Source: an uncultured Bacillales bacterium (GTDB lineage Bacteria > Bacillota_I > Bacilli_A > RFN20 > CAG-826). Taken from it: 64,000 nucleotides of DNA. Under the pieces are notes generated by a model that saw nothing but the letters and a program-made list of their open reading frames with translations, was not told where the DNA came from and searched no databases. Shown here piece by piece: positions 1 through 64,000 of this stretch; within the stretch, counting starts at the first letter, position 1; each line of letters begins with the position of its first letter. The stretch is taken from contig CAMOEI010000001.1 of NCBI GenBank assembly GCA_946612115.1, forward strand, positions 130,936 through 194,935, written 5' to 3'. A program made the translations under genes and the position numbers.

Positions 1-2
1 TG

Positions 3-161
3 GTTAGAGAAGTTGATGATATCTCAGTAGGTATATCTTCCGGAGCAGCTTTAGCTGCAGCGGTTAAAGTCGCTAATAGAAAAGAGGCTGAAGGTAAAAA
101 TATTGTTGTGATTTTCCCTGATGGAGGAGATCGCTACTTATCCACAAAATTATTTAATTAG
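3..161 (+). CDS. cysK: cysteine synthase (O-acetylserine sulfhydrylase), C-terminal fragment; 5' end lies outside the window
   Basis: Frame-3 translation ...[38 protein letters not shown] matches the conserved CysK/CysM C-terminus (PLP-fold family). TAG stop at 159-161. Confidence 0.6.
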
Positions 162-190
162 TTCACTTATTTAAGTGGACTTTTTAATAT
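162..190 (+). terminator. rho-independent terminator after cysK
   Basis: Inverted repeat gttcactta/taagtggac followed by a T-run. Confidence 0.5.
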
Positions 191-213
191 CTGTTCTTTA
201 ATTTTTATAAATT

Positions 214-1380
214 ATGTGTAGAATAAAACACATGGAAAATGAAGAAAAAAAGCAAAAGCCTGTTTTAGATTTCTTAATCAAGACTCTTAACGGGATGGCG
301 TATGGCTTATTCGCTACTTTGATTATCGGAACAATCTTTGAAACGATTGGAACTTTATTTAATTATGGAAGTGGTAACGCCTTTTGTGATTTCATGGTTA
401 AAGTCTTTGGAACCGGAAAAAGTGGAATTAGTTTTGTTTTACAAGTCTTAACCGGAGCAGGAATTGGAGTAGGAATTGCTTTATCTTTAAAATTTGATCC
501 ACTTAAAACTATTGTTTTAGCGGGTGTAGGAATGACCGCGGCGTATTTCTCTTTGACCACTAAATTTGTGGAGAATATGTCAAGTGAAACCTACTTAGGT
601 TCGTTTGCTTTAAAAATCGGAGATCCTTTAACAATATATTTAGTGTGTATTTCGGTGGCTCTATTAATGAAAATCGTCTTAGTCAAGAAAACACCCGTCG
701 ATATTTTAATCGTTCCTCTATTCGGCCTTTTTGTCGGTTTAATCGCTAGTTTTGCTTTAGGATTTGTCTCCATTTTCATTACTTATGCGATTCAGTGGCT
801 AGTTAACGCTGGTACAAGTGCTGTTCCATTTGTGATGGGAATAGTGGTTGCTATTTTAATGGGAATGGCACTAACCGCCCCAATTAGTAGTGCAGCAATT
901 GCTGCAATGGTATTTACTATTCCAGTTGGAGCAGATTTAGCAAACTATCAAGGATTAATTATCGCCAGTGGAGCTGCGATTGTTGGCTGTTCAACTCAAA
1001 TGGTCGGATTTGCTATTCAATCAAGAAAAGATAATAACATTGGAATGTGTCTATCAATTGGTATTGGAACATCAATGCTTCAATTTAAAAATATCCTAAA
1101 GAAACCTTTGGTTTGGTTACCTACAATTATTGCTTCCGCCATCTTAGGACCTATTAGCACAATGTGGCTTAAACTTGAATGCTTAGGTAGTGCAGCAGGA
1201 ATGGGAACAGCGGGCTTAGTTGGTCAAATCGGAACAATTGCCTCTATGGGAGTCGATAAATGGCAAACCTGGGTTGGAATATTTGGATTACAAATCATCC
1301 TTCCAATGGTGTTAGTTTTTGCACTAGATTTATTATTTAGAAAATTAGGGTGGATTAAAGAAGGAGATTTAAAAGTCTAA
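214..1380 (+). CDS. polytopic membrane permease, PTS-EIIC-like (PF13303-type) family; function uncertain
   Basis: 388-aa ORF with about 10 hydrophobic Gly/Ala-rich helices and no soluble domain. Its stop overlaps the next ORF (TAATG). Confidence 0.45.
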   Translation: MCRIKHMENEEKKQKPVLDFLIKTLNGMAYGLFATLIIGTIFETIGTLFNYGSGNAFCDFMVKVFGTGKSGISFVLQVLTGAGIGVGIALSLKFDPLKTIVLAGVGMTAAYFSLTTKFVENMSSETYLGSFALKIGDPLTIYLVCISVALLMKIVLVKKTPVDILIVPLFGLFVGLIASFALGFVSIFITYAIQWLVNAGTSAVPFVMGIVVAILMGMALTAPISSAAIAAMVFTIPVGADLANYQGLIIASGAAIVGCSTQMVGFAIQSRKDNNIGMCLSIGIGTSMLQFKNILKKPLVWLPTIIASAILGPISTMWLKLECLGSAAGMGTAGLVGQIGTIASMGVDKWQTWVGIFGLQIILPMVLVFALDLLFRKLGWIKEGDLKV

Positions 1381-1856
1381 TGAAAAAGAAGATGTCAAAT
1401 GAAACAAAAATCAAACTCATCTATTCTGGCGAATTAGTGGTTATCGCTTTAATTATCCTTGTGATTTCAATTTTAAAATTTACTGGTGTGATGCCCACTA
1501 AGCAAACTAGACTTTTAGTCTACAATATTATTTCTTTAATCGGATTTGTGTGGATTGTCGTGGACTTTGTTTGGTCTATCGCCTCTAAAAAAAGAAGACA
1601 AAAGACATGCTTTTTAGATAAATTCTTAATGCTACCAGCAGGATTATACATCTTATTTTTTGATATAATGTGTTTTGCAAAATTCTTTACATATGAAGAG
1701 GCCATTGTTCAATATTCCATAGCTGGAATTTTGATGTATTTAGCGGTTATTGAACTCTTTATGGCGGTTTATCACTGGTTTAAACCAGTGCCTCAAATTC
1801 TAGAAGCGATAGAAGAGGCTAATAAGCCAGAAGAAAATATCGATCAAAAAATATAA
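1380..1856 (+). CDS. small integral membrane protein (4 TM), unknown function
   Basis: 158-aa hydrophobic ORF, translationally coupled (TAATG) to the upstream permease. Confidence 0.4.
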   Translation: MKKKMSNETKIKLIYSGELVVIALIILVISILKFTGVMPTKQTRLLVYNIISLIGFVWIVVDFVWSIASKKRRQKTCFLDKFLMLPAGLYILFFDIMCFAKFFTYEEAIVQYSIAGILMYLAVIELFMAVYHWFKPVPQILEAIEEANKPEENIDQKI

Positions 1857-1893
1857 GAAAATAGCGAAGTAGGAAATAAAAGTGAAGAAAAAT

Positions 1894-1922
1894 AAGGGAC
1901 AGGTATCTGTCCTTTTATTTTA
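1894..1922 (+). terminator. rho-independent terminator
   Basis: gggacag-gtatc-ctgtcc hairpin followed by ttttatttt. Confidence 0.55.
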
Positions 1923-2009
1923 TAACTCCACATTTTTTTAATTTAATTAATGAAATAATTAAGAAAGTTGACTAAAATTATAACTAAGAAAGAAGGACAT
2001 AATAACTAT

Positions 2010-3470
2010 ATGGCAAATTTGAAAGAAAGAATTTGTATTATTGGTGGTGGACCAGCTGGTCTTTCTGCTGCGATGTATCTTGAGAAAAAAGGATACGAAA
2101 ACTATGTTATTTATGAAAAATTAAACAAAGTTGGCGGAAAATGTTGGTCTCCAAAAATGAAGGTCAAACATAATGGTGTCGAAGAAGAAAAGAGTTTCGA
2201 AACCGGTGCGATTATGGGCGCCATTACCTATCACGCAGTTAGCGAGATGGAAGAATTTGGTGGCTATTATCACTGTGGACCACAATGGGCTGAAAAAGAG
2301 CCTAACATGAGAAGAGAATTCCGTACATTAGATGGTAAAGTCGATGAATGGAATAATCCAAAAGTTGATTTTAGCTTCAAAAAACTCTTTGGTTTATTAA
2401 AACTTAAGAAACAAATGAAGAAACTCAACAAGATCATGCAAACCAAATATAAAGGTTATGACTGCTATGGTCACTTAGGTGTTGCTAAAGGTGAATATTA
2501 TGGTATCTCCAAAGGTGTCGATGGATATTGCGGAGCAACCAAAGAAGATTCATTCCCTAACTACATCAAAGGAACAAACCCAAATCTTAAAGATTTAGCA
2601 TTACCATTCTCTGAATTCTGTAAGATTAACGGTGTTGAAGAAGTCCAAAGAATTTGGATCGCTCCATTCACCAGCTTCGGATATGGTTATTTCGATGAAA
2701 TCCCAGCCGCATTAGTCATGAAATATCTTGACGTTACTACCGCGATTGAATTCGTTCACATGGGATTATGGACATGGCCAGAAGGAACTCAACAAATCTA
2801 CGTTCACGTTAACGAAAAATTAAAACACCCAGCAGTGTTAGAAACTGAAGTCGTTAAAGTTGAAAGACCTGATGGAAAGATTAAAGTCACCATCAAAGGT
2901 AAAGACGGAAAGACCAAGGTTGAAGAATTCGATAAATTAATCGTTACTACCCCACTTGATTACTTCAAGGATTATGCGGACGCTAGCGATGAAGAAAAAG
3001 AATTATTCTCCAAGATCGTTCACGAAAGATATATTGACTATATCGCTACCTTCGAAGAAGGTAAATCACCAAATATTTCTGGTTACTTAGTGGAAAACAT
3101 GGTCCCAGAAAGATTAGGCCACGCGATGGTTTATTACAATAGATGGCAATATCTTGATAGAGACTGCCCAGCTACTGTTTACGCCTTAGCTAACCACACT
3201 GGAGATCCAGACAAGAAATATGAAGATGTCCAAAAGATGATGGACGAAGATATGGCCAGAGTCGGCTTCCCAATCAAAGAAAAACACTTTGCTCAAGAAG
3301 TTTATTACTGCCCACACGTTTCTTGTAAGGATTACGCTGAAGGATGGTATGACCGCCTCGAAGCTTTACAAGGTTATAAGAACACCTATTACGCTGGAGA
3401 AATTCTCTCCTTCGGTGATATGGAAGATACTTGTGCCGCTAGTAAAGATATCATCGGTAGATTCTTCTAA
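2010..3470 (+). CDS. FAD/NAD(P)-binding flavoprotein of the amine-oxidase / protoporphyrinogen-oxidase / phytoene-desaturase superfamily
   Basis: N-terminal Rossmann dinucleotide motif ICIIGGGPAGLSAAMYLEKKGY...EKLNKVGGK. About 490 aa. The ORF-track start at 1968 is a TTG; the first ATG (2010) is preferred. First gene of the candidate glycoside-ester module. Confidence 0.6.
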   Translation: MANLKERICIIGGGPAGLSAAMYLEKKGYENYVIYEKLNKVGGKCWSPKMKVKHNGVEEEKSFETGAIMGAITYHAVSEMEEFGGYYHCGPQWAEKEPNMRREFRTLDGKVDEWNNPKVDFSFKKLFGLLKLKKQMKKLNKIMQTKYKGYDCYGHLGVAKGEYYGISKGVDGYCGATKEDSFPNYIKGTNPNLKDLALPFSEFCKINGVEEVQRIWIAPFTSFGYGYFDEIPAALVMKYLDVTTAIEFVHMGLWTWPEGTQQIYVHVNEKLKHPAVLETEVVKVERPDGKIKVTIKGKDGKTKVEEFDKLIVTTPLDYFKDYADASDEEKELFSKIVHERYIDYIATFEEGKSPNISGYLVENMVPERLGHAMVYYNRWQYLDRDCPATVYALANHTGDPDKKYEDVQKMMDEDMARVGFPIKEKHFAQEVYYCPHVSCKDYAEGWYDRLEALQGYKNTYYAGEILSFGDMEDTCAASKDIIGRFF

Positions 3471-3486
3471 GAATAATCAAATAACT

Positions 3487-3512
3487 AAGCCCTCACTAGA
3501 GGGCTTTTTTAT
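3487..3512 (+). terminator. rho-independent terminator
   Basis: agccctc-acta-gagggct hairpin followed by tttttatttttc. Confidence 0.6.
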
Positions 3513-3578
3513 TTTTCTACAAAACTTTACAAATATTATTATTTATATATAATAAATAGACTATAGGAGGAAAATACA

Positions 3579-5447
3579 TTGAATAACTCTAGTGCTGTTA
3601 AACCAAAACAAAAAGTAGCAAATTCTAAAATAAAAGTTCCAGTGTTCTTCACTGTTGATGATAACTATATTCCTTTTATGACAATCACCTTAAAAAGTAT
3701 TGTCGATCACTCAAAGAAAAACATCATATACGAAATCTATGTCATTCATAGCGGACTTTCCGTTGAAAGTAAAAGAAGAGTCAAAGCGGTCACCAATAAG
3801 AAAAACTTTGTTTTTCATTTTGTTAACGTCTTCTTAAAAGTTCAAAATCTAGCGATTAGATTAGATGTTAGAGATTATTACACATCTTCAACATATTATC
3901 GTTTATTCTTGCCAGATTTATTCCCGCAAATCTCTAAAGCGATTTATATCGATAGTGATATCGTTGTTAGAGAAGATATCGCTAATTTATTTAATATCGA
4001 TTTAGAAGATAAATTATTAGGCGTTGTTCCTGATGGATCAGTCCAAATTTATCCTGAATTTATCAAATATGTTGAAACTGTTATCGCAGTTGACCACAAA
4101 GAATACTTTAACGCTGGGGTTTTATTAATGAACTTTAAAGGCCTAAGAGCGTTTAAATTTGAACAAAAATGTTTCAAATTGCTCTCTAAAGTCTCCTTCA
4201 AAGTAGCTCAAGACCAAGATATTTTAAACTTCATTACCAAGGGTAAAGTTAAATTTATAGACCCTAGATGGAACGTTATGCCTTTAGGAGAAAAAGTCGA
4301 AGATCCATATCTAGTTCACTATAATTTAATCCTTAAGCCTTGGAAACATGAAAATATCATGTATGAAGAATATTTCTGGGACGTCGCTGAAAAGCTCAAT
4401 CTCAAATATGAACTTTATGGAAGAATGATGCTCATCCCTAAAGAATTAAAAGAACAAGATTTCTTAGGAATTGAAATGGTCAAAAAGCTCTGTTTAGCGG
4501 AAGTAGAAAAAGTCGATACATATTACGCACCTATATATTCGCAAAAAGATATTATTGAAAGAAGAAATAGACAAAATTTATTTGAAGAATTGTCTTTCAA
4601 GAATATGAATTACCCACATCACGGGGAACGTCAAGCAATCTTAGATAAGATTGTGGAATATGAAAAGGCTGGCAAATTCGATCAAGATGTCGAAAATGAT
4701 CCACCATATAAACCAATTACTGTAGAAGGAATTGATTTCTTAAGAAAGAAACCACATAACAAATTTAAAAGTGCATTCGCTAATTGGTATTCCTTTAAAT
4801 ATTTCAATCATTTAATCGATAAAGGACAAATCATTATTGATGGCTATGAAGGAGTTCATAACTTAAAAGAAGTGACCACAGGAGCGGTTATTACTGCGAA
4901 TCACTTCTCCCCATTTGATAGCATTCCTTTACACAAGATCTTTAAGCAAGTTAAAAAGAATCGTAAACTCTTTAAAATTATTCGTGAAGGAAATTATTCC
5001 TTCCCAGGACTTTACGGTTTCTTTATGAGAAACTGTAACTCCATCCCTTTAGCGAGCAATTTAGAAGTTATGAGACATACTTTAAATGCGATTGACACGG
5101 TTTTATCTCGTGGGGATTATTTACTCGTTTACGCTGAACAATCGATGTGGTGGAATTATAAAAAACCAAAACCAACCAAATTAGGAGCCTTTAAGTGGGC
5201 TAGTAAAAATAATGTTCCTGTCATTCCTACTTTTATTACGATGAGAGATACAGGTGCTTTAGACGGAGAAGGATTCCCAATTAAAGCTTATACTTTACAT
5301 ATTCTTCCTGCCATTTATCCAAAAAGTAACCTTTCTATTGGAGAAAACGCTTTATATTTAAAGTCGGAAAACGATAAGGCTTGGAAAGAAGTCTATGAAC
5401 GAGTGTATGGAGAAAAACTTACATATCTATGTAATGAGGACAAATAA
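3579..5447 (+). CDS. bifunctional glycosyltransferase family 8 (N-terminal) / lysophospholipid-type acyltransferase (PlsC/LPLAT, C-terminal) fusion protein
   Basis: N-terminal domain has GT8 hallmarks: VFFTVDDNYIPF, the DxD motif YIDSDIVV, and NAGVLLMN. C-terminal domain carries the LPLAT HX4D motif (ITANHFSPFD) and FPGLYGFF/ VYAEQS motifs. TTG start at 3579 with AGGAGG 8 nt upstream. Stop overlaps the next gene (TAATG). Confidence 0.65.
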   Translation: MNNSSAVKPKQKVANSKIKVPVFFTVDDNYIPFMTITLKSIVDHSKKNIIYEIYVIHSGLSVESKRRVKAVTNKKNFVFHFVNVFLKVQNLAIRLDVRDYYTSSTYYRLFLPDLFPQISKAIYIDSDIVVREDIANLFNIDLEDKLLGVVPDGSVQIYPEFIKYVETVIAVDHKEYFNAGVLLMNFKGLRAFKFEQKCFKLLSKVSFKVAQDQDILNFITKGKVKFIDPRWNVMPLGEKVEDPYLVHYNLILKPWKHENIMYEEYFWDVAEKLNLKYELYGRMMLIPKELKEQDFLGIEMVKKLCLAEVEKVDTYYAPIYSQKDIIERRNRQNLFEELSFKNMNYPHHGERQAILDKIVEYEKAGKFDQDVENDPPYKPITVEGIDFLRKKPHNKFKSAFANWYSFKYFNHLIDKGQIIIDGYEGVHNLKEVTTGAVITANHFSPFDSIPLHKIFKQVKKNRKLFKIIREGNYSFPGLYGFFMRNCNSIPLASNLEVMRHTLNAIDTVLSRGDYLLVYAEQSMWWNYKKPKPTKLGAFKWASKNNVPVIPTFITMRDTGALDGEGFPIKAYTLHILPAIYPKSNLSIGENALYLKSENDKAWKEVYERVYGEKLTYLCNEDK

Positions 5448-6067
5448 TGTACTTTTTAGCAATTATTTTAATTTGTAGTTTTATAATCTATCTCCCTCAT
5501 GCGATTATCAATCCATGGAACTTACCTAATCCGTGGTTATATTATTTTCTCGCAGTGGCCATCTACGTTATTGGAGAAGTTATTTTAGACGGAGTTATCG
5601 CTTTTATTATTCGTCGACTCCCAGAGAAGTGGATGAATCCAAGAAAAGGGATGATTCATGCCAGCGATAAAGAACTTAAGTTCTTAAAAGCTATTAAAGT
5701 CGAGAGTTGGAAGCGTTTCATGCCTGATTTAGGAATGTTTACCAAATTCCAAAAAGGAAAATTAGATGATCCATATAATAACGAATATATTCATCGTTAT
5801 ATTGTTGAAGCTAGTTATGGGGTAGTGATCCATTATTTAAGCGTTCCATTCGGCTTTTTGATTCTTTTACTCGGATTAATCGAACCAAATAACTTGACGA
5901 CGTGGTCAATAGGTTTACCAGTTATCTTTGTTAACTCAGTCTTGATTCTCGCCCCGGCGTTAACATTAAAATATAACATTCCTCGTCTATTAAGGATTTA
6001 TGACCTTAATGAACGATTAAAAGCGAAAAAAGAGGCTAAATTAGCTAAAGAAAACGAAAATAAATAA
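5447..6067 (+). CDS. 4-TM membrane protein resembling the CrtO family (glycosyl-4,4'-diaponeurosporenoate acyltransferase)
   Basis: 206 aa with four hydrophobic helices. Cytoplasmic loop W..R..PDLG and C-terminal KYNIPRLLRI resemble the S. aureus CrtO motifs W.HKILDG and QRYNRPRLTQLLRI; this comparison is from memory, not a computed alignment. Translationally coupled to the GT8/LPLAT gene. Confidence 0.45.
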   Translation: MYFLAIILICSFIIYLPHAIINPWNLPNPWLYYFLAVAIYVIGEVILDGVIAFIIRRLPEKWMNPRKGMIHASDKELKFLKAIKVESWKRFMPDLGMFTKFQKGKLDDPYNNEYIHRYIVEASYGVVIHYLSVPFGFLILLLGLIEPNNLTTWSIGLPVIFVNSVLILAPALTLKYNIPRLLRIYDLNERLKAKKEAKLAKENENK

Positions 6068-6078
6068 TTAGACAAAAG

Positions 6079-6120
6079 AAATGGATGTAAAGAGAAATTA
6101 ACATTCATTTTTTTCTTTTT
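6079..6120 (+). terminator. rho-independent terminator
   Basis: aaatggatgt ... acattcattt hairpin followed by a long T-run. Confidence 0.5.
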
Positions 6121-6189
6121 CTTGCAGTATATCTACTTAATAATTATTATTTATATAGCGTGTACATATTAATTAAGGACTAAATAATA

Positions 6190-7827
6190 ATGACTATTGC
6201 AGAAAAAATTGTTCATTTAAGAGTTGTTAATAATATTTCTCAAGAAGAACTCGCAACTAAACTTAACGTTACTAGACAAACAGTCAGTAAGTGGGAAAGC
6301 GGAGACACTCTTCCTCAATTAGATAAAGTTAGCGAACTTTGTGAATTATTTAAAATAACCGCTGATGAATTAATTAACGATAATGTTGTTATCCATCGCG
6401 GAAAGCAACTAGTGCCAAGCATTGGAGAAGATGTGAAAACCAAATATTTTGGCACTGATGGCTTTAGAGGAGAGGTCAATAAAGTATTAACTTGTGACCA
6501 CGCCTATAAAATCGGTCGATTCTTAGGATGGTTTTACGGAAATCCAAAATATAACGGACAAAAACCAGGATATCGACCAAAGGTTGTTATCGGTAAAGAT
6601 ACCAGAAGATCTTCATATATGTTAGAGTATGCGGTCGCTAGTGGATTAGCGGCTAGTGGAGCGGATGTCTGTTTACTTCACGTAACGACTACACCAAGCG
6701 TTTCTTACATAGTAAGACAAGACTATTTTGACTGCGGAGTAATGATTACCGCAAGCCACAATCCTTTCTATGATAACGGAATTAAAGTTATTAACTGTAA
6801 CGGAGAGAAATTAGAAGACGCAGTTGCAGTATTAATCGAAGCCTATATTGACGGAGATTTAAAGAAATTAGGTGTTGAAGGAGATGACCTCCCATTCGCG
6901 GAAAGAGGAGAAATCGGTCAAATCATCGATTATAGCTCCGGAAGAAATCGATACATTGGTTATCTCATCTCATTAGCAAAACACTCCATGAAGAGCCTAA
7001 AAATCGGCTTAGACTGCGCTAACGGGGCGAGCTGGATGATTGCCAAAAGTGTTTTTGACGCTTTAGGAGCCCAAACCTTTGTTATTAATAACAATCCAGA
7101 TGGTTTAAATATTAATTTAGATGCTGGAAGTACACATATTGAAAATTTCTGTAAATACGTTAAACAAAATAAACTAGATCTCGGCTTTGCCTTTGACGGA
7201 GACGCTGATAGATGTATCGCTGTAGATGAATCTGGTAGAGAAGTTGATGGAGATAAGATTATGTACTTATTATCCAATAAACTTAAAGCGGAAGGCTCAT
7301 TAGACAAAGACACATTAGTAACGACAATTATGTCTAACTCAGGTCTATTTAAAGCCTTAAAACAAGTTGGGATTTCTGTCACACAAACTAAGGTTGGAGA
7401 CCGTTTCGTTTACGAAAGAATGCAAAATGAAGGCTATGCCTTAGGTGGAGAGCAATCCGGTCACATTATCATTAAAAAGTATGCGACTACTGGAGATGGC
7501 ATCTTAACTGCGATTATGGTCACTGAAGAAGTATTAGAAAGAAAAGCAAAGCTTTCAACTTTAGTTGCCCCAGTTAAGCTCATCCCACAAGTCACTAAAA
7601 ACGTTAGAGTGACTAATAAGGCTGCAGTTATCGCTGATGAACTTGTTCAAGCTAAATTTAAAGAAGTGAATGATGAAATCGGAGATAATGGAAGAGCGTT
7701 ATTAAGACAAAGTGGAACTGAACCAGTTGTTAGAATAACAATTGAATTAGATAATAAAGCCAAAGTTGATGAATATGTCGAAAAGATTTATAACGTCATC
7801 AAGAAAAGAGGATATATCTGTGAATAA
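6190..7827 (+). CDS. glmM: phosphoglucosamine mutase with an N-terminal XRE-type helix-turn-helix domain (HTH::GlmM fusion)
   Basis: Residues 1-63 form a classic HTH_3 (ISQEELATKLNVTRQTVSKWESGDTLPQLDKVSEL). From about residue 85 the sequence is GlmM: KYFGTDGFRGEVN, the active-site serine loop ITASHNPFYDNGIK, DGDADRC, and GGEQSGH. Single uninterrupted ORF. Confidence 0.8.
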   Translation: MTIAEKIVHLRVVNNISQEELATKLNVTRQTVSKWESGDTLPQLDKVSELCELFKITADELINDNVVIHRGKQLVPSIGEDVKTKYFGTDGFRGEVNKVLTCDHAYKIGRFLGWFYGNPKYNGQKPGYRPKVVIGKDTRRSSYMLEYAVASGLAASGADVCLLHVTTTPSVSYIVRQDYFDCGVMITASHNPFYDNGIKVINCNGEKLEDAVAVLIEAYIDGDLKKLGVEGDDLPFAERGEIGQIIDYSSGRNRYIGYLISLAKHSMKSLKIGLDCANGASWMIAKSVFDALGAQTFVINNNPDGLNINLDAGSTHIENFCKYVKQNKLDLGFAFDGDADRCIAVDESGREVDGDKIMYLLSNKLKAEGSLDKDTLVTTIMSNSGLFKALKQVGISVTQTKVGDRFVYERMQNEGYALGGEQSGHIIIKKYATTGDGILTAIMVTEEVLERKAKLSTLVAPVKLIPQVTKNVRVTNKAAVIADELVQAKFKEVNDEIGDNGRALLRQSGTEPVVRITIELDNKAKVDEYVEKIYNVIKKRGYICE

Positions 7828-8494
7828 GTTAAATATTAAAACTTCTGAATTATTTCACACTGAAGAAACCTATTTAAGAGAAGTCTTCAATAATTCGACT
7901 TATCCTTGGGAAATTCTCCCTCAAATCAAAGAGATTTGTAAAAGAGTCCTAGAAAGTGGTTTACCAGGGTATCACCTTCTAAAAGAAGGAGTGTTAGTAG
8001 GAGAAAACGTTAAAATCTCTCCTTTCGCCACAATTGAACCGCCTTGCATCATCGGAAAAGACACTGAACTTCGTCCAGGAGCGTTTATTAGAGGAAATGT
8101 CATCATTGGAGAAAGCTGTGTCATCGGTAATTCAAGCGAATTAAAAAATTCAATATTATTGAATCACGTCCAAGTTCCACATTATAACTATGTTGGAGAT
8201 TCAATCTTAGGAGATTACGCTCATATGGGAGCGGGATCAATTCTCTCAAATTTAAAAAGTGGAGGTAAAAACATTACCATTCACGGAGATAAAGAATATG
8301 AGACTGGTTTAAGAAAAATCGGAGCGTTCCTTGGAGAACACGCTGATATTGGATGCGGAAGCGTTCTTAATCCAGGAACCATCATTGGTAAAAACACCAA
8401 TGTCTATCCATTAAGTATGTTAAGAGGGTGCTATCCAGAAAATAGCATCGTCAAAGAAAACAACAAAGTTGTTGATAAAGATTTAAATCGATAA
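7820..8494 (+). CDS. stand-alone left-handed beta-helix (hexapeptide-repeat) acetyltransferase, GlmU C-terminal-domain-like
   Basis: Hexapeptide repeats throughout (IIGKDTELRPGAFIRGNVIIGESCVIGNSSEL...). The likely start is the GTG at 7820 with a GAGGA RBS, overlapping the glmM stop; the ORF track extends the frame back to 7766. Confidence 0.55.
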   Translation: MNKLNIKTSELFHTEETYLREVFNNSTYPWEILPQIKEICKRVLESGLPGYHLLKEGVLVGENVKISPFATIEPPCIIGKDTELRPGAFIRGNVIIGESCVIGNSSELKNSILLNHVQVPHYNYVGDSILGDYAHMGAGSILSNLKSGGKNITIHGDKEYETGLRKIGAFLGEHADIGCGSVLNPGTIIGKNTNVYPLSMLRGCYPENSIVKENNKVVDKDLNR

Positions 8495-8510
8495 TTGGAG
8501 GTATAGAAAA

Positions 8511-9233
8511 ATGAAAGTAGTTGTCGGCACAAATGAAGAGATCAGCAAGCAAATTGCTGAAGAATTTATCAAACAAGTTCAAAAGAAACCAAATTCAGTT
8601 TTAGGTTTAGCCACAGGAACATCCCCATTACAAGTCTACGCAAATCTGGTCGAGGCTAATAAAAGTGGAAGAGTTTCCTTTAAAGATGTTGTGACATTTA
8701 ATCTAGATGAATATATCGGATTAGAAGGAACACACAATCAATCTTATCGATATTTCATGAATGAAAATTTATTCAATCACATCGATATCGATAAATCTAA
8801 GACCCATGTTTTAAAAGGTGTTGGTGATTATTTGGATTACGCTAATAAATACGATGATTTAATCGCTTCCTTTGGCGGAATTGATTTACAAATCCTTGGT
8901 ATTGGTAGTGATGGACATATCGCTTTTAATGAACCAGGCACCTCATTTGATAGTCTTACTCACGTTGCCGATTTAGCGGAATCAACTATTGTTGATAACT
9001 CTAGATTATTCAATGATATCTCAGAAGTTCCTACTAAAGCAGTGACCATGGGATTAAAAAGCATTATGAATGCGAAAAAGATTGTCTTGATCGCTACTGG
9101 TAAAAACAAAGCTAAAGCCATTAAAGAATTATTAACTGGCGATAAGAGCGAAGAAAATCCTGCTAGTGTTCTTATCGATCATCCAGATGTCACCATCTAC
9201 GTCGATAAAGATGCTTATAGTTTAGTTAAATAA
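8511..9233 (+). CDS. nagB: glucosamine-6-phosphate deaminase
   Basis: MKVVVGTNEEISKQIAEEF...LGLATGTSPL...ILGIGSDGHIAFNEPGTSF is the canonical NagB/6-phosphogluconolactonase fold. RBS GGAGG upstream. Confidence 0.85.
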   Translation: MKVVVGTNEEISKQIAEEFIKQVQKKPNSVLGLATGTSPLQVYANLVEANKSGRVSFKDVVTFNLDEYIGLEGTHNQSYRYFMNENLFNHIDIDKSKTHVLKGVGDYLDYANKYDDLIASFGGIDLQILGIGSDGHIAFNEPGTSFDSLTHVADLAESTIVDNSRLFNDISEVPTKAVTMGLKSIMNAKKIVLIATGKNKAKAIKELLTGDKSEENPASVLIDHPDVTIYVDKDAYSLVK

Positions 9234-9252
9234 ACTAATTTATAAAAAATAA

Positions 9253-9279
9253 GGTGGAAATTATTTCCGCCTTTTTTTA
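9253..9279 (+). terminator. rho-independent terminator
   Basis: ggtggaaa-ttat-ttccgcc hairpin followed by ttttttt. Confidence 0.55.
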
Positions 9280-9289
9280 TTATTAACAT

Positions 9290-10069
9290 ATGGGTGTGCA
9301 CAGTATCAGAGGAGTTAATTACTTCGACGATTTAGGTGATATAGAAACAATTGATAATAGAAAGATTAAACCAAATCTATTATTTCGTAGTGGTCATTTA
9401 TCTAACTTAAAAGAGAAAGCACAAAAGAAATTCGCTGAAAAAGTTGATGTCATTATCGATTTAAGAACTCAAGAAGAAATCGAAGATCGCCCAGATAAAT
9501 ATTTATCAAAAGTGGAATATCATCATTTCCCACTTGTGGAAAATGAAGATAATCCTGCAGTCACTAAAGAAAACAGGATGAAAATCTTAGAATATATCAT
9601 GGAAAACGAAGGTGGCTCTAAAGCCCATATCGTCACTTTATATAAAAAGATTGTTGGAAAACCTTGTGCGATCGAAGGGATTAGAAAAGTCTTTAGATTT
9701 CTCATCGATAATAAGGGAGAAAAATCTATTGATATTCACTGCACTCAAGGAAAAGATCGTACCGGAGTGACTTACGCTTTGATTTTAACTGCGTTAGGAG
9801 TTAGTAAAGAAAACGTTATTAAAATGTATCGAGCATTTAACAGATATACTTGGTTTTTTAAGTTTTATGTCTTTTTAGGAATGGTTTTAGTGGTCTCTCC
9901 TAGAAAAGCTAGAGCCTTAGATCTCACTTTAAGTGCGAAAAAACTCTATATTCAATCTCTATTCGATGAATTAGATAAGGAATATAATGGAGTTGATAAT
10001 TATTTGAAATCAGTTATTGGGTTATCTGATGAAGATTTAAAAACCCTCAAAGAATGTTATACTTATTAA
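9290..10069 (+). CDS. protein-tyrosine phosphatase, Y_phosphatase3 (PF13350) family
   Basis: CX5R P-loop in the family-typical context IHCTQGKDRTGV. Confidence 0.7.
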   Translation: MGVHSIRGVNYFDDLGDIETIDNRKIKPNLLFRSGHLSNLKEKAQKKFAEKVDVIIDLRTQEEIEDRPDKYLSKVEYHHFPLVENEDNPAVTKENRMKILEYIMENEGGSKAHIVTLYKKIVGKPCAIEGIRKVFRFLIDNKGEKSIDIHCTQGKDRTGVTYALILTALGVSKENVIKMYRAFNRYTWFFKFYVFLGMVLVVSPRKARALDLTLSAKKLYIQSLFDELDKEYNGVDNYLKSVIGLSDEDLKTLKECYTY

Positions 10070-10094
10070 AGTATATATAGATAAGGAGTTATTT

Positions 10095-11054
10095 ATGAAA
10101 CACTTAATCATTTTAAATGAGAAAGCTGGTGCGATTAAAAACTTTGAAGAATTCAAAGCGGAAGTCGAATCATCTTTCAAAGGACTTGACTATGAGATTT
10201 ATAAGACCGAAGGTCCTAGACTCGTCATTCCATTTTTAAGAAAATATCTTACTGACCACAAAAAAGACACAGTGAGAATTTACGCTTGCGGAGGAGACGG
10301 CACAATTCATGAAGTAGTTAACGCAATCTATGGCTATGAAAACGCTGAACTCGCCATTATCGCCGTTGGAACTGGTAATGACTTTGTCAAAATCTATTCC
10401 AAAGAAAAAGATTGGGATCACATCGTTAAAGAAAGAACTGGTGAAGCTAGATTTAAAAGCTTTAAATCCTTAATTAACGGTAAAGTTGAAAAGGTTGACT
10501 TAAGTAGAATCAGCGGACCTTCTTTAGAAGAGCCATGGTATTCCAATAACGTTATTAACTTTGGTTTTGATGCGATTGTTGGAGCTAAAGGTAACGAAAA
10601 TAAATTAAAAGGAAAGAAAAATCCATATGGTCCTGCCGCGATTATTCCTGCGATTTTAGGTGGTAGATTTAATAAGACCATCGTTAAAGCGGACGGAGAG
10701 CAACTCAACAAGAAGAGAATGCTTCTTGCTTCTTTAAGCCAAGGACAATGGGTTGGTGGACAATATCACGCTTCTCCAAAAAGTGATAACACTGATGGAT
10801 TAATCGATGTTGTCATCCTTAAATGTATGTCTTTAGCGAGATTAATGATTCAATATTTCGGTAGATACACCAAAGGTGAACACCTCGATAATGAAAAATT
10901 AATGAAGAGAATTATCTATAAGAGAGCTAAAGAAGTGGAGATTATCGCTCCAAAAGATATCGACATCTGTGTTGATGGAGAAATCATCAAAGGCAAGGAA
11001 TTCAAAGTTGAAGTTGTTCCTGGAGCCTTAAAACTTGTTATTCCTAACGATTAA
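10095..11054 (+). CDS. diacylglycerol/lipid kinase family protein (DagK/YegS-type catalytic domain)
   Basis: DAGK_cat motifs ACGGDGTIHEVVN and AIIAVGTGNDF. RBS AAGGAG. Confidence 0.75.
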   Translation: MKHLIILNEKAGAIKNFEEFKAEVESSFKGLDYEIYKTEGPRLVIPFLRKYLTDHKKDTVRIYACGGDGTIHEVVNAIYGYENAELAIIAVGTGNDFVKIYSKEKDWDHIVKERTGEARFKSFKSLINGKVEKVDLSRISGPSLEEPWYSNNVINFGFDAIVGAKGNENKLKGKKNPYGPAAIIPAILGGRFNKTIVKADGEQLNKKRMLLASLSQGQWVGGQYHASPKSDNTDGLIDVVILKCMSLARLMIQYFGRYTKGEHLDNEKLMKRIIYKRAKEVEIIAPKDIDICVDGEIIKGKEFKVEVVPGALKLVIPND

Positions 11055-11059
11055 TTAAT

Positions 11060-11872
11060 ATGATTGTTGAACTTTGCGTCATTCTTATCGACTTACTTTT
11101 TACAACTTTAATTACCTTATTTTGTATTCCAGTAGGTCGTGGATATCACTATTTCGCCCCATTTTTACTTTTGATTGCCGGCTATATCGTCGGAATGATT
11201 ATTATGTGGTGCGTTTTAAGCGCCTTCACTTTAGTGGTCTCTAAAAAGAAGAAATACGTAAAGCCGATGAAATGGGCAAATTTCTGGCTTACTGAAGCGA
11301 TTAGTTATATCGACATCCATTCAGGAGCAAGGATGAAGATCACTTATAAAGAACCTCTTCCTAATGAGAGATATTTATTAGTCTGTAATCATTTATCTAA
11401 ATTCGATCCGATGCTATTAACAAAAGTTTATGGCCATAAAGGTTTATCCTTTATCTCTAAACCAACAAACTTCAAAATCCCAATCGGAGGAAGATTTATG
11501 AGAGGGGCTTGCTATTTATCAATCGATAGATTTGATAAGCTCCAATCATTAACGGTTATGAATGATGCAGCGGAGTTAATTAAAAATAATTACACCTCCG
11601 TTGGAGTCTTCCCAGAAGGAACTAGATCTTTAGATGGTTCTTTAGGTCAATTCCATGAAGGAGTCTTCCAAATCGCTAAAAAAGCGAATTGTCCAATCGT
11701 CATTGTGACAATAAGTGGAACGGAAAACATTCATAAGAATTTCCCATTTAAACCAACAAAAGTAAACTTAGTTATTCATAAAGTTTTATATCCAAATGAA
11801 CATAATGTCATGATTGCTAAACAGATTAGTGATTACGCAAGAAACATTATGTTTGAGGAATTAAAGAAATAG
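11060..11872 (+). CDS. plsC: 1-acyl-sn-glycerol-3-phosphate acyltransferase (LPLAT), membrane-anchored
   Basis: N-terminal TM helices, then the HX4D motif (CNHLSKFD), FPEGTRS and a proline motif. Confidence 0.75.
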   Translation: MIVELCVILIDLLFTTLITLFCIPVGRGYHYFAPFLLLIAGYIVGMIIMWCVLSAFTLVVSKKKKYVKPMKWANFWLTEAISYIDIHSGARMKITYKEPLPNERYLLVCNHLSKFDPMLLTKVYGHKGLSFISKPTNFKIPIGGRFMRGACYLSIDRFDKLQSLTVMNDAAELIKNNYTSVGVFPEGTRSLDGSLGQFHEGVFQIAKKANCPIVIVTISGTENIHKNFPFKPTKVNLVIHKVLYPNEHNVMIAKQISDYARNIMFEELKK

Positions 11873-11895
11873 ACCCTCAAGGGTCTTTTCTTTTA
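11871..11895. terminator. bidirectional terminator between convergent plsC and hydrolase genes
   Basis: Perfect palindrome agaccctc-a-agggtct flanked by A/T runs on both sides. Confidence 0.6.
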
Positions 11896-12825
11896 CTTAT
11901 CTTCTAAAAATTCATCAAGAATTCTTTTATATCTTTTCGTGTCGGTAACAAAGCTCACTCCGTGATCTGTATTAGGGAAGAGTTCGTATCTTACTTTATC
12001 TTCATTTTCGTAATAGATTCTTTCACTAAATTGATGAGGGACAATAGTGTCTTTATCCCCGTGAATAATCATCACTTTACATTTGGAGTTTTTCACACTT
12101 TTAGAAGCATCTAGTTGATTTAAAGATGTATGTCCAAAGATGATTAATGACAAATTAGCGATTGGAAACATAATTCTTGGATTGAGTTTTAAAGTTGTTT
12201 GAATTGTTTCATTAATTATTTCTTTAGGAGTGGAATAAGGACAATCAGCGATGATTTTCGCTGGTTTAGGTAAATGCTCTGCAGCGAATAAAACAGAAGC
12301 TGCTCCCATAGAAATACCCATTAAGATTAATTCGATGTCTTGGCCAAATTCTTCATAGGCGTAATTTACCCAACTAAGAACATCTTTATGTTCTCTAACA
12401 CCAAAGGTGATAGAGTGGCCCTTACTTTCTCCATGTCCTCGCTCATCAATTAAGATAACGTTATACCCTTTATCGATGATATATTTACCCGCTCCAGAGA
12501 AATCTCTAATTCCAGTTCCGCGATACCCGTGACACATAATCACGACTTTTTTAGATTTTTTATTTTTATAAACTCTCGCGTGAAGTCTTTTATGATCAAA
12601 TGATTTGATATAAGCATCGACATAAGGAACATCTAATATCGCTTGGATGAGTTTAATGATGTCGTAATTAATACCTAATATTTCAGTGGCAGGAGTTAAA
12701 GCGAAGTCATCATTTTGATTTTTATGAGGTGTATAAAAAGAACCGTGATAAATCACGAATAGTCCAAGTAAAAATAGAAGTAATAGACCTCCAATTATTC
12801 CTAAGACGATATATAAATAAATCAT
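11893..12825 (-). CDS. alpha/beta-hydrolase (S9/esterase-lipase type) with N-terminal membrane anchor
   Basis: GXSXG nucleophile elbow (GISMGAA), HGYRG, and downstream Asp/His catalytic positions. N-terminal TM. Confidence 0.65.
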   Translation of the reverse strand: MIYLYIVLGIIGGLLLLFLLGLFVIYHGSFYTPHKNQNDDFALTPATEILGINYDIIKLIQAILDVPYVDAYIKSFDHKRLHARVYKNKKSKKVVIMCHGYRGTGIRDFSGAGKYIIDKGYNVILIDERGHGESKGHSITFGVREHKDVLSWVNYAYEEFGQDIELILMGISMGAASVLFAAEHLPKPAKIIADCPYSTPKEIINETIQTTLKLNPRIMFPIANLSLIIFGHTSLNQLDASKSVKNSKCKVMIIHGDKDTIVPHQFSERIYYENEDKVRYELFPNTDHGVSFVTDTKRYKRILDEFLEDK

Positions 12826-12870
12826 ATATTAATTATTAATTTTACTAAGAAGATGTCAAAGAATTTTCAA

Positions 12871-13506
12871 TTATTCTTCTAGTAAAATTCTCCCTAATCT
12901 AATATGCGTCGCTCCTGTTTTAATCGCTGAGAGATAATCATCGCTCATACCCATCGATAAATAAGGTAAAGAGATATTAAATTTCTTTTCTAATTCATCT
13001 CTTAAATCTTTTAGTTTTTGAAATTGCTCTTCGGTGTTTAGACTATCTTTAACCGCCATCATCATTAGTCCGACGAGTTTGATATTTGGGTATTTTAGGA
13101 CCTCTTGAACAAATTCTTCTACGTTGTAGAAAGGAACTCCGTTTTTACTTTCTTCTAGATTAATTGATACCTCGATAAAAGTATTTAATGGGGTGGTTCT
13201 ATGTTCATTAATTAACTTAGCGAGTTCTAGGCTATCAAGGGAGTGAAGATAATCAATTTTATTGATAACTTGCTTTGCTTTATTTCTTTGTAAATGGCCA
13301 ATAAAATGCCATGTAATATCTTGATAGTTAGATAAGTTATCGTATTTCAAAAGAAAAGAATCGACCCTGTTTTCTCCAAAGTCTTTAATCCCTGCTTCAT
13401 ATAAATCTAGCATCTGATCGCTAGCTAGATATTTAGTTGCCGCGACAATCGTCACATTTTCAGGAATTGATTTAATAAAATCAGAGATGTCTTTTCTAAC
13501 TTTCAT
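12871..13506 (-). CDS. yggS: YggS-family pyridoxal-phosphate homeostasis protein (alanine racemase N-terminal-like)
   Basis: 211 aa, starting MKVRKDISDFIKSIPENVTIVAATKY and ending ...HIRLGRILLEE, which is the YggS/PLPHP signature. Confidence 0.7.
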   Translation of the reverse strand: MKVRKDISDFIKSIPENVTIVAATKYLASDQMLDLYEAGIKDFGENRVDSFLLKYDNLSNYQDITWHFIGHLQRNKAKQVINKIDYLHSLDSLELAKLINEHRTTPLNTFIEVSINLEESKNGVPFYNVEEFVQEVLKYPNIKLVGLMMMAVKDSLNTEEQFQKLKDLRDELEKKFNISLPYLSMGMSDDYLSAIKTGATHIRLGRILLEE

Positions 13507-13582
13507 ATCAAAATTGTAATCAGTAATGTTTATAGATGCAAATTATGTTGTCTAAAAAACTTCTTTATCTAATAATAAAAGC

Positions 13583-15421
13583 ATGGAAACATTCTCTAAA
13601 GACGAGACAACTTTTAAAGATGAGGCTTTATTAGAACCATTAGATTTTTATAAGTCTCAACTAAAAGACGCTTTTCACGATAACGCGGAAGAATATTTTG
13701 ATAAACTCACAAAAAAATCAAAGATTGATGTCGAAGCTAATCGACTTGCTTGTAAAAAATATTACGAAGAATGTAAGTCAGTTGATTCTTTGAAAAAAGA
13801 TAAAAGTGGAAAAGTTGGTTTAAAGGCTCTATTTATCGTCTTTCTCGTCTTTTTAGCGATAGCGATAACTATTATCATTACCTTGACATTTACTAATCCA
13901 GGATTACTCCATTTAGCGGTTTCTATCGCAGTTCCTATAGGAGCGGCGGGATTAATCGCTTTATGTATTGTTGGTATTGTTAAACAAAACAAATTAATTT
14001 CAGGATTAAATGAAGAAATCGATAAACATAACGGAATTGCTAGCAAATGCAAAGATGAGGCAAGCCAATTAATCGCAGGATTAAATAGACTCTTTGAGTC
14101 TAATATGGCGGTTCATCTCATGTCTAAAACCACTCCAGTCGTGGATTTAGATCAAGATTTTGATCCGGAGAAATATTCCTATTTACACGAAAAATATGGT
14201 TATGAAACATCTAATAGAAAAGATGAATCCATTCTTTTTGTTCAATCAGGTCATATCTTAGGCAACCCTTTCATCATCGAAAGAGTCTATAACCAAAACA
14301 TGGTTAATCATGTCTACACTGGCACTTTAACTATTTCATGGACTGAAAGAGTGAGCAACGGAAAAGGTGGCTATACAACTGTAGTGAGAACACAGACATT
14401 AACCGCTCATGTGACCGCACCTTTACCAAATTATTGGACGAGCACGAGATTAATTTTTGGTAGTGAAGCCGCTCCTAGATTATCTTTTTCTAGACATCCT
14501 ACTGGGCACGGAAATGACGATGATAAAGCCTTAGAAAGATACGTTAAGAAATTCGATAAGGAATTAGATAAAAAAGTCGCGAAAGATTTAAAAGATGGAA
14601 ATGCCTCTTTTACGAGATTATATAACGAAACATTTGAAGCTTTATTTAACGCTCTAGATAGAGATAATGAAACTGAGTTTAGACTTCTTTTCACCCCTCT
14701 TGCTCAAAAGAATATGATTAATCTAATTAGAGATGTTGATAATATCGGTTATGGTGATGACTTCTCTTTTATAAAGAGAAAAGAGCTTAATTATATCAAC
14801 GCAAGTCATTTAAACGCTTCAAAAACGCTTGATTATGGACCTGAAAATATCCGCCATTTTGACTATGATATCGTTCGCTCTAATTTTATTAATTACTGCG
14901 ATACATATTGCAAGGAAATCTATTTCGCTTTAGCCCCGTTAATTTGCATTCCGTTATATCAACAACATAAAACTAGAGAATATATTTATAACGGACAATT
15001 TGGTCATAATATTACTCAAGCCGAAGCTGAAAGCGCGGCTAATAAACATAGTTGGAATTTATTTAAACATCCGGCAACTAGAAGTTTAGGTGTTATCTTA
15101 AAGAGTCGATTTGAAAAGGTAAACGAAACAGTGGATGAATGTATCATTACCGCTCATTCATTTTCAGGCACTGATCGAGTGACTTATGTTTCGGTTTATG
15201 GAGGAGATGGACATTATCATCAAGTTCCTGTTCACTGGGTGGAATATAATCCAATCAGTCAAGATACTTGCTTTGCTATAGGTAGAGCAAAAGAAGATAA
15301 TTATGTCGACTTCTCCGATAAATATACCGCTGGAGATTATAATAAATTATTATCTCGCTACAATATTCAAGATACTGTATTATATAGAAAAGGGTTATAT
15401 TCTTTCGTTAAGAAAGATTAA
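13583..15421 (+). CDS. large membrane protein of unknown function (soluble N-term, 2 TM at about aa 80-135, 470-aa C-terminal domain); LemA-associated
   Basis: 612-aa ORF with strong hydrophobic hairpin ALFIVFLVFLAIAITIIITL...AVSIAVPIGAAGLIALCIVGIV. No domain recognised by eye. Directly upstream of lemA with a 32-nt gap. Confidence 0.5.
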   Translation: METFSKDETTFKDEALLEPLDFYKSQLKDAFHDNAEEYFDKLTKKSKIDVEANRLACKKYYEECKSVDSLKKDKSGKVGLKALFIVFLVFLAIAITIIITLTFTNPGLLHLAVSIAVPIGAAGLIALCIVGIVKQNKLISGLNEEIDKHNGIASKCKDEASQLIAGLNRLFESNMAVHLMSKTTPVVDLDQDFDPEKYSYLHEKYGYETSNRKDESILFVQSGHILGNPFIIERVYNQNMVNHVYTGTLTISWTERVSNGKGGYTTVVRTQTLTAHVTAPLPNYWTSTRLIFGSEAAPRLSFSRHPTGHGNDDDKALERYVKKFDKELDKKVAKDLKDGNASFTRLYNETFEALFNALDRDNETEFRLLFTPLAQKNMINLIRDVDNIGYGDDFSFIKRKELNYINASHLNASKTLDYGPENIRHFDYDIVRSNFINYCDTYCKEIYFALAPLICIPLYQQHKTREYIYNGQFGHNITQAEAESAANKHSWNLFKHPATRSLGVILKSRFEKVNETVDECIITAHSFSGTDRVTYVSVYGGDGHYHQVPVHWVEYNPISQDTCFAIGRAKEDNYVDFSDKYTAGDYNKLLSRYNIQDTVLYRKGLYSFVKKD

Positions 15422-15453
15422 CAATACATTTACACATTATAGGAGGAAATATA

Positions 15454-16116
15454 ATGGCTAATGAATTAGATGAATTAACTGGTCCTGTTAATAAAGAAGG
15501 ACGAGATGTTAACGTTATCGAAAAACAATTAAAAGTGGAGATGACCACTGGATTAAAGGTCCTCAATGTTGTCTGTATCTTCCCTGGAGTGCTTTTACTT
15601 GGCTTGCCAACAATCATTTGGTTATTTAAAAAAGCGAAGGCAAAAGAACACTTCCTCAAGTTACAACAAAAGATTCAACATGACGCCTCTCAAATCGATA
15701 ACTATTTAGAACAGCGAGTGATGATTTTACAAAACGTTGCTAAATTACTTGATAAGGCAATTGATTTAGATAAATCAACATTCACAGAAATCGCTAAACT
15801 TAGAAGCGGTGGAAATCTTAATGACGCGGCAGCGGGAATCGATTCTGTTAATAAAGCGATTAACGTTCAACTTGAAGCTTATCCTGATTTAAGAAGTCAT
15901 GGAGAAATCGCTGATGCGATGCAACAAAACTCTTATTTGCAAAAAGAGATTACTGCAGCTAGAGAAGTCTATAACGACACAGTTGCTCAGTGGAATAGAG
16001 ATATCGAAACTTGGGGCGCGAAAAAATATGTGGCCGCAAGAGATGGCTATCACACCAGAATTCCATTTACAACTAGTAGCGAAATTAAACAAGCTGCACG
16101 TGGCACATTTTTCTAA
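15454..16116 (+). CDS. lemA: LemA family protein
   Basis: Single N-proximal TM followed by LemA-domain motifs (LEAYPDLRS, AAREVYNDTVAQWNRDIETW). RBS AGGAGG. Confidence 0.8.
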   Translation: MANELDELTGPVNKEGRDVNVIEKQLKVEMTTGLKVLNVVCIFPGVLLLGLPTIIWLFKKAKAKEHFLKLQQKIQHDASQIDNYLEQRVMILQNVAKLLDKAIDLDKSTFTEIAKLRSGGNLNDAAAGIDSVNKAINVQLEAYPDLRSHGEIADAMQQNSYLQKEITAAREVYNDTVAQWNRDIETWGAKKYVAARDGYHTRIPFTTSSEIKQAARGTFF

Positions 16117-16134
16117 TATATAAGGAGAACAAAA

Positions 16135-16686
16135 ATGAAATACAAATGTAAAGTCTGTGGACAAATCGTTGAAGTCGCCGAAGGCGAACCATGTCCAATC
16201 TGTGGAGCAAGTCACGATAAACTCGTTCCAATCGAAGAAGAAAAATCAAACGAAAAATTATCTTGGGCCTGCGAGCACAATATCGGAGTGGCTAAAGGCG
16301 TAGATGAATTCGTCTATCAAGGATGTAAAGATCACTTCAAAGGTGAATGTAGCGAAGTCGGAATGTATCTAGCAATGGCTAGACAAGCTTTAAGAGAAGG
16401 CTATCCTGAAGTCGCATTGCTCTTTGAGCAAATCGCTAAAGAAGAAGCGGAACACGCTGCTAGATTTGCTGAAATGCTCGGTGAAGTCGTCAGTGAATCA
16501 ACCAAAGAAAATATCGAAAAGATGTTAGCGGGTGAAAATGGCGCCTGCCAATCTAAATTAGATATCGCTAAAAAAGCTAAAGAACTCGGTTATGATGCAA
16601 TTCATGATTCGGTTCACGAAATGGCAAGAGACGAAGCTAGACACGGCAAGGCTCTAGAAGCGGTGTTAAAAAGATATTTTAAATAA
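16135..16686 (+). CDS. reverse rubrerythrin (N-terminal rubredoxin-like Cys4 domain + ferritin-like di-iron domain)
   Basis: CKVCGQ...CPICG at the N-terminus. Di-iron ligand helices EEAEHAARF and EARHGKALE. Confidence 0.8.
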   Translation: MKYKCKVCGQIVEVAEGEPCPICGASHDKLVPIEEEKSNEKLSWACEHNIGVAKGVDEFVYQGCKDHFKGECSEVGMYLAMARQALREGYPEVALLFEQIAKEEAEHAARFAEMLGEVVSESTKENIEKMLAGENGACQSKLDIAKKAKELGYDAIHDSVHEMARDEARHGKALEAVLKRYFK

Positions 16687-16705
16687 GTAAATTATATCTA
16701 AGATT

Positions 16706-16736
16706 AGGAGCAAATTTATTGCTCCTTTTTCTTTTA
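16706..16736 (+). terminator. rho-independent terminator after rubrerythrin
   Basis: Perfect 8-bp stem aggagcaa / ttgctcct followed by ttttctttt. Confidence 0.7.
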
Positions 16737-16754
16737 GAAAATATAATAAAGAAT

Positions 16755-17987
16755 ATGGGAACTCCATTAGCGGAATTAATTAGACCTTCATCACTAGATG
16801 AAATGGTGGGACAAGAACACTTATTCAATAAGAATAGTTTATTTAGAAAGATGATTTCTAAAAACATTATTCCGAATATGATTTTTTATGGTCCTCCTGG
16901 AGTGGGCAAGACTACAGTCGCTAATATAATCGCCAAAAACACTGAGATGTTACTTTGTAAACTTAACGGAACCACCGCAAGTTTAGACGATGTTAAAAAA
17001 GTGATTGATGAATCAAAAAGTGTTTTCGCAGGTAAGGGAGTTTTACTTTATTTAGATGAAATCCAATACTTCAATAAAAAGCAGCAGCAATCTTTATTAG
17101 AGTACGTTGAAAAAGGACTAATTACCTTAATTGCTTCAACAACTGAAAACCCATATTTTTATATCTATCCCGCTTTATTATCTAGATGTAATGTTTTTGA
17201 ATTTAAAGCGATTACCACAAAAGATATCAAAAAAGGATTAAAAAGAATTGTTGAATTAGAGAAAATCAAGATTGATGAGGATGCTTTAGACTTATTAAGT
17301 CTATCTTCTAATGGAGATATGAGAAAAGCGGTCAACAATCTAGAATTTGTTCATAACGCTTTAGGAAGTAAACAAATTAGAAAAGTGGACGTTGACCAAA
17401 TAGTGGATAAAGCCCATATCGTCTACGATAAAAGCGAAGATAAACATTATGATCATTTAAGTGCACTAATGAAATCCTTAAGAGGAAGCGATCCAGATGC
17501 AGCGATTTTCTATATGGCCAAGATGCTTGAAGCAGGCGATTTACAAGCGGTTTGTAGAAGAATATTATGCTCAGTAAATGAAGATGTTGGTTTAGCCTAC
17601 CCTTCATTAATTCCAATCGTCAAGTCTTGCGTTGATACCGCCCTTCAACTTGGAATGCCAGAAGCTAAACTTCCTTTAAGTAATGCCGTTATTTTAATTG
17701 CTACTGCACCAAAAAGTAATAGCGCGTATCTAGCCTATGCTAAAGCGGTTGAAGACATTAATATGGGTAAAGGAGTAGGAGTGCCTAGACAACTTCAAAA
17801 CACCCACTTCGACGGGGAAGATGCTTTAGTGAAAGGTCAAAATTATTTATATCCTCATGACTATAAGAATCACTGGGTCAAACAACAATATTTGCCAGAT
17901 GATGTTAAAGATAGACATTATTACCTTTATGGTAATAACAAATTTGAACAAGCTTTAAAAGAATATTGGGAAAAGATTAAGAAATAA
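16755..17987 (+). CDS. rarA: replication-associated recombination protein A (AAA+ ATPase RarA/MgsA)
   Basis: PLAELIRPSSLDEMVGQEHL, Walker A GPPGVGKTT, and C-terminal MgsA helical domains. The ORF-track TTG at 16719 lies inside the terminator stem, so ATG 16755 is preferred. Confidence 0.8.
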   Translation: MGTPLAELIRPSSLDEMVGQEHLFNKNSLFRKMISKNIIPNMIFYGPPGVGKTTVANIIAKNTEMLLCKLNGTTASLDDVKKVIDESKSVFAGKGVLLYLDEIQYFNKKQQQSLLEYVEKGLITLIASTTENPYFYIYPALLSRCNVFEFKAITTKDIKKGLKRIVELEKIKIDEDALDLLSLSSNGDMRKAVNNLEFVHNALGSKQIRKVDVDQIVDKAHIVYDKSEDKHYDHLSALMKSLRGSDPDAAIFYMAKMLEAGDLQAVCRRILCSVNEDVGLAYPSLIPIVKSCVDTALQLGMPEAKLPLSNAVILIATAPKSNSAYLAYAKAVEDINMGKGVGVPRQLQNTHFDGEDALVKGQNYLYPHDYKNHWVKQQYLPDDVKDRHYYLYGNNKFEQALKEYWEKIKK

Positions 17988-18892
17988 TGGATAGTTTAAA
18001 AAGTTTACTCGATCAAAAGAAATATGATTTAGTGCTTACCTTAACTGAAGGTAGCAAATCTCCAAATGACTTATTTTATCGAATAAGCGCTTTTATCTAT
18101 TTAGGTAAATATGAAGATGCTTTATATGTCATTCAAGATAATCAATCAATATTAGAGACAAATCTAGTAAGCTTAATTTCCGCTCATATCAATTTACTTT
18201 GCATCTTAGGAAGATTCGAACAAGCTTATAGCACCCTGGATTATTACAATAACCTACCTTATCAGTCTCAAGCCGTGGAAGAAATCTTAAGAAAAATGCC
18301 TCAAGTCATCGCTTTAGAAGAAAAGAAAAATTCTCAAGTTAAATATTACGATGATGAACAAGTTGAACAAATGCTCTCAAGCAATATCAGTGAAGACGTC
18401 CTTCTCGGATTAGATATTGTTAGAAAAAGAGATGTTTTATCTTTCCTCCCATTTTTAGAAAAAGTGATGCTTAATTTTCCTAAGCAATCAATTAGAAACT
18501 ACACCTTGATGCTTTTAGTGCAAAAAGAAGTCGATCGAAATATCAAAATTCTTCATCAGGGAGAAATTATTGAAGTAAATCCTAAATTATTAACTGCTCC
18601 ATTTACCTCGATTACATTTAATGAAGTAATTCGTAATTTTGACCGTGAGTTTAAAGATCCAACATTATCTCAAACCGCCACACAATTATTTTCAGAATAT
18701 TCCTTATATCTATATCCTCGAGACTATAAATACACCGCAAACGAATTAACTGGCATCTTTTATCTCATCGCCAAAGAATATATTAACGATCCAGTATTCG
18801 AGTTAGAAGATTACTGTGATACTAATGGTTTAGATATCTATAAGATATCTAGTGCGATTAAGGAAATTAAAGATATCATCGAAGATTTCTAA
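17987..18892 (+). CDS. hypothetical soluble protein (301 aa), translationally coupled to rarA
   Basis: ATG overlaps the rarA stop (TAATGG). Helical, TPR-like N-terminal region. No recognisable motif. Confidence 0.5.
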   Translation: MDSLKSLLDQKKYDLVLTLTEGSKSPNDLFYRISAFIYLGKYEDALYVIQDNQSILETNLVSLISAHINLLCILGRFEQAYSTLDYYNNLPYQSQAVEEILRKMPQVIALEEKKNSQVKYYDDEQVEQMLSSNISEDVLLGLDIVRKRDVLSFLPFLEKVMLNFPKQSIRNYTLMLLVQKEVDRNIKILHQGEIIEVNPKLLTAPFTSITFNEVIRNFDREFKDPTLSQTATQLFSEYSLYLYPRDYKYTANELTGIFYLIAKEYINDPVFELEDYCDTNGLDIYKISSAIKEIKDIIEDF

Positions 18893-18913
18893 TAAAATTT
18901 CTTTAATTTGATT

Positions 18914-18944
18914 AGGCACGAAAAAATATCGTGCTTTTTGTTTG
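18914..18944 (+). terminator. rho-independent terminator
   Basis: gcacga-aaaaatat-cgtgc hairpin followed by tttttgtttg. Confidence 0.55.
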
Positions 18945-19003
18945 TCTTAAATTATGAATTAATTTATAATTTATCTCGCATGTAGAAAATAAGGAGATAC
19001 TAT

Positions 19004-20278
19004 ATGGAAAGAAAAGTAACACAATTAGAAAATTGTCGCGTTCAAGTCGACGTCGTTGTTCCTACCGAAGTTTGGAAAGCGGCCCAAGAAAAAAGCATGA
19101 AGAAATTATGCGCTGAAGTTACTGTCGATGGTTTTAGAAAAGGTAAAGCACCAGAAGCAGTCGCTAGAAAGCACGTCAATTATGAAAAGATGCTTGATAA
19201 CGCGATTAACTCAGTCTTACCAGAAGCATATAAAGATGTGCTTGAAAATGAGAAGATTGAACCATATGCTCAACCAAAGGTTGATATTACCAAAATCAGC
19301 GATCACGATTTAGAAGTTAGATTTGTAATCGTTACCGCACCAAAAGTTGAACTCGGCCAATATAAGGACTTAGAAATCGGTAAAAAAGAAGTAAAAGTTA
19401 CCGCTAAAGAAGTCGAAGAAGCGATTGAAAACTTAAGAATTCAAAATGCTTCCTTAGTCGTTAAAGAAGCAGAAGCTGCTAATGGAGACACTGTTGTCTT
19501 TGATTTTGCAGGTACAGTGGACGGCAAAGCCTTTGAAGGTGGAAGCGCCCAAAACTATGAATTAGTCTTAGGTAGCCATAGTTTCGTTCCTGGCTTTGAA
19601 GAACAACTCGTTGGAGTTAAAGCTGGCGAACACCGTGATGTCAAAGTGACATTCCCAGAAAATTACGTTCCAGAACTCGCTAGTAAAGAAGCGGTCTTTG
19701 CTTGTGATGTTCACGAAGTGAAAGAAAGAAAATTACCTGAATTAAGTGAAGAATTCGTTAAAGATTTAGCGATTAAAGGTGTTGAAACTCTCGAAGCCTT
19801 AAAAGAAAACAAAAAAGAAGAATTAAAGTCTCAAAAAGAAGCTCAAAACAAGAAAGAGTACATCGCAAAACTTTACGAAAAGATTGCTAAAGGCAGCAAA
19901 ATTGAAATTCCAGAAGAAATGGTGGAAGAACAAGCTAACAACATGCAAAAAGACATGGAGCAAAGAATGGCTCAAAGTGGCTTAAATCTTGAAAGCTATC
20001 TTCAATTCACTGGACAAACTAAAGAACAATTCGTTGCTAAATTAAAAGAAGATGCCAAAAAAGACATCACCAACTACTTCATCTTAGAAGAAGTTGCTAG
20101 AAAAGAATCTTTCGAAGTTAGCGATAAAGATGTCGAAGAAGAAATGAAAAAACTCGCTAAAGAGTACAACATGAAGCTCGAAGACGTCAAAAAAGCTTTA
20201 GAAAAACAATTCGATCAATTCAAGCACAATTTAAGAATGACTAAGGTTGAAGAAAAATTAGTCGAATTAAATAAATAA
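19004..20278 (+). CDS. tig: trigger factor
   Basis: 424 aa with N-terminal ribosome-binding domain, FKBP-type PPIase core (FDFAGTVDGKAFEGGSAQNYELVLGS) and C-terminal arm. RBS AAGGAG. Confidence 0.9.
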   Translation: MERKVTQLENCRVQVDVVVPTEVWKAAQEKSMKKLCAEVTVDGFRKGKAPEAVARKHVNYEKMLDNAINSVLPEAYKDVLENEKIEPYAQPKVDITKISDHDLEVRFVIVTAPKVELGQYKDLEIGKKEVKVTAKEVEEAIENLRIQNASLVVKEAEAANGDTVVFDFAGTVDGKAFEGGSAQNYELVLGSHSFVPGFEEQLVGVKAGEHRDVKVTFPENYVPELASKEAVFACDVHEVKERKLPELSEEFVKDLAIKGVETLEALKENKKEELKSQKEAQNKKEYIAKLYEKIAKGSKIEIPEEMVEEQANNMQKDMEQRMAQSGLNLESYLQFTGQTKEQFVAKLKEDAKKDITNYFILEEVARKESFEVSDKDVEEEMKKLAKEYNMKLEDVKKALEKQFDQFKHNLRMTKVEEKLVELNK

Positions 20279-20310
20279 TTATTTTAGAAAACCAAAGGAG
20301 GTGCGTATCC

Positions 20311-22641
20311 ATGAGTGAAAAACCAGATACCCTTACTCTTCCCCTTTTGATTACTAGATCGCCAGTTTTATACCCACTCAATAGTAGAACTATTGATGTC
20401 GGTAGAGAAATGTGCATCAATGCAGTCAATGTCTCCAAAGACAAGGCTGACGCTTTATTATTTGTTTCTTCTCAAAACGATTACTCAATTGATAATCCTA
20501 ACGAAACTCAAATCTATCAAATTGGATTATTAGCTAGAGTAGCGTTTTCTAATTCCACAGGAAGCGGAAGACTCAAAATTAGAGTGGAAGCGATTAAAAG
20601 AGCAGCTTTATCAAATATCCATTACGATAACGAAGATAAATGTTATGTCGCTGATGGAACGTTATTAGATGAAGTCGTCGTTTCAGCGGAAAAAGACCGT
20701 CAAATGATGCTTAGATTTAGCACATTAATCAATAACAACATTAAAGCTTTAGATAAATTATCTAAGCATTTAGTTAATCTCATCGGAATGGAAGGCAAAG
20801 CTCTTGAAATTGCTTACGGCATTTGCTGTCAATTTGATGGCTCGAATCAATATAAGCAATCCATTTTAGAAAGCAACGATGTCGATTACATTTGCGATAA
20901 CGCTGAAGTTTTAATTTCTAGCGACAAATATAAAGATGAAATCGATAACTCTATCGAAGAAAAAGTTAGAGAAAATGCGATGAAATCTCAAAAAGATTAT
21001 TTCACTAGAGAAAAAATCAAAGCATTAAAGGATTCTTTAGGTGAAGATGACTTAGGAAATAACGATCCTGATAAGATTCTTCAAAGATTAGAGTCTAATC
21101 CATATCCAGAGCACATCAAAACTAAAGTCAAATCGGAAATTAAGAAGTTCCAAATGATGCCTCAAGGTTCCCTTGAAGGTGCCTTGATTCTTTCTTATTT
21201 AGATGTGGTGATGAATCTTCCATGGTGGGAGAAAACCGAAGATAACAACGATTTAAAAAATGTCGAAGCGATTCTTGATGAAGATCATTATGGCTTAGAA
21301 AATCCTAAAAAGAGAATTGTTGAATATTTAGCAGTTAAAAAGTTAACTGGTAATTTAAAAAGCCCAATTTTATGTTTCTTTGGCCCGCCAGGAACAGGTA
21401 AAACTTCTTTAGGAAAATCTATCGCTAGAGCGTTAGGAAGAAAATTCTTCAAATGCTCTTTAGGTGGAATTTCTGATGAAGCCGAAATTAGAGGACATAG
21501 AAGAACATATGTTGGCTCTTTACCAGGTAGAATCATTCAAGGGATGAGAAAAGCGGGCACTAATAACCCTGTTTTCCTCCTCGACGAAGTCGATAAACTT
21601 GCTTCTTCTTATAAAGGAGACCCTGCAAGTGCTTTACTTGAAGTCCTTGATCCAGAACAAAACTTCATGTTTAACGATAACTATGTCGAAGAGCCATACG
21701 ATTTAAGCGATGTCTTATTTATTTGCACCGCAAACTATTTAGAAAATATCCCTGGTCCTTTAAGAGATAGATTGGAGCTCATCCAATTATCTAGCTATAC
21801 CGAAATCGAAAAGAAACATATCGCTTTCGAACATTTAATCAAAAAGCAAATCGCTCTTAACGGTTTAAAAGAAGAACAAGTATCTTTCACTGATGAAGCG
21901 ATTACCTATATTTTACGTTACTACACACGTGAAGCAGGTGTTCGTGACTTAGAAAGAAAGATTGCGTCTTGTTTAAGAAAAGTCGCAGTTGAAGTTGTTA
22001 AAAACCCTGAATCTGAACATATCGTAATTGATGAAAAGAAGGTTAGAGAATATCTAGGTCCTGAAATCTTTGATTACGGTAAAAAAGATAAAGAAAAACA
22101 AGTCGGAGTTATTACCGGACTTGCCTATACTGAATATGGAGGAGACATACTTCCTATTGAAGTGACCTATTTTAAAGGTAAAGGCGGGTTAGTACTTACC
22201 GGTAAACTTGGAGATGTCATGAAAGAATCAGCAACCATCGCTCTTGACTATGTCAAGGCCAATGCTGAAAAATATCAAATTGATCCAAAACTCTTTATGG
22301 AAAATGATATTCATATCCACGTTCCAGAAGGAGCAGTTCCTAAAGATGGACCTAGCGCTGGAGTGGCGATCACTTTAGCGGTTATTTCCGCTTTATCTAA
22401 AAAGCCAGCTTCTCCAGATATCGCTTTAACTGGCGAAGTGACTTTAAGAGGTTTAGCCTTACCAATTGGTGGGTTAAAAGAAAAATCTCTTGCCGCTGCT
22501 AGAAGTGGAATAAAAACAATCATCGTTCCTTACGAAAATAAAAAAGACGTTGAGGAGCTTCCAAAAGAAGTTAAAGAGATTTTGAAGATTGAATACATGA
22601 AGTGCGTCGATGACGCTTATAAAGTGTTCTTCGGAGAATAA
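20311..22641 (+). CDS. lon: ATP-dependent Lon protease
   Basis: N-terminal Lon domain, Walker A GPPGTGKTS, and proteolytic Ser-Lys dyad (PKDGPSAGVA...K). 776 aa. Confidence 0.9.
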   Translation: MSEKPDTLTLPLLITRSPVLYPLNSRTIDVGREMCINAVNVSKDKADALLFVSSQNDYSIDNPNETQIYQIGLLARVAFSNSTGSGRLKIRVEAIKRAALSNIHYDNEDKCYVADGTLLDEVVVSAEKDRQMMLRFSTLINNNIKALDKLSKHLVNLIGMEGKALEIAYGICCQFDGSNQYKQSILESNDVDYICDNAEVLISSDKYKDEIDNSIEEKVRENAMKSQKDYFTREKIKALKDSLGEDDLGNNDPDKILQRLESNPYPEHIKTKVKSEIKKFQMMPQGSLEGALILSYLDVVMNLPWWEKTEDNNDLKNVEAILDEDHYGLENPKKRIVEYLAVKKLTGNLKSPILCFFGPPGTGKTSLGKSIARALGRKFFKCSLGGISDEAEIRGHRRTYVGSLPGRIIQGMRKAGTNNPVFLLDEVDKLASSYKGDPASALLEVLDPEQNFMFNDNYVEEPYDLSDVLFICTANYLENIPGPLRDRLELIQLSSYTEIEKKHIAFEHLIKKQIALNGLKEEQVSFTDEAITYILRYYTREAGVRDLERKIASCLRKVAVEVVKNPESEHIVIDEKKVREYLGPEIFDYGKKDKEKQVGVITGLAYTEYGGDILPIEVTYFKGKGGLVLTGKLGDVMKESATIALDYVKANAEKYQIDPKLFMENDIHIHVPEGAVPKDGPSAGVAITLAVISALSKKPASPDIALTGEVTLRGLALPIGGLKEKSLAAARSGIKTIIVPYENKKDVEELPKEVKEILKIEYMKCVDDAYKVFFGE

Positions 22642-22642
22642 A

Positions 22643-23218
22643 ATGACCATCAATTTTTCTAACGCTAGTTTTGTTAAAAGCACTCCTTCGATTAAAGAAG
22701 CCCCAAAAGGGCAATATCCAGAAGTTCTTTTAGTTGGCAAATCTAATGTTGGAAAAAGTTCCCTAATTAATGCCTTGTGCAATAAGAAATCTTTAGCGTA
22801 TACCTCTTCTAAACCAGGCCATACACGTTTACTTAATTATTATAATATTGATAATAAATTATATTTAGTGGATGCTCCTGGATATGGTTACGCTAAAGGT
22901 GGGATCGATTTAGATAAGCTCTTTTCAGATGTGATGAATGATTATTTCACCAATGCGACAAGAGTAAAACTCGTTTTAGTCCTGTTAGATTCAAGAAGAG
23001 AATTAGGGGAAAACGATATAGAAATTATCAATTATTTAATTGATAAAGATATCAACTATGCCTTAGTGATGACTAAGCTAGATAAGATTAATCAAAGCGA
23101 AAGACATCACTTAGTAAAACATTTAAAGGAAGTTGGAGTGGATGAAAGTAAAGTATTGTTTACTTCTATTTTAAAACCTAGGACTTTTGATTCGCTTCGC
23201 TCCCTTATACAAATGTAA
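22643..23218 (+). CDS. engB: ribosome biogenesis GTP-binding protein YihA/YsxC
   Basis: G1 motif GKSNVGKSSLINAL, G3 DAPGYG, G4 TKLD. The ORF-track start at 22610 is trimmed to ATG 22643 just after the lon stop. Confidence 0.85.
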   Translation: MTINFSNASFVKSTPSIKEAPKGQYPEVLLVGKSNVGKSSLINALCNKKSLAYTSSKPGHTRLLNYYNIDNKLYLVDAPGYGYAKGGIDLDKLFSDVMNDYFTNATRVKLVLVLLDSRRELGENDIEIINYLIDKDINYALVMTKLDKINQSERHHLVKHLKEVGVDESKVLFTSILKPRTFDSLRSLIQM

Positions 23219-23254
23219 TGTAGATATTTATTATTTTTTTAGTATAATAAATGC

Positions 23255-23458
23255 GTTCGATGAATTAGAGGAGTAATCAAAACTTCTTCTTATAGAGAGC
23301 TAGGGACGGTGGAAGCCTAGTAGAAAGGTTTGATGAAGGTCGCTAAGGAGAACTGATTCTAATAATTTAGAGTAATGAAGTGCTAGTGAAATATCACTAG
23401 AACTAAGGTGGTACCACGTTAATCGCGTCCTTAGAAATAAGGACTTTTATTTTATTTA
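23255..23458 (+). promoter_or_regulatory. T-box riboswitch leader of valS (promoter -10 TATAAT at 23243-23248; T-box sequence; terminator/antiterminator)
   Basis: Conserved T-box sequence aactaAGGTGGTACCACGtt at 23399-23417. Intrinsic terminator gtcctta-gaaa-taaggac plus T-run at 23426-23455. A GTC (Val) codon at about 23339 in the putative specifier region. Lies in the 250-nt untranslated gap before valS. Confidence 0.7.
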
Positions 23459-23468
23459 GGAGGGTCTT

Positions 23469-26057
23469 ATGTTAGAAAAAAGATATTCCCCAAAAGATGT
23501 TGAAGCGGGTAAATATGAAACCTGGAAATCAAAAGGTTACTTTACCGCTGGAGATAAAAGTAAACAGCCATTTTCTATGGTTATTCCTCCACCAAACGTC
23601 ACTGGTAAATTACATTTAGGTCACGCTTGGAACACAACTATTCAAGATATCATTGCCCGATATAAAAAGATGAAGGGCTATGATGTTTTATGGCTTCCAG
23701 GAATGGATCACGCTGGCATTGCTACCCAAGCAAAAGTTATGCAAAAGCTAGTTTCTATGGGAGTGGATGTCACTAAAATTACTAGAGAAGAATTCTTAAA
23801 ATACGCTTGGGAATGGAAAGCAGAATACGCAGAAAATATTCACCAGCAATGGGCGAAAATGGGCTTAATGCTCGACTTTAGTCGAGAAAGATTTACTTTA
23901 GACGAAGGACTTAATCTCGCTGTTAGAAGAGTGTTCGTCGATTTATATCAAAAAGGGCTCATTTATCAAGGAGAAAGAATTATCTCTTGGGATCCAGTCC
24001 AACAAACAGCTTTAAGCAATATCGAAGTCATTCACCAAGATGATGAAGGCTATATGTATTACTTCAAATATCATCTCGTTGATAGCGATGAATATATCGA
24101 AGTAGCGACAACTAGACCAGAAACAATGTTTGGAGATGTCTGTGTCTGTGTCAATCCAAAAGATCCTCAATATACTCATATTCACGGTAAAAAAGTGATC
24201 AATCCTGCAAACGGAGAAATCATTCCAATTATTTGTGATGAATATGTTGAAATCGGTTTTGGAACAGGAGCGATGAAATGTACTCCTGCTCATGACCCAA
24301 ATGACTTTATCATCGGTAAAAAATATGGTTTAGAAATGCCAATCATCTTTAATAAAGATGCAACGATGAATGAGAAGTGCGGCAAATATCAAGGAATGGA
24401 TCGATTTGTCTGTCGAGAAGCCTTGTTAAAAGATATTGATTCTCGAGGCGATTTTATCAAAAAAGAAAAGATCGTTCACGCGGTTGGACACTCCGAAAGA
24501 AATAACTGTGTTGTTGAACCAATGCTTTCAAAACAATGGTTTGTCAAAATGAAACCATTAGCGCAAGCGGCCATCGACGCTCAAAAGAATGAAAACTATG
24601 TTAATTTCGTTCCAAAAAGATTTGAGCATACATTCCTCCAATGGATGGAAAACATCGAAGACTGGTGCATTTCTCGTCAATTGTGGTGGGGTCATAGAGT
24701 CCCAGCTTGGACTAACAAAGTTACTGGTGAAGTTTTAGTGGCGATGGAAGCTCCTAAAGATATTGAAAACTGGGAACAAGATAGCGATGTCTTAGATACT
24801 TGGTTTTCTAGTGGATTATGGCCGTTTTCCACATTGGGTTGGCCAAATGAAACCGAAGATTATAAGAGATATTTCCCAACCTCAGTGTTAGTTACTGCCT
24901 ACGACATTATTTTCTTCTGGGTTAGTAGAATGATTTTCCAATCACTTAATATTACTGAGAAAAAACCATTTGAGAATGTAGTCATTCACGGACTTGTCCG
25001 TGATGAAAAAGGTCGTAAGATGTCTAAATCACTAGGTAACGGTATTGATCCAATTGAAGTTATCGATCAATACGGTGTTGATGCGCTTAGATATTTCTTA
25101 ACGACTAATTCCACTCCAGGACAAGACATGAGATATATCGATGAAAAAGTCTCTAGTAGTGCAAATTATTTAAACAAGATTTGGAACTCTGCTAGATATG
25201 TTTTAAGCGTCATCCCAGAAGATTATAAAGAAGTGGAGTTAGATCCAAAGAAATTAACTAGTGTTGACCGCTGGATTTTAAATAGACTAATGATGACGAT
25301 TAAAAATGTCACAAACAACATGGAGAAGTACGATTTCAATGCCGCTAGCAGCCACTTATATAACTTCGTCTATGATGATTTCTGCTCTCAATATCTAGAA
25401 ATGAGTAAAGTCAAACTCAATAGTGACAACGAATTTGAAATTAATCAAACTAGAACAATCTTATTGAAATGTCTTAAAGACATTATCTTACTCATTTATC
25501 CTTACACTCCATTTATCGCTGAAGAATTATATCAAAATCTTCCAACTCACTTAGAAAGCATCATGCTTGAAACTTATCCAGTCGTTGAGAAGAAATTTGT
25601 CTCTAAATTAAGTGATAACGAAGTGAACTTATTATTCGATTTTATTAAAGAAGTTAGAAACTATAAGATCGTTAACGGTTTATCTCCTAATGCGAATCTA
25701 GATTTAACAATCGGATTAAAGATTGAAGTCAGCGATGATTTCTATCTCTATTTGAATAGATTCACCTTTACCGAAGTTAAAACAGCAAAAGAGCCATTAA
25801 GCGGAAGTGGAGAAATATTCTCTTATCCATTTGGTAGCTTGCTCATCTCCTCGGGAGCGAATAAAGAAGAGATGATTTCTAAACTACAAAAGCAAATCGA
25901 AGTCGAAGAAAGTGAAATTTCTCGAGGCGAAAAAATGCTTTCAAATCCAGGCTTCTTAGCCAAAGCCCCAAAGGAAAAAGTGGAGTCTGAAAAAGAAAAA
26001 CTAGCTCTCCACAAAGCCAACTTAGCGAGCTTAAAAGAAAAATTATCAAAAATTTAA
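23469..26057 (+). CDS. valS: valyl-tRNA synthetase
   Basis: HIGH (PPPNVTGKLHLGHAW) and KMSKS motifs. 862 aa with C-terminal coiled-coil. RBS GGAGGG. Confidence 0.95.
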   Translation: MLEKRYSPKDVEAGKYETWKSKGYFTAGDKSKQPFSMVIPPPNVTGKLHLGHAWNTTIQDIIARYKKMKGYDVLWLPGMDHAGIATQAKVMQKLVSMGVDVTKITREEFLKYAWEWKAEYAENIHQQWAKMGLMLDFSRERFTLDEGLNLAVRRVFVDLYQKGLIYQGERIISWDPVQQTALSNIEVIHQDDEGYMYYFKYHLVDSDEYIEVATTRPETMFGDVCVCVNPKDPQYTHIHGKKVINPANGEIIPIICDEYVEIGFGTGAMKCTPAHDPNDFIIGKKYGLEMPIIFNKDATMNEKCGKYQGMDRFVCREALLKDIDSRGDFIKKEKIVHAVGHSERNNCVVEPMLSKQWFVKMKPLAQAAIDAQKNENYVNFVPKRFEHTFLQWMENIEDWCISRQLWWGHRVPAWTNKVTGEVLVAMEAPKDIENWEQDSDVLDTWFSSGLWPFSTLGWPNETEDYKRYFPTSVLVTAYDIIFFWVSRMIFQSLNITEKKPFENVVIHGLVRDEKGRKMSKSLGNGIDPIEVIDQYGVDALRYFLTTNSTPGQDMRYIDEKVSSSANYLNKIWNSARYVLSVIPEDYKEVELDPKKLTSVDRWILNRLMMTIKNVTNNMEKYDFNAASSHLYNFVYDDFCSQYLEMSKVKLNSDNEFEINQTRTILLKCLKDIILLIYPYTPFIAEELYQNLPTHLESIMLETYPVVEKKFVSKLSDNEVNLLFDFIKEVRNYKIVNGLSPNANLDLTIGLKIEVSDDFYLYLNRFTFTEVKTAKEPLSGSGEIFSYPFGSLLISSGANKEEMISKLQKQIEVEESEISRGEKMLSNPGFLAKAPKEKVESEKEKLALHKANLASLKEKLSKI

Positions 26058-26066
26058 TAGAGAATT

Positions 26067-26092
26067 AGACCTACTAAGTAGGTCTTTTTTCT
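26067..26092 (+). terminator. rho-independent terminator after valS
   Basis: agacctact-a-agtaggtct palindrome followed by tttttc. Confidence 0.7.
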
Positions 26093-26220
26093 TATTCAAA
26101 AAAAGTTCAAGAAATTTTTTAAATTTTCCAAAAAATCGCCCTATTGATAAATGAGAGCACTTCGGATAATTCGTCAGGATCGAGGCGAAAAGAAATAGTC
26201 TCTCAACGGAGGACATTTTT

Positions 26221-26403
26221 ATGAAATACACATTAATGAATGAACAAGAATTAGCTAATGAAGTTAGCGGTGCAGCAATTACCCTCGCTGGCGTCATGGC
26301 GATTTTAGCAACCGCGGTCATCGCTGTTGTGATTTACAAGTTATTCTTATCTAAAAAAGGCACAACACAAGTTCCTGGTGGATGGAAATTCAGCTGGAAT
26401 TGA
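26221..26403 (+). CDS. small single-TM protein (60 aa) translationally coupled to radC
   Basis: Hydrophobic core AAITLAGVMAILATAVIAVVIYKLFL. Its stop overlaps the radC start as TGATG. GGAGGA RBS upstream. Confidence 0.4.
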   Translation: MKYTLMNEQELANEVSGAAITLAGVMAILATAVIAVVIYKLFLSKKGTTQVPGGWKFSWN

Positions 26404-27080
26404 TGGGTAAAATTATTGATTTACCACCTCTAGATAGACCGAGAGAAAAAGCCAAAAGATATGGTCTAGAATCACTAAGCGATGTCGAACTTATCGCCTT
26501 ACTAATCTCTAAAGGTTATCAAGGAAATAACGCTTATGACATCGCTAGTGAATTACTTTCTAAAGCAGGCGGTCTAGTTAATTTAAGCAAAACTCCAACT
26601 AATGAATACGTCAAAACCAAAGGAATCAAAAGTGTCAAAGCCCTCACTTTGGCTGCAATTTTCGAGTTACATCGTCGGCTTTCTACTAAGGAAATTGAAC
26701 AAGAAGAAGTAGACGCAAGCGAAACTTATTTGTATAACAAATATAAATCAAAAGTAGCTAGTTCTCATCAAGAAAATCTATTTATCATTGTCACCAATAG
26801 TAGAAATAAGATTATCCACGAGAAACTTTTATATAGTGGCACTAGTAATAACATCGTCTTTTCTTATAAAGATATTTGGAGAGAAATCTTTTCTCATAAT
26901 GGAAAAGGATTTTATCTAATCCATAATCATCCAGATGGAGACGCTACTCCAAGCCAAAAAGATATCATCTTCACCAAAGAGATCTATCGAGAAAGTAAAA
27001 GACTAGAAACTCCTCTTATTGACCACCTTATTATTGGCGAAAGAAATTACTCTTCTTTGAAAAGTAAATTTTCTAGTTGA
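26403..27080 (+). CDS. radC: RadC-like JAB/MPN domain protein
   Basis: N-terminal HhH region (LPPLDRPREKAKRYG..LSDVELIALLI) and JAMM motif HNHPDGDATPSQKD. The ORF-track start at 26382 is trimmed to ATG 26403. Confidence 0.8.
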   Translation: MGKIIDLPPLDRPREKAKRYGLESLSDVELIALLISKGYQGNNAYDIASELLSKAGGLVNLSKTPTNEYVKTKGIKSVKALTLAAIFELHRRLSTKEIEQEEVDASETYLYNKYKSKVASSHQENLFIIVTNSRNKIIHEKLLYSGTSNNIVFSYKDIWREIFSHNGKGFYLIHNHPDGDATPSQKDIIFTKEIYRESKRLETPLIDHLIIGERNYSSLKSKFSS

Positions 27081-27084
27081 AGAT

Positions 27085-27215
27085 TAATTATATCTTATGA
27101 TATATTACTTTCGTTGTCGCCTCACTAGCTACAACCGCATAGAAGAGGTTTTCAAAACTTTAACGAAGTTACCTTCATAGCGAGTCCTTAGTGAAATCTC
27201 AAAAAAGGAGGGACA
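27085..27215 (+). promoter_or_regulatory. candidate ribosomal-protein L21 leader (autoregulatory 5' UTR of the rplU-prp-rpmA operon)
   Basis: About 130-nt structured untranslated region immediately upstream of rplU. An L21 leader occupies this position in Bacillota. Not verified against a covariance model. Confidence 0.35.
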
Positions 27216-27217
27216 TT

Positions 27218-27526
27218 ATGTACGCCATTATTGAAACTGGTGGAAAACAAATCAGAGTAGAAGTTGGTTCCAGAATCTTTGTTGAAAAGCTTGATGCTGA
27301 AGCCGGTTCTAATGTCACAATTGACAAAGTATTACTCGTTTGCGATAAGAAAGCCAAAGTTGGAACCCCATATGTTGAAGGAGCCAACGTTGTTGCAAAA
27401 GTCGAAAAACATGGTAAGTCCAAAAAGATTCGTGTTTTCACTTATAAGAACAAGGCTAACGAAAGACGCACTTTAGGTCATCGTCAACCTTACACATGCT
27501 TAGTAATTGAAAGCATTAACGCTTAA
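27218..27526 (+). CDS. rplU: 50S ribosomal protein L21
   Basis: [17 protein letters not shown]... RBS AAAGGAGGG. The ORF-track start at 27191 is trimmed to the ATG at 27218. Confidence 0.9.
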
Positions 27527-27532
27527 TCAAAA

Positions 27533-27841
27533 ATGATCAAAGCAGAAATCAAAAGGGATGAAGCAACAGGAATAATTACTTCAATAGAGGTTAAGGGACA
27601 CTCTAATAAAGATACCTACGGAAAAGATCTTGTGTGCGCTGCAATAAGCGCTATATTGACCGGAGGGTTTAACGCCTTACAAGACAAAGAATATCAATTC
27701 ATCTTGGAAAGCGGACACGCTCTAGTAAAAGCCCTAGATATCCCGAGTGACTATGACTCAGTTGTCTTAAAGACAATCGAAGTTCAACTAAAGACCGTTG
27801 AAGAAAGTGAACCTGAATTCGTCCAAGTCAAAAATCTATAG
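27533..27841 (+). CDS. prp: ribosomal-processing cysteine protease Prp
   Basis: The GH..CAAIS catalytic His/Cys arrangement (KGHSNKDTYGKDLVCAAISAIL). Conserved position between rplU and rpmA. Confidence 0.8.
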   Translation: MIKAEIKRDEATGIITSIEVKGHSNKDTYGKDLVCAAISAILTGGFNALQDKEYQFILESGHALVKALDIPSDYDSVVLKTIEVQLKTVEESEPEFVQVKNL

Positions 27842-27859
27842 AAAGGATGAATCACAATT

Positions 27860-28144
27860 ATGATGTTTAAATTAAATTTGCAACTCTTCGCTTCTAAAAA
27901 AGGTGTCGGTTCTACTAAAAACGGACGTGACTCTGCTGGACGTAGGTTAGGTGCTAAAGTGGCTGATGGACAATGGTGCCACGCTGGTAGCATTATCTAT
28001 CGTCAAAGAGGTACAAGAATCTATCCAGGAGAAAATACCAAACTTGGTAAAGACGATACAGTCTTCGCCACAGCTAGCGGTATTGTCAAATACGAAAGAA
28101 TTGGAAAAGATCGCAAGCAAGTGAGAGTTATCGCTGACAAATAA
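27860..28144 (+). CDS. rpmA: 50S ribosomal protein L27 (with N-terminal propeptide cleaved by Prp)
   Basis: [25 protein letters not shown] carries the F/ASKK cleavage motif. L27 core. Confidence 0.9.
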
Positions 28145-28167
28145 TATAGCGAAACAAAATGATAACT

Positions 28168-28195
28168 AGACCACATTAATTTGTGGTCTTTTATT
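28168..28195 (+). terminator. rho-independent terminator
   Basis: agaccaca-ttaatt-tgtggtct followed by a T-run. Confidence 0.65.
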
Positions 28196-28219
28196 ATATT
28201 TTGTATATAATATAAGTGT

Positions 28220-29497
28220 ATGTTTATCGATCGTGCAATTATTGAAGTTAGAAGTGGAAAAGGTGGAGATGGCGCCATCGCTTTTAGAAGAGAGAAGTAC
28301 GTTCCTAAAGGTGGCCCTGCTGGGGGTAACGGAGGAAGAGGTGCTTCAGTTATTTTAAAAGCTAATAGTCACATCAACACTTTATTTAACTTTAGACATT
28401 CCAAATGCTTCATCGGACCAGATGGAGAAAAAGGTGGAATTAAAAATCAATATGGACATCATAGCGATGACATTTATGTAGAGGTTCCAGTGGGCACAGT
28501 GGTCTATGAGGAAAAAGGACATAAGTTCTTAGGTGATTTATCTAAAGATGGATTAGAACTTAAAGTCGCTAAAGGTGGAAGAGGTGGAAGAGGAAACACT
28601 TGTTTTAAAAGTTCCACCAATCGAGTTCCAAAGATTGCAGAAAATGGCGAACCAGGAGAATCAAAAAGATTAATTTTAGAATTAAAATTACTCGCTGATG
28701 TTGGACTCGTTGGTTTTCCTAGTGTTGGTAAATCTACTTTATTATCAGTCGTAAGCAGTGCTCGACCAGAAATTGCAGATTATCCATTTACCACAATCGT
28801 TCCTAATTTAGGGGTTGTTAATGTTAAAGGTGAATCAAGCTTTGTGATGGCGGATCTTCCAGGAATTATTGAAGGCGCCCATCAAGGTAAAGGTTTAGGT
28901 TTACAGTTTTTAAGGCATATCGAAAGATGTCGAATCATTGTCCATGTTGTAGACATGGGTGAAAGTGGTAGAGACCCTTACGAAGATTATCAAATTATTA
29001 ACAAAGAGCTAAAAGAATATGGCTTTGGATTAGATAAACGTCCAGTTATTGTCGTTGCTAGCAAGATGGATGAAGAAGGCGCTAAAGAAAGATTAAAAGC
29101 ATTTGAAAAGAAAGCGAAAGTGAAGTGTATTCCAATCTCTTCTTTATTAGAGGAAGGAATTGATGAACTTATTTATAAATGCGCTGACTTATTAAAAGTC
29201 ACTCCTTTATTCCCACTTTACGATGAGGAACAACTTGAAGCGACAAACAAAGTTTATTCCTTGCCAGACGAAGAAAAAGCTTTTGAAATCAAACATCCTA
29301 ACGATTACACCTGGGTCATCACCGGAGATAAAATTGTTAAGTTTTATAAGATGACAAATATTTCTACTGACGAAGGTATGATGAGACTTTTAACAAAGTT
29401 AAGAGAATTAAAAGTTGATGATAAATTAGAGCAAATGGGCGCTAAAGATGGCGATCAAGTCATCTTAGATGATTTCACATTTGAATATTACAGGTAA
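28220..29497 (+). CDS. obg: GTPase Obg
   Basis: Glycine-rich Obg fold (GGDGAIAFRREKYVPKGGPAGGNGGRG), G domain GFPSVGKST, and C-terminal OCT/TGS domain. Confidence 0.9.
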   Translation: MFIDRAIIEVRSGKGGDGAIAFRREKYVPKGGPAGGNGGRGASVILKANSHINTLFNFRHSKCFIGPDGEKGGIKNQYGHHSDDIYVEVPVGTVVYEEKGHKFLGDLSKDGLELKVAKGGRGGRGNTCFKSSTNRVPKIAENGEPGESKRLILELKLLADVGLVGFPSVGKSTLLSVVSSARPEIADYPFTTIVPNLGVVNVKGESSFVMADLPGIIEGAHQGKGLGLQFLRHIERCRIIVHVVDMGESGRDPYEDYQIINKELKEYGFGLDKRPVIVVASKMDEEGAKERLKAFEKKAKVKCIPISSLLEEGIDELIYKCADLLKVTPLFPLYDEEQLEATNKVYSLPDEEKAFEIKHPNDYTWVITGDKIVKFYKMTNISTDEGMMRLLTKLRELKVDDKLEQMGAKDGDQVILDDFTFEYYR

Positions 29498-29499
29498 TT

Positions 29500-30240
29500 A
29501 TGAAACTAAAAGAGTATTTAAAAGTCATTGAAGAATTTATTGCCGACTACCTAGAGAAAAGTCACCAAAAGCAATATGTTTTAGGTCTTTCTGGTGGAGT
29601 TGATTCATCTTTAGTGGCTGCTTTGACTAAAGAAGCGGTTGGAAAAGATAAATTAACTTGTATCATGATTCCAATCAATTCACATCCAAGTGATCTAATT
29701 GACGCTAAAGAACTTGCAGAAGATTTTGATTTAAATTATGAAGTTATCGATTTAAGCAAAGCTTATCACGAAGTTGTTGAAGCTTTTGAATCTCAAGGCA
29801 TTGAATTAGATCGAAGCACAAAAGCAAATATCAAAGTTAGATTAAGAATGACCACTTTATATGGCTACGCACAAAAAGTTGGTGGACTCGTCATCGGAAC
29901 AGATAACGCTGATGAAAAATATACTGGCTATTTCACTAAATACGGAGATGGTGGAGTTGATATTCAACCAATCACCCATCTATTAAAAAGCGAAGTTGTT
30001 GAAGCCAGTAAGATTATGGGAGTTAAAAAGCATCTTGCCGAAAGAGTTCCAACTGCAGGATTATTCGAAGGACAAACCGATGAAACAGAAATGCGTGTGA
30101 AATATGATGTTTTAGATGCATATTTATCAGGTAAAGAAATTGATGAAGCTAGCAAAGAAAGAATTGAATATCTTCACCGCATTAGCGAACATAAAAGAGT
30201 CCCAATTCCAGAATGTGAGGAATTTAATAGAGATGAGTAA
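29500..30240 (+). CDS. nadE: NH3-dependent NAD+ synthetase
   Basis: PP-loop SGGVDSS, 246 aa. Confidence 0.85.
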   Translation: MKLKEYLKVIEEFIADYLEKSHQKQYVLGLSGGVDSSLVAALTKEAVGKDKLTCIMIPINSHPSDLIDAKELAEDFDLNYEVIDLSKAYHEVVEAFESQGIELDRSTKANIKVRLRMTTLYGYAQKVGGLVIGTDNADEKYTGYFTKYGDGGVDIQPITHLLKSEVVEASKIMGVKKHLAERVPTAGLFEGQTDETEMRVKYDVLDAYLSGKEIDEASKERIEYLHRISEHKRVPIPECEEFNRDE

Positions 30241-30325
30241 CAAAAATAATATAATTATTTTCTCTTGTCTATTAAGCGCATTTATTGGTGTGGTATTTTT
30301 ATTATTATTTCTTCTCACAAATTAG
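30233..30325 (+). CDS. candidate 30-aa hydrophobic micropeptide between nadE and ruvA
   Basis: MSNKNNIIIFSCLLSAFIGVVFLLLFLLTN. The ATG is embedded in the nadE stop region. Ends 12 nt before ruvA. Could be a chance ORF in AT-rich DNA. Confidence 0.2.
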   Translation: MSNKNNIIIFSCLLSAFIGVVFLLLFLLTN

Positions 30326-30337
30326 GAGGAAACAAAG

Positions 30338-30889
30338 ATGATTTATTTTTTAAGAGGCAAAGTAAGTGAAATCACTAACGATTCAGTCGTTTTAGATGTT
30401 AGAGATGTCGGCTATCAATTCTTAGTTAGTCACATTGATGAATATCATCTAGGCGAAGATGTTTTAGTGTATACATATAATGTAGTTAGAGAAGATGAAA
30501 ACTATCTAGTCGGTTTTAAATCAACCGAAGAAAGAGATGTTTTCATGTCTTTGATCAAAGTTAAAGGATTAGGACCTAAAACTGTTATTAACGCTTTAAG
30601 CGCGACTACCCCTCAAGATGTTATTAATGCAATTAGCTCAAATAATGTCGCATTCTTAAAGAAACTTCCAGGATTAGGCGCTAAGGCAGCTGGACAGATT
30701 ATTCTCGACTTAAAAGGAGAATTAACCGGCAGCAAAGGTAATCCAAAGCAATATGAAGAAGTCTACGACGCTTTAAAATCCTTGGGATTTAAAGGTGCTG
30801 CCATTGACCGCGTTTTAGCAACTATTAACGAACCAAATGCTTCTACTGAAGATATCTTAAGAATCGCACTTAGCAAATTAAAGAAATAA
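30338..30889 (+). CDS. ruvA: Holliday junction DNA helicase RuvA
   Basis: OB fold, HhH pair ([33 protein letters not shown]). RBS AGGAGG. Confidence 0.85.
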
Positions 30890-30891
30890 TT

Positions 30892-31896
30892 ATGAGTAGA
30901 CTACTAGACGCCAAACCAAATATTAACGATGAATCTTTTGATTCTTCTTTAAGACCTCTTTCGTTAAGCGAATATGTCGGTCAAAAAGACCTTAAAGAAA
31001 ACCTTAAGGTTTTTATTGGTGCGGCTTTACACCGTCAAGAACCTCTTGATCACGTCTTATTATATGGCCCTCCAGGACTAGGAAAAACAACCTTGGCTCA
31101 TGTCATCGCTCATGAAATGGGAACCAATATCCGCGTTGTTACTGGAACCACAATTGAAAAAACTGGAGATCTAGCAGCAATATTAAGCGAACTAGAACCT
31201 GGCGATATTTTATTTATTGATGAAATACATAGACTCCCTCGAGTAGTGGAAGAATCTTTATATTCAGCGATGGAAGATTTCCGATTCGATATTATTATCA
31301 ATCGCGAATCGACAAGTAAGTCATTAAGTATAAATCTCCCTCCATTTACTTTAATTGGAGCGACCACTAGAGCAGGAGATTTATCTAGCCCTTTAAGAGC
31401 GAGATTTGGAATTGTTGAGAAGATCAACTTTTATACAGAAGACGAAATTAAAAGTATCGTTAAAAGAACTTCAAGAGTTCTCAAAACTGAAATCGATGAA
31501 AACGCGGCGAGTGAAATCGCGAAAAGAAGTCGTGGAACTCCAAGAATCGCAAATAGGTTATTTAGAAGAGTTAGAGACTTCGCTAATTATGTTCATAAAG
31601 ATACAATCAGCTATGCTGATGCAAAGCAGGCTTTGGAGCAATTAAAAGTGGATTCTATCGGACTAGACGATGTCGATATCCGTTATTTAAGAACGTTAAT
31701 TGAAAGGTTTAAGGGTGGTCCAGTAGGTCTAGATACACTCGCTAACGCCATCGGAGAGGAAATTATGAACCTCGAAGATGTTTACGAGCCTTACTTATTA
31801 CAAATTGGTTTTATCGATCGAACCCCTCGAGGTAGAGTGGCTCGTGAGAAAGCATATAAACACTTAAAGATTTGTTATCAACAAACTTTATTGTAG
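30892..31896 (+). CDS. ruvB: Holliday junction DNA helicase RuvB
   Basis: Walker [10 protein letters not shown], sensor motifs, and C-terminal winged helix. Confidence 0.9.
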
Positions 31897-32020
31897 TGTA
31901 ATTTTTCAATTCTCTTTAATATACGCGCACACACATTTATGTTGAAATGAAATCAGCATTAATGTATTTTATTTAATAGCGTTTACGCGCTTAGGTTTAT
32001 TAAACCTCGGAGGTAACAAG

Positions 32021-34720
32021 ATGAGAAGACTTTGGGCACATATCATCATCATATTTACAGCTTTAGTCGCTGTGTTTGCTTTTACTCCAAATTTAATCAA
32101 GCAAATCAGCACTAATGGAAATTACGAACAACGTCGTCGTTTCACTTATCAATTAACTCAAAGAGAGGAAATCGATGAGGACGACAAACCAAAAGAAATC
32201 ACAGAGAATTCCGCTAAAGAAATGGCGAAGACTATGGAATCACGCTTAATCAAATACGGCGTCACTTCATATGAAATCACCACCAGTGGAAGCGATATTG
32301 TCGATATCACCTATAAGGCTGATGCAGATCAATACACTCAAATCTCCAATGTTTTGACATCCTCTGGATCTTTTGCCCTTGTTAACTCAAATAATGATTT
32401 AGTCGAAGGATCAACCTTCTTAAGAGGAAGTGCCTACCTCAAAAATGTCCAAGTCAACGAATACCCAACTGTTATCATCCCAATCAAAACCGACTCCACC
32501 GAGTGGGAAGCTCTTATTACAGGTGCTAAAGAACATCCTGAAAGTGAAACCACTGGAGAAGGAGAAGAGGCTGAAACCACCGAAAACGCAGTTTTATATT
32601 TATTAAGAAACTATCAAAAAGGTGATACCTATCAAACTCTCACCGAAACAAATAAACTGGCCGAAAAAACTTTATTAAAGTTTACCTTCGCTCCAGATAA
32701 TGAAGATGAACTTTATTACGATAGCAATAAGAATTCTTTATCCCAAGTTTGTGGATTTAGTGATTCTAACGGAAACGGCTATGCCGATCCTAGCGAAGTG
32801 AGCGCTGCTTTTAACCAAGCTGACTACTTATTAAATTTATTACACACCTCAGCCTTAGATTATGATGTCAAATGTATTAGAGGCTTAGAAAGTGGAACAG
32901 AGATGTATGTCGACGCTAAAGTTGAAGAAGTTATTTCTTATTCTAAGATTAACTGGAATCACACTTTAACTGCTGTCTTAGCCGGTATTGTTATTACTGC
33001 TTTACTTTTAGTAGTTTTCTATCGCTTAGGAGCGTTAAATGCTTTAGGAACAACATTATTATCAGTCTTCCTCGCTTTCTTATTTATGGTGAAAGCCGGA
33101 CTAGAATATAACACCTTAGCGGTTGTTGGATTAATTCTCGTCGCTATTGTTAGCTTAATCAGCAATATTATTTATCTAAATAAACTCAAAGATGAATCCT
33201 ATAAAGGACGTCTACTTAAAAAGGCTAATGCTGAAGCCAGCAAGAAGAGTTTACTCCCAATTATCGATATTCATATCGTTAGCATTGCCGTTAGCTTAAT
33301 GTGCTACTTATTAGGAGGAGCATCTTTACACTCATTTGCTTCTGTCTTCCTTCTAGGAAGCTTAGCTTCTTTAATCATTAACACATTAGGAACCAAAGGT
33401 TCAATGTGGCTAGCCACTAACGCGACAGGATTAACCGGAAAATATGAATGTTTCGGAATCGATAGCGCTCACGTTCCAAATCACATGGCAGAAGAAAAAC
33501 AAACCTATTTTGGCAATTACGCTGATAAAAACTTTGAAAAGAGTAAGAAGCCTGTTGCTTTAGTAGCCTCTATCTTATTTGTTGCTTCTGTTGTTGGAAT
33601 GATCGTCAGCGGAGTCTTAACTGGTGGAAATATGCTCAAACCAGTTTCTAGTAAAGTAGTGGGCAATGAAATTTATTTCACTAACACCATCCAACTCATC
33701 GACGAAGATAGCAAATCAAAACTCGACGATGAATCATTCAAACGTATTTTAAGCTATGTCTATATCCAAAAAGACGCTAATACGCCAATTGATCAAGCTA
33801 ATCCAGATACATATGTCACTTTAGATACCTATGTCTCTAGCTTTAAATCATTTACAACAAGCGAAAGCAAAACTGTTGATTCTTTAACAAAGAATTATCA
33901 AACAACATATTATGTTATTTCACTAAAATCAGTTTTAAATCAAAATGTTACTACTCAAGTTAAAGATGACACAACTACTGAAGCGATGAGTCTTGAAACT
34001 GTTTTAAATAACTTATTTGAACTTGAACCAGATCACTTATTCAATAAAGATGACACCAAGATTGAATTAAAGAAAATTACCACTCATGTTAATAAGAGTG
34101 AAACCGATTGGTCAAAGGTCTTACTTGCAACAAGTATTGCTATTGCAATATCTACAGTCTATTTATTACTCAGATATCGCTTATCTCGCGGTTTAGCAAG
34201 TCTTGTTTTCCCTGTTATTACAAGTGTGACAGTTGCTGGTTTACTAGTTTTATTAAGCCTACCAGGACTCGCTATTCCAAGCGGAGCGTTTGTCGCTTTA
34301 CCAATTACAACCTTAATTACTTACTTCTTCGTTATCATCTTCGCCAATAAAGAGCGAGAAATGATTCTCGAAGAGAGAAATAGAGATAACACAGTGGAAT
34401 ACCGTTTAGACGTTTCTAAACGCGCTTTAGGTATCAGCTATACCCCAATTATTATTTCCGCAGTTATCGCTTGCTATTTATTCATCAATTTCTTCGGATT
34501 TGGTCCAGCAAGCGCCAGCTACATCTATTTAGTTGGTTTACTCGGAATGATTATTGCTCTTGTTTATTTCTCAATCCTTTACGTTCCAGTAAGTAACTTC
34601 TTCTTCAAATTATTTAAGGGTGTTCAATTCCCTAAACTTCAAAGAAAAGCAAAGAAAGAGAAAGTTAAACAAAAATCCGCTGAGCCTGAAGAAGCAATCT
34701 TCATCGGAATCAACGACTAA
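32021..34720 (+). CDS. secDF: fused protein-export membrane protein SecDF
   Basis: 899 aa. Two RND-like 6-TM bundles (..GALNALGTTLLSVFLAFLFMV.. and ..YRLSRGLASLVFPVITSVTVAGLL..) separated by periplasmic domains. Single fused polypeptide, as in Mollicutes and many Bacillota. RBS GGAGG. Confidence 0.75.
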   Translation: MRRLWAHIIIIFTALVAVFAFTPNLIKQISTNGNYEQRRRFTYQLTQREEIDEDDKPKEITENSAKEMAKTMESRLIKYGVTSYEITTSGSDIVDITYKADADQYTQISNVLTSSGSFALVNSNNDLVEGSTFLRGSAYLKNVQVNEYPTVIIPIKTDSTEWEALITGAKEHPESETTGEGEEAETTENAVLYLLRNYQKGDTYQTLTETNKLAEKTLLKFTFAPDNEDELYYDSNKNSLSQVCGFSDSNGNGYADPSEVSAAFNQADYLLNLLHTSALDYDVKCIRGLESGTEMYVDAKVEEVISYSKINWNHTLTAVLAGIVITALLLVVFYRLGALNALGTTLLSVFLAFLFMVKAGLEYNTLAVVGLILVAIVSLISNIIYLNKLKDESYKGRLLKKANAEASKKSLLPIIDIHIVSIAVSLMCYLLGGASLHSFASVFLLGSLASLIINTLGTKGSMWLATNATGLTGKYECFGIDSAHVPNHMAEEKQTYFGNYADKNFEKSKKPVALVASILFVASVVGMIVSGVLTGGNMLKPVSSKVVGNEIYFTNTIQLIDEDSKSKLDDESFKRILSYVYIQKDANTPIDQANPDTYVTLDTYVSSFKSFTTSESKTVDSLTKNYQTTYYVISLKSVLNQNVTTQVKDDTTTEAMSLETVLNNLFELEPDHLFNKDDTKIELKKITTHVNKSETDWSKVLLATSIAIAISTVYLLLRYRLSRGLASLVFPVITSVTVAGLLVLLSLPGLAIPSGAFVALPITTLITYFFVIIFANKEREMILEERNRDNTVEYRLDVSKRALGISYTPIIISAVIACYLFINFFGFGPASASYIYLVGLLGMIIALVYFSILYVPVSNFFFKLFKGVQFPKLQRKAKKEKVKQKSAEPEEAIFIGIND

Positions 34721-34727
34721 CAAAAAT

Positions 34728-34753
34728 AGCTACACATTTTGTGTAGCTTTTTA
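34728..34753 (+). terminator. rho-independent terminator/attenuator 6 nt upstream of recJ
   Basis: agctacaca-ttt-tgtgtagct followed by ttttaaaatt. Confidence 0.55.
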
Positions 34754-34758
34754 AAATT

Positions 34759-36312
34759 ATGAATAAATCACTTTTAGAACGATTATTAGAATATTACGAT
34801 ATCGACTACTCCAAATATCTAGAATTAACTAGTCCAAAGTCCTTATCTAATTTTGCTAGTGGACATAAATTTGATGATATTGATAAGGCCGTTAAATTAG
34901 TTAAAGATGTCGTTAAAAATAACGGCAAGATTATTATTTATGGCGATTATGACTGCGATGGAGTGATGGGGGCAAGCATCTTAAAAAAGATGTTCCAACT
35001 TGATAACTATGTCGTCGATCATTATTTACCTAACCGCTATTTAGATGGCTATGGGCTAAATATGGCTCATGCAAAAGAATATGTTGGTAAATATGACTTA
35101 GTAATCACTGTCGATAACGGAATAAGCGCTTTTGAGCCAATTGAATATTTGCACAATAACGGCGTCAAGGTTTTAGTTCTTGATCACCATCAAGCGCAAG
35201 ATACTTTACCGTTAGCGGATGCGATTTGTCACCCAACAGTCACTCATTTTGGAGAAACCGCCAGTAGTGGGGCATTTACCGCATTTATCTACTCAATATC
35301 CTATTTAGGATATATCGATAAATATTTAGCTACTCTAGCGGGTATTTCTTTAATCAGTGACATGATGCCTTTACTCGATTATAACCGTAACTTATTAAGG
35401 GCTATTTTTATAGATTATAAAGTCGATGAATTTTTACCAATTAGCCTATTAGCAGATCACGAAGCTCTTGATGAAAATGTCATTGGAATGAAAATCGCCC
35501 CTCGAGTTAATTCAATCGGTAGATTAACTAGCGATACATCAATCAATAAAATTGTTGATTTCTTTACGAGCGATGATGAGAGCTTCATATTATCCTACTA
35601 TTCATATATTTTAGAAATGAACGAATCTCGAAAAGAACTCTCAAAGCCTGAGCAATATGATCTTTCATATAATAAGAATGATGAAGCGATTGTCATCTCT
35701 GGAGATTTTAAAGAAGGAATCATTGGCTTGCTCGCTAATAGCTTAATGAATAAGTATCATAAGCCGACAATTGTTTTTACCAAAGCGGAAGACGGTTCTT
35801 TAAAAGGAAGCGCTAGAGCTCCTGAAGGATTTAATGTTGTCGAAGCCTTTACTAATTCAAGTGATTTATTATTAGCGTTTGGCGGTCACGCTGGAGCGGG
35901 TGGTTGCTCAATTAGTAAAGATAACTTTGAAGAATTTAAAGCTAGATTCATTAATGAAGCAAAGCTTCACCCAATTGTTAAAGTCGAGCATCCTTATATC
36001 GATATTGGAATGAATGAACTTTCTTTTGAGAATTATTATTTAATTCAATCTTTTTCTCCATTTGGAGAATCTTGGCCAAGTCCAATATTGCGTCTTAGAC
36101 ATATCAAGGTCTCTAATCTATTGTATTCTAGAGATGGAAAACATATTATTACTTCTTTGGGGCAATCTTTGAAGATAGTTTATTTCTCTTATCCACCAGA
36201 ATTAAAGAATTCTAGCTATGTCAATTTATATGGTTCATTAAACTTAAAATCATATAACGGAAAGAGCTATGTTGAGTTCAGTTGTAAAGATTTTGACTCA
36301 GCTTTAGATTAA
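34759..36312 (+). CDS. recJ: single-stranded-DNA-specific exonuclease RecJ (short DHH/DHHA1 form)
   Basis: DHH motifs IIIYGDYDCDGVMG, VLVLDHHQ and the DHHA1 region GGHAGAGG. Conserved secDF-recJ-relA synteny. Confidence 0.75.
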   Translation: MNKSLLERLLEYYDIDYSKYLELTSPKSLSNFASGHKFDDIDKAVKLVKDVVKNNGKIIIYGDYDCDGVMGASILKKMFQLDNYVVDHYLPNRYLDGYGLNMAHAKEYVGKYDLVITVDNGISAFEPIEYLHNNGVKVLVLDHHQAQDTLPLADAICHPTVTHFGETASSGAFTAFIYSISYLGYIDKYLATLAGISLISDMMPLLDYNRNLLRAIFIDYKVDEFLPISLLADHEALDENVIGMKIAPRVNSIGRLTSDTSINKIVDFFTSDDESFILSYYSYILEMNESRKELSKPEQYDLSYNKNDEAIVISGDFKEGIIGLLANSLMNKYHKPTIVFTKAEDGSLKGSARAPEGFNVVEAFTNSSDLLLAFGGHAGAGGCSISKDNFEEFKARFINEAKLHPIVKVEHPYIDIGMNELSFENYYLIQSFSPFGESWPSPILRLRHIKVSNLLYSRDGKHIITSLGQSLKIVYFSYPPELKNSSYVNLYGSLNLKSYNGKSYVEFSCKDFDSALD

Positions 36313-36425
36313 ACTACAAATTCTATTTATAAAGGTCGAAGAAATCTCAATGATTAATCGGCTTTTTTATTTTGTGTTTTTTTATTCCTTTATAAAAGAA
36401 ATAAATAAGACTAAAATATTGAAGT

Positions 36426-38642
36426 ATGGAAGCTAATGAAAAACTTTTAGTCAATGGTGGTTATCCTTTACACACCTTTGAACAACTCGAAGAGCTCTAT
36501 AAAGAATATATCAGCAATGAAGATGATCTTAAGGCGATTAAAAGCGCCTATGATTTTATCATTGAGAAACACAAAGGCCAATTTAGAAAAAGCGGTGAAC
36601 CTTATTACCATCACTTAATCGAAGTTGCCTATATTTTAGCCGGCTTACACGTTGGACCTAGCACGATTATCGCTGGTTTGCTTCACGATGTCGTTGAAGA
36701 CACTGATGTTCCTATCGAAGAAATTCAAAGACGATGGGGAGAAGAAGTTGCTAAGATTGTCGACGCTTTAACTAAGATTCAAAGATTAAAACTTTCAAAA
36801 ATTGAAAGCGAAGATTTCGAGGCTGAAGATCACCGTAAGATTTTCATCGGAATGGCTAAAGACATACGCGTCATCATCATTAAGCTCGCGGATCGTTTAC
36901 ACAACATGAGAACATTAGCCTCATTAAAGCCAGAAAGACAAATTGCTTTATCAAAAGAAACAAAAGAAGTCTTTGTTCCAATCGCTCATAGATTAGGTCT
37001 AGACAAGATTAAATGCGAACTCTTCGACTTATGCTTAAAGTATTTAGAGCCAAAAAGATATCAAGAAATCACTGAATTATTGGCCACTAAAGAAAAATAC
37101 TTATCTAAGTCACTTAGTGTCTTCCAAAAGAAGATCGCGGATATCATTTATTCACATGGTATCCCATTTGAAATCACCAGTAGAGTTAAATCTATATCTT
37201 CGATATATGAAAAGATGTATATCAAAGGTCATCAGTTTGATGAAATCTACGACATCCTTGCTTTACGTATCATTTGCGAAACAGAGATGCAGTGTTATGA
37301 AATCCTTGGATTAATTCACCAAACATACACCCCATTACCAGGTAGATTTAAAGACTATATCGCAATGCCTAAACCAAATATGTATCAATCTTTACATACC
37401 ACGGTTATTTCTGGAGACGGCAACTTCTATGAAGTTCAAATCAGAACCAAATTCATGGATCAAGTTGCTGAAGAAGGTGTTGCCGCTCACTGGGCATATA
37501 AAGAGAAGAGTAATTACAACCCAACTCAAGAGCAAAAAGAAATTGAAGATAAATTGCACTGGTTTAGAGACTTTGTCTCTTTCACCAATGATGATAGCGG
37601 TAGCGCAAGCGAATACATGGATACGCTCACCCATGATATTTTTGAAGCGAACGTCTACGTATTCACACCTAATGGAAAAGTCATCGAACTTCCTAATGGT
37701 TCAACCCCAATTGACTTTGCCTACCGTATTCACACCAAAGTTGGTGACAGTGCGGTTGGCAGTTTAGTTAATGGAGCAATGGTCCCACTTAACACAGTAT
37801 TGAAAACTGGAGATATGGTGGAAATCAAAACAAGCAAGACATCTCCAGGTCCAAACGAAGGATGGCTTGAATTTGTTAAATCCAATTTAGCGAAATCTCA
37901 GATTAAGAAATTCTTAAATCAAAAGAACGCTGAATTATTAAAAGATGAAAAGATTGCCAAAGGCAAACAGTCCGCATTAGACGCTTTTAAAGACCGTGGG
38001 GTTGAAGAAGCGCAGATGATGGAGTATTTATCTAGCGAAAAGGTTTTGACCGAATTCGGGTTTGATAATGTTGACGATTTATTAATCGGCATTTCAAATA
38101 GAAAGCCAGTTCCTGGTGCCATCATTGAATTCTTAAAGCTTAAAAAACCAACTGTTTTAAAACAGTTAAAGAAAAAAGTAAACGTTGATAATGACTCAAT
38201 TCCAGTATATTGCCGTGGTGCAGATCGAATCGCCATTCAATTAGCGAGCTGCTGTACTCCAATTCCTGGAGATAACATCATCGGATATATCACTCGAGGA
38301 AAAGGTATAACCGTTCATCGATGTAATTGTCCGAATGTCGCTAATGAAAAGCAAAGATTAATCGATGTTTATTGGAAAGAAAATATTGCCTTATCGACTT
38401 ATCCAGTCGACTTGTCTATTGAAGCTAATGATCGACCTAACTTATTAATCGACATTATGAATACGATGAGTTTTAACAAGGTTAGCTTGTCTTCTATTCA
38501 CGCTCAAGTGGCGCATCATAACCGCACATTATGTTTGGTCACTATGACGATTTATGTCAGCGACGCTAAAAGATTAAATGATATTTTTAATATCATTCTT
38601 AACATCAAAGGCGTTTATAACGTTAAAAGAGTTATTCACTAA
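36426..38642 (+). CDS. relA: bifunctional (p)ppGpp synthetase/hydrolase Rel
   Basis: HD hydrolase domain (HHLIEVAYIL..HDVVEDT), synthetase domain, TGS and ACT domains. 738 aa. Confidence 0.9.
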   Translation: MEANEKLLVNGGYPLHTFEQLEELYKEYISNEDDLKAIKSAYDFIIEKHKGQFRKSGEPYYHHLIEVAYILAGLHVGPSTIIAGLLHDVVEDTDVPIEEIQRRWGEEVAKIVDALTKIQRLKLSKIESEDFEAEDHRKIFIGMAKDIRVIIIKLADRLHNMRTLASLKPERQIALSKETKEVFVPIAHRLGLDKIKCELFDLCLKYLEPKRYQEITELLATKEKYLSKSLSVFQKKIADIIYSHGIPFEITSRVKSISSIYEKMYIKGHQFDEIYDILALRIICETEMQCYEILGLIHQTYTPLPGRFKDYIAMPKPNMYQSLHTTVISGDGNFYEVQIRTKFMDQVAEEGVAAHWAYKEKSNYNPTQEQKEIEDKLHWFRDFVSFTNDDSGSASEYMDTLTHDIFEANVYVFTPNGKVIELPNGSTPIDFAYRIHTKVGDSAVGSLVNGAMVPLNTVLKTGDMVEIKTSKTSPGPNEGWLEFVKSNLAKSQIKKFLNQKNAELLKDEKIAKGKQSALDAFKDRGVEEAQMMEYLSSEKVLTEFGFDNVDDLLIGISNRKPVPGAIIEFLKLKKPTVLKQLKKKVNVDNDSIPVYCRGADRIAIQLASCCTPIPGDNIIGYITRGKGITVHRCNCPNVANEKQRLIDVYWKENIALSTYPVDLSIEANDRPNLLIDIMNTMSFNKVSLSSIHAQVAHHNRTLCLVTMTIYVSDAKRLNDIFNIILNIKGVYNVKRVIH

Positions 38643-38653
38643 GAGGTATAAAA

Positions 38654-39949
38654 ATGGAAATTATCAAAAATGTTAAAGGTACTCATGACATCTACGGGGA
38701 AGAAAATAACGCCTACGAGATGGTTGAGAACTTAATGAAATCAGTTGCAGAATTATATGCTTATCACGGAGTAAGACCTCCTGTGCTCGAATCTAATTCT
38801 GTCTTTGTTCGTGGAGTCGGTTCTTCTAGCGATATCGTTAGAAAAGAAATGTACACATTTAAAGACCACGGTGATCGCGATATTACCTTAAGACCAGAAT
38901 TTACCGCTGGTATTATGAGAATGGTTGTTCAAAATAAACTCTACGCCACAAACGAATTACCTCTTAAGTTATATTACTTAGGTCCAGTATTCAGATATGA
39001 AAGACCTCAATTAGGACGATATCGTCAATTTAACCAATTCGGAGTTGAATGTATCGGACACGCTTCATATATGCAAGATGTGGACGTGATTGCGATGGCG
39101 TATACCATCCTCACTAGCCTTGGTTTAGATGGAGTGACTATCAAAATCAACACTCTTGGAGATGATGAAAGTAGAAATAACTATCGTGAAGCTTTAAAGA
39201 GCTATTTCGCTAAACATATTAGAAATATGTGTGAGGACTGCAAAACCAGATTTGAATTAAATCCATTACGTATTTTAGACTGCAAAGTTCCTGAAGATCG
39301 TCCATACATTGATAACGCTCCTGTTATTAACGACTATCTTTCTGAATCTAGTAAAGAAAGATTCTCTAAAGTCTTGAACGCTTTAGAAACTCTCCAAATT
39401 CCATATGAAATCGATTCCTCTTTAGTAAGAGGATTAGACTATTATTCAGAAACAGTCTTTGAATTCCACTATAAGAGCAAAAAAGGCATTGACTACGGTG
39501 CTGTTGGCGCTGGCGGACATTATGGCAAACTCATGAGCGAACTCGGTGGACCAGATTATCCAGGAGTTGGATTTAGTTTCGGCATCGAAAGAGTGGTGTC
39601 TGTCTTAAAAGACGATGAGCTACTTGAAAACATCAAAGATGAATTAGATGCTTACGTTATGCCATTAGGCGAAGAGAGCAATCTTTACGCCGAAGAAATT
39701 GCTGTTTTCTTAAGAAATAGTGGTGGTTATCGCGTTGATGTATGCGCAGATAACTGCAAGATGGGCGCGATGTTTAAGCGCGCCAGTACAAAAGGAGCAA
39801 AATACGCCTTAATCGTTGGTGAAACTGAAGTTAATGAACAAACAGTGGTCATCAAGGATTTACAAACACAAGAACAAAATAAAGTGAAGGTTGAAGAACT
39901 TGTCACTAAATTTGATGAATTATTTAATTCTTCTAAAGAAGAGGAGTGA
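38654..39949 (+). CDS. hisS: histidyl-tRNA synthetase
   Basis: Class II motifs 1, 2 and 3 (..GVGFSFGIERV..) and C-terminal anticodon-binding domain. Confidence 0.9.
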   Translation: MEIIKNVKGTHDIYGEENNAYEMVENLMKSVAELYAYHGVRPPVLESNSVFVRGVGSSSDIVRKEMYTFKDHGDRDITLRPEFTAGIMRMVVQNKLYATNELPLKLYYLGPVFRYERPQLGRYRQFNQFGVECIGHASYMQDVDVIAMAYTILTSLGLDGVTIKINTLGDDESRNNYREALKSYFAKHIRNMCEDCKTRFELNPLRILDCKVPEDRPYIDNAPVINDYLSESSKERFSKVLNALETLQIPYEIDSSLVRGLDYYSETVFEFHYKSKKGIDYGAVGAGGHYGKLMSELGGPDYPGVGFSFGIERVVSVLKDDELLENIKDELDAYVMPLGEESNLYAEEIAVFLRNSGGYRVDVCADNCKMGAMFKRASTKGAKYALIVGETEVNEQTVVIKDLQTQEQNKVKVEELVTKFDELFNSSKEEE

Positions 39950-39957
39950 TTAACAAC

Positions 39958-41694
39958 ATGAAAAGAACATCATTTAACACCGACTTATCGATTAAAAATG
40001 TCGGTGAAGAAGTATCTCTTATCGGATGGGTGAGCAAGAAAAGGAATCTTGGCTCAATCGTCTTTATCGATTTAAGAGATCGTAGTGGAATTATCCAAAT
40101 TACCGTTAATGAAGGAGTGGAGATTCCAGATATTCGTAACGAATATATCATTAGAGTAGAAGGAAAGGTTTCTAAGAAAGAAAAAGCCAATCCTAATCTT
40201 AAAACGGGCGAAATTGAAGTCCTTGCTAGCAAAATTGAAGTTATTAATACCGCTAAGCAGACTCCACTTATCATCGCCGATGAAACAGACGCCTTAGAAG
40301 ATACAAGATTAAAATATCGCTATCTCGACTTACGTCGTCCAATCATGCAACATTATCTTGATATTAGACATTCGATCAAGATGACAGTTCATGAATATCT
40401 TTCTAAAGAAAGATTTATTGAGGTTGAAACCCCAATTTTAACCTTGTCTACTCCTGAAGGAGCAAGAGACTATTTAGTTCCTTCTAGAGTCCATCACGGC
40501 AAATTCTACGCTCTTCCACAAAGTCCACAAATCTTTAAGCAGCTCTTAATGATTGGTGGAATGGAAAGATATTACCAAATCGCAAGATGCTTTAGAGACG
40601 AAGACCTTAGAGCGGATAGACAACCAGACTTTACTCAAATTGATATCGAAACATCATTCCTTGATCAAGATCAGTTCTTAACGATGATGGAAGGTCTCAT
40701 TAAAGACATCTTTAAACGCACCATCAATTATGATGTGAAACTTCCATTAAGAAGAATGCCTTATAAAGAAGCAATGGATAACTATGGTAGTGATAAACCT
40801 GACACCAGATTTGATATCAAATTAAATGATGTCCAAGATATCTTCGCTAATAGCGAATTCGGTGGTTTTAAAGATGTTGAAGCAATTCGTGCAATTGTTA
40901 TTAACAAAGTTGCAAGTGTCACTAGTCGTAAAGTTATCGATTCCTTGACTTTAGAAGCGAAGAAGTTCGGTTTAGGAGGATTATCAATCCTCAAAGTTGA
41001 AAACGGTGAATTAACCGGTTCGTTTGCTAAATTCTTATCAGATGCTGAAGTCAAAGCCTTAAAAGAAAGACTACACTTAGTGGATGATGATTTATTAATC
41101 ATCGCCGCAGGTAAATATAATCGTGTCTGCCCATTATTAGGCGCGCTTAGATTACGTTACGCTAGAGAACTCGGTTTAATCAAACCAAACACCTATGATT
41201 TATTATGGGTAGTGGATTTTCCTCTTTTCGAAAGAGATGTTGAAAATGGTCAAATCACTAGCACCCATCACCCATTTACACGCCCACGTGACGAAGATTT
41301 AAAATATCTCGACACCGATCCAACCAAGATTTTATCCTATGCTTATGACATAGTCATAAATGGTTACGAAGCTGGTGGTGGATCTTTAAGAATTTACGAC
41401 CAAGATGTTCAAAAGAAAATCTTCCAAGTCCTTGGACTTAGCGATGAAGATATCAAACGTAAATTCGGTTTCTTTGTTGACGCTTTCCAATACGGCACAC
41501 CTCCACACGCGGGTATGGCCTTCGGCTTAGATAGATTAACGATGATTTTAGGCGGCACAGAAAATATTAGAGATGTTATTGCCTTCCCTAAGAATTTATC
41601 CGCTGTCTGTCCAATGTCAGGAGCACCAAACATCGTAGATGAACAACAATTATCCGACTTAGGAATTGCTGTTACAGATTACGAAAATCAATAG
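39958..41694 (+). CDS. aspS: aspartyl-tRNA synthetase
   Basis: N-terminal OB fold, class II core (QIARCFRDEDLRADRQPDFTQID, GGGSLRI, AFGLDRL). Start trimmed to ATG 39958 with GAGGAG RBS; the ORF track starts at 39946. Confidence 0.9.
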   Translation: MKRTSFNTDLSIKNVGEEVSLIGWVSKKRNLGSIVFIDLRDRSGIIQITVNEGVEIPDIRNEYIIRVEGKVSKKEKANPNLKTGEIEVLASKIEVINTAKQTPLIIADETDALEDTRLKYRYLDLRRPIMQHYLDIRHSIKMTVHEYLSKERFIEVETPILTLSTPEGARDYLVPSRVHHGKFYALPQSPQIFKQLLMIGGMERYYQIARCFRDEDLRADRQPDFTQIDIETSFLDQDQFLTMMEGLIKDIFKRTINYDVKLPLRRMPYKEAMDNYGSDKPDTRFDIKLNDVQDIFANSEFGGFKDVEAIRAIVINKVASVTSRKVIDSLTLEAKKFGLGGLSILKVENGELTGSFAKFLSDAEVKALKERLHLVDDDLLIIAAGKYNRVCPLLGALRLRYARELGLIKPNTYDLLWVVDFPLFERDVENGQITSTHHPFTRPRDEDLKYLDTDPTKILSYAYDIVINGYEAGGGSLRIYDQDVQKKIFQVLGLSDEDIKRKFGFFVDAFQYGTPPHAGMAFGLDRLTMILGGTENIRDVIAFPKNLSAVCPMSGAPNIVDEQQLSDLGIAVTDYENQ

Positions 41695-41718
41695 TTTATA
41701 AACAAAGTTTATAATAAA

Positions 41719-41746
41719 TACTAAATTTCTACTAATTTACTACTAC
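41719..41746 (+). repeat. three tandem TACTAA(A/T/C) heptamers with exact 11-bp phasing, upstream of tkt
   Basis: TACTAAA at 41719, TACTAAT at 41730, TACTACa at 41741; 21-48 nt upstream of the tkt start codon. Confidence 0.6.
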
Positions 41747-41766
41747 ACAAAAAGGAGAACAAAGTA

Positions 41767-43740
41767 ATGAAAGAAATTGACAAATTAAGCATCGCAACGA
41801 TCCGTAGCTTATGTATCGACATGATTAATAAGGCTAATTCCGGACACCCAGGAATGGCTCTTGGCAGTGCGCCAATCCTTTATACCTTATTCACTAAGCA
41901 TTTAGTTAGTGACCCTAAGGATCCAGAATGGATTAATAGAGACCGTTTTGTCTTATCTGCAGGACATGCTTCTAGCTTGCTATACACCATGCTCCACTTA
42001 AGTGGATATGAAGTTAGCCTAGATGATTTGAAACAATTTAGGCAAATCGATTCGCTTACTCCAGGACACCCAGAATATCACTGGACAAAAGGCGTCGACG
42101 CTACTAGTGGACCTTTAGGTCAAGGTATAGCTCAAGCAGTTGGTATGGCTTTAGCGGAAGAATCTATCGCTGCCAATTATAACGAAGGCAAGAGAATTAT
42201 GGACCATTACACATATGTTTTATGCGGGGATGGATGTTTACAAGAAGGCTTGTCCCAAGAAGCAATCAGCTTTGCTGGACACCAAAAATTAAACAAATTA
42301 ATTCTTTTCTATGATGCAAATGAAGTCACATTAGATGGCTCACTTGATTTGTCGTTCTCTGAAAATACAAAATTAAGATTTGAGGCTAGTGGATGGAAAG
42401 TCTTAGAAGTTAAAGATGGAAACGATGTTGAAGCAATCGATAAAGCGATTGAAGAAGCAAAGAAATCCAAAGATAAGCCAGTGATGATTTTAGTTCACAC
42501 TGTTATCGGCTATGGTAGTGCAAAACAAGGAACATCTAAAGTTCATGGTTCTCCTTTAGGAGCGGAAGATGGACACCACGCCAAAGTTGATGTTTATGGA
42601 TTTGATCACGAAGATTTCTACGTTCCAGAAGAAGTGAGAAAACATTTCCAAGAAACATTTGTTTCTAGAGGCGAAAAAGCTCACGAAAAATATAATAAAG
42701 ATTTCGAATCATATCGCAAAGACCATAAGGCTGACGCCGAACGTTTCGAATCCTTAAAAGGATTAGATATTTCTAAATATGTTCCAGAAGAAATGCCAGA
42801 TTTCGTTAGTGGAAGCGCAACTAGCACCCGTGTTGCTAGCGGAAAAGCATTAAATGCTTATATGCTCAATGTTCCAATGCTCGTCGGTGGATCTGCTGAC
42901 GTTGCCGGAAGCGTTATGACTAAATTAGATAACGGAGTTAATTTTGCTCCAGGTCATAGAGAAGGCCACAACGTCAACTGGGGAATTAGAGAATTCGCTA
43001 TGGGATGTATGCAAAACGGTATGCTCCTCCACGGTGGAATTCGTAGTTATGTTGGCTGCTTCGCTGTATTCAGCGATTATATGAAACCTGCCATTAGAAT
43101 GGCGGCGTTAAGCCACTTACCAGGTATTTATTTATTCTCTCATGATAGTATCGCTGTTGGAGAAGATGGTCCAACTCATCAACCAATTGAACAATTAGCG
43201 ATGTTAAGAAGCATTCCTAACGTTAACGTTATTCGACCAGCGGACGAAAGAGAAACATTCGCTGCTTGGAAGATTGCTCTTAAGAGCACTAAAACTCCAA
43301 CTGCCTTAATCCTCTCTAGACAAAATCTTCCATTATTAGAAGGAAGTAGTGCTGAAGGAGTTGAAAAAGGTGGATATGTTGTCTCCTACGAAAAGAAGAA
43401 AATCGACTTAGTGTTAATCGCTACTGGTAGTGAAGTTAGTTTAGCAATTGAAGCTCAACAAAAGCTTCTTGAAAAGAAGATTGATGTTAGAGTAGTTTCT
43501 TTACCTTCTTGGGAATTATTTGCTGCTCAAGAACCTTCTTATAGAAAAGAAGTTTTACAATTACCAAGTGAAAGAAGAGTCTCTGTTGAGATGCTTTCAA
43601 CCTTTGGTTGGGGCAAATGGGCTAAATACCATATGGGCTTAGACAATTTCGGTGCAAGCGCTCCAGCAAAAGACGTCATTAAGAAATTTGATTTCACAAG
43701 CGACCATTTAGTGGCAATGTGTGAAGAAATTTTGAAATAA
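41767..43740 (+). CDS. tkt: transketolase
   Basis: TPP-binding motifs (GHPGMALGSAPILYTLF, GDGCLQEG..). 657 aa. RBS AAGGAG. Confidence 0.9.
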   Translation: MKEIDKLSIATIRSLCIDMINKANSGHPGMALGSAPILYTLFTKHLVSDPKDPEWINRDRFVLSAGHASSLLYTMLHLSGYEVSLDDLKQFRQIDSLTPGHPEYHWTKGVDATSGPLGQGIAQAVGMALAEESIAANYNEGKRIMDHYTYVLCGDGCLQEGLSQEAISFAGHQKLNKLILFYDANEVTLDGSLDLSFSENTKLRFEASGWKVLEVKDGNDVEAIDKAIEEAKKSKDKPVMILVHTVIGYGSAKQGTSKVHGSPLGAEDGHHAKVDVYGFDHEDFYVPEEVRKHFQETFVSRGEKAHEKYNKDFESYRKDHKADAERFESLKGLDISKYVPEEMPDFVSGSATSTRVASGKALNAYMLNVPMLVGGSADVAGSVMTKLDNGVNFAPGHREGHNVNWGIREFAMGCMQNGMLLHGGIRSYVGCFAVFSDYMKPAIRMAALSHLPGIYLFSHDSIAVGEDGPTHQPIEQLAMLRSIPNVNVIRPADERETFAAWKIALKSTKTPTALILSRQNLPLLEGSSAEGVEKGGYVVSYEKKKIDLVLIATGSEVSLAIEAQQKLLEKKIDVRVVSLPSWELFAAQEPSYRKEVLQLPSERRVSVEMLSTFGWGKWAKYHMGLDNFGASAPAKDVIKKFDFTSDHLVAMCEEILK

Positions 43741-43747
43741 AGAAATT

Positions 43748-44167
43748 ATGGAATTAACCAGAAACCAAACTCATTACATCATCATGTCCGTTATTTATAA
43801 CGAACTTATCGATTTCAACTTTGGAAGCGATAATTTTGTTCGTGACGCTAGAGAATTAATTTCAAGCTTGGCGGAAAAGCCTTTTGAAGAAGTTGATCCT
43901 TATATCACTAACACAGTTATGACTTCCTTACAAAAATATGGTGAGATCAAAAGCGCTTACGAACCTCATCTTAAAAACTGGAGATGGGAAAGATTGCCTT
44001 TATTAACTCAAGCCATACTCTTAATGAGTTATACTCATTACTATTTCATTGAAAAAGTCGATAAGAGCGTTGTCATTAATATCGCTGTTAACTTAGCAAA
44101 GAAATATATCGATGATAAACAAGCAAAGTTTATTAACGGCATCCTCGATAAAGGAGTTCTTGCTTAA
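43748..44167 (+). CDS. nusB: transcription antitermination factor NusB
   Basis: 139 aa with C-terminal NusB signature VVINIAVNLAKKY...AKFINGILDKG. Confidence 0.7.
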   Translation: MELTRNQTHYIIMSVIYNELIDFNFGSDNFVRDARELISSLAEKPFEEVDPYITNTVMTSLQKYGEIKSAYEPHLKNWRWERLPLLTQAILLMSYTHYYFIEKVDKSVVINIAVNLAKKYIDDKQAKFINGILDKGVLA

Positions 44168-45291
44168 TGTACGAATCTTCGCCAGTTATATCTGTTAGCG
44201 AGGTCAATACTTATATCAAATCCCTTTTAACAACTGATCCTAAACTAAAGTTTATTCGAGTAAAAGGGGAGATAAGTAATTTTAAACTCTACCCAAGTGG
44301 TCACTTATATTTCTCTATTAAAGATGAAACTTCGGTGATCAGTGCGGTGATGTTTGCTAATTACGCTTCTAGATTAGTCTTTAAACCAGAAAATGGAGAC
44401 GAAGTGGTGGTTCTCGCTAGTGTGGACGCCTATGTTCCTAGAGGAAATTACAACTTGCAAGTCTATGAGATGGAGGAAATTGGATTAGGTCAACAGCTAG
44501 TTGAACTAGAAAAATTAAAGAAACAATTAGCAAGCGAAGGATATTTTGATGCTTCAAGAAAAAGAGCGATCAATATCTACCCAAAAGCCATCGGAGTAAT
44601 CACCGCTCCTAATGGAGCAGCGGTTAGAGATATCATCACAAACATTAAAAGAAGATATCCAATTACCGACATTTATGTCTTTCCTAGTCTTGTTCAGGGA
44701 GAACAAGCTCCAAAAGAGTTATTAAAAGCTTTTAAAGTCTCCCAAGAATATCCTCTAGATACCTTAATTATTGGTCGAGGCGGAGGAGCAAGTGAAGACC
44801 TTAGCGCCTTCAACGATGAAACTCTTGTTAGAGCGGTCGCTACTAGTAAATGTCCAATAATTTCTGCAGTAGGACACGAAATCGACAGCACCTTAATCGA
44901 TTTTATTGCCGATAAACGCGCTTCAACCCCCACAGGAGCCGCGGAATTAGCAACGGTGGACATCCGTGAGATCGAGAAAGAATTCGCTTATTCTAGCCTC
45001 TCTATGGAGCAAGCTTTAGCAAATAAGATAAATGAGCGAAAAGAAGAACTAAGCGAATTAAAAGAAGAACTCGATGATTCGTTAAAAGAATTAATTGAGA
45101 ACCAAAAAGAAGAACTTGAGGTTTTAAAAAATAAACTTCACTTATTAAACCCAAAAACAATTTTACAAAGAGGTTATTCGATCTCTTTAGATAAACATGG
45201 CAACGCCATTAAGTCATCAAAATCCCTAAATAGTGGGGATGAGATGAAAACGTTATTCGCTGATGGAGAAGTATCTAGCGTTATCAAATAA
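44167..45291 (+). CDS. xseA: exodeoxyribonuclease VII large subunit
   Basis: N-terminal OB fold, catalytic core, and C-terminal coiled-coil. TAATG coupling to nusB. Confidence 0.85.
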   Translation: MYESSPVISVSEVNTYIKSLLTTDPKLKFIRVKGEISNFKLYPSGHLYFSIKDETSVISAVMFANYASRLVFKPENGDEVVVLASVDAYVPRGNYNLQVYEMEEIGLGQQLVELEKLKKQLASEGYFDASRKRAINIYPKAIGVITAPNGAAVRDIITNIKRRYPITDIYVFPSLVQGEQAPKELLKAFKVSQEYPLDTLIIGRGGGASEDLSAFNDETLVRAVATSKCPIISAVGHEIDSTLIDFIADKRASTPTGAAELATVDIREIEKEFAYSSLSMEQALANKINERKEELSELKEELDDSLKELIENQKEELEVLKNKLHLLNPKTILQRGYSISLDKHGNAIKSSKSLNSGDEMKTLFADGEVSSVIK

Positions 45292-45302
45292 GGAGCAATC
45301 AC

Positions 45303-45500
45303 ATGGAAAAAGAATTTGATTTTGAAAAAGAACTCAACCGATTAAAAGACATCGTTAACAAAATCCAAAATAGTGATGTCTCTTTAGATGAGAGTTTAAA
45401 ACTATACGAAGAAGGCAATAAAATTATTGTCGAGTTAACAGAAGAGCTTAAAAAAGCAGAAGACAAAGTCGAAAAAGTCATTGAGGCTAATAAAAAATAA
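45303..45500 (+). CDS. xseB: exodeoxyribonuclease VII small subunit
   Basis: 65-aa helical protein FEKELNRLKDIVNKIQNSDVSLDESLKLYEEG. Confidence 0.8.
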   Translation: MEKEFDFEKELNRLKDIVNKIQNSDVSLDESLKLYEEGNKIIVELTEELKKAEDKVEKVIEANKK

Positions 45501-47347
45501 TGTCAAAAAAGGAACTTAAAAGAATTGATTTAAAATCAATCCAAAATCCTGATTTCTTGAAAAGCATGAATCACAGGGAGTTGGAGCTTTTAAGTGACGA
45601 CATTAGACATTATATTCTTGAAAGTGTTTCAAAAAATGGTGGGCACTTATCAAGTAACCTCGGAGTAGTTGAAGCAACGATTGCTTTATGCAAAGTCTTT
45701 GACTTCAAAAAAGATAAAATCATCTTTGATGTTGGCCATCAATCCTATACATATAAGATTTTAACCGGAAGAAGTTTGGATAACTTAAGACAAAAAGACG
45801 GTGTTAGCGGTTATCAAAAGATGAGTGAATCTAGTTATGATCACTTTGAAGCCGGGCACTCCTCAACAAGTATTAGCGTCGCTAACGGGATGGCGATTGC
45901 TAGAGACCTCAACAAAGAGAAATATAATATCATCGCCTTTATCGGAGACAGCGCTTTACAAAACGGTTTAGCTTTGGAAGCTTTAAACAATTTAGCACAG
46001 TCTAATCACAAAGTGATTATTGTGGTTAACGATAACGAGATGTCAATCTCTAAACCTGTTGGCGGATTATCTAGCGTGTTTAGAAGATTCTCAACATCAA
46101 GTTTCTATAGAAAAGGTAAATCTGCCGCTAGAAAAATTTTCGGATGGAATAGATTTGGCAGATGGTTATTATCGGGATTTGGCGCTTTTAAAAACTGGTT
46201 CAAAAGAAAAGTAATCAATATGACTTTATTCGATAACCTCGGTTATAGTGTTATCGGACCAATCGATGGGCATTACTTTAGACAGCTTGAAAACGCTTTT
46301 AATCGCGCTAAAAAGATTAATAATTCAGTTGTTGTTCATATCAAAACAGTGAAAGGCAAAGGATATCCTTACGCTGAAGATGATGAGTTAGGTGATTGGC
46401 ATGGAGTTAGTTCCTTTAATATCGATACTGGTGAACTTGCTAGTAAAGATGGAACAGTGTCTTGGAGTGAGCAATATAAGCTTCTTTTAAAGCACGAGAT
46501 GTCAGTTAACGATAAAATCGTTACAATCGTTCCTGCAACTGGACACGGTAGCGCTTTAGATTCTTTATTTGATATCTATCCAAAACGTATGATTGATGTT
46601 GGAATCAGTGAAGAGCACGCCTTTACTTTAGCGGGTGGGCTTGCTGTAAGTGGGTATCACCCAGTGGTCTCCATTTATTCGACTTTCTTACAAAGAAGCT
46701 ACGACGAATTATCTCATGATGTTGCTAGATTAAATTTAGACATGACCATTTTGATCGACCGTGCTGGATTAGTGGGAAGTGATGGAGATACTCATCAAGG
46801 AATCTATGATGAAGCATTTTTATACACCATTCCAAATGTCACGATTACAATGGCTAGTAGAGCTAGTGAAGCTTTATCTTTAATGAAAGAATCTTTATGC
46901 CACCATGGGGTGTTCGCAATTAGATATCCTCGTGAATTCTTTATGAATAAAGAAGATGGCGTTAAAAAGATTCCATACGGAAGTTGGAAAGTTGAATTAG
47001 AGGGAAGTAAGACTGCAATTATTTCTGCTGGTCCATTAACCTTAAAACTCAAATCCAAACTTATTGAACTCAATAAAGATGTAACTTTATTTAATGCGAT
47101 TTATCTTAGACCATTAGATGAATCTAAGCTTTTAAGTTTGCTTGATTATTCAAAGATTATTATTTATAACCCATACGCGACAAAAGAAGGTTTTGCTTCG
47201 GCGGTAAAGAGCTTCTTAATTGATCATAACTATAAAGGCGAAGTTATTACAAAGACCGTCCCAACAACGTTTGTTAAGCACGCCTCAATCGAAGAACAAA
47301 GACAAGAATTTAATCTAACAATCGATGATATCATCGATTCTTTATAA
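45500..47347 (+). CDS. dxs: 1-deoxy-D-xylulose-5-phosphate synthase
   Basis: TPP motifs GHLSSNLG, GDSALQNG. 615 aa with transketolase-like middle and C-terminal domains. ATAATG coupling to xseB. Confidence 0.85.
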   Translation: MSKKELKRIDLKSIQNPDFLKSMNHRELELLSDDIRHYILESVSKNGGHLSSNLGVVEATIALCKVFDFKKDKIIFDVGHQSYTYKILTGRSLDNLRQKDGVSGYQKMSESSYDHFEAGHSSTSISVANGMAIARDLNKEKYNIIAFIGDSALQNGLALEALNNLAQSNHKVIIVVNDNEMSISKPVGGLSSVFRRFSTSSFYRKGKSAARKIFGWNRFGRWLLSGFGAFKNWFKRKVINMTLFDNLGYSVIGPIDGHYFRQLENAFNRAKKINNSVVVHIKTVKGKGYPYAEDDELGDWHGVSSFNIDTGELASKDGTVSWSEQYKLLLKHEMSVNDKIVTIVPATGHGSALDSLFDIYPKRMIDVGISEEHAFTLAGGLAVSGYHPVVSIYSTFLQRSYDELSHDVARLNLDMTILIDRAGLVGSDGDTHQGIYDEAFLYTIPNVTITMASRASEALSLMKESLCHHGVFAIRYPREFFMNKEDGVKKIPYGSWKVELEGSKTAIISAGPLTLKLKSKLIELNKDVTLFNAIYLRPLDESKLLSLLDYSKIIIYNPYATKEGFASAVKSFLIDHNYKGEVITKTVPTTFVKHASIEEQRQEFNLTIDDIIDSL

Positions 47348-47388
47348 TATTAGTTAACATAATATAAGATTGCATTTATAATGTTAAT

Positions 47389-48576
47389 ATGGCAAGAATT
47401 ATTGCGCATATTGACTTAAATGCTTTTTTTGTAAGAGCGGAAGAAATTAGAAATCCTTCCTTAGAAGATAAACCAGTCGCAATCGGTCACTTAGGTCGAG
47501 CGGGGGTCGTTTCAACTTGCTCATATAAAGCTAGAGAATTTGGAGTGAGAAGCGCGATGCCGATGAATAAGGCTGTCGAACTATGTCCAAATTTAATCAT
47601 TCTTCCTGGAGATTATCGCTTTTATAGCACTTTAAGTCACGAATTTAAAAAATATATCCGTCAATTAACTCCTCTAGTGGAATCTGCTTCGGTTGATGAA
47701 CTATATGCAGATTTTACCGACATCATCAAAAAAGGAACAAATGTCGAAGAGTTTTTTAGGCAGATACAATATAACTTATTTAAGAATACCGGCTTAAAAT
47801 GCTCTATTGGAGTCGCCCCAACAAAGTTTTTAGCGAAGATGGGTAGCGATTATAAAAAGCCAATGGGATTGACTATCATCAGAAGAAAAGATGTTCAAAA
47901 GATCATCTGGCCTTTACCTATTGAAGATATGTATGGGATTGGCAAGAAAAGCGCTCCAAGATTAAAAAGAATTGGAATTAACACGATAGGTGATTTAGCA
48001 AAAGCGTTAAACTCCAAAGATGAAAATGTTCTAAACTTACTTGGGAAATTTTCAGAAGAGTTAACCCTTTGGGTTAATGGATATGGAAGTGACAAGATTG
48101 AAACTGAAGCTTGGGATCCTAAATCAATTGGTAATTCCACAACATTAAAAGAAGACACGAATAGATTTGAAACCATCAAAGATACTTTTTATATGCTCGC
48201 TAGTGAAGTTAGTGAAAGAGCGAAAAAAGAAGGAAAGATTGGTTCAACTATTCAAATAATGGCTAAAGATACAGACTATAAAGCTCATAACAAATCGATT
48301 ACTTTAGTAAATAAAACTAATAGCGAAAAAGATATTTATGACGCAGCGATAAAACTCTACGAAAAGAATTTCTTAGATCTAACCGTTAGAGCGGTTGGAG
48401 TGTGCCTACAAAACCTCATCGATATTAAAGAGATGAAAGTGCAGATGACTTTCTACGATTATCAAAAGCATGAAGAGGAAAGCAAAACCAAATTACTAAT
48501 AAACGATTTGAACCGTAAGATTAAAGGTTCACCTTTAAAAAGGGCTAGCGAGGTGAAAAAAGATGGAACTAACTGA
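47389..48576 (+). CDS. dinB: DNA polymerase IV (Y-family)
   Basis: IAHIDLNAFF, SIDE-like catalytic residues, HhH, little-finger domain. Confidence 0.85.
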   Translation: MARIIAHIDLNAFFVRAEEIRNPSLEDKPVAIGHLGRAGVVSTCSYKAREFGVRSAMPMNKAVELCPNLIILPGDYRFYSTLSHEFKKYIRQLTPLVESASVDELYADFTDIIKKGTNVEEFFRQIQYNLFKNTGLKCSIGVAPTKFLAKMGSDYKKPMGLTIIRRKDVQKIIWPLPIEDMYGIGKKSAPRLKRIGINTIGDLAKALNSKDENVLNLLGKFSEELTLWVNGYGSDKIETEAWDPKSIGNSTTLKEDTNRFETIKDTFYMLASEVSERAKKEGKIGSTIQIMAKDTDYKAHNKSITLVNKTNSEKDIYDAAIKLYEKNFLDLTVRAVGVCLQNLIDIKEMKVQMTFYDYQKHEEESKTKLLINDLNRKIKGSPLKRASEVKKDGTN

Positions 48577-49444
48577 TGCATTAAGCAATTACATCCAATA
48601 TCTCCTCGTTGAAAAGGGTCTTTCAAAGAAAACAATTGAAGCCTATCGAGATGACTTATTGAAGTTTTTTGATTTCTTCCCAGAAAAAAGAAAAGTGGAA
48701 GATTTGAAATCTGAAGATATCCTAATTTTCTTCGGAAATGAAATGAATGAAGGGAAAAATATTTCGACCTCATTAAGAAGATTATCTTCCCTAAAAAATT
48801 TCTATCTCTTTCTAAAGAAAGAAGGCTTATTTTTAGATGAGCTTCCTGAGATTGAACCAGTTAAAAAGCCGTCTCATTTGCCAACTTGCTTAAGCGTTGA
48901 AGAAGTTGAAGCTTTATTAGACGCTCCTAATCTAAAAACACCTAGCGGGATAAGAGATAAAGCAATGCTTGAACTAATGTACGCAAGTGGGTTACGTGTT
49001 AGCGAACTAGTCGGATTAGAAAAAAGTAATGTCAATCTCAAAAAAGGAATTGTCACCATCTTTGGAAAAGGGGCGAAGGAAAGAAAAGTTCCAATGGGGG
49101 ATTTCGCCAGTGAATATGTTGTTAAATATATCAACTCTGCTAGAAACAAATTTCACGGGGAAAAATCAAAATATTTATTCTTAAATAAACAAGGTAAACC
49201 AATCAGTAGAATTTATTTCTTTAAACAAATAAGAAAATACGCAAAAGATGCTGGGATAGAAAAAGATATTTCCCCACACACTTTAAGACACTGCTTCGCT
49301 ACTCATATGTTAGAGGGCGGGGCGAATCTTAGAACTGTACAAGAAATGCTAGGTCACACCAACATTGCCACAACGCAAATTTATACCCATGTTTCTAGTC
49401 GTAGAATTATCAATGCGTATGATTTGTTTATGAACAAAAAATGA
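48563..49444 (+). CDS. xerD: tyrosine recombinase XerC/XerD family
   Basis: N-terminal core-binding domain (TIEAYRDDL), catalytic R..HxxR..Y (HTLRHCFATHML..TQIYTHV). Confidence 0.75.
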   Translation: MELTDALSNYIQYLLVEKGLSKKTIEAYRDDLLKFFDFFPEKRKVEDLKSEDILIFFGNEMNEGKNISTSLRRLSSLKNFYLFLKKEGLFLDELPEIEPVKKPSHLPTCLSVEEVEALLDAPNLKTPSGIRDKAMLELMYASGLRVSELVGLEKSNVNLKKGIVTIFGKGAKERKVPMGDFASEYVVKYINSARNKFHGEKSKYLFLNKQGKPISRIYFFKQIRKYAKDAGIEKDISPHTLRHCFATHMLEGGANLRTVQEMLGHTNIATTQIYTHVSSRRIINAYDLFMNKK

Positions 49445-49477
49445 TTTACAATATAGGTAACTGAAAGGAAATATATT

Positions 49478-50695
49478 ATGTCATATAGATACAAGAGAAT
49501 CTTTGTTATCGTCGCAGATTCAGCAGGAATCGGCTATGAACCTGATGCTCACAATTTTTATAATGGAGATCATGATGACTGGGGTAGTAACACCTTTGTT
49601 CACATCTCTGAAAAAATGCCTCATGGTTTAAATATTCCGAATATGAATGCGATTGGTATCCATGATTTAGATAATAACATCGTTGGAACTAGTAAAGTTA
49701 GTCATCCTCATTCTTACGTCGCTAGAGCTAGAGAAGCTAGTAACGGTAAGGACACGATGACTGGTCACTGGGAGATGATGGGTATAAATACCCAAGTTCC
49801 ATTTAAAACCTTCACCGATACCGGATTCCCTAAGGAATTAATCGATGAATTAGAAAGAAGAACTGGTCATAAAGTAATCGGCAATAAATCCGCTAGTGGA
49901 ACCGAGATTTTAAAAGAATTAGGCGAAGAACAAATGAGAGACAATTCTCTCATCGTCTATACATCTAGCGATTCTGTCTTACAAATCGCTGCCCATGAAA
50001 AAGTCACTGGAGTAGAAGAATTATATCGTTGCTGTGAAATTGCTCGAGAGATTTGTATGAAGCCAGAATGGATGGTTGGTAGAGTTATCGCTAGACCATA
50101 TATCGGCGATAATAAAGATAATTTCAAAAGAACGAGTAACCGTCACGATTTAGCTCTTAGACCAACTCTTCCAACAGTGATGAACGTCCTTCAAGATAAT
50201 GGCCTATTAACTAACTGCATTGGAAAAATCGGCGACATCTTTGATGGATATGGAGTTGGTAAGACTCAAAAGACCATTTCTAATGAGGACGGAATGGATA
50301 AAACCATTAAAGAATTAGTGGATGTTGATTTCACCGGATTATGCTTTGTTAACTTAGTGGAATTCGATAGTGAATACGGTCATAGAAGAAACCCAATCGG
50401 TTATGGAGAATGTTTAGAAAGATTTGATATCAGAGTGGGAGAATTCATGAAAAAGATGCATGATGATGATTTATTAATCATCACCGCAGACCACGGTAAC
50501 GATCCAACCTGGTGGGGAACAGATCACACCAGAGAAAAAATTCCATTATTGATGTATTCTCCAAGTATTAAAAACGGAAGATATCTCGAAGAAAGAGAGT
50601 GCTTCGGAGATGTTGGGGCGACAGTGTTAGAAAATTTCCACCTCAAACTTCCAAATAACTTAATTGGAAAACCAATCAAAGAATTATTCGAATAA
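49478..50695 (+). CDS. deoB: phosphopentomutase
   Basis: RIFVIVADSAGIG metal-binding N-terminus; alkaline-phosphatase-like core. 405 aa. Confidence 0.85.
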   Translation: MSYRYKRIFVIVADSAGIGYEPDAHNFYNGDHDDWGSNTFVHISEKMPHGLNIPNMNAIGIHDLDNNIVGTSKVSHPHSYVARAREASNGKDTMTGHWEMMGINTQVPFKTFTDTGFPKELIDELERRTGHKVIGNKSASGTEILKELGEEQMRDNSLIVYTSSDSVLQIAAHEKVTGVEELYRCCEIAREICMKPEWMVGRVIARPYIGDNKDNFKRTSNRHDLALRPTLPTVMNVLQDNGLLTNCIGKIGDIFDGYGVGKTQKTISNEDGMDKTIKELVDVDFTGLCFVNLVEFDSEYGHRRNPIGYGECLERFDIRVGEFMKKMHDDDLLIITADHGNDPTWWGTDHTREKIPLLMYSPSIKNGRYLEERECFGDVGATVLENFHLKLPNNLIGKPIKELFE

Positions 50696-50702
50696 GAAAA
50701 TA

Positions 50703-50728
50703 AGTGTCTAGGAAACTAGGCACTTTTA
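50703..50728. terminator. bidirectional terminator between convergent deoB and ABC permease genes
   Basis: agtgtctag-gaaa-ctaggcact hairpin flanked by A/T runs. Confidence 0.55.
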
Positions 50729-51486
50729 ATTTGAATAAATCTTTTAACGATATAAATAATCAAACTCACTATGAGCATTATTGCAATCGCAATAAATGAA
50801 TAGGCAAAAGTGGAGACAAGTCCATTATATTGATTAATAAACGAGACCGAAATCGCTCTACCTAAGCCATATACCGAAGAGGAAGAAGTAAGGACTTCCG
50901 CCATAATTTCGATTTTAAAAGATAAAGCAAAACTTGATACCAAACCCAAGGCGATATGTGGGAACGCTAGTGGTAATTTGATTTTAAAGTTATTTAAAAG
51001 GGCATTAGCGCTATCAACTCTCATAGCCATGAGTATTTGTGTGTCTAAATTAGAATAGCCGCTTATCGTGGCTTCATAAACCATTGGAAAGACAATGACC
51101 ATCACGATATATATCGGAGCGTTTTTAAAACCTACTAAAACCATCAATAAATAAACTAAAGCGGCAGTAGGAACTGCCTTCAAGGCAATCATCGTTGGAT
51201 TAAAGATATGTTTCATCTTTAGATGATTACCAACAATCATCCCTAAAATAATCGCTAAAATTGAGGAAATGGAGAATCCAATAAGCATTCTAGATAAAGA
51301 TCCCCATATGCATTTATATAAGTATGGGTCTCCAAAATAGGTGAACGCTTCCTTTAATGTGGTAATCGGACCAGGAAAAATTAGATTACTTTGACCAGCG
51401 GCAAAATATATGACGGTCCAGATTCCAAAAAATAGAAGGATTCCGAGTATTGAGAAAGTATATTTATTGATAAATAACTTCTTCAC
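50716..51486 (-). CDS. ABC transporter permease (binding-protein-dependent inner-membrane component, SsuC/TauC/NMT1-associated type)
   Basis: 6-TM permease with EAA-like loop. Overlaps the upstream SBP gene. Confidence 0.7.
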   Translation of the reverse strand: MKKLFINKYTFSILGILLFFGIWTVIYFAAGQSNLIFPGPITTLKEAFTYFGDPYLYKCIWGSLSRMLIGFSISSILAIILGMIVGNHLKMKHIFNPTMIALKAVPTAALVYLLMVLVGFKNAPIYIVMVIVFPMVYEATISGYSNLDTQILMAMRVDSANALLNNFKIKLPLAFPHIALGLVSSFALSFKIEIMAEVLTSSSSVYGLGRAISVSFINQYNGLVSTFAYSFIAIAIMLIVSLIIYIVKRFIQIKSA

Positions 51487-52417
51487 TTAATTCTCCATAA
51501 GTATTATTTGTGATGAGATTGACGAAATCTTGGATATCTTGTTTAGCATCTATCGCTTTGCGATAACCAAGTCCTAATCCGTTGTTATTGTTTTTGGTAG
51601 CTTTATAAATAACTTCAGCAGTGAAGCCCATCTTGTGTGCTTGTTCGGTTTCGCTTCCAAGTCCTTTAACATAGTTTCTTAAAGTGCCTGGAGTCTTTAA
51701 CCCCGCTTTAATATCACCTTCGATATTTTCCAAGAATTCATTAACCTTAGCCTTATCAGCATTTTTATTTACGAAGATTGACGCTTGCATGATTTGTTTA
51801 CCGCCACTTCTGATATTAAAAGCATCTCTAGCTGATTCATAAATCTTAGAAACACTATTAGTGTTTGTGACAATTGGTTCTGCGGTGAAGATATAATCGA
51901 GTTGAACAGTGGTGGTCTCGTCGACTTTATAATTTCCTCCGTTATTGATAGCCAGAGCGGTTTTATTGGCGGCGTCGACATCGTATAAATCTAATTCAAG
52001 ATTGCTATATAGATATTTAAAGACTTTGCCAGGGATATCAGTTGGTTGGAAATACATCACTTTATCTCCGTTATTTAAAACTCCATCATCATCTTTTCCG
52101 GTAGATAATAGATAGAAGTTTCCAAAGGAAACAGTTGCCGCAAGTAAGTAATTAGCGCCTTGTTTAATCTTTGTTAATCCTCCATGAGTTGGGGCGACAA
52201 TAATGTCATATTCATTAGTCATGAATTTAGGCATTAAAGCATTTTGTGGATCGGTTGTTGTTTCTAATGCATTTGCGTATCCAGATAACGCCACAGCAGG
52301 TGCACCTGTAGGGGCGAGCATTTTAAGATCTGTTTTATGGTAGGAAACATTGTTTCCAGTATTGGTACACGCTGATAATGTAGCGATTAATCCAAGTAAT
52401 AATAATTGTTTTTTCAT
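51464..52417 (-). CDS. ABC transporter substrate-binding lipoprotein (NMT1/SsuA-like)
   Basis: Lipobox signal peptide MKKQLLLLGLIATLSAC. Periplasmic binding fold. Confidence 0.7.
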   Translation of the reverse strand: MKKQLLLLGLIATLSACTNTGNNVSYHKTDLKMLAPTGAPAVALSGYANALETTTDPQNALMPKFMTNEYDIIVAPTHGGLTKIKQGANYLLAATVSFGNFYLLSTGKDDDGVLNNGDKVMYFQPTDIPGKVFKYLYSNLELDLYDVDAANKTALAINNGGNYKVDETTTVQLDYIFTAEPIVTNTNSVSKIYESARDAFNIRSGGKQIMQASIFVNKNADKAKVNEFLENIEGDIKAGLKTPGTLRNYVKGLGSETEQAHKMGFTAEVIYKATKNNNNGLGLGYRKAIDAKQDIQDFVNLITNNTYGELSEEVIYQ

Positions 52418-52464
52418 AGTTTTTTTACCTCGTTGTTATTTTACATAAATAACTATATAATAAG

Positions 52465-52480
52465 TGTGATTTAAATCACG
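52465..52480. promoter_or_regulatory. CRP/FNR-type operator TGTGA-N6-TCACg in the divergent SBP / crp-like intergenic region
   Basis: TGTGATTTAAATCACG matches the TGTGA-N6-TCACA consensus in 9 of 10 arm positions. It overlaps a TATAAT -10 box (52456-52461) and ends 4 nt before the Crp/Fnr gene ATG. About 48-63 nt upstream of the SBP start on the opposite strand. Confidence 0.55.
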
Positions 52481-52483
52481 CAT

Positions 52484-53083
52484 ATGGAAAATATTCTCTT
52501 ATCCTTATCAAAAGAAGAACTTAAAAGTCTCAAAATAGTGGAACTCCATAAAGGAACAACTCTATTTTTAGAAGGTGACGAGTGTAAAAATGTCGGAATA
52601 GTTAAATCTGGTGAGTTGATAATTAAGTCATTTTTAAAAAGTGGAAAAGAGATTACATATAATGTAATAGAACCTGGTTCAATGTTTGGCAATAATTTAA
52701 TTTTCTCTTCGACGCCTAAATATCGAGGAGACGTTGTTGCCGAAAAAGATTCAGAAATATATCTTTTGAGCAAAGAAACATTGTTAGGACTGTTATCAAA
52801 AAATCAAAAATTCCTTTTAGCGTATCTGAATTATCAATCAGATTTTTCTAAGTCGCTCAATTTACAGATCAAATTATTGAGTTTAGACTCCGCAGAAGAC
52901 AGATTTGAATATTATCTTACATTTAATAAAAATATAATTAGATATAAAAGCATCTCTGAATTAGCTAGAAGATTGTTTTTATCTAGAGAAACATTAAGTA
53001 GATTAATTAGTCAGATGAGCAAAAATAAAGTTATTCATATTAAAGATAAAACAATCACGCTCATGGTGGATAAACAAAATTAG
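52484..53083 (+). CDS. Crp/Fnr family transcriptional regulator
   Basis: N-terminal cNMP-binding beta-roll (LFLEGDECKNVGIVKSGEL) and C-terminal HTH (SISELARRLFLSRETLSRLISQM). Confidence 0.8.
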   Translation: MENILLSLSKEELKSLKIVELHKGTTLFLEGDECKNVGIVKSGELIIKSFLKSGKEITYNVIEPGSMFGNNLIFSSTPKYRGDVVAEKDSEIYLLSKETLLGLLSKNQKFLLAYLNYQSDFSKSLNLQIKLLSLDSAEDRFEYYLTFNKNIIRYKSISELARRLFLSRETLSRLISQMSKNKVIHIKDKTITLMVDKQN

Positions 53084-53097
53084 TAGATAATTAGTAG
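53080..53097 (-). repeat. two TTAGTAG (reverse complement CTACTAA) heptamers phased 11 bp at the Crp/Fnr gene stop
   Basis: TTAGTAG at 53080 and at 53091. Related to the TACTAAT arrays elsewhere in the window. Confidence 0.4.
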
Positions 53098-53107
53098 GTG
53101 GAAAATT

Positions 53108-53140
53108 CCAGGGAATGTGGAAAATTTCCCTGGTTTTTAT
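53108..53140 (+). terminator. rho-independent terminator after Crp/Fnr gene
   Basis: ccagggaa-tgtggaaaat-ttccctgg followed by tttttatttg. Confidence 0.65.
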
Positions 53141-53263
53141 TTGTGTGAATATGTCCAAATACTTAAAATTATATTGTTTTCTATTTCCTTATACTTTGTA
53201 TACTTTTACTTTTAGTTAACATAATGGTAATTATGCGAAGTTATTATATTTGAGATAAAGAAA

Positions 53264-53293
53264 GGATGTGAATTGCCCACATCCATTCTTTTT
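53264..53293. terminator. terminator hairpin downstream of nadD/yqeK (readable on both strands)
   Basis: ggatgtg-aattgcc-cacatcc followed by attcttttt on +; preceded by a T-rich stretch on the - strand. Confidence 0.5.
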
Positions 53294-53313
53294 AGCCAAT
53301 TACGCTTTCGCTT

Positions 53314-54408
53314 CTAGAGATAATAATCTTTTAAACAGGCTAGCGTTAATCTATTTCTATAATCGATTCTATGTCGATCATAATATTCAATATTGCTTGT
53401 CATTACAGCTTTAAAGCCATCTTTTAAACTACTTTCCATAGCATTTATTAGTGATTTTGAGTTAAATCCGCGAGTTGGTTCTATTTTATCTGCACAATAC
53501 ACTATTCTTGCTACCTCAGAGATGTTTCCATTACCTGTCGTGTGGAATTTTATAGCCTCTAAGACCACCGGATCTTTGACTCCGAACTCCTTTTCGGCTA
53601 AATATGCACCAACAAATTGATGATAAAGGTCTTCTTGGATATCCAAATACTCAGGAAAATATTTTTCCACTATTTTGTTTTGCTCTACTTGAGGCATTTC
53701 TTTGCCAACATCATGTAATAAAGCAGCCAAATATGCCTTCTTAGCGTCTTTTAATCCATTTGCTAATGCAATCTCGTAAGACAATCTAGCAACGCTCATA
53801 GAGTGAGTAAAACGATATTCATTCATCATCGTACTTATTTTATTAATAAAATAAAGTTTATGGTCAATCATGTAGTTAATCACAGAATCAGTAGTTTCTA
53901 AAGATGAACCATTTCTAATTTCTGTGGAACTAATATCAATGTCTTCGCCTTTTACCGCCTTCATATTGAAGCGCTTTATATTAGTGGCAAGTTCTTCGCT
54001 ATTTAGACGGCCATAATAAATAACCTGCGCTAATTTAGCAATCTCATCAGCGTCTTTCCATCTATGGAAACTATCAACTTGATCTCCGCCAATTAGAAGA
54101 AAGAGTTTATCTTCTGGATACATTTCTTTGAAATGTTTAACTGTATCTATCGAATAATTTACATCATTAGGAAGCTTAGCTTCGTAATCCGAAACAAAGA
54201 AAGTATTTTCCTCGCCAAAATCTTTAATGGCAAGTTCCACCATTTTGAGTTTATCTTCTATTGGTGCGCTTTCATTTTTCCAAACAGAAATCTTTGCAGG
54301 AATAAAAAAGACAACTGCATCAAATTGCTCACTTGCCTTTTTTGCCATATTTAAGTGGCCTAGATGAATTGGATCAAAGGCCCCACCGAATAAAATGATA
54401 TTTTTCAT
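53314..54408 (-). CDS. nadD: nicotinate-nucleotide adenylyltransferase fused to HD-domain phosphohydrolase YqeK
   Basis: N-terminal (H/T)xGH nucleotidyltransferase motif FGGAFDPIHLGHL. C-terminal HD domain (LHDVGKE.., YCADKIEP). 364 aa. Confidence 0.8.
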   Translation of the reverse strand: MKNIILFGGAFDPIHLGHLNMAKKASEQFDAVVFFIPAKISVWKNESAPIEDKLKMVELAIKDFGEENTFFVSDYEAKLPNDVNYSIDTVKHFKEMYPEDKLFLLIGGDQVDSFHRWKDADEIAKLAQVIYYGRLNSEELATNIKRFNMKAVKGEDIDISSTEIRNGSSLETTDSVINYMIDHKLYFINKISTMMNEYRFTHSMSVARLSYEIALANGLKDAKKAYLAALLHDVGKEMPQVEQNKIVEKYFPEYLDIQEDLYHQFVGAYLAEKEFGVKDPVVLEAIKFHTTGNGNISEVARIVYCADKIEPTRGFNSKSLINAMESSLKDGFKAVMTSNIEYYDRHRIDYRNRLTLACLKDYYL

Positions 54409-54702
54409 TTATTTCTTAAGTTTGATTTTTGGATTTTCTTTATTCCTACGGAATAAAATGATGACTCTTCCCACCATGCTGACAACTTCAGCATTCAACT
54501 TACTAGATAAATCTAAAGTTAACTCCATAATTGGAGTGGTCGCCGATTTTAAAACCTCCACTCTAATGAGTTCTCTAGCAGTAAGTGCTTTATCTAATAC
54601 ATCAATAAGGGCGTTGGTGACTTCACTTTTACCGACTTGATATTTTGTTTTATCAGTAGCAATAATCGCTCTTAATTGAGCTTTTTCGGATTTACTAAGC
54701 AT
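54409..54702 (-). CDS. yhbY: RNA-binding CRS1/YhbY (YqeI) domain protein
   Basis: 97 aa. KSEKAQLRAI...VGKSEVTNAL..ARELIRVEVL is the YhbY fold. Confidence 0.8.
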   Translation of the reverse strand: MLSKSEKAQLRAIIATDKTKYQVGKSEVTNALIDVLDKALTARELIRVEVLKSATTPIMELTLDLSSKLNAEVVSMVGRVIILFRRNKENPKIKLKK

Positions 54703-54703
54703 T

Positions 54704-55840
54704 TTATCTCACCTTAGATAAACATTCCTTCACGGCTACGCCTTTAGGGAGAAGGATCCTGATCTTTTGTCCTCTTCCTCTTAAAGAGAACCATCCTAAA
54801 CCTTCAACAGCAATATCATGTCTTAAATCATCGCTTTCAAGGTCGTATTCAAACATATCGTAGTCTCTAAAGGAGACAAAACGATCACTTGCAGGTTTTA
54901 AGTTCTTTCTTTTTCTAATGCTTTCAAGCATATCGTCAACTTTTTCAATTGAAGTTACTTTTAATTCAGCCTTTTCTGAGGTGAAACAACGCACAGATGT
55001 GTATTTGCCTTTCACGAGGTAGAAACAAGCAAGGTTGCCAACTAAAATTGCGCTTCCACCGGCGATAAATTTTCTGGTCATGTTCACTTCTTTTTTAGGA
55101 GTGATAACAGATTGAACTGATTTTTCAACCTTAGAAAGAACACTCGTGGAATCGCTTAAGTCCGGTAATTCATAGAAGAAACTAGAATTGGAAAGAGGAA
55201 TTTCTAATACATTAGAAGCTGTTCCTGGATATAATTCAGTTTTAATTTGCCATTTGGTTTTATTGACATAGTTCTTAAGTAAGCGATTGATAAATGTGGT
55301 TTTACCACTATTTAAATCACCGATAAGGTAGACATCTCTGCCTCTTCTTTCTTCATTAATCTTTTTAAGATTACTGTTGATGTCTTCATTGTCATTATTA
55401 CCAATTAAGCGAATGCTAATTGGGTTAATTCCAACTTCTGAGAATCTCTCATCGAGATATCTGATGAGCATTTCATCAGTGACATTTGAAGGGAATAAGT
55501 CTCTTTTAGAACCAAGGACAACAATGTCTAATTTCTTAATTTTCTTTGCGACATCAGGGTTTAATGTGCCATTAAATGAGAATAAATCAACAATCCAGAC
55601 GATAAGAGCATCTGTCGCAACAGCGTCTTTTAAGATTTTGAGGATATCTTTATCGGTTTCATGATCAAGATTTGAACCATTAAGCTCAAGCATCTTTTCA
55701 TAACATGAGTTACAGTATGGGATTTTTGGAACACCATTTTCAACGATGTTACGCGAAATAAAACCAGGAAGTTTCTTACTATCTGTTTGTAAGATAGCTC
55801 CACAGTTATGACATCTAAGAACTCTTTTTGCCACTGCCAT
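54704..55840 (-). CDS. yqeH: ribosome biogenesis GTPase YqeH (circularly permuted GTPase with N-terminal zinc ribbon)
   Basis: Start trimmed to MAVAKRVLRCHNCGAIL (Cys4 zinc finger), with GGAGG 10 nt upstream; the ORF track extends it to 55948, overlapping yqeG. G4-G1-G3 permuted order (LGSKRDL ... GDLNSGKTTFIN). Confidence 0.8.
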   Translation of the reverse strand: MAVAKRVLRCHNCGAILQTDSKKLPGFISRNIVENGVPKIPYCNSCYEKMLELNGSNLDHETDKDILKILKDAVATDALIVWIVDLFSFNGTLNPDVAKKIKKLDIVVLGSKRDLFPSNVTDEMLIRYLDERFSEVGINPISIRLIGNNDNEDINSNLKKINEERRGRDVYLIGDLNSGKTTFINRLLKNYVNKTKWQIKTELYPGTASNVLEIPLSNSSFFYELPDLSDSTSVLSKVEKSVQSVITPKKEVNMTRKFIAGGSAILVGNLACFYLVKGKYTSVRCFTSEKAELKVTSIEKVDDMLESIRKRKNLKPASDRFVSFRDYDMFEYDLESDDLRHDIAVEGLGWFSLRGRGQKIRILLPKGVAVKECLSKVR

Positions 55841-55841
55841 A

Positions 55842-56363
55842 TTATTTGTTCCTCCAATCCACGAGATTGCCTCTTTTTTTGTGATATTTTCTAATCGGTC
55901 TATCAAATAGACGATTAAAGTGTGTAGTAATTTGGTCTTCTTTAACAATCTTTTCTGTAAGAACGACCTTAATATTTGCTCCTCTGCCCGCCAATACGTC
56001 CGTCATCATCTGATCGCCGACGAGCATGACTTCGTTAGGATCGAGATTACGTTTAGACATCTCGGCTTTGATTCTCCTAGAAAATGGTTTTCTAGCCGAT
56101 GCTAAGAATTCGATACCGAGTTCATTAGCATAACCGCTAACACGGTTAGGGCGGTTGTTTGAGATAATAATTGGCTTAATCCCGTTTTCAATCAAACCTT
56201 TAACATAGTTAATTGTTCTTTCTTGAGGATGTTTGGCTTTAAACGAATCAAGCGTGTTATCTAGATCCATAAAAAGCGTCTTGATTCCATTCCTTTTGTA
56301 GAAATCGTATTCAATTTCGTAAATTGAAGCCGAATGTGCAAATGGAATGAATTTTTTAAACAT
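55842..56363 (-). CDS. yqeG: YqeG-family HAD phosphatase
   Basis: HAD motif I FMDLDNTL, motif III/IV (VGDQMMTDV). 173 aa. Confidence 0.8.
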   Translation of the reverse strand: MFKKFIPFAHSASIYEIEYDFYKRNGIKTLFMDLDNTLDSFKAKHPQERTINYVKGLIENGIKPIIISNNRPNRVSGYANELGIEFLASARKPFSRRIKAEMSKRNLDPNEVMLVGDQMMTDVLAGRGANIKVVLTEKIVKEDQITTHFNRLFDRPIRKYHKKRGNLVDWRNK

Positions 56364-56471
56364 ATTAAACCTAATATTGATTGTAAACGAAAAAGTCCTA
56401 TTTTAATAGACTTTTAATTAAAAACATCACTTTAATTTTCTTATATAAAGAAAAAAGTAGTCAATTATTTA

Positions 56472-56500
56472 TACTAATTAACTACTAATTTTCTACTAAT
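56472..56500 (+). repeat. three perfect TACTAAT heptamers with exact 11-bp phasing
   Basis: TACTAAT at 56472, 56483 and 56494, in the AT-rich gap between the parC stop (56527) and the yqeG start (56363). Confidence 0.65.
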
Positions 56501-56526
56501 AAAATCTTATAATATAATTAATTATA

Positions 56527-59169
56527 TTAGTCGTCTAGATCATCAAAGATTGAGATCTGTTCGAAGGTTGTTTCTTCCTTTTTTTCTGGTTTATTTTCAA
56601 TCTTGATTTCTTCAGCTTCTTCGGTCTCATTTTCCGCTATCTCTTCATCTAATGGTTTAGCTGTTTCTTTGACTAAAATTGGATGTGAGATATTGTCCTT
56701 ACCAATATTTTCGATATTGGTGTCAAAAGCAAAGGAGATTGATTGTTTTGCTAATACCTCATCAATGTTCTTCTTGGCGTATTGAGCTTCTGTATTCTTT
56801 AAATCATCGAGAACCAAAGTCTTTGTAGTACGGTCATTAAGATAAAGATTTATCTTAAGAGGTTCATCTTTATAAACCTTTAATACAGAGATAATGTTGT
56901 GTGGCTCACCTTTGAAACATTGTAAGATAGTTTGCGGTTTACCTAATCTATTCGTGCGTGTGAATTTATTAATATCAGTTACACGCATATGCGCTTTATT
57001 TGTCAAAAGAACAATTTTATTGTTCTTATCTTCCTCGTCGAAAGATAATAGACCTGCTAAGTAGGCATTACCTAATCCAGAGAAGGATTTAACTCCACCG
57101 GCTTTGCTTCCTAAAACAGTAAGCTCGTTTTCGTTGAATAATGAACATCTACCATTATTAGTTACAACTAATAAATCACTGTTTCCGGAGATTAATCTAA
57201 TTCCAACAATCGAATCTCTAGATAAGAGTTTCATGTATTTGACTGGACGAGAATGTTTAGATAAATCAAGCGAAGAAACCGCCATTCTCTTAATTTGACC
57301 AAACTTGGTCAAGATAGCGAGATATAAATCATCACGTTTTTCGCTTAAAGACATAACCTTGATGATTTTTTCTCCACTAGCTAATGTTGTAAATTCATTA
57401 ACGTGGCTCCCTTCATCTTTCCATTTAGTGTCTGTCAATTTATGAACAGGGATGGTCAAATAGTTTCCTTGATTTGTAAAACAAATCAAATAATCGGTTG
57501 TCATCGCTTTGCCGATTCCAACTAACATATCCCCATCTTTTAAGCCTGGTAGATCACCATTACTAGAAGAATAGCTTCTAATTGAGCTACGTTTCAAATA
57601 ACCATCATAACTAACAGAAACCATAACTTCTTCTTTGGCGATAAGCTCACGCTTATCAATTTCTTTAGTTTCGCCCTTTTCAATTATTTGAGTTCTTCTT
57701 TCGTCCCCATATTTTTCTGCAACAGCTTTTAAATCTTTGATTAAAACTCTATTGAGTTTTGCAGGATCTTCAAGAATTCCAGTTAAGGTTTCGATTTCTT
57801 TACTTAATTGTTTCTTTTCAGCTTCTAAAGTTAACTCATCAGTGTGGCTTAACTTATATAAAGGCATGGTCACAATTGCTTCAGCTTGTTCGTTAGATAA
57901 ACCGTATTTAGCAATTAAGTTGACCTTACTATCGGCCTTGTCTTTACTCTTTTTAATGATCTCGACAACCTCGTTGATGTTAAGGCTTGCTAAGATTAAT
58001 CCTTCAACGATATGAAGTCTATCTTGGCACTTCTTTAAATCATATTTACTCTTGCGAGTAACAACATCAACTTGGTGAGCAATATAAGCATCAACATAGT
58101 CGAGTAAATTTAATGTTCTAGGACGTCCATCAACAATCGCCACCATGTTTGCGGTATATCCACAGACAAGGTTCGTCTTCTTCATTAAATATTGTAAAAT
58201 CAAGTCCGCTTTCGCGTTCTTTTTAACGTCTATAACGATTCTGATTCCCTTGTAATCAGATTCATCTCTAACTTCAATAATTCCATCAATCGCTTTAGAG
58301 TGACGAATCTTATCAATTTCGAAAACTAATTGAATTTTCACCACTTTATAAGGAATTTCTGTGATGATAATTTGATTGCAATCTTTTTGTTCGACAATTT
58401 CAGTTTTGCCTGCAACTTCAATTCTTCCTCTTCCAGTTAAATAGATTGATTTGAGTCCTTCAGACTCATAAATAAATCCACCGCCTGGAAAATCAGGACC
58501 TTTAACAAATTCCATGAGCTCTTCACAAGTTGCAGTCTTGTGTCCAATACGATAAACAACGGCATCAATAACCTCCTTGAGGTTATGTGGTGGAATTTCA
58601 GTCGCTAAAGCAACCGCAATACCTTCAGTTCCGTTAACGAGTAAATTTGGGAATCTAGAAGGCAAAACAACTGGTTCGAATTCTGTATCATCGAAGTTAA
58701 GCTGCATATCTACAGTGTCTTTTTCGATATCTCTTACTAATTCGTTAGAAAGCTCACTTAATCTACTTTCAGTATAACGATAAGCTGCTGGAGAATCTCC
58801 ATCGATCGAACCATTATTACCTTGGAAGTCAATTAATGGGGCTCTCACTTTCCAATCTTGGCTCATTCTGGCTAACGCTTCATAAATTGAAGTATCGCCA
58901 TGTGGGTGATAAGTACCCATAACAGCACCAACTGTGTGAGCACATTTTTTTGTTGGTTTGTTAAAAGTGTTTCCACTTTTATACATTGAGAAAATAATAC
59001 GTCTTTGAACTGGTTTTAATCCATCTCTAACATCTGGGATAGCACGATCTTGGATGACATATTTAGCATAAGTTGCATATCTATCACCCATGACATCTTC
59101 AAGGGTTTCAACCGAAATATTCTCTTCGAATAAATCTTCTTGGACAGGAACTTCTTTTTTTCTTGCCAT
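56527..59169 (-). CDS. parC: type II topoisomerase A subunit; assigned topoisomerase IV ParC (GyrA not excluded)
   Basis: Catalytic Tyr region (..AAYRYTE), WHD/tower domains, beta-pinwheel C-terminal domain, acidic tail. Adjacent to a B subunit and divergent plsY, as in B. subtilis plsY-parE-parC. Confidence 0.7.
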   Translation of the reverse strand: MARKKEVPVQEDLFEENISVETLEDVMGDRYATYAKYVIQDRAIPDVRDGLKPVQRRIIFSMYKSGNTFNKPTKKCAHTVGAVMGTYHPHGDTSIYEALARMSQDWKVRAPLIDFQGNNGSIDGDSPAAYRYTESRLSELSNELVRDIEKDTVDMQLNFDDTEFEPVVLPSRFPNLLVNGTEGIAVALATEIPPHNLKEVIDAVVYRIGHKTATCEELMEFVKGPDFPGGGFIYESEGLKSIYLTGRGRIEVAGKTEIVEQKDCNQIIITEIPYKVVKIQLVFEIDKIRHSKAIDGIIEVRDESDYKGIRIVIDVKKNAKADLILQYLMKKTNLVCGYTANMVAIVDGRPRTLNLLDYVDAYIAHQVDVVTRKSKYDLKKCQDRLHIVEGLILASLNINEVVEIIKKSKDKADSKVNLIAKYGLSNEQAEAIVTMPLYKLSHTDELTLEAEKKQLSKEIETLTGILEDPAKLNRVLIKDLKAVAEKYGDERRTQIIEKGETKEIDKRELIAKEEVMVSVSYDGYLKRSSIRSYSSSNGDLPGLKDGDMLVGIGKAMTTDYLICFTNQGNYLTIPVHKLTDTKWKDEGSHVNEFTTLASGEKIIKVMSLSEKRDDLYLAILTKFGQIKRMAVSSLDLSKHSRPVKYMKLLSRDSIVGIRLISGNSDLLVVTNNGRCSLFNENELTVLGSKAGGVKSFSGLGNAYLAGLLSFDEEDKNNKIVLLTNKAHMRVTDINKFTRTNRLGKPQTILQCFKGEPHNIISVLKVYKDEPLKINLYLNDRTTKTLVLDDLKNTEAQYAKKNIDEVLAKQSISFAFDTNIENIGKDNISHPILVKETAKPLDEEIAENETEEAEEIKIENKPEKKEETTFEQISIFDDLDD

Positions 59170-59171
59170 AA

Positions 59172-61106
59172 TTATTTGACCTCCTTGATAAATGTATCGA
59201 CTTTATTAAAGTCGACATTCTCTTCAACCCACTGTTTTCTTAAACTTGCATCTCTACCCATGAGGATATTAACACGCTTTTCAACGAGGAATGGATCATT
59301 GATATCAACTTGAATGAGGAGTCTAGTTCTTGGGTCCATAGTTGTTTCTTTAAGTTGAATAGCATCCATTTCACCAAGACCTTTATAACGGTTAATTTTA
59401 TATCCGGCACCGACCTTCTTTTTCGCAGCTTCAAGTTGAGCGTCATCCCAAGCGTATTCTTGGATTAATTGACGATTCACTTCTTTAAAAACACGATATA
59501 AAGGTGGGACAGCGATATAAATATGACCGCTTGTTATAAGCTGCCTCATATAGTGATAGAAGAATGTCAGCAAAAGAGTTTGAATATGAGCACCATCGGT
59601 ATCAGCATCAGTCATGATGATGATTTTGCCATAATGGATATCTTCAATATCAAAACTCTGTCCAAAACCTGCACCAACTGTGTTAATAATTGTTGCGATT
59701 TCTTCGTTGTGCAATAATTTTTCCATTGAAATAGAATCTGTATTAAGCGGTTTACCACGTAGTGGTAAGATTGCTTGATGGATTCTATCTCTTCCTTTTT
59801 TTGCAGTTCCTCCAGCGGAATCACCCTCGACGATAAAGAGCTCGTTTTTAAGGTAGTCTTTAGATTGAGCAGGAGTGAGTTTATCAGAAAGAATTACTTC
59901 TTGTTTGGCTTTTTTAGAACTTCTTGCTTCATCTTTCGCTTTTCTTGCAGCAAGTCTTGCTTGCTGGCTATCAACACACTTCTTAATGATATTGATCGCG
60001 TTTTCTTTATTTTCAGTAAGATAATAAGTAAACTTATTATAAATTAAATTAGAAACAACTTGATAGGCTGCTGGAGTACCTAATTTTCCTTTGGTTTGAC
60101 CTTCAAATTCCAATAATTCTTCAGGGACTTTTAAGGAAACAATTGCAGTTAATCCTTCACGAATATCACTGCCTTCAAGTTTCTTTCCTTTGAGTAAATT
60201 TGCCATTTCGGCAAAATCGTTGACCGCTCTAGTGATACCAGCTCTAAATCCAGATTCGTGTGTACCACCATCACCGGTTTTAACATTGTTAACGTAAGAA
60301 TATACAACTTCGTTGTAATCTTCGTAGCAATATTGAATTGCAATTTCAGTTTCAATATTGGTAATTGGATCAATTTCAGAAAAACTTACCACATCGATGA
60401 TTGGTTTTTTCTCGGCGTTGAGGAGATTAATATACTCCACCAAGCCTTTTTCGTAATAATATTCTTGTTTTTGACCGGTCTTTTCATCAACAATGATGAA
60501 ACGAACTCCTTTCATCAAAAACGCAGATTCTTGCAAGTGAGAGGAAATAGTATCAAATTTAAAATCGACGGTTGAGAAAATTGCAGGATCAGGGAGGAAT
60601 CTAACAAGTGTTCCATGCTTTTTGGTGTCTCCAATTCTTTCAAGAGGAGTAACCATGTGACCTCCGTTTTCAAAGCGTAAATGATAAATACCACCGTTTC
60701 TATAAACGGTGACATCGCACATTAAACTTAAAGCATTGGTTACCGAAGCACCAACACCATGGAGTCCACCAGCACTTTTATAGACAGAGGAATTAAACTT
60801 ACCACCAGCGTGTAATTCTGTGAAAACAATTTCCACACCAGGGCGTCCAGTTTCCTTATTAATGTCAACTGGAATACCTCTACCTTCATCTAAAACAGAG
60901 CAACTTCCATCCTTATGAAGAGTGACGATAATTTGACTTCCGAATCCACTTAAAGCTTCATCGACAGCGTTATCGACAACTTCCCAAACAAGGTGATGGA
61001 GACCACTTGAATTTGTGCTTCCGATATACATTGCAGGTCTTTTACGAACACCTTCAAGGCCTTGCAAAATGTGAATATCATTTGCAGTATATTGTCTCTC
61101 CGCCAT
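59172..61106 (-). CDS. parE: type II topoisomerase B subunit; assigned ParE (GyrB not excluded)
   Basis: GHKL ATPase (..HLVWEVVDNAVDEAL.., GLHGVGASV), transducer, TOPRIM (EGDSAGG), PLYRGK-like C-terminal motif. 644 aa. Confidence 0.7.
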   Translation of the reverse strand: MAERQYTANDIHILQGLEGVRKRPAMYIGSTNSSGLHHLVWEVVDNAVDEALSGFGSQIIVTLHKDGSCSVLDEGRGIPVDINKETGRPGVEIVFTELHAGGKFNSSVYKSAGGLHGVGASVTNALSLMCDVTVYRNGGIYHLRFENGGHMVTPLERIGDTKKHGTLVRFLPDPAIFSTVDFKFDTISSHLQESAFLMKGVRFIIVDEKTGQKQEYYYEKGLVEYINLLNAEKKPIIDVVSFSEIDPITNIETEIAIQYCYEDYNEVVYSYVNNVKTGDGGTHESGFRAGITRAVNDFAEMANLLKGKKLEGSDIREGLTAIVSLKVPEELLEFEGQTKGKLGTPAAYQVVSNLIYNKFTYYLTENKENAINIIKKCVDSQQARLAARKAKDEARSSKKAKQEVILSDKLTPAQSKDYLKNELFIVEGDSAGGTAKKGRDRIHQAILPLRGKPLNTDSISMEKLLHNEEIATIINTVGAGFGQSFDIEDIHYGKIIIMTDADTDGAHIQTLLLTFFYHYMRQLITSGHIYIAVPPLYRVFKEVNRQLIQEYAWDDAQLEAAKKKVGAGYKINRYKGLGEMDAIQLKETTMDPRTRLLIQVDINDPFLVEKRVNILMGRDASLRKQWVEENVDFNKVDTFIKEVK

Positions 61107-61191
61107 ACTATACCTCCTTTGCTGAGGACAATTATAAACGGAAAATATTGAAAATATAAAGCAATTTAGTAGAATAGATAAAGGTCAAAAA

Positions 61192-61953
61192 ATGGATATT
61201 ATTTTATATAATATAGGTCTTGCAATTTTAATAACAATCATCGGATATTTCTTTGGCGCAATCCCAAATGGTATTTGGATTGGAAAACTATTTTTTAAGA
61301 AAGATCCTCGTGATTATGGAAGCAAAAACAGCGGTGCGACCAATGTTGGCAGAGTTTTTGGCAAAAAAGTAGGTGCAATTTGCATCCTGTTAGACGCAAT
61401 CAAGGTAATCATTCCGATTTACTTAGTTTGGTTGTTTATGATTAAAGTGCCGATGTATAACAATTTACCTTTAATGGCAGATATCCAGACCAAATACACA
61501 GTTGGTGATGCAAATTACCTAGTTAGATGGCCGATGTATTGGCTAGTCATTTTAGGCGCAAGTATTGGTCACTGCTATCCAATTTATGAACAATTTAAAG
61601 GAGGAAAAAACGTTTCAACGTTTTATGGCTCTTTATTAGGTTCAACTTGGCTATTAGGATTACCGACCGTTGCATTTTTCGTTATTATCTTAAAGCTCAA
61701 AAAATACGTCTCATTATCAAGCATTCTTAGCTCTTGGTTTGGAACTATATTAGCGTGGATTTGGGCAATTTTATCTCTTACAGTAATCCCTGTCGAATAC
61801 ATTAGTCTAGCAACTTATGGCGTTTGTCTAGACTGCAATTATATCTTCGCAATTGTCATCACTTTATCGGCGATGATTTTAACCTTAAGGCACTCACAGA
61901 ACATCCAAAGAATCAAAGCCGGAACCGAAAGCAAGATTAAATGGATGAAATAA
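61192..61953 (+). CDS. plsY: glycerol-3-phosphate acyltransferase PlsY
   Basis: SKNSGATNVGR motif. 5-6 TM. 253 aa. Confidence 0.8.
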   Translation: MDIILYNIGLAILITIIGYFFGAIPNGIWIGKLFFKKDPRDYGSKNSGATNVGRVFGKKVGAICILLDAIKVIIPIYLVWLFMIKVPMYNNLPLMADIQTKYTVGDANYLVRWPMYWLVILGASIGHCYPIYEQFKGGKNVSTFYGSLLGSTWLLGLPTVAFFVIILKLKKYVSLSSILSSWFGTILAWIWAILSLTVIPVEYISLATYGVCLDCNYIFAIVITLSAMILTLRHSQNIQRIKAGTESKIKWMK

Positions 61954-61956
61954 TCG

Positions 61957-61985
61957 ATTAGTATTAAATTAGTAATTATTTAGTA
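61957..61985 (-). repeat. three ATTAGTA/TTTAGTA heptamers (reverse complement TACTAAT/TACTAAA) with exact 11-bp phasing immediately after the plsY stop
   Basis: ATTAGTA at 61957 and 61968, TTTAGTA at 61979. Confidence 0.6.
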
Positions 61986-62005
61986 TTTATATCAATATGT
62001 GAATT

Positions 62006-62042
62006 AGGTTTTCCACAATATGACGAAAACCTATTTTTATTA
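62006..62042 (+). terminator. rho-independent terminator of plsY
   Basis: aggttttc-cacaatatgac-gaaaacct followed by atttttatta. Confidence 0.65.
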
Positions 62043-62152
62043 TCAATCACTATATAATAGTGTACATTTGGTTTTTCATTGACTTTTAGGCGTTTTAGGA
62101 CGTTTTTATAGCTTGTTCGAGGAATTGCTCCACCTCAGCTGTTTTAAGCCAT

Positions 62153-62192
62153 AAAAAAGCACCGTTTTTATTAATTACGGTGCATTTTATTA
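62153..62192. terminator. bidirectional terminator downstream of the UPF0154 gene (- strand); possible 3' end of a + strand small transcript
   Basis: aaaaaa-gcaccgt-ttttattaatt-acggtgc-attttatt. Confidence 0.6.
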
Positions 62193-62209
62193 TAACCTAT
62201 TTAGATAAG

Positions 62210-62431
62210 TTATTTTTGTTGCCTTTTAACAGCGTTCATTGTTCTTAAAATGTCCGCTTCTGAAGGCTTTTTACCCATGCTCATGTATAGAGCTCTAATC
62301 ATTCCTTCATTAATTGGAGGATTCTTTTCAAGTTGTCTTTTGAAATAGAATCTCGCTCCGAAGAATCCGGCGACTAATCCGACCACTAAGGCAACAACGA
62401 TAAGTCCAATTGCTAATCCAACTGACATCAT
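62210..62431 (-). CDS. yneF: UPF0154 (YneF-like) small membrane protein
   Basis: 73 aa with an N-terminal TM then KNPPINEGMIRALYMSMGKKPSE, which is the YneF family signature. Confidence 0.7.
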   Translation of the reverse strand: MMSVGLAIGLIVVALVVGLVAGFFGARFYFKRQLEKNPPINEGMIRALYMSMGKKPSEADILRTMNAVKRQQK

Positions 62432-62445
62432 ATTCTCGTTATCTC

Positions 62446-63003
62446 CTAGGCTCTTCCGTCGTAATCACCATTGTCTGTTCTTACAAGAACAGTTTCACCT
62501 TCTTCGATGAATAATGGGACTCTAACTTTTAAACCGGTCTCAAGTTCAGCATCTTTCATTGCTTTATTAACTGTGTCACCTCTAATAGCTGGTTCGCAGT
62601 GTGTAATTTTTAAAGCAACCTTTGCTGGTAAGTTGATACCAAGGATTTCTCCTTCATAACTGGTAATTTCAACGATTTCTTCGCCTTTTAAGAAGTTCAT
62701 TTCCCAAGTTAATCTTTCTTTATTGATTTCAACTTGTTCATATGTTTCTTGATCCATGAAGCAAAGAGCATCTCCAGTATCATATAGATACTGCATTTGA
62801 CGCTTGTCTAATCTAATGGTTTCGATAGCGTATCCACTATTGCGAGCCATTTCTGTGACAGCACCACTACGAAGATTTTTGACTTTGACTTTTGCGACCA
62901 TCTTTCTCATCGCAGTTTTATTTAATAAAATGTCTAAAACTTGATAGATGTTACCTTCTTCGATGAAATAATTACCAGGTCTTAATTCAGTAACGTTAAC
63001 CAT
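62446..63003 (-). CDS. efp: elongation factor P
   Basis: MVNVTELRPGNYF..., KOW-like N-domain with the conserved modifiable loop (..KPGKG-like RSGAV..), two OB domains. 185 aa. Confidence 0.9.
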   Translation of the reverse strand: MVNVTELRPGNYFIEEGNIYQVLDILLNKTAMRKMVAKVKVKNLRSGAVTEMARNSGYAIETIRLDKRQMQYLYDTGDALCFMDQETYEQVEINKERLTWEMNFLKGEEIVEITSYEGEILGINLPAKVALKITHCEPAIRGDTVNKAMKDAELETGLKVRVPLFIEEGETVLVRTDNGDYDGRA

Positions 63004-63051
63004 AATTTAATTCCTTTCTTTATAAATTCCATTTGGTATTATACCAAATAA

Positions 63052-63687
63052 TTAATTAGTTAAAAAGTGGTTAAATTTAAGCTCGAATTCCATGGAGGAA
63101 TTTTGACCATGTCCAGGATACACTTTTGTTTCTTTTGGAAGGGTCTTGAGTTTTTCTAATGAAGCGTTAACCTTTCGATGATCTCCAGTTGGCAAATCAT
63201 CTCTTCCAATCGACATATAAAATAGAGTGTCTCCAGAAATAAGTACTTTATTATTTATAAAATAATAGCAAACACTGCCTTCTGTATGAAACGGGGTGTG
63301 TATCACTTTAATTTGTTCTTCTTTTAATAAGTTTAAAACCTCTCCATCTTTGATGGTTTTAGGTTCTTTTTCCACTACGCACTGTGTATCTTCAAAATAA
63401 GAGCAATTGAGTTTTGGATTTGTTAATAAACTAACGTCATTTTCATGAATATAGATCTCGATGTCATATTCGTTAACTAGTCTATTAACTCCTCTTATAT
63501 GGTCAAAATGACCATGAGTTAATAAAATGGCTATTGGTTTTAAAGAATTCTTCTTAAGATAGTTGATAACACTATCGTTATCTTGAGAAGGATCAATTAT
63601 GATGGCAGAGTTATCAGCATCGCTTACAACGTAAGTGTTCGCAGATAGGTCATCATAATCGTTATAGAAGAATTTTTCGAATTTCAT
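63052..63687 (-). CDS. MBL-fold metallo-hydrolase
   Basis: HxHxDH motif LTHGHFDHIRG, plus later His/Asp ligands. 211 aa. Confidence 0.75.
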   Translation of the reverse strand: MKFEKFFYNDYDDLSANTYVVSDADNSAIIIDPSQDNDSVINYLKKNSLKPIAILLTHGHFDHIRGVNRLVNEYDIEIYIHENDVSLLTNPKLNCSYFEDTQCVVEKEPKTIKDGEVLNLLKEEQIKVIHTPFHTEGSVCYYFINNKVLISGDTLFYMSIGRDDLPTGDHRKVNASLEKLKTLPKETKVYPGHGQNSSMEFELKFNHFLTN

Positions 63688-63720
63688 TTTTTCAAATAGA
63701 AAAAAATAGGGATGACCCTA

Positions 63721-63885
63721 TTATTTTTTCTTCTCACGGTGAAGTGTTTTCTTTTGACAACGTGGGCAATATTTTTGTTTTTCTAAGCGATCAGGATTTG
63801 CCTTTTTATTTTTAGATGTGAGGTAGTTTTCTTCACCACATTCTGTACATTTTAATGTAATTGAGATTCTTTCTTCTTTTGCCAT
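63721..63885 (-). CDS. rpmG: 50S ribosomal protein L33 (not in the supplied ORF track; below size cutoff)
   Basis: Reverse-complement translation [53 protein letters not shown], a Cys4 zinc-ribbon L33. GGAGA RBS upstream at about 63893. Confidence 0.8.
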
Positions 63886-64000
63886 TGGATAGTCTCCTTA
63901 AATCGCTGAATATATTAACACATCAAATTGAATAATAAAAGTATATTTTTATTACTCACGATGCTAAAATACACGATATGAGAAAAAGAAACGAAACTCG

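Follow-up and report, generated by a model that had tools for sequence, protein, structure and literature searches.

Within the window, the 64,000-nucleotide stretch of DNA analysed here, a 612-residue membrane protein of the MAG1210 family is encoded next to a LemA-family protein. In all of the 84 related loci that extend far enough to reveal the neighbour, the next gene downstream, on the same strand, is lemA. We are close to certain that the two genes are a conserved co-transcribed unit. Our best explanation, held at a probability of about 45%, is that MAG1210 and LemA are a membrane-bound pair that faces the cytoplasm and acts on membrane organisation or cell shape.

The MAG1210–lemA locus

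The original prediction had described an open reading frame of 612 codons, a 32-nt gap, lemA on the same strand and a reverse rubrerythrin directly after it. Each was found where it had been placed (table 1), and the peptide quoted from the first protein, GTLTISWTERVSNGKGGYTTVVRTQTLTAHV, occupies residues 247–277.

Table 1. Features of the MAG1210–lemA locus (positions are those of the window).
Feature	Position	Strand	Basis
Promoter-like site TTGTCT, 17 nt, AATAAT	13548..13576	+	consensus match; ends 6 nt before the MAG1210 ATG
MAG1210-family protein gene, 612 aa, LemA partner	13583..15421	+	open reading frame with ATG start; NCBIfam NF046000
N-terminal helical region, aa 1–81, predicted cytoplasmic	13583..13825	+	alignment, predicted helices, K/R-rich TM1 flank
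Two-helix membrane hairpin: TM1 aa 82–103, TM2 aa 111–133	13826..13981	+	hydropathy and charge counts
C-terminal domain, aa 170–612, predicted cytoplasmic	14090..15418	+	AF2 model, conservation
AGGAGG, strong ribosome-binding site of lemA	15441..15446	+	in the 32-nt gap, 7 nt 5' of the ATG
LemA-family gene, 220 aa	15454..16116	+	open reading frame; PF04011
LemA TM helix, aa 36–58	15559..15627	+	one hydrophobic segment
AAGGAG, ribosome-binding site of the rubrerythrin gene	16122..16127	+	sequence; gene starts 18 nt after lemA
Reverse rubrerythrin (rubredoxin-first), 183 aa	16135..16686	+	Pfam Rubrerythrin and N-terminal rubredoxin-like domain
Terminator-like hairpin, 8-bp stem then T-run	16706..16736	+	consensus scan; closes the three-gene unit

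Inspection of the sequence before the ATG of the MAG1210 gene revealed no Shine–Dalgarno sequence. The −35/−10 pair found there recurs at the same position in three close relatives (L001, L002 and L004); in L010–L012 a −10-like box is retained. The transcript is probably leaderless, or nearly so. A consensus scan detected no terminator-like site between the MAG1210 gene and lemA, and the only such site of the three-gene unit lies 3' of the rubrerythrin gene, which in the window is probably co-transcribed with the pair.

The 612-residue protein belongs to a large named family

The protein matched NCBIfam model NF046000, the MAG1210 family, end to end (580.8 bits against a cut-off of 275, E = 2.8e-174; residues 17–566 on profile positions 2–547 of 550), and ten divergent homologues scored 517–657 bits over the same span. 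It had been thought to carry no assignable motif, which holds for Pfam, where no family matched, but not overall, given the full-length NCBIfam match. The family is thus already catalogued and named, yet uncharacterised, with no Pfam entry and no solved structure. Its name contains what we take to be a Mycoplasmopsis agalactiae locus tag. NCBI applies it to relatives in Acholeplasma granularum and Anaeroplasmataceae, and in one record gives a homologue the name 'phage holin family protein'. No paper mentioning the family was found in the literature library searched, nor any record of a fixed MAG1210–LemA pairing. In a profile search of PDB sequences only a designed transmembrane protein was matched, via the hairpin, and PHROGs gave no match.

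We collected at least 2165 homologous sequences. A protein search seeded with the homologue nearest to the NCBIfam model reached Acholeplasma, with no Mycoplasma among the best 120 matches listed. Scanning metagenome DNA for the motif GDG-x4-VPV-x-W(TGA)-x-[DE]-Y returned 10 stretches, none of which encodes a relative. We also considered whether shortened homologues were code-4 genes and rejected this, as they proved to be contig ends or frameshifts; lemA was still downstream in all of them. Among longer homologues examined for fused domains, one (P0250) carries an N-terminal zinc ribbon, and nothing else informative was seen.

The pairing with lemA is conserved

The 84 loci comprise 79 species-level genome loci, taken from the best 80 of a genome-contig scan, and five others (Alteracholeplasma palmae, Acholeplasma granularum, a Clostridia MAG and two metagenome contigs). 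MAG1210 identity among the related loci ranges from 34 to 75%, and the two-gene adjacency spans Mollicutes-related Bacilli and some Clostridia. The gap between the genes has a median of 21 nt (range −44 to +83) and is at most 40 nt in 70 of 79 loci. The divergence of MAG1210 and that of LemA are correlated (r = 0.93), LemA being always the more conserved of the two (median identity 59% versus 41%). No third conserved gene was found: the next commonest neighbour family occurs in 25 of the 80 best loci.

The original prediction had suggested a new LemA-associated module in the place usually held by a TPM-domain or HtpX-type partner, and had proposed a gene-neighbourhood check in which homologues never adjacent to lemA would speak against the idea. 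In that check lemA adjoined in every case, and the 612-residue protein is a dedicated LemA-associated module; by Pfam thresholds it is no TPM, HtpX or DUF2207 protein. A large named but unstudied family, with at least 1222 cluster representatives at 50% identity, is therefore an obligate LemA partner.

Membrane topology of the MAG1210 protein

Two hydrophobic helices joined by the uncharged seven-residue loop TNPGLLH form a hairpin whose sequence is poorly conserved in the conservation profile. The region before it holds conserved residues (L16, E18, P19, Y23, K28, F31, H32, N34, N53 and Y60) and AF2-predicted helices at residues 19–46 and from residue 50 onward. No signal peptide was detected in the protein, and the C-terminal domain contains five cysteines. 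Lysine plus arginine, counted across 52 homologues, averaged 5.0 over the 15 residues that precede TM1 and 4.2 over the 15 that follow TM2, against 0.7 in the loop. By the positive-inside rule, both soluble parts are therefore likely to be cytoplasmic.

The original prediction had the two-helix hairpin right. Its extracytoplasmic C-terminal domain is at odds with the charge counts, and together with a cytoplasmic N-terminus it is also self-contradictory, since a hairpin brings the chain back across the membrane to its starting side.

The C-terminal domain has an unmatched predicted fold and many conserved residues

Structure prediction and searching had been proposed for the C-terminal domain. 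The AF2 model of the full-length protein reached a pLDDT of 83.6 and a pTM of 0.74, and that of the 443-residue C-terminal domain reached 88.2 and 0.81. The modelled domain contains two long three-stranded beta meanders (residues 215–293 and 505–568) with helices between them. Foldseek searches of both models against PDB, and of the domain against BFVD, returned nothing with E < 0.01, and TM scores did not exceed 0.18. The best match, a non-significant one to the perforin-2 pore (E = 0.013, TM 0.11, probability 0.14), aligned only the long hairpins; we discounted the matches to pore toxins, MHC and CapZ, in which nothing but long hairpins or sheets was aligned. LemA biology thus gains a minimal two-gene system with a predicted cytoplasm-facing domain whose fold is unmatched in PDB and BFVD.

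Conservation is concentrated in this domain, which is better conserved than the membrane hairpin. In 259 sequences spanning down to 31% identity, 50 residues are at least 95% conserved, and 47 of them lie in the C-terminal domain. By our count 24 of the 50 are polar, including D392, D393, K398, H409, E483, R360 and R367, and conserved motifs include QSGxILGNPF, DRDNExEFRxLFTPLxQ, GDDFxFxK...N...H and ExxxN. Invariant polar residues in this number point to a site of binding or catalysis. The two beta meanders showed weak in-register similarity in hhalign (E = 0.095), a hint of internal duplication rather than a finding.

The LemA protein and known LemA systems

LemA is a membrane protein found very widely in bacteria. 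The identity of the downstream gene, as originally proposed, was borne out by PF04011 (61.3 bits against a cut-off of 26.2; residues 78–213 on profile positions 2–143 of 149) and by a phmmer match of residues 65–187 to PDB 2ETD chain A, the Thermotoga maritima LemA (E = 3.7e-7). A 35-residue N-terminal segment and a single transmembrane helix precede the LemA helical domain. In 66 of 78 orthologues lysine plus arginine are higher after the helix than before it (4.0 versus 2.4), a moderate signal from which we infer that the helical bundle is cytoplasmic and held by a one-helix anchor. One paper, however, places the MamQ/LemA C-terminal domain on the non-cytoplasmic (lumenal) side (PMC3905215).

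TPM partners, like MAG1210, are membrane-anchored and encoded beside LemA. They are secreted and carry large extracytoplasmic domains with a C-terminal anchor, whereas MAG1210 has an N-terminal hairpin and a predicted inward-facing domain; no Pfam match to the TPM domain (PF04536) and no Foldseek match in PDB with E < 0.01 was obtained. LemA–DUF2207 pairs, reported to be conserved, likewise set a LemA gene beside a large membrane protein (PMC12631010), and DUF2207 carries a large extracytoplasmic domain (PMC10457818). In MAG1210 the large domain is instead C-terminal, predicted to be cytoplasmic and of another fold, and the DUF2207 N-terminal domain is missing: its extracellular-domain family PF09972 was found neither in the window protein nor in the top families of 59 aligned homologue rows. 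Matches to Pfam DUF2207_C (PF20990), all below threshold (best 27.4 bits against a gathering score of 33), occurred in 53 of 58 full-length homologues, at about residues 20–160 and profile positions 74–205 of 247. The window protein itself gave none at E up to 1. Such matches may mean that the anchor modules are remotely homologous, or may be due simply to composition.

Within the LemA family only MamQ has been tied to a process in the cell: it is individually essential for magnetosome formation (PMC4902198), and it has been studied in magnetosome-membrane biogenesis (PMC4902198, PMC3905215). The window LemA matched the MamQ model NF040966 weakly (E = 2.6e-7, far below its cut-off). The two are not orthologous and have different partners, and no magnetosome genes lie nearby. 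LemA proteins are also said to restructure membranes, in a thesis cited in PMC12631010.

Proposed function and alternatives

We propose that MAG1210 would be anchored by its two-helix hairpin, with the N-terminal helices and the C-terminal domain inside the cell, and that it would be made in amounts coupled to those of LemA. The balance of the evidence favours, somewhat, a physical complex of the two proteins on the inner face of the membrane. In such a complex the conserved scaffold would be LemA, and the part that does the work, specific to the lineage, would be the MAG1210 domain. By analogy, the complex could act in membrane organisation or division, a tentative assignment to which we give slightly less than an even chance. 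Control of membrane organisation or curvature would then feed into cell shape and division, a role expected to matter most in wall-less or wall-poor bacteria. The cassette is present in cultured Acholeplasma species, where deletion and purification are possible.

The C-terminal domain could alternatively be an enzyme tethered to the membrane, perhaps a hydrolase or transferase whose substrates would be lipids of the inner leaflet, nucleotides or a substrate bound to LemA, with LemA only a regulator or anchor. This reading overlaps with our best explanation, the two differing in the location of the activity, and we consider it unlikely. The 24 invariant polar residues, spread over several motifs at a density typical of an active site, are no less compatible with an enzyme than with a structural partner, and the domain's conservation relative to the hairpin points the same way, but no enzyme family in Pfam, NCBIfam or PDB was matched by sequence or fold and no metabolic gene is among the conserved neighbours. 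It is more doubtful still that the domain faces outward and partners LemA, as TPM or DUF2207 N-terminal domains do, in the role of a sensor or adhesin at the envelope or surface. The large extracytoplasmic domains of these known partners would favour such an arrangement, as would the published lumenal placement of the LemA/MamQ C-terminal domain. Against it stand the charge counts on either side of the hairpin, the missing signal peptide, the conserved 81-residue N-terminal region, which would need export too, the zinc ribbon at the N-terminus of one homologue, the five cysteines and the lack of any Foldseek match in PDB, to TPM structures or otherwise.

We give very little credence to a pore-former, a holin-like protein or a conflict or defence effector whose long, amphipathic, threonine-rich beta hairpins would insert into the membrane. 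The top Foldseek matches, although non-significant, were to the beta-hairpin stems of the perforin-2, CDTb, anthrax PA and lysenin pores. All had E of at least 0.013, however, those to pore toxins had TM below 0.12 and probability below 0.6, no significant similarity to a pore-former or MACPF body domain was detected by Foldseek, and the beta hairpins sit in a confidently folded core (pLDDT 88–96). The family's one holin name is joined by sub-threshold matches to Phage_holin_3_6 in 30 of 58 homologues, but these cover only the TM hairpin, where composition drives the score. Neither MAG1210 nor LemA matched a PADLOC model, tblastn found no MAG1210 homologue in 50,697 phage and 72,556 plasmid records, and the locus is chromosomal, amid housekeeping genes. 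Equally improbable is an oxidative-stress module formed with the downstream rubrerythrin. That gene follows lemA after 18 nt with its own ribosome-binding site and with the sole terminator-like site beyond it, and sensitivity to oxidative and acid stress is reported for a Streptococcus mutans DUF2207 mutant (PMC10457818). Yet just 8 of the 79 related loci have a rubrerythrin gene after lemA, and in the closest relatives (L001–L005) rarA directly follows lemA instead. The rubrerythrin is a lineage-specific local insertion, not a conserved part of the cassette, and because of this rarity it says little about function; the stress role at which it had seemed to hint finds little support.

A possible parallel in the minimal cell JCVI-syn3A

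The reading of MAG1210 and LemA as a pair acting on membrane organisation or cell shape has a possible parallel in JCVI-syn3A, in which the LemA gene 604, the adjacent upstream gene 602 and gene 605 are each needed for normal morphology, and the expressed N-terminal part of 602 has two TM helices (bioRxiv 10.1101/2020.10.07.326892). The layout is that of the window, with a two-TM protein gene directly 5' of a single-TM LemA gene, and gene 604, like the window LemA, resembles PDB 2ETD (PMC9483919). In contrast to the intact MAG1210 open reading frame, 602 is a frameshifted pseudogene, and the lipoprotein gene 605 has no counterpart in the window. We liken 602 to MAG1210 by its architecture as published, not by sequence.

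With slightly less confidence than in the best explanation itself, we suggest by analogy that the MAG1210–LemA cassette may be the intact, full-length form of the 602/604 pair: an unrecognised two-protein membrane module of unmatched fold, common to mycoplasmas, acholeplasmas and many uncultured gut Bacilli and Clostridia, that would set membrane behaviour for orderly scission. The syn3A phenotype is that of a minimal cell lacking a wall, and other bacteria may not share it. If the link holds, it would provide a conserved family and a structural model for two of the four unexplained genes needed for normal minimal-cell division, and the N-terminal helices and hairpin that the 602 'pseudogene' retains, if they are the part engaging LemA, would account for its being required. 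Gene 604 has been interpreted in print as a GacS-type two-component sensor, a confusion of two distinct proteins that share the name LemA, and the link, if it holds, would put this right as well.

The MAG1210-LemA pair and its probable transcription unit

ORF calls, sequence and hydropathy bore out the coordinates, sizes, gap, hairpin and neighbours reported in the original prediction, in which a 612-aa membrane protein is encoded directly upstream of lemA. The two ORFs are 32 nt apart, with AGGAGG 7 bases before the lemA ATG. A Pfam scan identified the downstream product as LemA (PF04011 at 61.3 bits; gathering score 26.2), and a sequence search of the PDB matched it to 2ETD, the solved T. 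maritima LemA, at E=3.7e-7. The partner ATG lies 6 nt beyond the end of a -35/-10 pair and has no Shine-Dalgarno sequence. This arrangement is retained in close relatives (loci L001, L002 and L004; partly in L010-L012), so the partner-gene transcript is probably leaderless. The hairpin beyond the rubrerythrin gene was the only good terminator-like site on the + strand here in a consensus scan.

Features of the window (positions in nt)
Feature	Position	Strand	Basis or remark
-35/-10 pair and start of 612-aa ORF	13548-13585	+	promoter-like
612-aa ORF, ATG start	13583-15421	+	ORF call
Meander 1 (aa 215-225, 228-258, 264-293)	14225-14461	+	AlphaFold2 model
Meander 2 (aa 505-514, 517-539, 545-568)	15095-15286	+	AlphaFold2 model
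LemA-family ORF, 220 aa	15454-16116	+	ORF call, PF04011
Rubredoxin-first ('reverse') rubrerythrin	16135-16686	+	Pfam; own AAGGAG upstream
Terminator-like hairpin	16706-16726	+	consensus scan; 3' of rubrerythrin
Start region of rarA	16706-16760		TTG of mechanical ORF at 16719
301-aa ORF	17987-18892		one-base overlap with rarA stop
T-box and L21 leader regions	23251-23435 and 27123-27198		RNA-model scores
862-aa ORF	23469-26057		downstream of T-box
899-aa SecDF-like protein	32021-34720		NF046001
parC and parE	56527-61106	-	just beyond GC-skew peak

The large domain of the 612-aa protein had been described as having no assignable motif. For the protein as a whole this holds for Pfam (no match) but not for NCBIfam, where NF046000 'MAG1210 family protein' matches it end to end (580.8 bits; cut-off 275). 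We counted the family in two ways. A word-indexed protein search gave at least 2165 homologous proteins, and an exhaustive profile search of 50%-identity cluster representatives gave 1222 with E<=0.001, 622 of them reaching E<=1e-30. Members include rumen and gut MAG proteins labelled Bacilli, Erysipelotrichaceae, Anaeroplasmataceae, Acholeplasmataceae and Haloplasmataceae, others from Christensenellales-type Clostridia, and those of the cultured species Alteracholeplasma palmae and Acholeplasma granularum. Since NF046000 exists but no paper in the literature searched mentions MAG1210, the family is catalogued yet unstudied, and the 612-aa protein is a member of a named but uncharacterised family.

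The partner gene is always followed by lemA

In the 80 best loci from species-representative genomes (36-75% identity to the window protein), ORFs were searched with the window's proteins, revealing lemA directly 3' of the partner gene on the same strand in 78. At locus L015 the partner gene is frameshifted and lemA still adjoins it, while locus L024 ends within the partner gene, so has no room for lemA; with the former counted in and the latter left out, adjacency is 79/79. Five extra loci from another part of the family (A. palmae J233, A. granularum, one Clostridia MAG and two metagenome contigs; 34-40% identity) all carry lemA immediately downstream on the same strand. This neighbourhood check of homologues, with lemA adjacent in 84/84 related loci with room, strongly supports the dedicated LemA-associated module that had been proposed.

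The gap between the genes has a median of 21 nt (range -44 to +83), and clustering all flanking ORFs revealed no third conserved gene, the next commonest family reaching 25/80 loci. The window neighbours yggS, rarA, plsC and dagK are retained almost only in the closest relatives, with plsC and dagK recurring in a few more distant loci. LemA is more conserved than its partner in every pair (median identity 59% versus 41%), and the divergence of the two is correlated (r=0.93). The pairing is constant, the spacing short and the location chromosomal. As a type of system it is LemA with a membrane partner, here a different partner, predicted to have the opposite orientation and a fold that matched nothing in the structure libraries searched.

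Both proteins are predicted to face the cytoplasm

The two hydrophobic helices of the partner (aa 82-103 and 111-133) flank the uncharged loop TNPGLLH. Across 52 homologues, K+R averages 5.0 over the 15 aa preceding the first helix and 4.2 over the 15 aa following the second; for the loop (median 10 residues) the mean is 0.7. The protein lacks a signal peptide, and its 81-residue N-terminal region is conserved in the alignment. One 801-aa homologue from the cluster-representative search, P0250, has about 180 additional N-terminal residues, starting with a zinc ribbon (PF13240, aa 7-29), a domain expected in the cytoplasm; no other informative domain fusion turned up in the family. The original prediction combined a cytoplasmic N-terminus with an extracytoplasmic C-domain, which is impossible because a two-helix hairpin returns the chain to the cytoplasm. 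With the charge counts, the lack of a signal peptide, the conserved N-terminal region and the zinc ribbon pointing the same way, both the N-terminal region and the C-domain (aa 170-612) are predicted to face inwards.

In LemA, mean K+R is 2.4 on the N-terminal side of the TM helix and 4.0 on the C-terminal side, the latter being the richer in 66/78 orthologues. From this difference, a weaker signal than the partner's, we predict that the helical domain of LemA faces inwards too; in one paper the MamQ/LemA C-domain is placed on the opposite side of the membrane (PMC3905215).

Predicted structure and conservation

The full-length AlphaFold2 model (pLDDT 83.6, pTM 0.74) runs from a helix (19-46) through an extended hairpin of two helices (50-104 and 111-168), the tip of which is the membrane hairpin, to a mixed alpha/beta domain. 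Modelled separately from 59 aligned sequences (pLDDT 88.2, pTM 0.81), the C-domain contains two three-stranded meanders with very long strands and helices between. The meanders are weakly similar in register (GxILGNPF versus GVILKSxF, and tip GKGG versus tip GGDG; hhalign E=0.095), and both hairpin tips are conserved and glycine-rich, which hints at an ancient internal duplication. Foldseek gave no significant match for either model against the PDB or for the C-domain against BFVD (best E 0.013, TM <=0.18); the top matches, pore-state toxin hairpins and MHC-I and CapZ sheet platforms, were read as generic long-sheet alignments. In a profile of 259 sequences, the most distant at 31% identity, conservation reaches 95% or more at 50 positions. 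About 24 of these are polar by our count, among them D190, S222, N228, R360, R367, Q375, D392, D393, K398, N403, H409, E483, N487, K507 and D518. The membrane helices are poorly conserved.

Proteins of the DUF2207 type are known to be encoded next to LemA (PMC12631010); their N-terminal domain is described as extracellular and their C-terminus as intracellular (PMC10457818). When the 59 rows of one homologue alignment were scanned singly against Pfam, DUF2207_C (PF20990) matched 53 of the 58 full-length homologues at residues ~20-160 (profile ~74-205 of 247), every match being sub-threshold (best 27.4 bits; gathering score 33). These matches fit the idea that the helices-plus-hairpin anchor is a shared LemA-facing module bearing varied working domains. 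Other TM families likewise give sub-threshold matches, so composition could account for the result, and we do not claim DUF2207 membership.

A possible role in membrane organisation and division

We propose that the two proteins associate in a complex at the cytoplasmic face of the membrane, in which LemA would be the conserved scaffold and the MAG1210 domain would carry a specific binding or catalytic site. By analogy, this complex may help to organise the membrane and to determine cell shape or division. MamQ, a LemA-family protein studied as a player in magnetosome-membrane biogenesis (PMC3905215, PMC4902198), is individually essential for magnetosome formation (PMC4902198), and membrane restructuring by LemA proteins is reported in a thesis, as cited in PMC12631010. 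In JCVI-syn3A, normal morphology requires each of 602, 604 and 605, with ftsZ, sepF, 520 and 527 (bioRxiv 10.1101/2020.10.07.326892). Gene 604 encodes a LemA-fold protein (PMC9483919); directly upstream lies 602, a frameshifted pseudogene with two TM helices in the N-terminal part that is expressed (bioRxiv 10.1101/2020.10.07.326892). The MAG1210-LemA cassette has the same layout, a gene for a two-TM product and then LemA. In M. bovis, the locus tag of the 'putative membrane protein' MBOVPG45_0130 comes just before that of LemA, 0131. The PF04011 LemA family is unrelated to the Pseudomonas sensor kinase formerly named LemA. Two papers interpret the 604 protein as a LemA/GacS two-component sensor, which looks like a mix-up of names.

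Gene 602 is more likely than not a homologue of the MAG1210 family. We tentatively read the cassette, at a probability of about 0.4, as the intact full-length form of the 602/604 pair, an unrecognised two-protein membrane module for division. That the C-domain is a membrane-tethered enzyme is less likely, and would be compatible with the complex proposed above. An outward-facing sensor, in the orientation originally proposed, is improbable, given a C-domain predicted to lie inside. A pore-former, holin or defence effector is most improbable: the cassette was in no phage or plasmid record among those searched and matched no defence-system model. Equally remote is an oxidative-stress unit with the rubrerythrin, whose position had been taken as a clue to a stress or envelope role; it directly follows lemA in only 8/79 related loci, the closest relatives having rarA there instead, and is incidental to the cassette. 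Between lemA and rarA it appears as a variable insertion.

Other features of the window

The mechanical rarA ORF begins within the terminator hairpin; since RarA ORFs of relatives are about 410 aa, the gene probably starts at the ATG close to 16758 (MGTPLAEL...). NCBIfam gave no match at E<=1e-10 for the 301-aa ORF that follows, an uncharacterised rarA-linked gene conserved directly 3' of rarA in at least 16 related loci. For the SecDF-like protein the best model was the mycoplasma-type NF046001 'SecDF_plasm' (121 bits; cut-off 500), which fits a Mollicutes-related host. None of ten annotated large ORFs (nine within 30-62 kb) is a cell-wall synthesis gene, and the 64 kb contain no tRNA genes. 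The T-box leader (113.5 bits) and the ribosomal protein L21 leader (42.1 bits) are both regulatory RNAs of kinds typical of Bacilli. The cumulative GC skew has its maximum near 52 kb, where large ORFs change from the + to the - strand, and ~52000-54000 may be the replication terminus region.

Follow-up and report, generated by a model that had tools for sequence, protein, structure and literature searches.

Phased heptamer arrays conserved around dif in a lineage of uncultured Bacilli: putative binding arrays with a possible role at the replication terminus

Why does one heptamer, TACTAAT (ATTAGTA on the opposite strand), recur in phased arrays beside housekeeping genes, and is it recognized in DNA or in RNA? 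The window, that is, the whole stretch of 64,000 nucleotides analysed here, contains four such arrays, found by reading the sequence and by a scan allowing mismatches. At 41719–41747, on the + strand between the aspS stop codon and the tkt Shine–Dalgarno sequence, three units (TACTAAA-TTTC-TACTAAT-TTAC-TACTACA) carry three mismatches. At 53079–53096 (− strand), at the stop of a Crp-like gene, two exact units are seen on the + strand as ATTAGTA-GATA-ATTAGTA. At 56472–56500 (+ strand), between parC and yqeG, there are three exact units; on the − strand, the sense strand for parC, they appear as ATTAGTA. At 61957–61985 (− strand), between the plsY stop codon and its terminator, three units (ATTAGTA, ATTAGTA, and TTTAGTA on the + strand) carry one mismatch. 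A sequence-only reading of this DNA had reported these four loci; its gene contexts are correct according to the Pfam lists, and its coordinates for the dif-adjacent array were off by one.

The layout is strict, with 7-bp direct repeats arranged head-to-tail and separated by 4-bp spacers, and the element has the consensus A-ATTAGTA-K-W-W in two or three units, one every 11 bp, so that all heptamers lie on one face of the helix. The lone heptamer is not enriched in the window (17 found vs 14.4 expected). With at most one mismatch, six heptamer pairs occur at period 11, and the other periods from 7 to 24 gave 0–1 pairs each, the one exception being period 22 (2 × 11), with two pairs. Across 300 dinucleotide-preserving shuffles, pairs averaged 0.087 (maximum 2) against the six observed, and triples 0.013 against the three observed. 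The phasing is far beyond chance: the exact 11-bp spacing claimed earlier withstood the comparison with shuffled sequence, in pairs and in triples, and the shuffle counts together with the period scan rule out chance or AT-richness as the source of the arrays.

Related genomes were picked by protein homology, independently of the motif. At the orthologous loci thus defined, pairwise identity was 88.7% in the heptamers, 58.0% in the spacers and 45.7% in the flanks; with the heptamers (89%) exceeding the spacers (58%) on a single helix face, the arrays look like sequence-specific binding sites, as the sequence-only reading had supposed. Equivalent gaps are occupied in genomes whose PlsY proteins are only 46–81% identical, and likewise where Tkt is 79–85% and FtsA 61–94% identical. 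The aspS–tkt array has equal place and orientation in L084 (exact) and in L305, L306, and L307 (2–4 mismatches); it is kept in five species in the orientation opposite to transcription, and is the sole array in the window that reads against its flanking genes. Orthologous parC–yqeG arrays are present in L118, L194, L302, and L310 and degenerate in L303, and the array after plsY is present in the homology-chosen L301–L304 (PlsY 81–46% identical) and in L028, L054, L117, L118, and L201, and is lost in L310. The arrays are a conserved cis-element family of an uncultured gut and rumen Bacilli lineage.

The window also contains the replication terminus, marked by a sign change of the GC skew and, at the switch, by a dif-like XerC/XerD site, ACTTCGCATAA-TTACCA-TTATGTTAACT (53214–53241, − strand), which is conserved in L302, L303, L304, L305, L306, L307, L308, L310, L194, L035, and L048. 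In most genomes, dif marks the exact point where the GC skew changes sign. All four window arrays lie within 12 kb of dif, and the window and its relatives together define 8–9 conserved array positions, at −11.5, −7.7, −5.8, −2.5, −0.1, +3.3, +8.7, +13, and +19 kb. The array-bearing places include the aspS–tkt, xseB–dxs, parC–yqeG, and glyQS–dnaG gaps, the gap after the last gene before dif, the plsY 3′ end, and the interior of ispH. In the window, the mismatch scan found no arrays from −53 to −11.5 kb of dif. Genome and metagenome scans required exact triples, and in the genome scan 13 of 15 loci of this type among the matches listed map to the dif syntenic region. The sites had been called unrelated and intergenic; they are not unrelated, because all four are near dif and belong to a conserved set of about eight positions. 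As to positional bias, placement at gene ends and a bias around dif were both found. Gene-end placement, orientation bias, the in-register hairpin partner described below, and the link to dif are features beyond the earlier description. Arrays also occur far from dif, upstream of ftsA, between lspA and rluD, and 3′ of groEL and spo0A, and the clustering is thus enrichment rather than exclusivity.

Across the terminus, the arrays are ordered ← → → → → dif ← → ← ←. Seven of the nine conserved sites point toward dif, as gene-orientation bias alone would also give, and the two innermost arrays (−0.1 kb and +3.3 kb) face it from either side, while the aspS–tkt and plsY arrays oppose the polarity of their own groups. 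Direct repeats are inherently polar, and the arrays cluster to the left and right of dif, where the skew switches; this brings to mind a fork trap like Tus–Ter or RTP–Ter, built from polar barriers to replication forks. However, whichever polarity were blocking, the aspS–tkt and plsY arrays would stop forks 9–11 kb short of dif and leave the interval unreplicated; moreover, the arrays are transcribed through, and RTP and Tus Pfam families are absent among the genes called in the ~40-kb region of 10 genomes. Strong fork barriers are contradicted by the orientation map, a strict fork trap is ruled out because the array polarity is mixed, and we regard this explanation as very improbable.

The array nearest to dif lies 104–125 bp from the XerD arm in all 10 genomes compared, whether the gene beside it is Crp-like, PemK-like, or deoB. 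The Crp-like protein was considered and rejected as the binder, since its gene is absent beside dif in L304, L306, L310, L035, and L048, where the array is retained. Separate DnaA-box-like 9-mers stand 19–23 nt from two arrays. One of them, TGTGGAAAA (53116–53124, − strand), whose reverse complement is TTTTCCACA, with one mismatch to TTATCCACA, was found by a box scan 19 nt past the dif-adjacent array, and its TGTGGA is invariant in a seven-species alignment (A1). The other, TTTTCCACA (62009–62017, + strand), 23 nt past the plsY array, belongs to a conserved block TGTGAAT..TTTTCCACA found at equal offset in L301 and L302, and L118 has a perfect TTATCCACA. Although these boxes adjoin two arrays, the DnaA-like iteron suggested earlier does not hold for the arrays themselves: the heptamer is not the 9-mer TTATCCACA, and the period of 11 is not the period of 3 of DnaA-trios.

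As a rule, an array adjoins a stop codon and runs in the direction of its gene. Of 14 independent sites, about 12 have ATTAGTA in the sense strand of the gene that ends there. The stop-to-array distance peaks at −5, where the stop codon is the TAG of unit 1, and −16 or −27 was never found; such shared stops occur in crp (53081–53083 in the window), in glyQS, in plsY of L028 and L054, and in L048 and L164. Stop-codon use as a whole is ordinary (TAA 44, TAG 8, TGA 5). The plsY array begins 3 nt past the plsY stop, upstream of the plsY terminator, and the parC–yqeG array begins 26 nt after the parC stop. Arrays lie between stop codon and intrinsic terminator or build the 5′ arm of the terminator (parC, upstream of ftsA). 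The parC terminator (56450–56486, − strand), read directly from the sequence, has units 2–3 of the array as its 5′ arm, 56475–56486 pairing with 56456–56467 before a U-run, and its stem is kept by compensatory differences between the window and L302. A six-frame stop-codon cassette was also considered: since 11 mod 3 is 2, TAG (TAA on the other strand) does fall in every frame, but this cannot account for the conservation of 7–9 specific bases.

At four independent sites, a short covarying hairpin begins exactly 4 nt after unit 3. Beside the aspS–tkt array, TTATAAAC-AAA-GTTTATAA (41696–41714) lies 4 nt away, in register with a would-be fourth unit, and its arms covary across species (TATAAAC/GTTTATA, TATATAC/GTATATA). 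Between the parC stop and its array lies a palindrome, TAATATAAT-TA-ATTATATTA (56510–56529), and ATATAAC-N3-GTTATAT-type palindromes stand at the equivalent position in L118, L302, and L303. The apparent −10 element past the glyQS–dnaG array (TATAAT/TATAAC) is the 5′ arm of the covarying hairpin. Furthermore, the ispH coding sequence holds one maintained module, antisense to the gene; it relies on two CTA codons, which are rare for Leu (6.8% of Leu codons), and paired synonymous changes preserve its hairpin.

The main rival to DNA-binding arrays is a transcript-level gene-end or intercistronic element, in which AUUAGUA repeats and the following hairpin would act in mRNA, either as a site for an RNA-binding protein that aids termination or as a processing or stability signal, such as endonuclease cleavage upstream of a protective hairpin. 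The sense-strand bias, the distance peak at −5, the terminators that follow or incorporate the arrays, and a partner hairpin that covaries like a base-paired structure would all fit such an element, as would phage-like contigs in which arrays come after gene ends and before terminators. However, the aspS–tkt array is reversed in five species, so that its mRNA would carry UACUAAU, and the hairpins at glyQS–dnaG and aspS–tkt have no U-tracts. An RNA regulon gives no reason for 8–9 targets within 30 kb of dif, nor for an array that tracks dif at ~110 bp whichever gene precedes it, and Rfam 15 at the gathering threshold gave no match to the arrays, only a T-box and an L21 leader elsewhere in the window. 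We consider this explanation possible, though rather unlikely.

A further alternative is that a conventional transcription factor, such as an OmpR/PhoB-type response regulator, would use the arrays as operators to control the downstream genes (tkt, dxs, dinB, the yqeG operon, dnaG–sigA, ftsAZ). Pho-box-type sites are 7-bp direct repeats with 4-bp spacers, a layout that the arrays share down to the AT-rich spacer; many arrays end 1–100 nt upstream of a start codon, and several of the genes downstream have functions in DNA replication, repair, or cell division. Such operators sit at promoters, over the −35 element or upstream of it, and have paired half-sites, features that are nevertheless missing here. 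The plsY 3′ end and dif-adjacent sites, the two most deeply conserved, are convergent gaps with no downstream gene; units number three (two next to dif), where paired half-sites would give an even count; just 1–5 nt separate the array from the ATG at dxs and dinB, too few to fit a promoter; and one module lies inside ispH. The response-regulator array entertained earlier is therefore unlikely, given promoter-less convergent gaps, an odd unit number, and unrelated housekeeping neighbours. A sigma-70 promoter, with TTAGTA of unit 1 as the −35 element and TAGTAn of unit 3 as the −10 element at a 17-bp spacer, was rejected as well: conservation does not fall on the positions critical for a promoter, and G and T are equally frequent just after the heptamer.

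Repeats beside a hairpin also recall an origin-like or mobile-element module, such as the double-strand origin of a rolling-circle plasmid, transposon ends, or a small REP-like dispersed element. Origins of the pMV158 family have three 11-bp direct repeats next to a hairpin, a similar hairpin, ATAAAC-TTT-GTTTAT, stands beside arrays at two loci (aspS–tkt in the window and parC in L194), and arrays are found in phage-like contigs. This too is highly improbable: the arrays have no associated Rep, relaxase, or transposase gene, they occupy orthologous sites in housekeeping gaps across deep divergence, and hairpin loops of 3 nt could not accommodate known nick sites. BLAST searches of 72,556 annotated plasmids and 50,697 annotated phages yielded nothing significant (E-values of about 1). 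For the partition-like iteron suggested earlier, they likewise showed no plasmid or phage counterpart, and the neighbours of the arrays are housekeeping genes rather than Rep or Par genes. Among the matches listed from pattern scans of metagenomes and viruses most were unrelated perfect tandem repeats.

Considering these results, we propose the following scenario, to which we assign a probability of about one half. The arrays may be binding arrays for a putative oligomeric, sequence-specific protein that docks on the phased heptamers, with a terminus-linked, orientation-sensitive role. At several sites, the hairpin or palindrome begins where a fourth unit would start. Because the units are direct repeats, the bound complex would be polar; most arrays read with local transcription and toward dif. 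The complex may steer a DNA-tracking machine or slow it down, the candidates being an FtsK/SpoIIIE-type translocase, the replisome, and SMC, or it may assist Xer action at dif; a classical regulon role appears less likely. Recognition at the level of DNA is suggested by the aspS–tkt array, kept against transcription in five species, and by the module kept antisense inside ispH through rare codons and paired synonymous changes. Against docking, the Pfam lists of the region include no RTP, Tus, or other obvious candidate binder domain. RNA polymerase crosses the arrays both ways, against them from aspS to tkt and along them from glyQS to dnaG and from xseB to dxs, and a tightly bound protein would therefore often be displaced. 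The sense-strand bias, shared stop codons, and following terminators equally fit the transcript-level role. More tentatively, and on balance doubtfully, the arrays may represent a new terminus-specific DNA–protein system, in which an oligomer, possibly trimeric, would occupy three phased heptamers and the in-register hairpin, and polar complexes around dif would license XerCD there or would load, steer, or brake a tracking machine, be it FtsK/SpoIIIE, SMC, or the replisome.

For most bacteria, we know of no fork trap or terminus organiser. Conserved, polar, dif-enriched arrays offer a testable handle on the terminus in a lineage without Tus, RTP, and MatP, and bear on how replication ends, how chromosome dimers are resolved, and how transcription proceeds around the terminus. 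If a terminus-specific DNA–protein system were true, it would be a third kind besides Tus/RTP–Ter and MatP–matS. If the arrays instead act in RNA, a new signal of gene ends or of the space between cistrons would emerge, one strong enough for rare codons and paired synonymous changes to uphold it within a coding sequence.

No known system explains the arrays, though several share features with them. In MraZ boxes and OmpR/PhoB-type operators, an oligomer occupies one face of the DNA across three (MraZ) or several short direct repeats spaced 10–11 bp apart. The arrays, however, do not mark the promoters of any coherent regulon, and the MraZ boxes of this lineage, AAAGTGG three times with period 10 directly upstream of mraZ (L046), differ in motif and period. 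Iteron-plus-hairpin origins (the pMV158 bind locus, CRESS-virus origins) likewise have three 11-bp repeats in register with a hairpin, but the arrays have no Rep gene, occupy multiple conserved chromosomal housekeeping positions, and lack sequence similarity to them. Like matS bound by MatP, the arrays are a sequence family enriched in the terminus region; matS, however, is a 13-bp palindrome spread over hundreds of kilobases, and the arrays are direct repeats within ~30 kb. KOPS and SRS, which orient FtsK and SpoIIIE to dif, are polar elements that point to dif on both arms; most arrays may resemble them in this, though gene-orientation bias alone would give the same picture. Loading from the XerD side would be in keeping with a translocase that activates Xer. 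One KOPS is bound by three gamma domains, a number echoed by the three array units. KOPS are nevertheless single G-rich 7–8-mers, abundant and strand-skewed chromosome-wide with a skew that reverses at dif, whereas here there are only rare phased arrays; a KOPS-like single motif is ruled out, as the lone heptamer is neither enriched nor skewed (five non-array copies on the + strand and three on the − strand left of dif). Plasmid Xer accessory sequences (cer with ArgR–PepA, psi with ArcA–PepA) have a protein-binding element about 100 bp to one side of the core, which Xer recombination requires and which makes it selective. The dif-adjacent array, a candidate element of this kind, lies 104–125 bp from the XerD arm in 10 of 10 genomes, within the 100–200 bp typical of cer and psi. 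ArcA uses direct repeats 11 bp apart. Unlike cer and psi, the site is the chromosomal dif, the array lies on the XerD side, and further arrays lie kilobases from any Xer core. B. subtilis RTP Ter contains TACYAAAT, a likeness that is superficial, as RTP half-sites differ and no rtp gene is present. The Ter sites of E. coli (Tus) and B. subtilis (RTP) are, like the arrays, short polar sites on both sides of the terminus and dif; in contrast to Ter, the arrays show mixed polarity rather than two uniform opposed groups, consist of three phased heptamers rather than a single 21–30-bp site, and lie within transcribed gaps with no terminator-protein gene adjoining. Since no more than two unrelated groups are known to have fork traps (PMC10331603), a third, convergent fork-trap-like system is conceivable.

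The four arrays of TACTAAT heptamers (ATTAGTA on the other strand) that the sequence-only reading had reported in the window were all found at their loci by inspection of the sequence and a mismatch scan: the aspS-tkt array at 41719-47 (TACTAAA/TACTAAT/TACTACA), two exact units at 53079-96, three exact units at 56472-500, and three units with one mismatch in total at 61957-85. The lone heptamer was not enriched in the window (17 copies vs 14.4 expected). Heptamer pairs with at most one mismatch occurred six times at period 11, and zero or one time at each other period from 7 to 24, except for two at period 22 (twice 11). The means of 300 dinucleotide-preserving shuffles of the window were 0.087 pairs and 0.013 triples, far below the six and three observed, indicating that the exact 11-bp phasing is non-random, as had been suspected.

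At about 51-53 kb of the window, cumulative GC skew reaches its maximum and the genes switch orientation. Exactly at this switch lies a 28-bp dif-like XerC/XerD site (53214-53241; ACTTCGCATAA-TTACCA-TTATGTTAACT, as a whole ACTTCGCATAATTACCATTATGTTAACT), and the window thus spans the replication terminus. The site differs by three mismatches from the dif consensus, its XerD arm shares 10 of 11 bases with B. subtilis dif, and it is kept in every related locus spanning the region; its assignment rests on this similarity, position and conservation. A gene for a XerD-like recombinase lies at 48563-49444. In window coordinates, the conserved array positions are 41.7 kb (aspS-tkt), 45.5 kb (xseB-dxs, seen in loci L123, L305 and L306), 47.4 kb (dxs-dinB, seen in L035, L106, L147 and L181), 50.7 or 53.1 kb (last gene before dif), 56.5 kb (parC-yqeG), 62.0 kb (plsY 3' end), about 66.4 kb (inside ispH) and about 72 kb (glyQS-dnaG, from L308, a locus of the window's own species), while 0-41 kb of the window held none. 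The enrichment around dif was at least five-fold in the sequence sampled. Phage-like contigs also carry arrays, and further ones lie upstream of ftsA, at lspA-rluD and at the 3' ends of groEL and spo0A, so the clustering represents strong enrichment and not exclusivity. The earlier description of the array sites as unrelated must therefore be abandoned, since they share a location.

The window sits in a 381-kb metagenomic contig of 35% GC, the proteins of which matched solely uncultured 'Bacilli' or 'Erysipelotrichaceae' MAGs, and the relatives compared were MAGs or metagenomic contigs throughout. In loci picked by protein homology, independently of the motif, the plsY 3' array was kept beside all PlsY homologs (81, 64, 55 and 46% identity), three of these loci also keeping the glyQS-dnaG array; the aspS-tkt and dif-adjacent arrays were kept in all Tkt-homolog loci (79-85% identity), and the array upstream of ftsA in FtsA-homolog loci. 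Pairwise identity across these sets was 88.7% in heptamers, 58.0% in spacers and 45.7% in flanks; judged by these alignments, the heptamers and their spacing carry a phylogenetic footprint. The consensus of 38 non-identical arrays was A-ATTAGTA-K-W-W, with 9 of 11 positions constrained and C disfavoured. Scans of the collection, which demanded exact triples, covered 185,579 species genomes and gave two kinds of match among the matches listed. At least 15 loci of low-GC gut or rumen Bacilli MAGs resembled the window in having heptamers in sets of exactly three, separated by AT-rich spacers that vary, and 13 of 15 among the matches listed mapped to the dif region, orthologous sites being non-independent observations. 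Loci of Bacteroidales/Paludibacteraceae MAGs (many of L002-L121, e.g. L009, L026 and L093) instead carried true 11-bp tandem repeats, TACTAATCAC[AC], in 3-9 copies, often preceded by other units of 11-bp period such as TATCCACTCGG/TATCCTCCCGT; these are a different phenomenon and a separate family. A further 11-bp-phased repeat family is the near-identical element GTACATTAGTACATTATTAGTACACTATTAGTAC...ATTAGTAC recurring in human-gut contigs (L130, L160, L161, L165, L179, L198 and L203), including viral ones of 130-165 kb (L248, L256, L258, L263, L276 and L298).

In 10 of 10 genomes, an array of two or three units lay 104-125 bp from dif on the XerD-arm side, reading toward dif, while the gene before it varied (Crp-like, PemK-like or deoB). 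The slot beside dif (window 52484-53083; L304 1527-2069; L306 19532-20092; L310 164-796) differs between relatives, with a gene for either a Crp-like regulator or a PemK-like protein, or with none, which suggests that genes turn over in a hotspot here. Nineteen nt past the dif-adjacent array comes TGTGGA, which is invariant and belongs to TGTGGAWAA, a DnaA-box-like 9-mer in reverse complement; another such 9-mer follows the plsY array. These 9-mers (TTWTCCACA; window 53116-53124 and 62009-62017; also L303, L304, L048 and L118) lie 19-23 nt from arrays, are perfect (TTATCCACA) in several relatives, and are conserved at both convergent array sites, close to the terminus rather than the origin.

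When the array is read as ATTAGTA, the adjacent gene upstream usually shares its strand and stops -8 to +35 nt from it. Stop-to-array distances peak at -5, where TAG of unit 1 supplies the stop codon, and -16 or -27 was never seen. The plsY and crp arrays stand ahead of intrinsic terminators, and at parC and upstream of ftsA the array itself builds the terminator 5' arm, and species differ there by compensatory changes. The strongest rival reading, a signal acting in the transcript at intercistronic junctions or gene ends, would account for this sense-strand bias, for arrays that share stop codons or accompany terminators, and for those in phage-like contigs. However, it leaves the dif clustering unexplained, as well as the aspS-tkt array, which opposes transcription in five species, and we consider it rather unlikely. 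The window also contains a near-consensus promoter (TTAACA-17-TATAAT, 47354-47388) ending 6 nt ahead of the dinB ATG, and the dinB start lacks a Shine-Dalgarno sequence, so its mRNA may be leaderless. Array-adjacent dnaG, dxs and dinB starts in relatives likewise lack one.

At aspS-tkt, glyQS-dnaG (overlapping the dnaG ATG), ispH and parC of L194, a hairpin with a perfectly paired stem of 6-8 bp and a loop of 3 nt begins exactly 4 nt past unit 3, at the expected start of a fourth unit. Its arms covary (TATAAC/GTTATA, TATAAAC/GTTTATA, TATATAC/GTATATA, TATAAT/ATTATA and AGTATCAT/ATGATACT), and 13 of the 15 occurrences of ATAAC-N3-GTTAT or ATAAAC-N3-GTTTAT in 409 kb adjoin arrays. An array-plus-hairpin module lies antisense in the ispH coding sequence (L302 15172-15228; L303 15093-15149; L301 7170-7226; L308 7227-7283; L039 6333-6389), across the peptide VSLYDTKLLINYQ.ITD, where it is encoded with two CTA Leu codons, which are rare (6.8% usage), and the hairpin is retained through paired synonymous changes, TCA>TCG with TAT>TAC. 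Recognition as DNA is favoured by the conservation of the aspS-tkt site in antisense, by the ispH-internal module, and by an array that tracks dif whatever the neighbouring gene. The arrays fit a sequence-specific recognition array, and we propose, with a probability of about 0.5, that they are bound as DNA and have a polar role linked to the terminus. What this reading and the transcript-level rival leave is shared by weak fork pausing, an operator of the ordinary kind, and a module derived from an origin or a mobile element.

Seven of nine array sites point toward dif, aspS-tkt and plsY being the exceptions. A strict fork trap is excluded because, in either polarity, these two arrays would leave both forks stalled short of dif. 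A KOPS-like role of the single heptamer, given its copy number, was excluded or unsupported, as were a promoter reading, known plasmid or phage iterons and MraZ boxes, canonical examples of which (AAAGTGG, three copies at 10-bp spacing) stand directly upstream of mraZ in the relative L046 (4095-4130, minus strand). The Rfam search gave no family for the arrays; its matches at 23251-23435 and 27123-27198 of the window are an ordinary T-box leader and ribosomal protein L21 leader, unrelated to them. In the dxs-dinB spacer, an isolated exact copy of the dif XerD arm, TTATGTTAACT, stands without a XerC arm (47352-47362); L304 and L194 also have comparable solo arms. In B. subtilis, XerD-only sites unload SMC, and the solo arm of the window recalls these sites.
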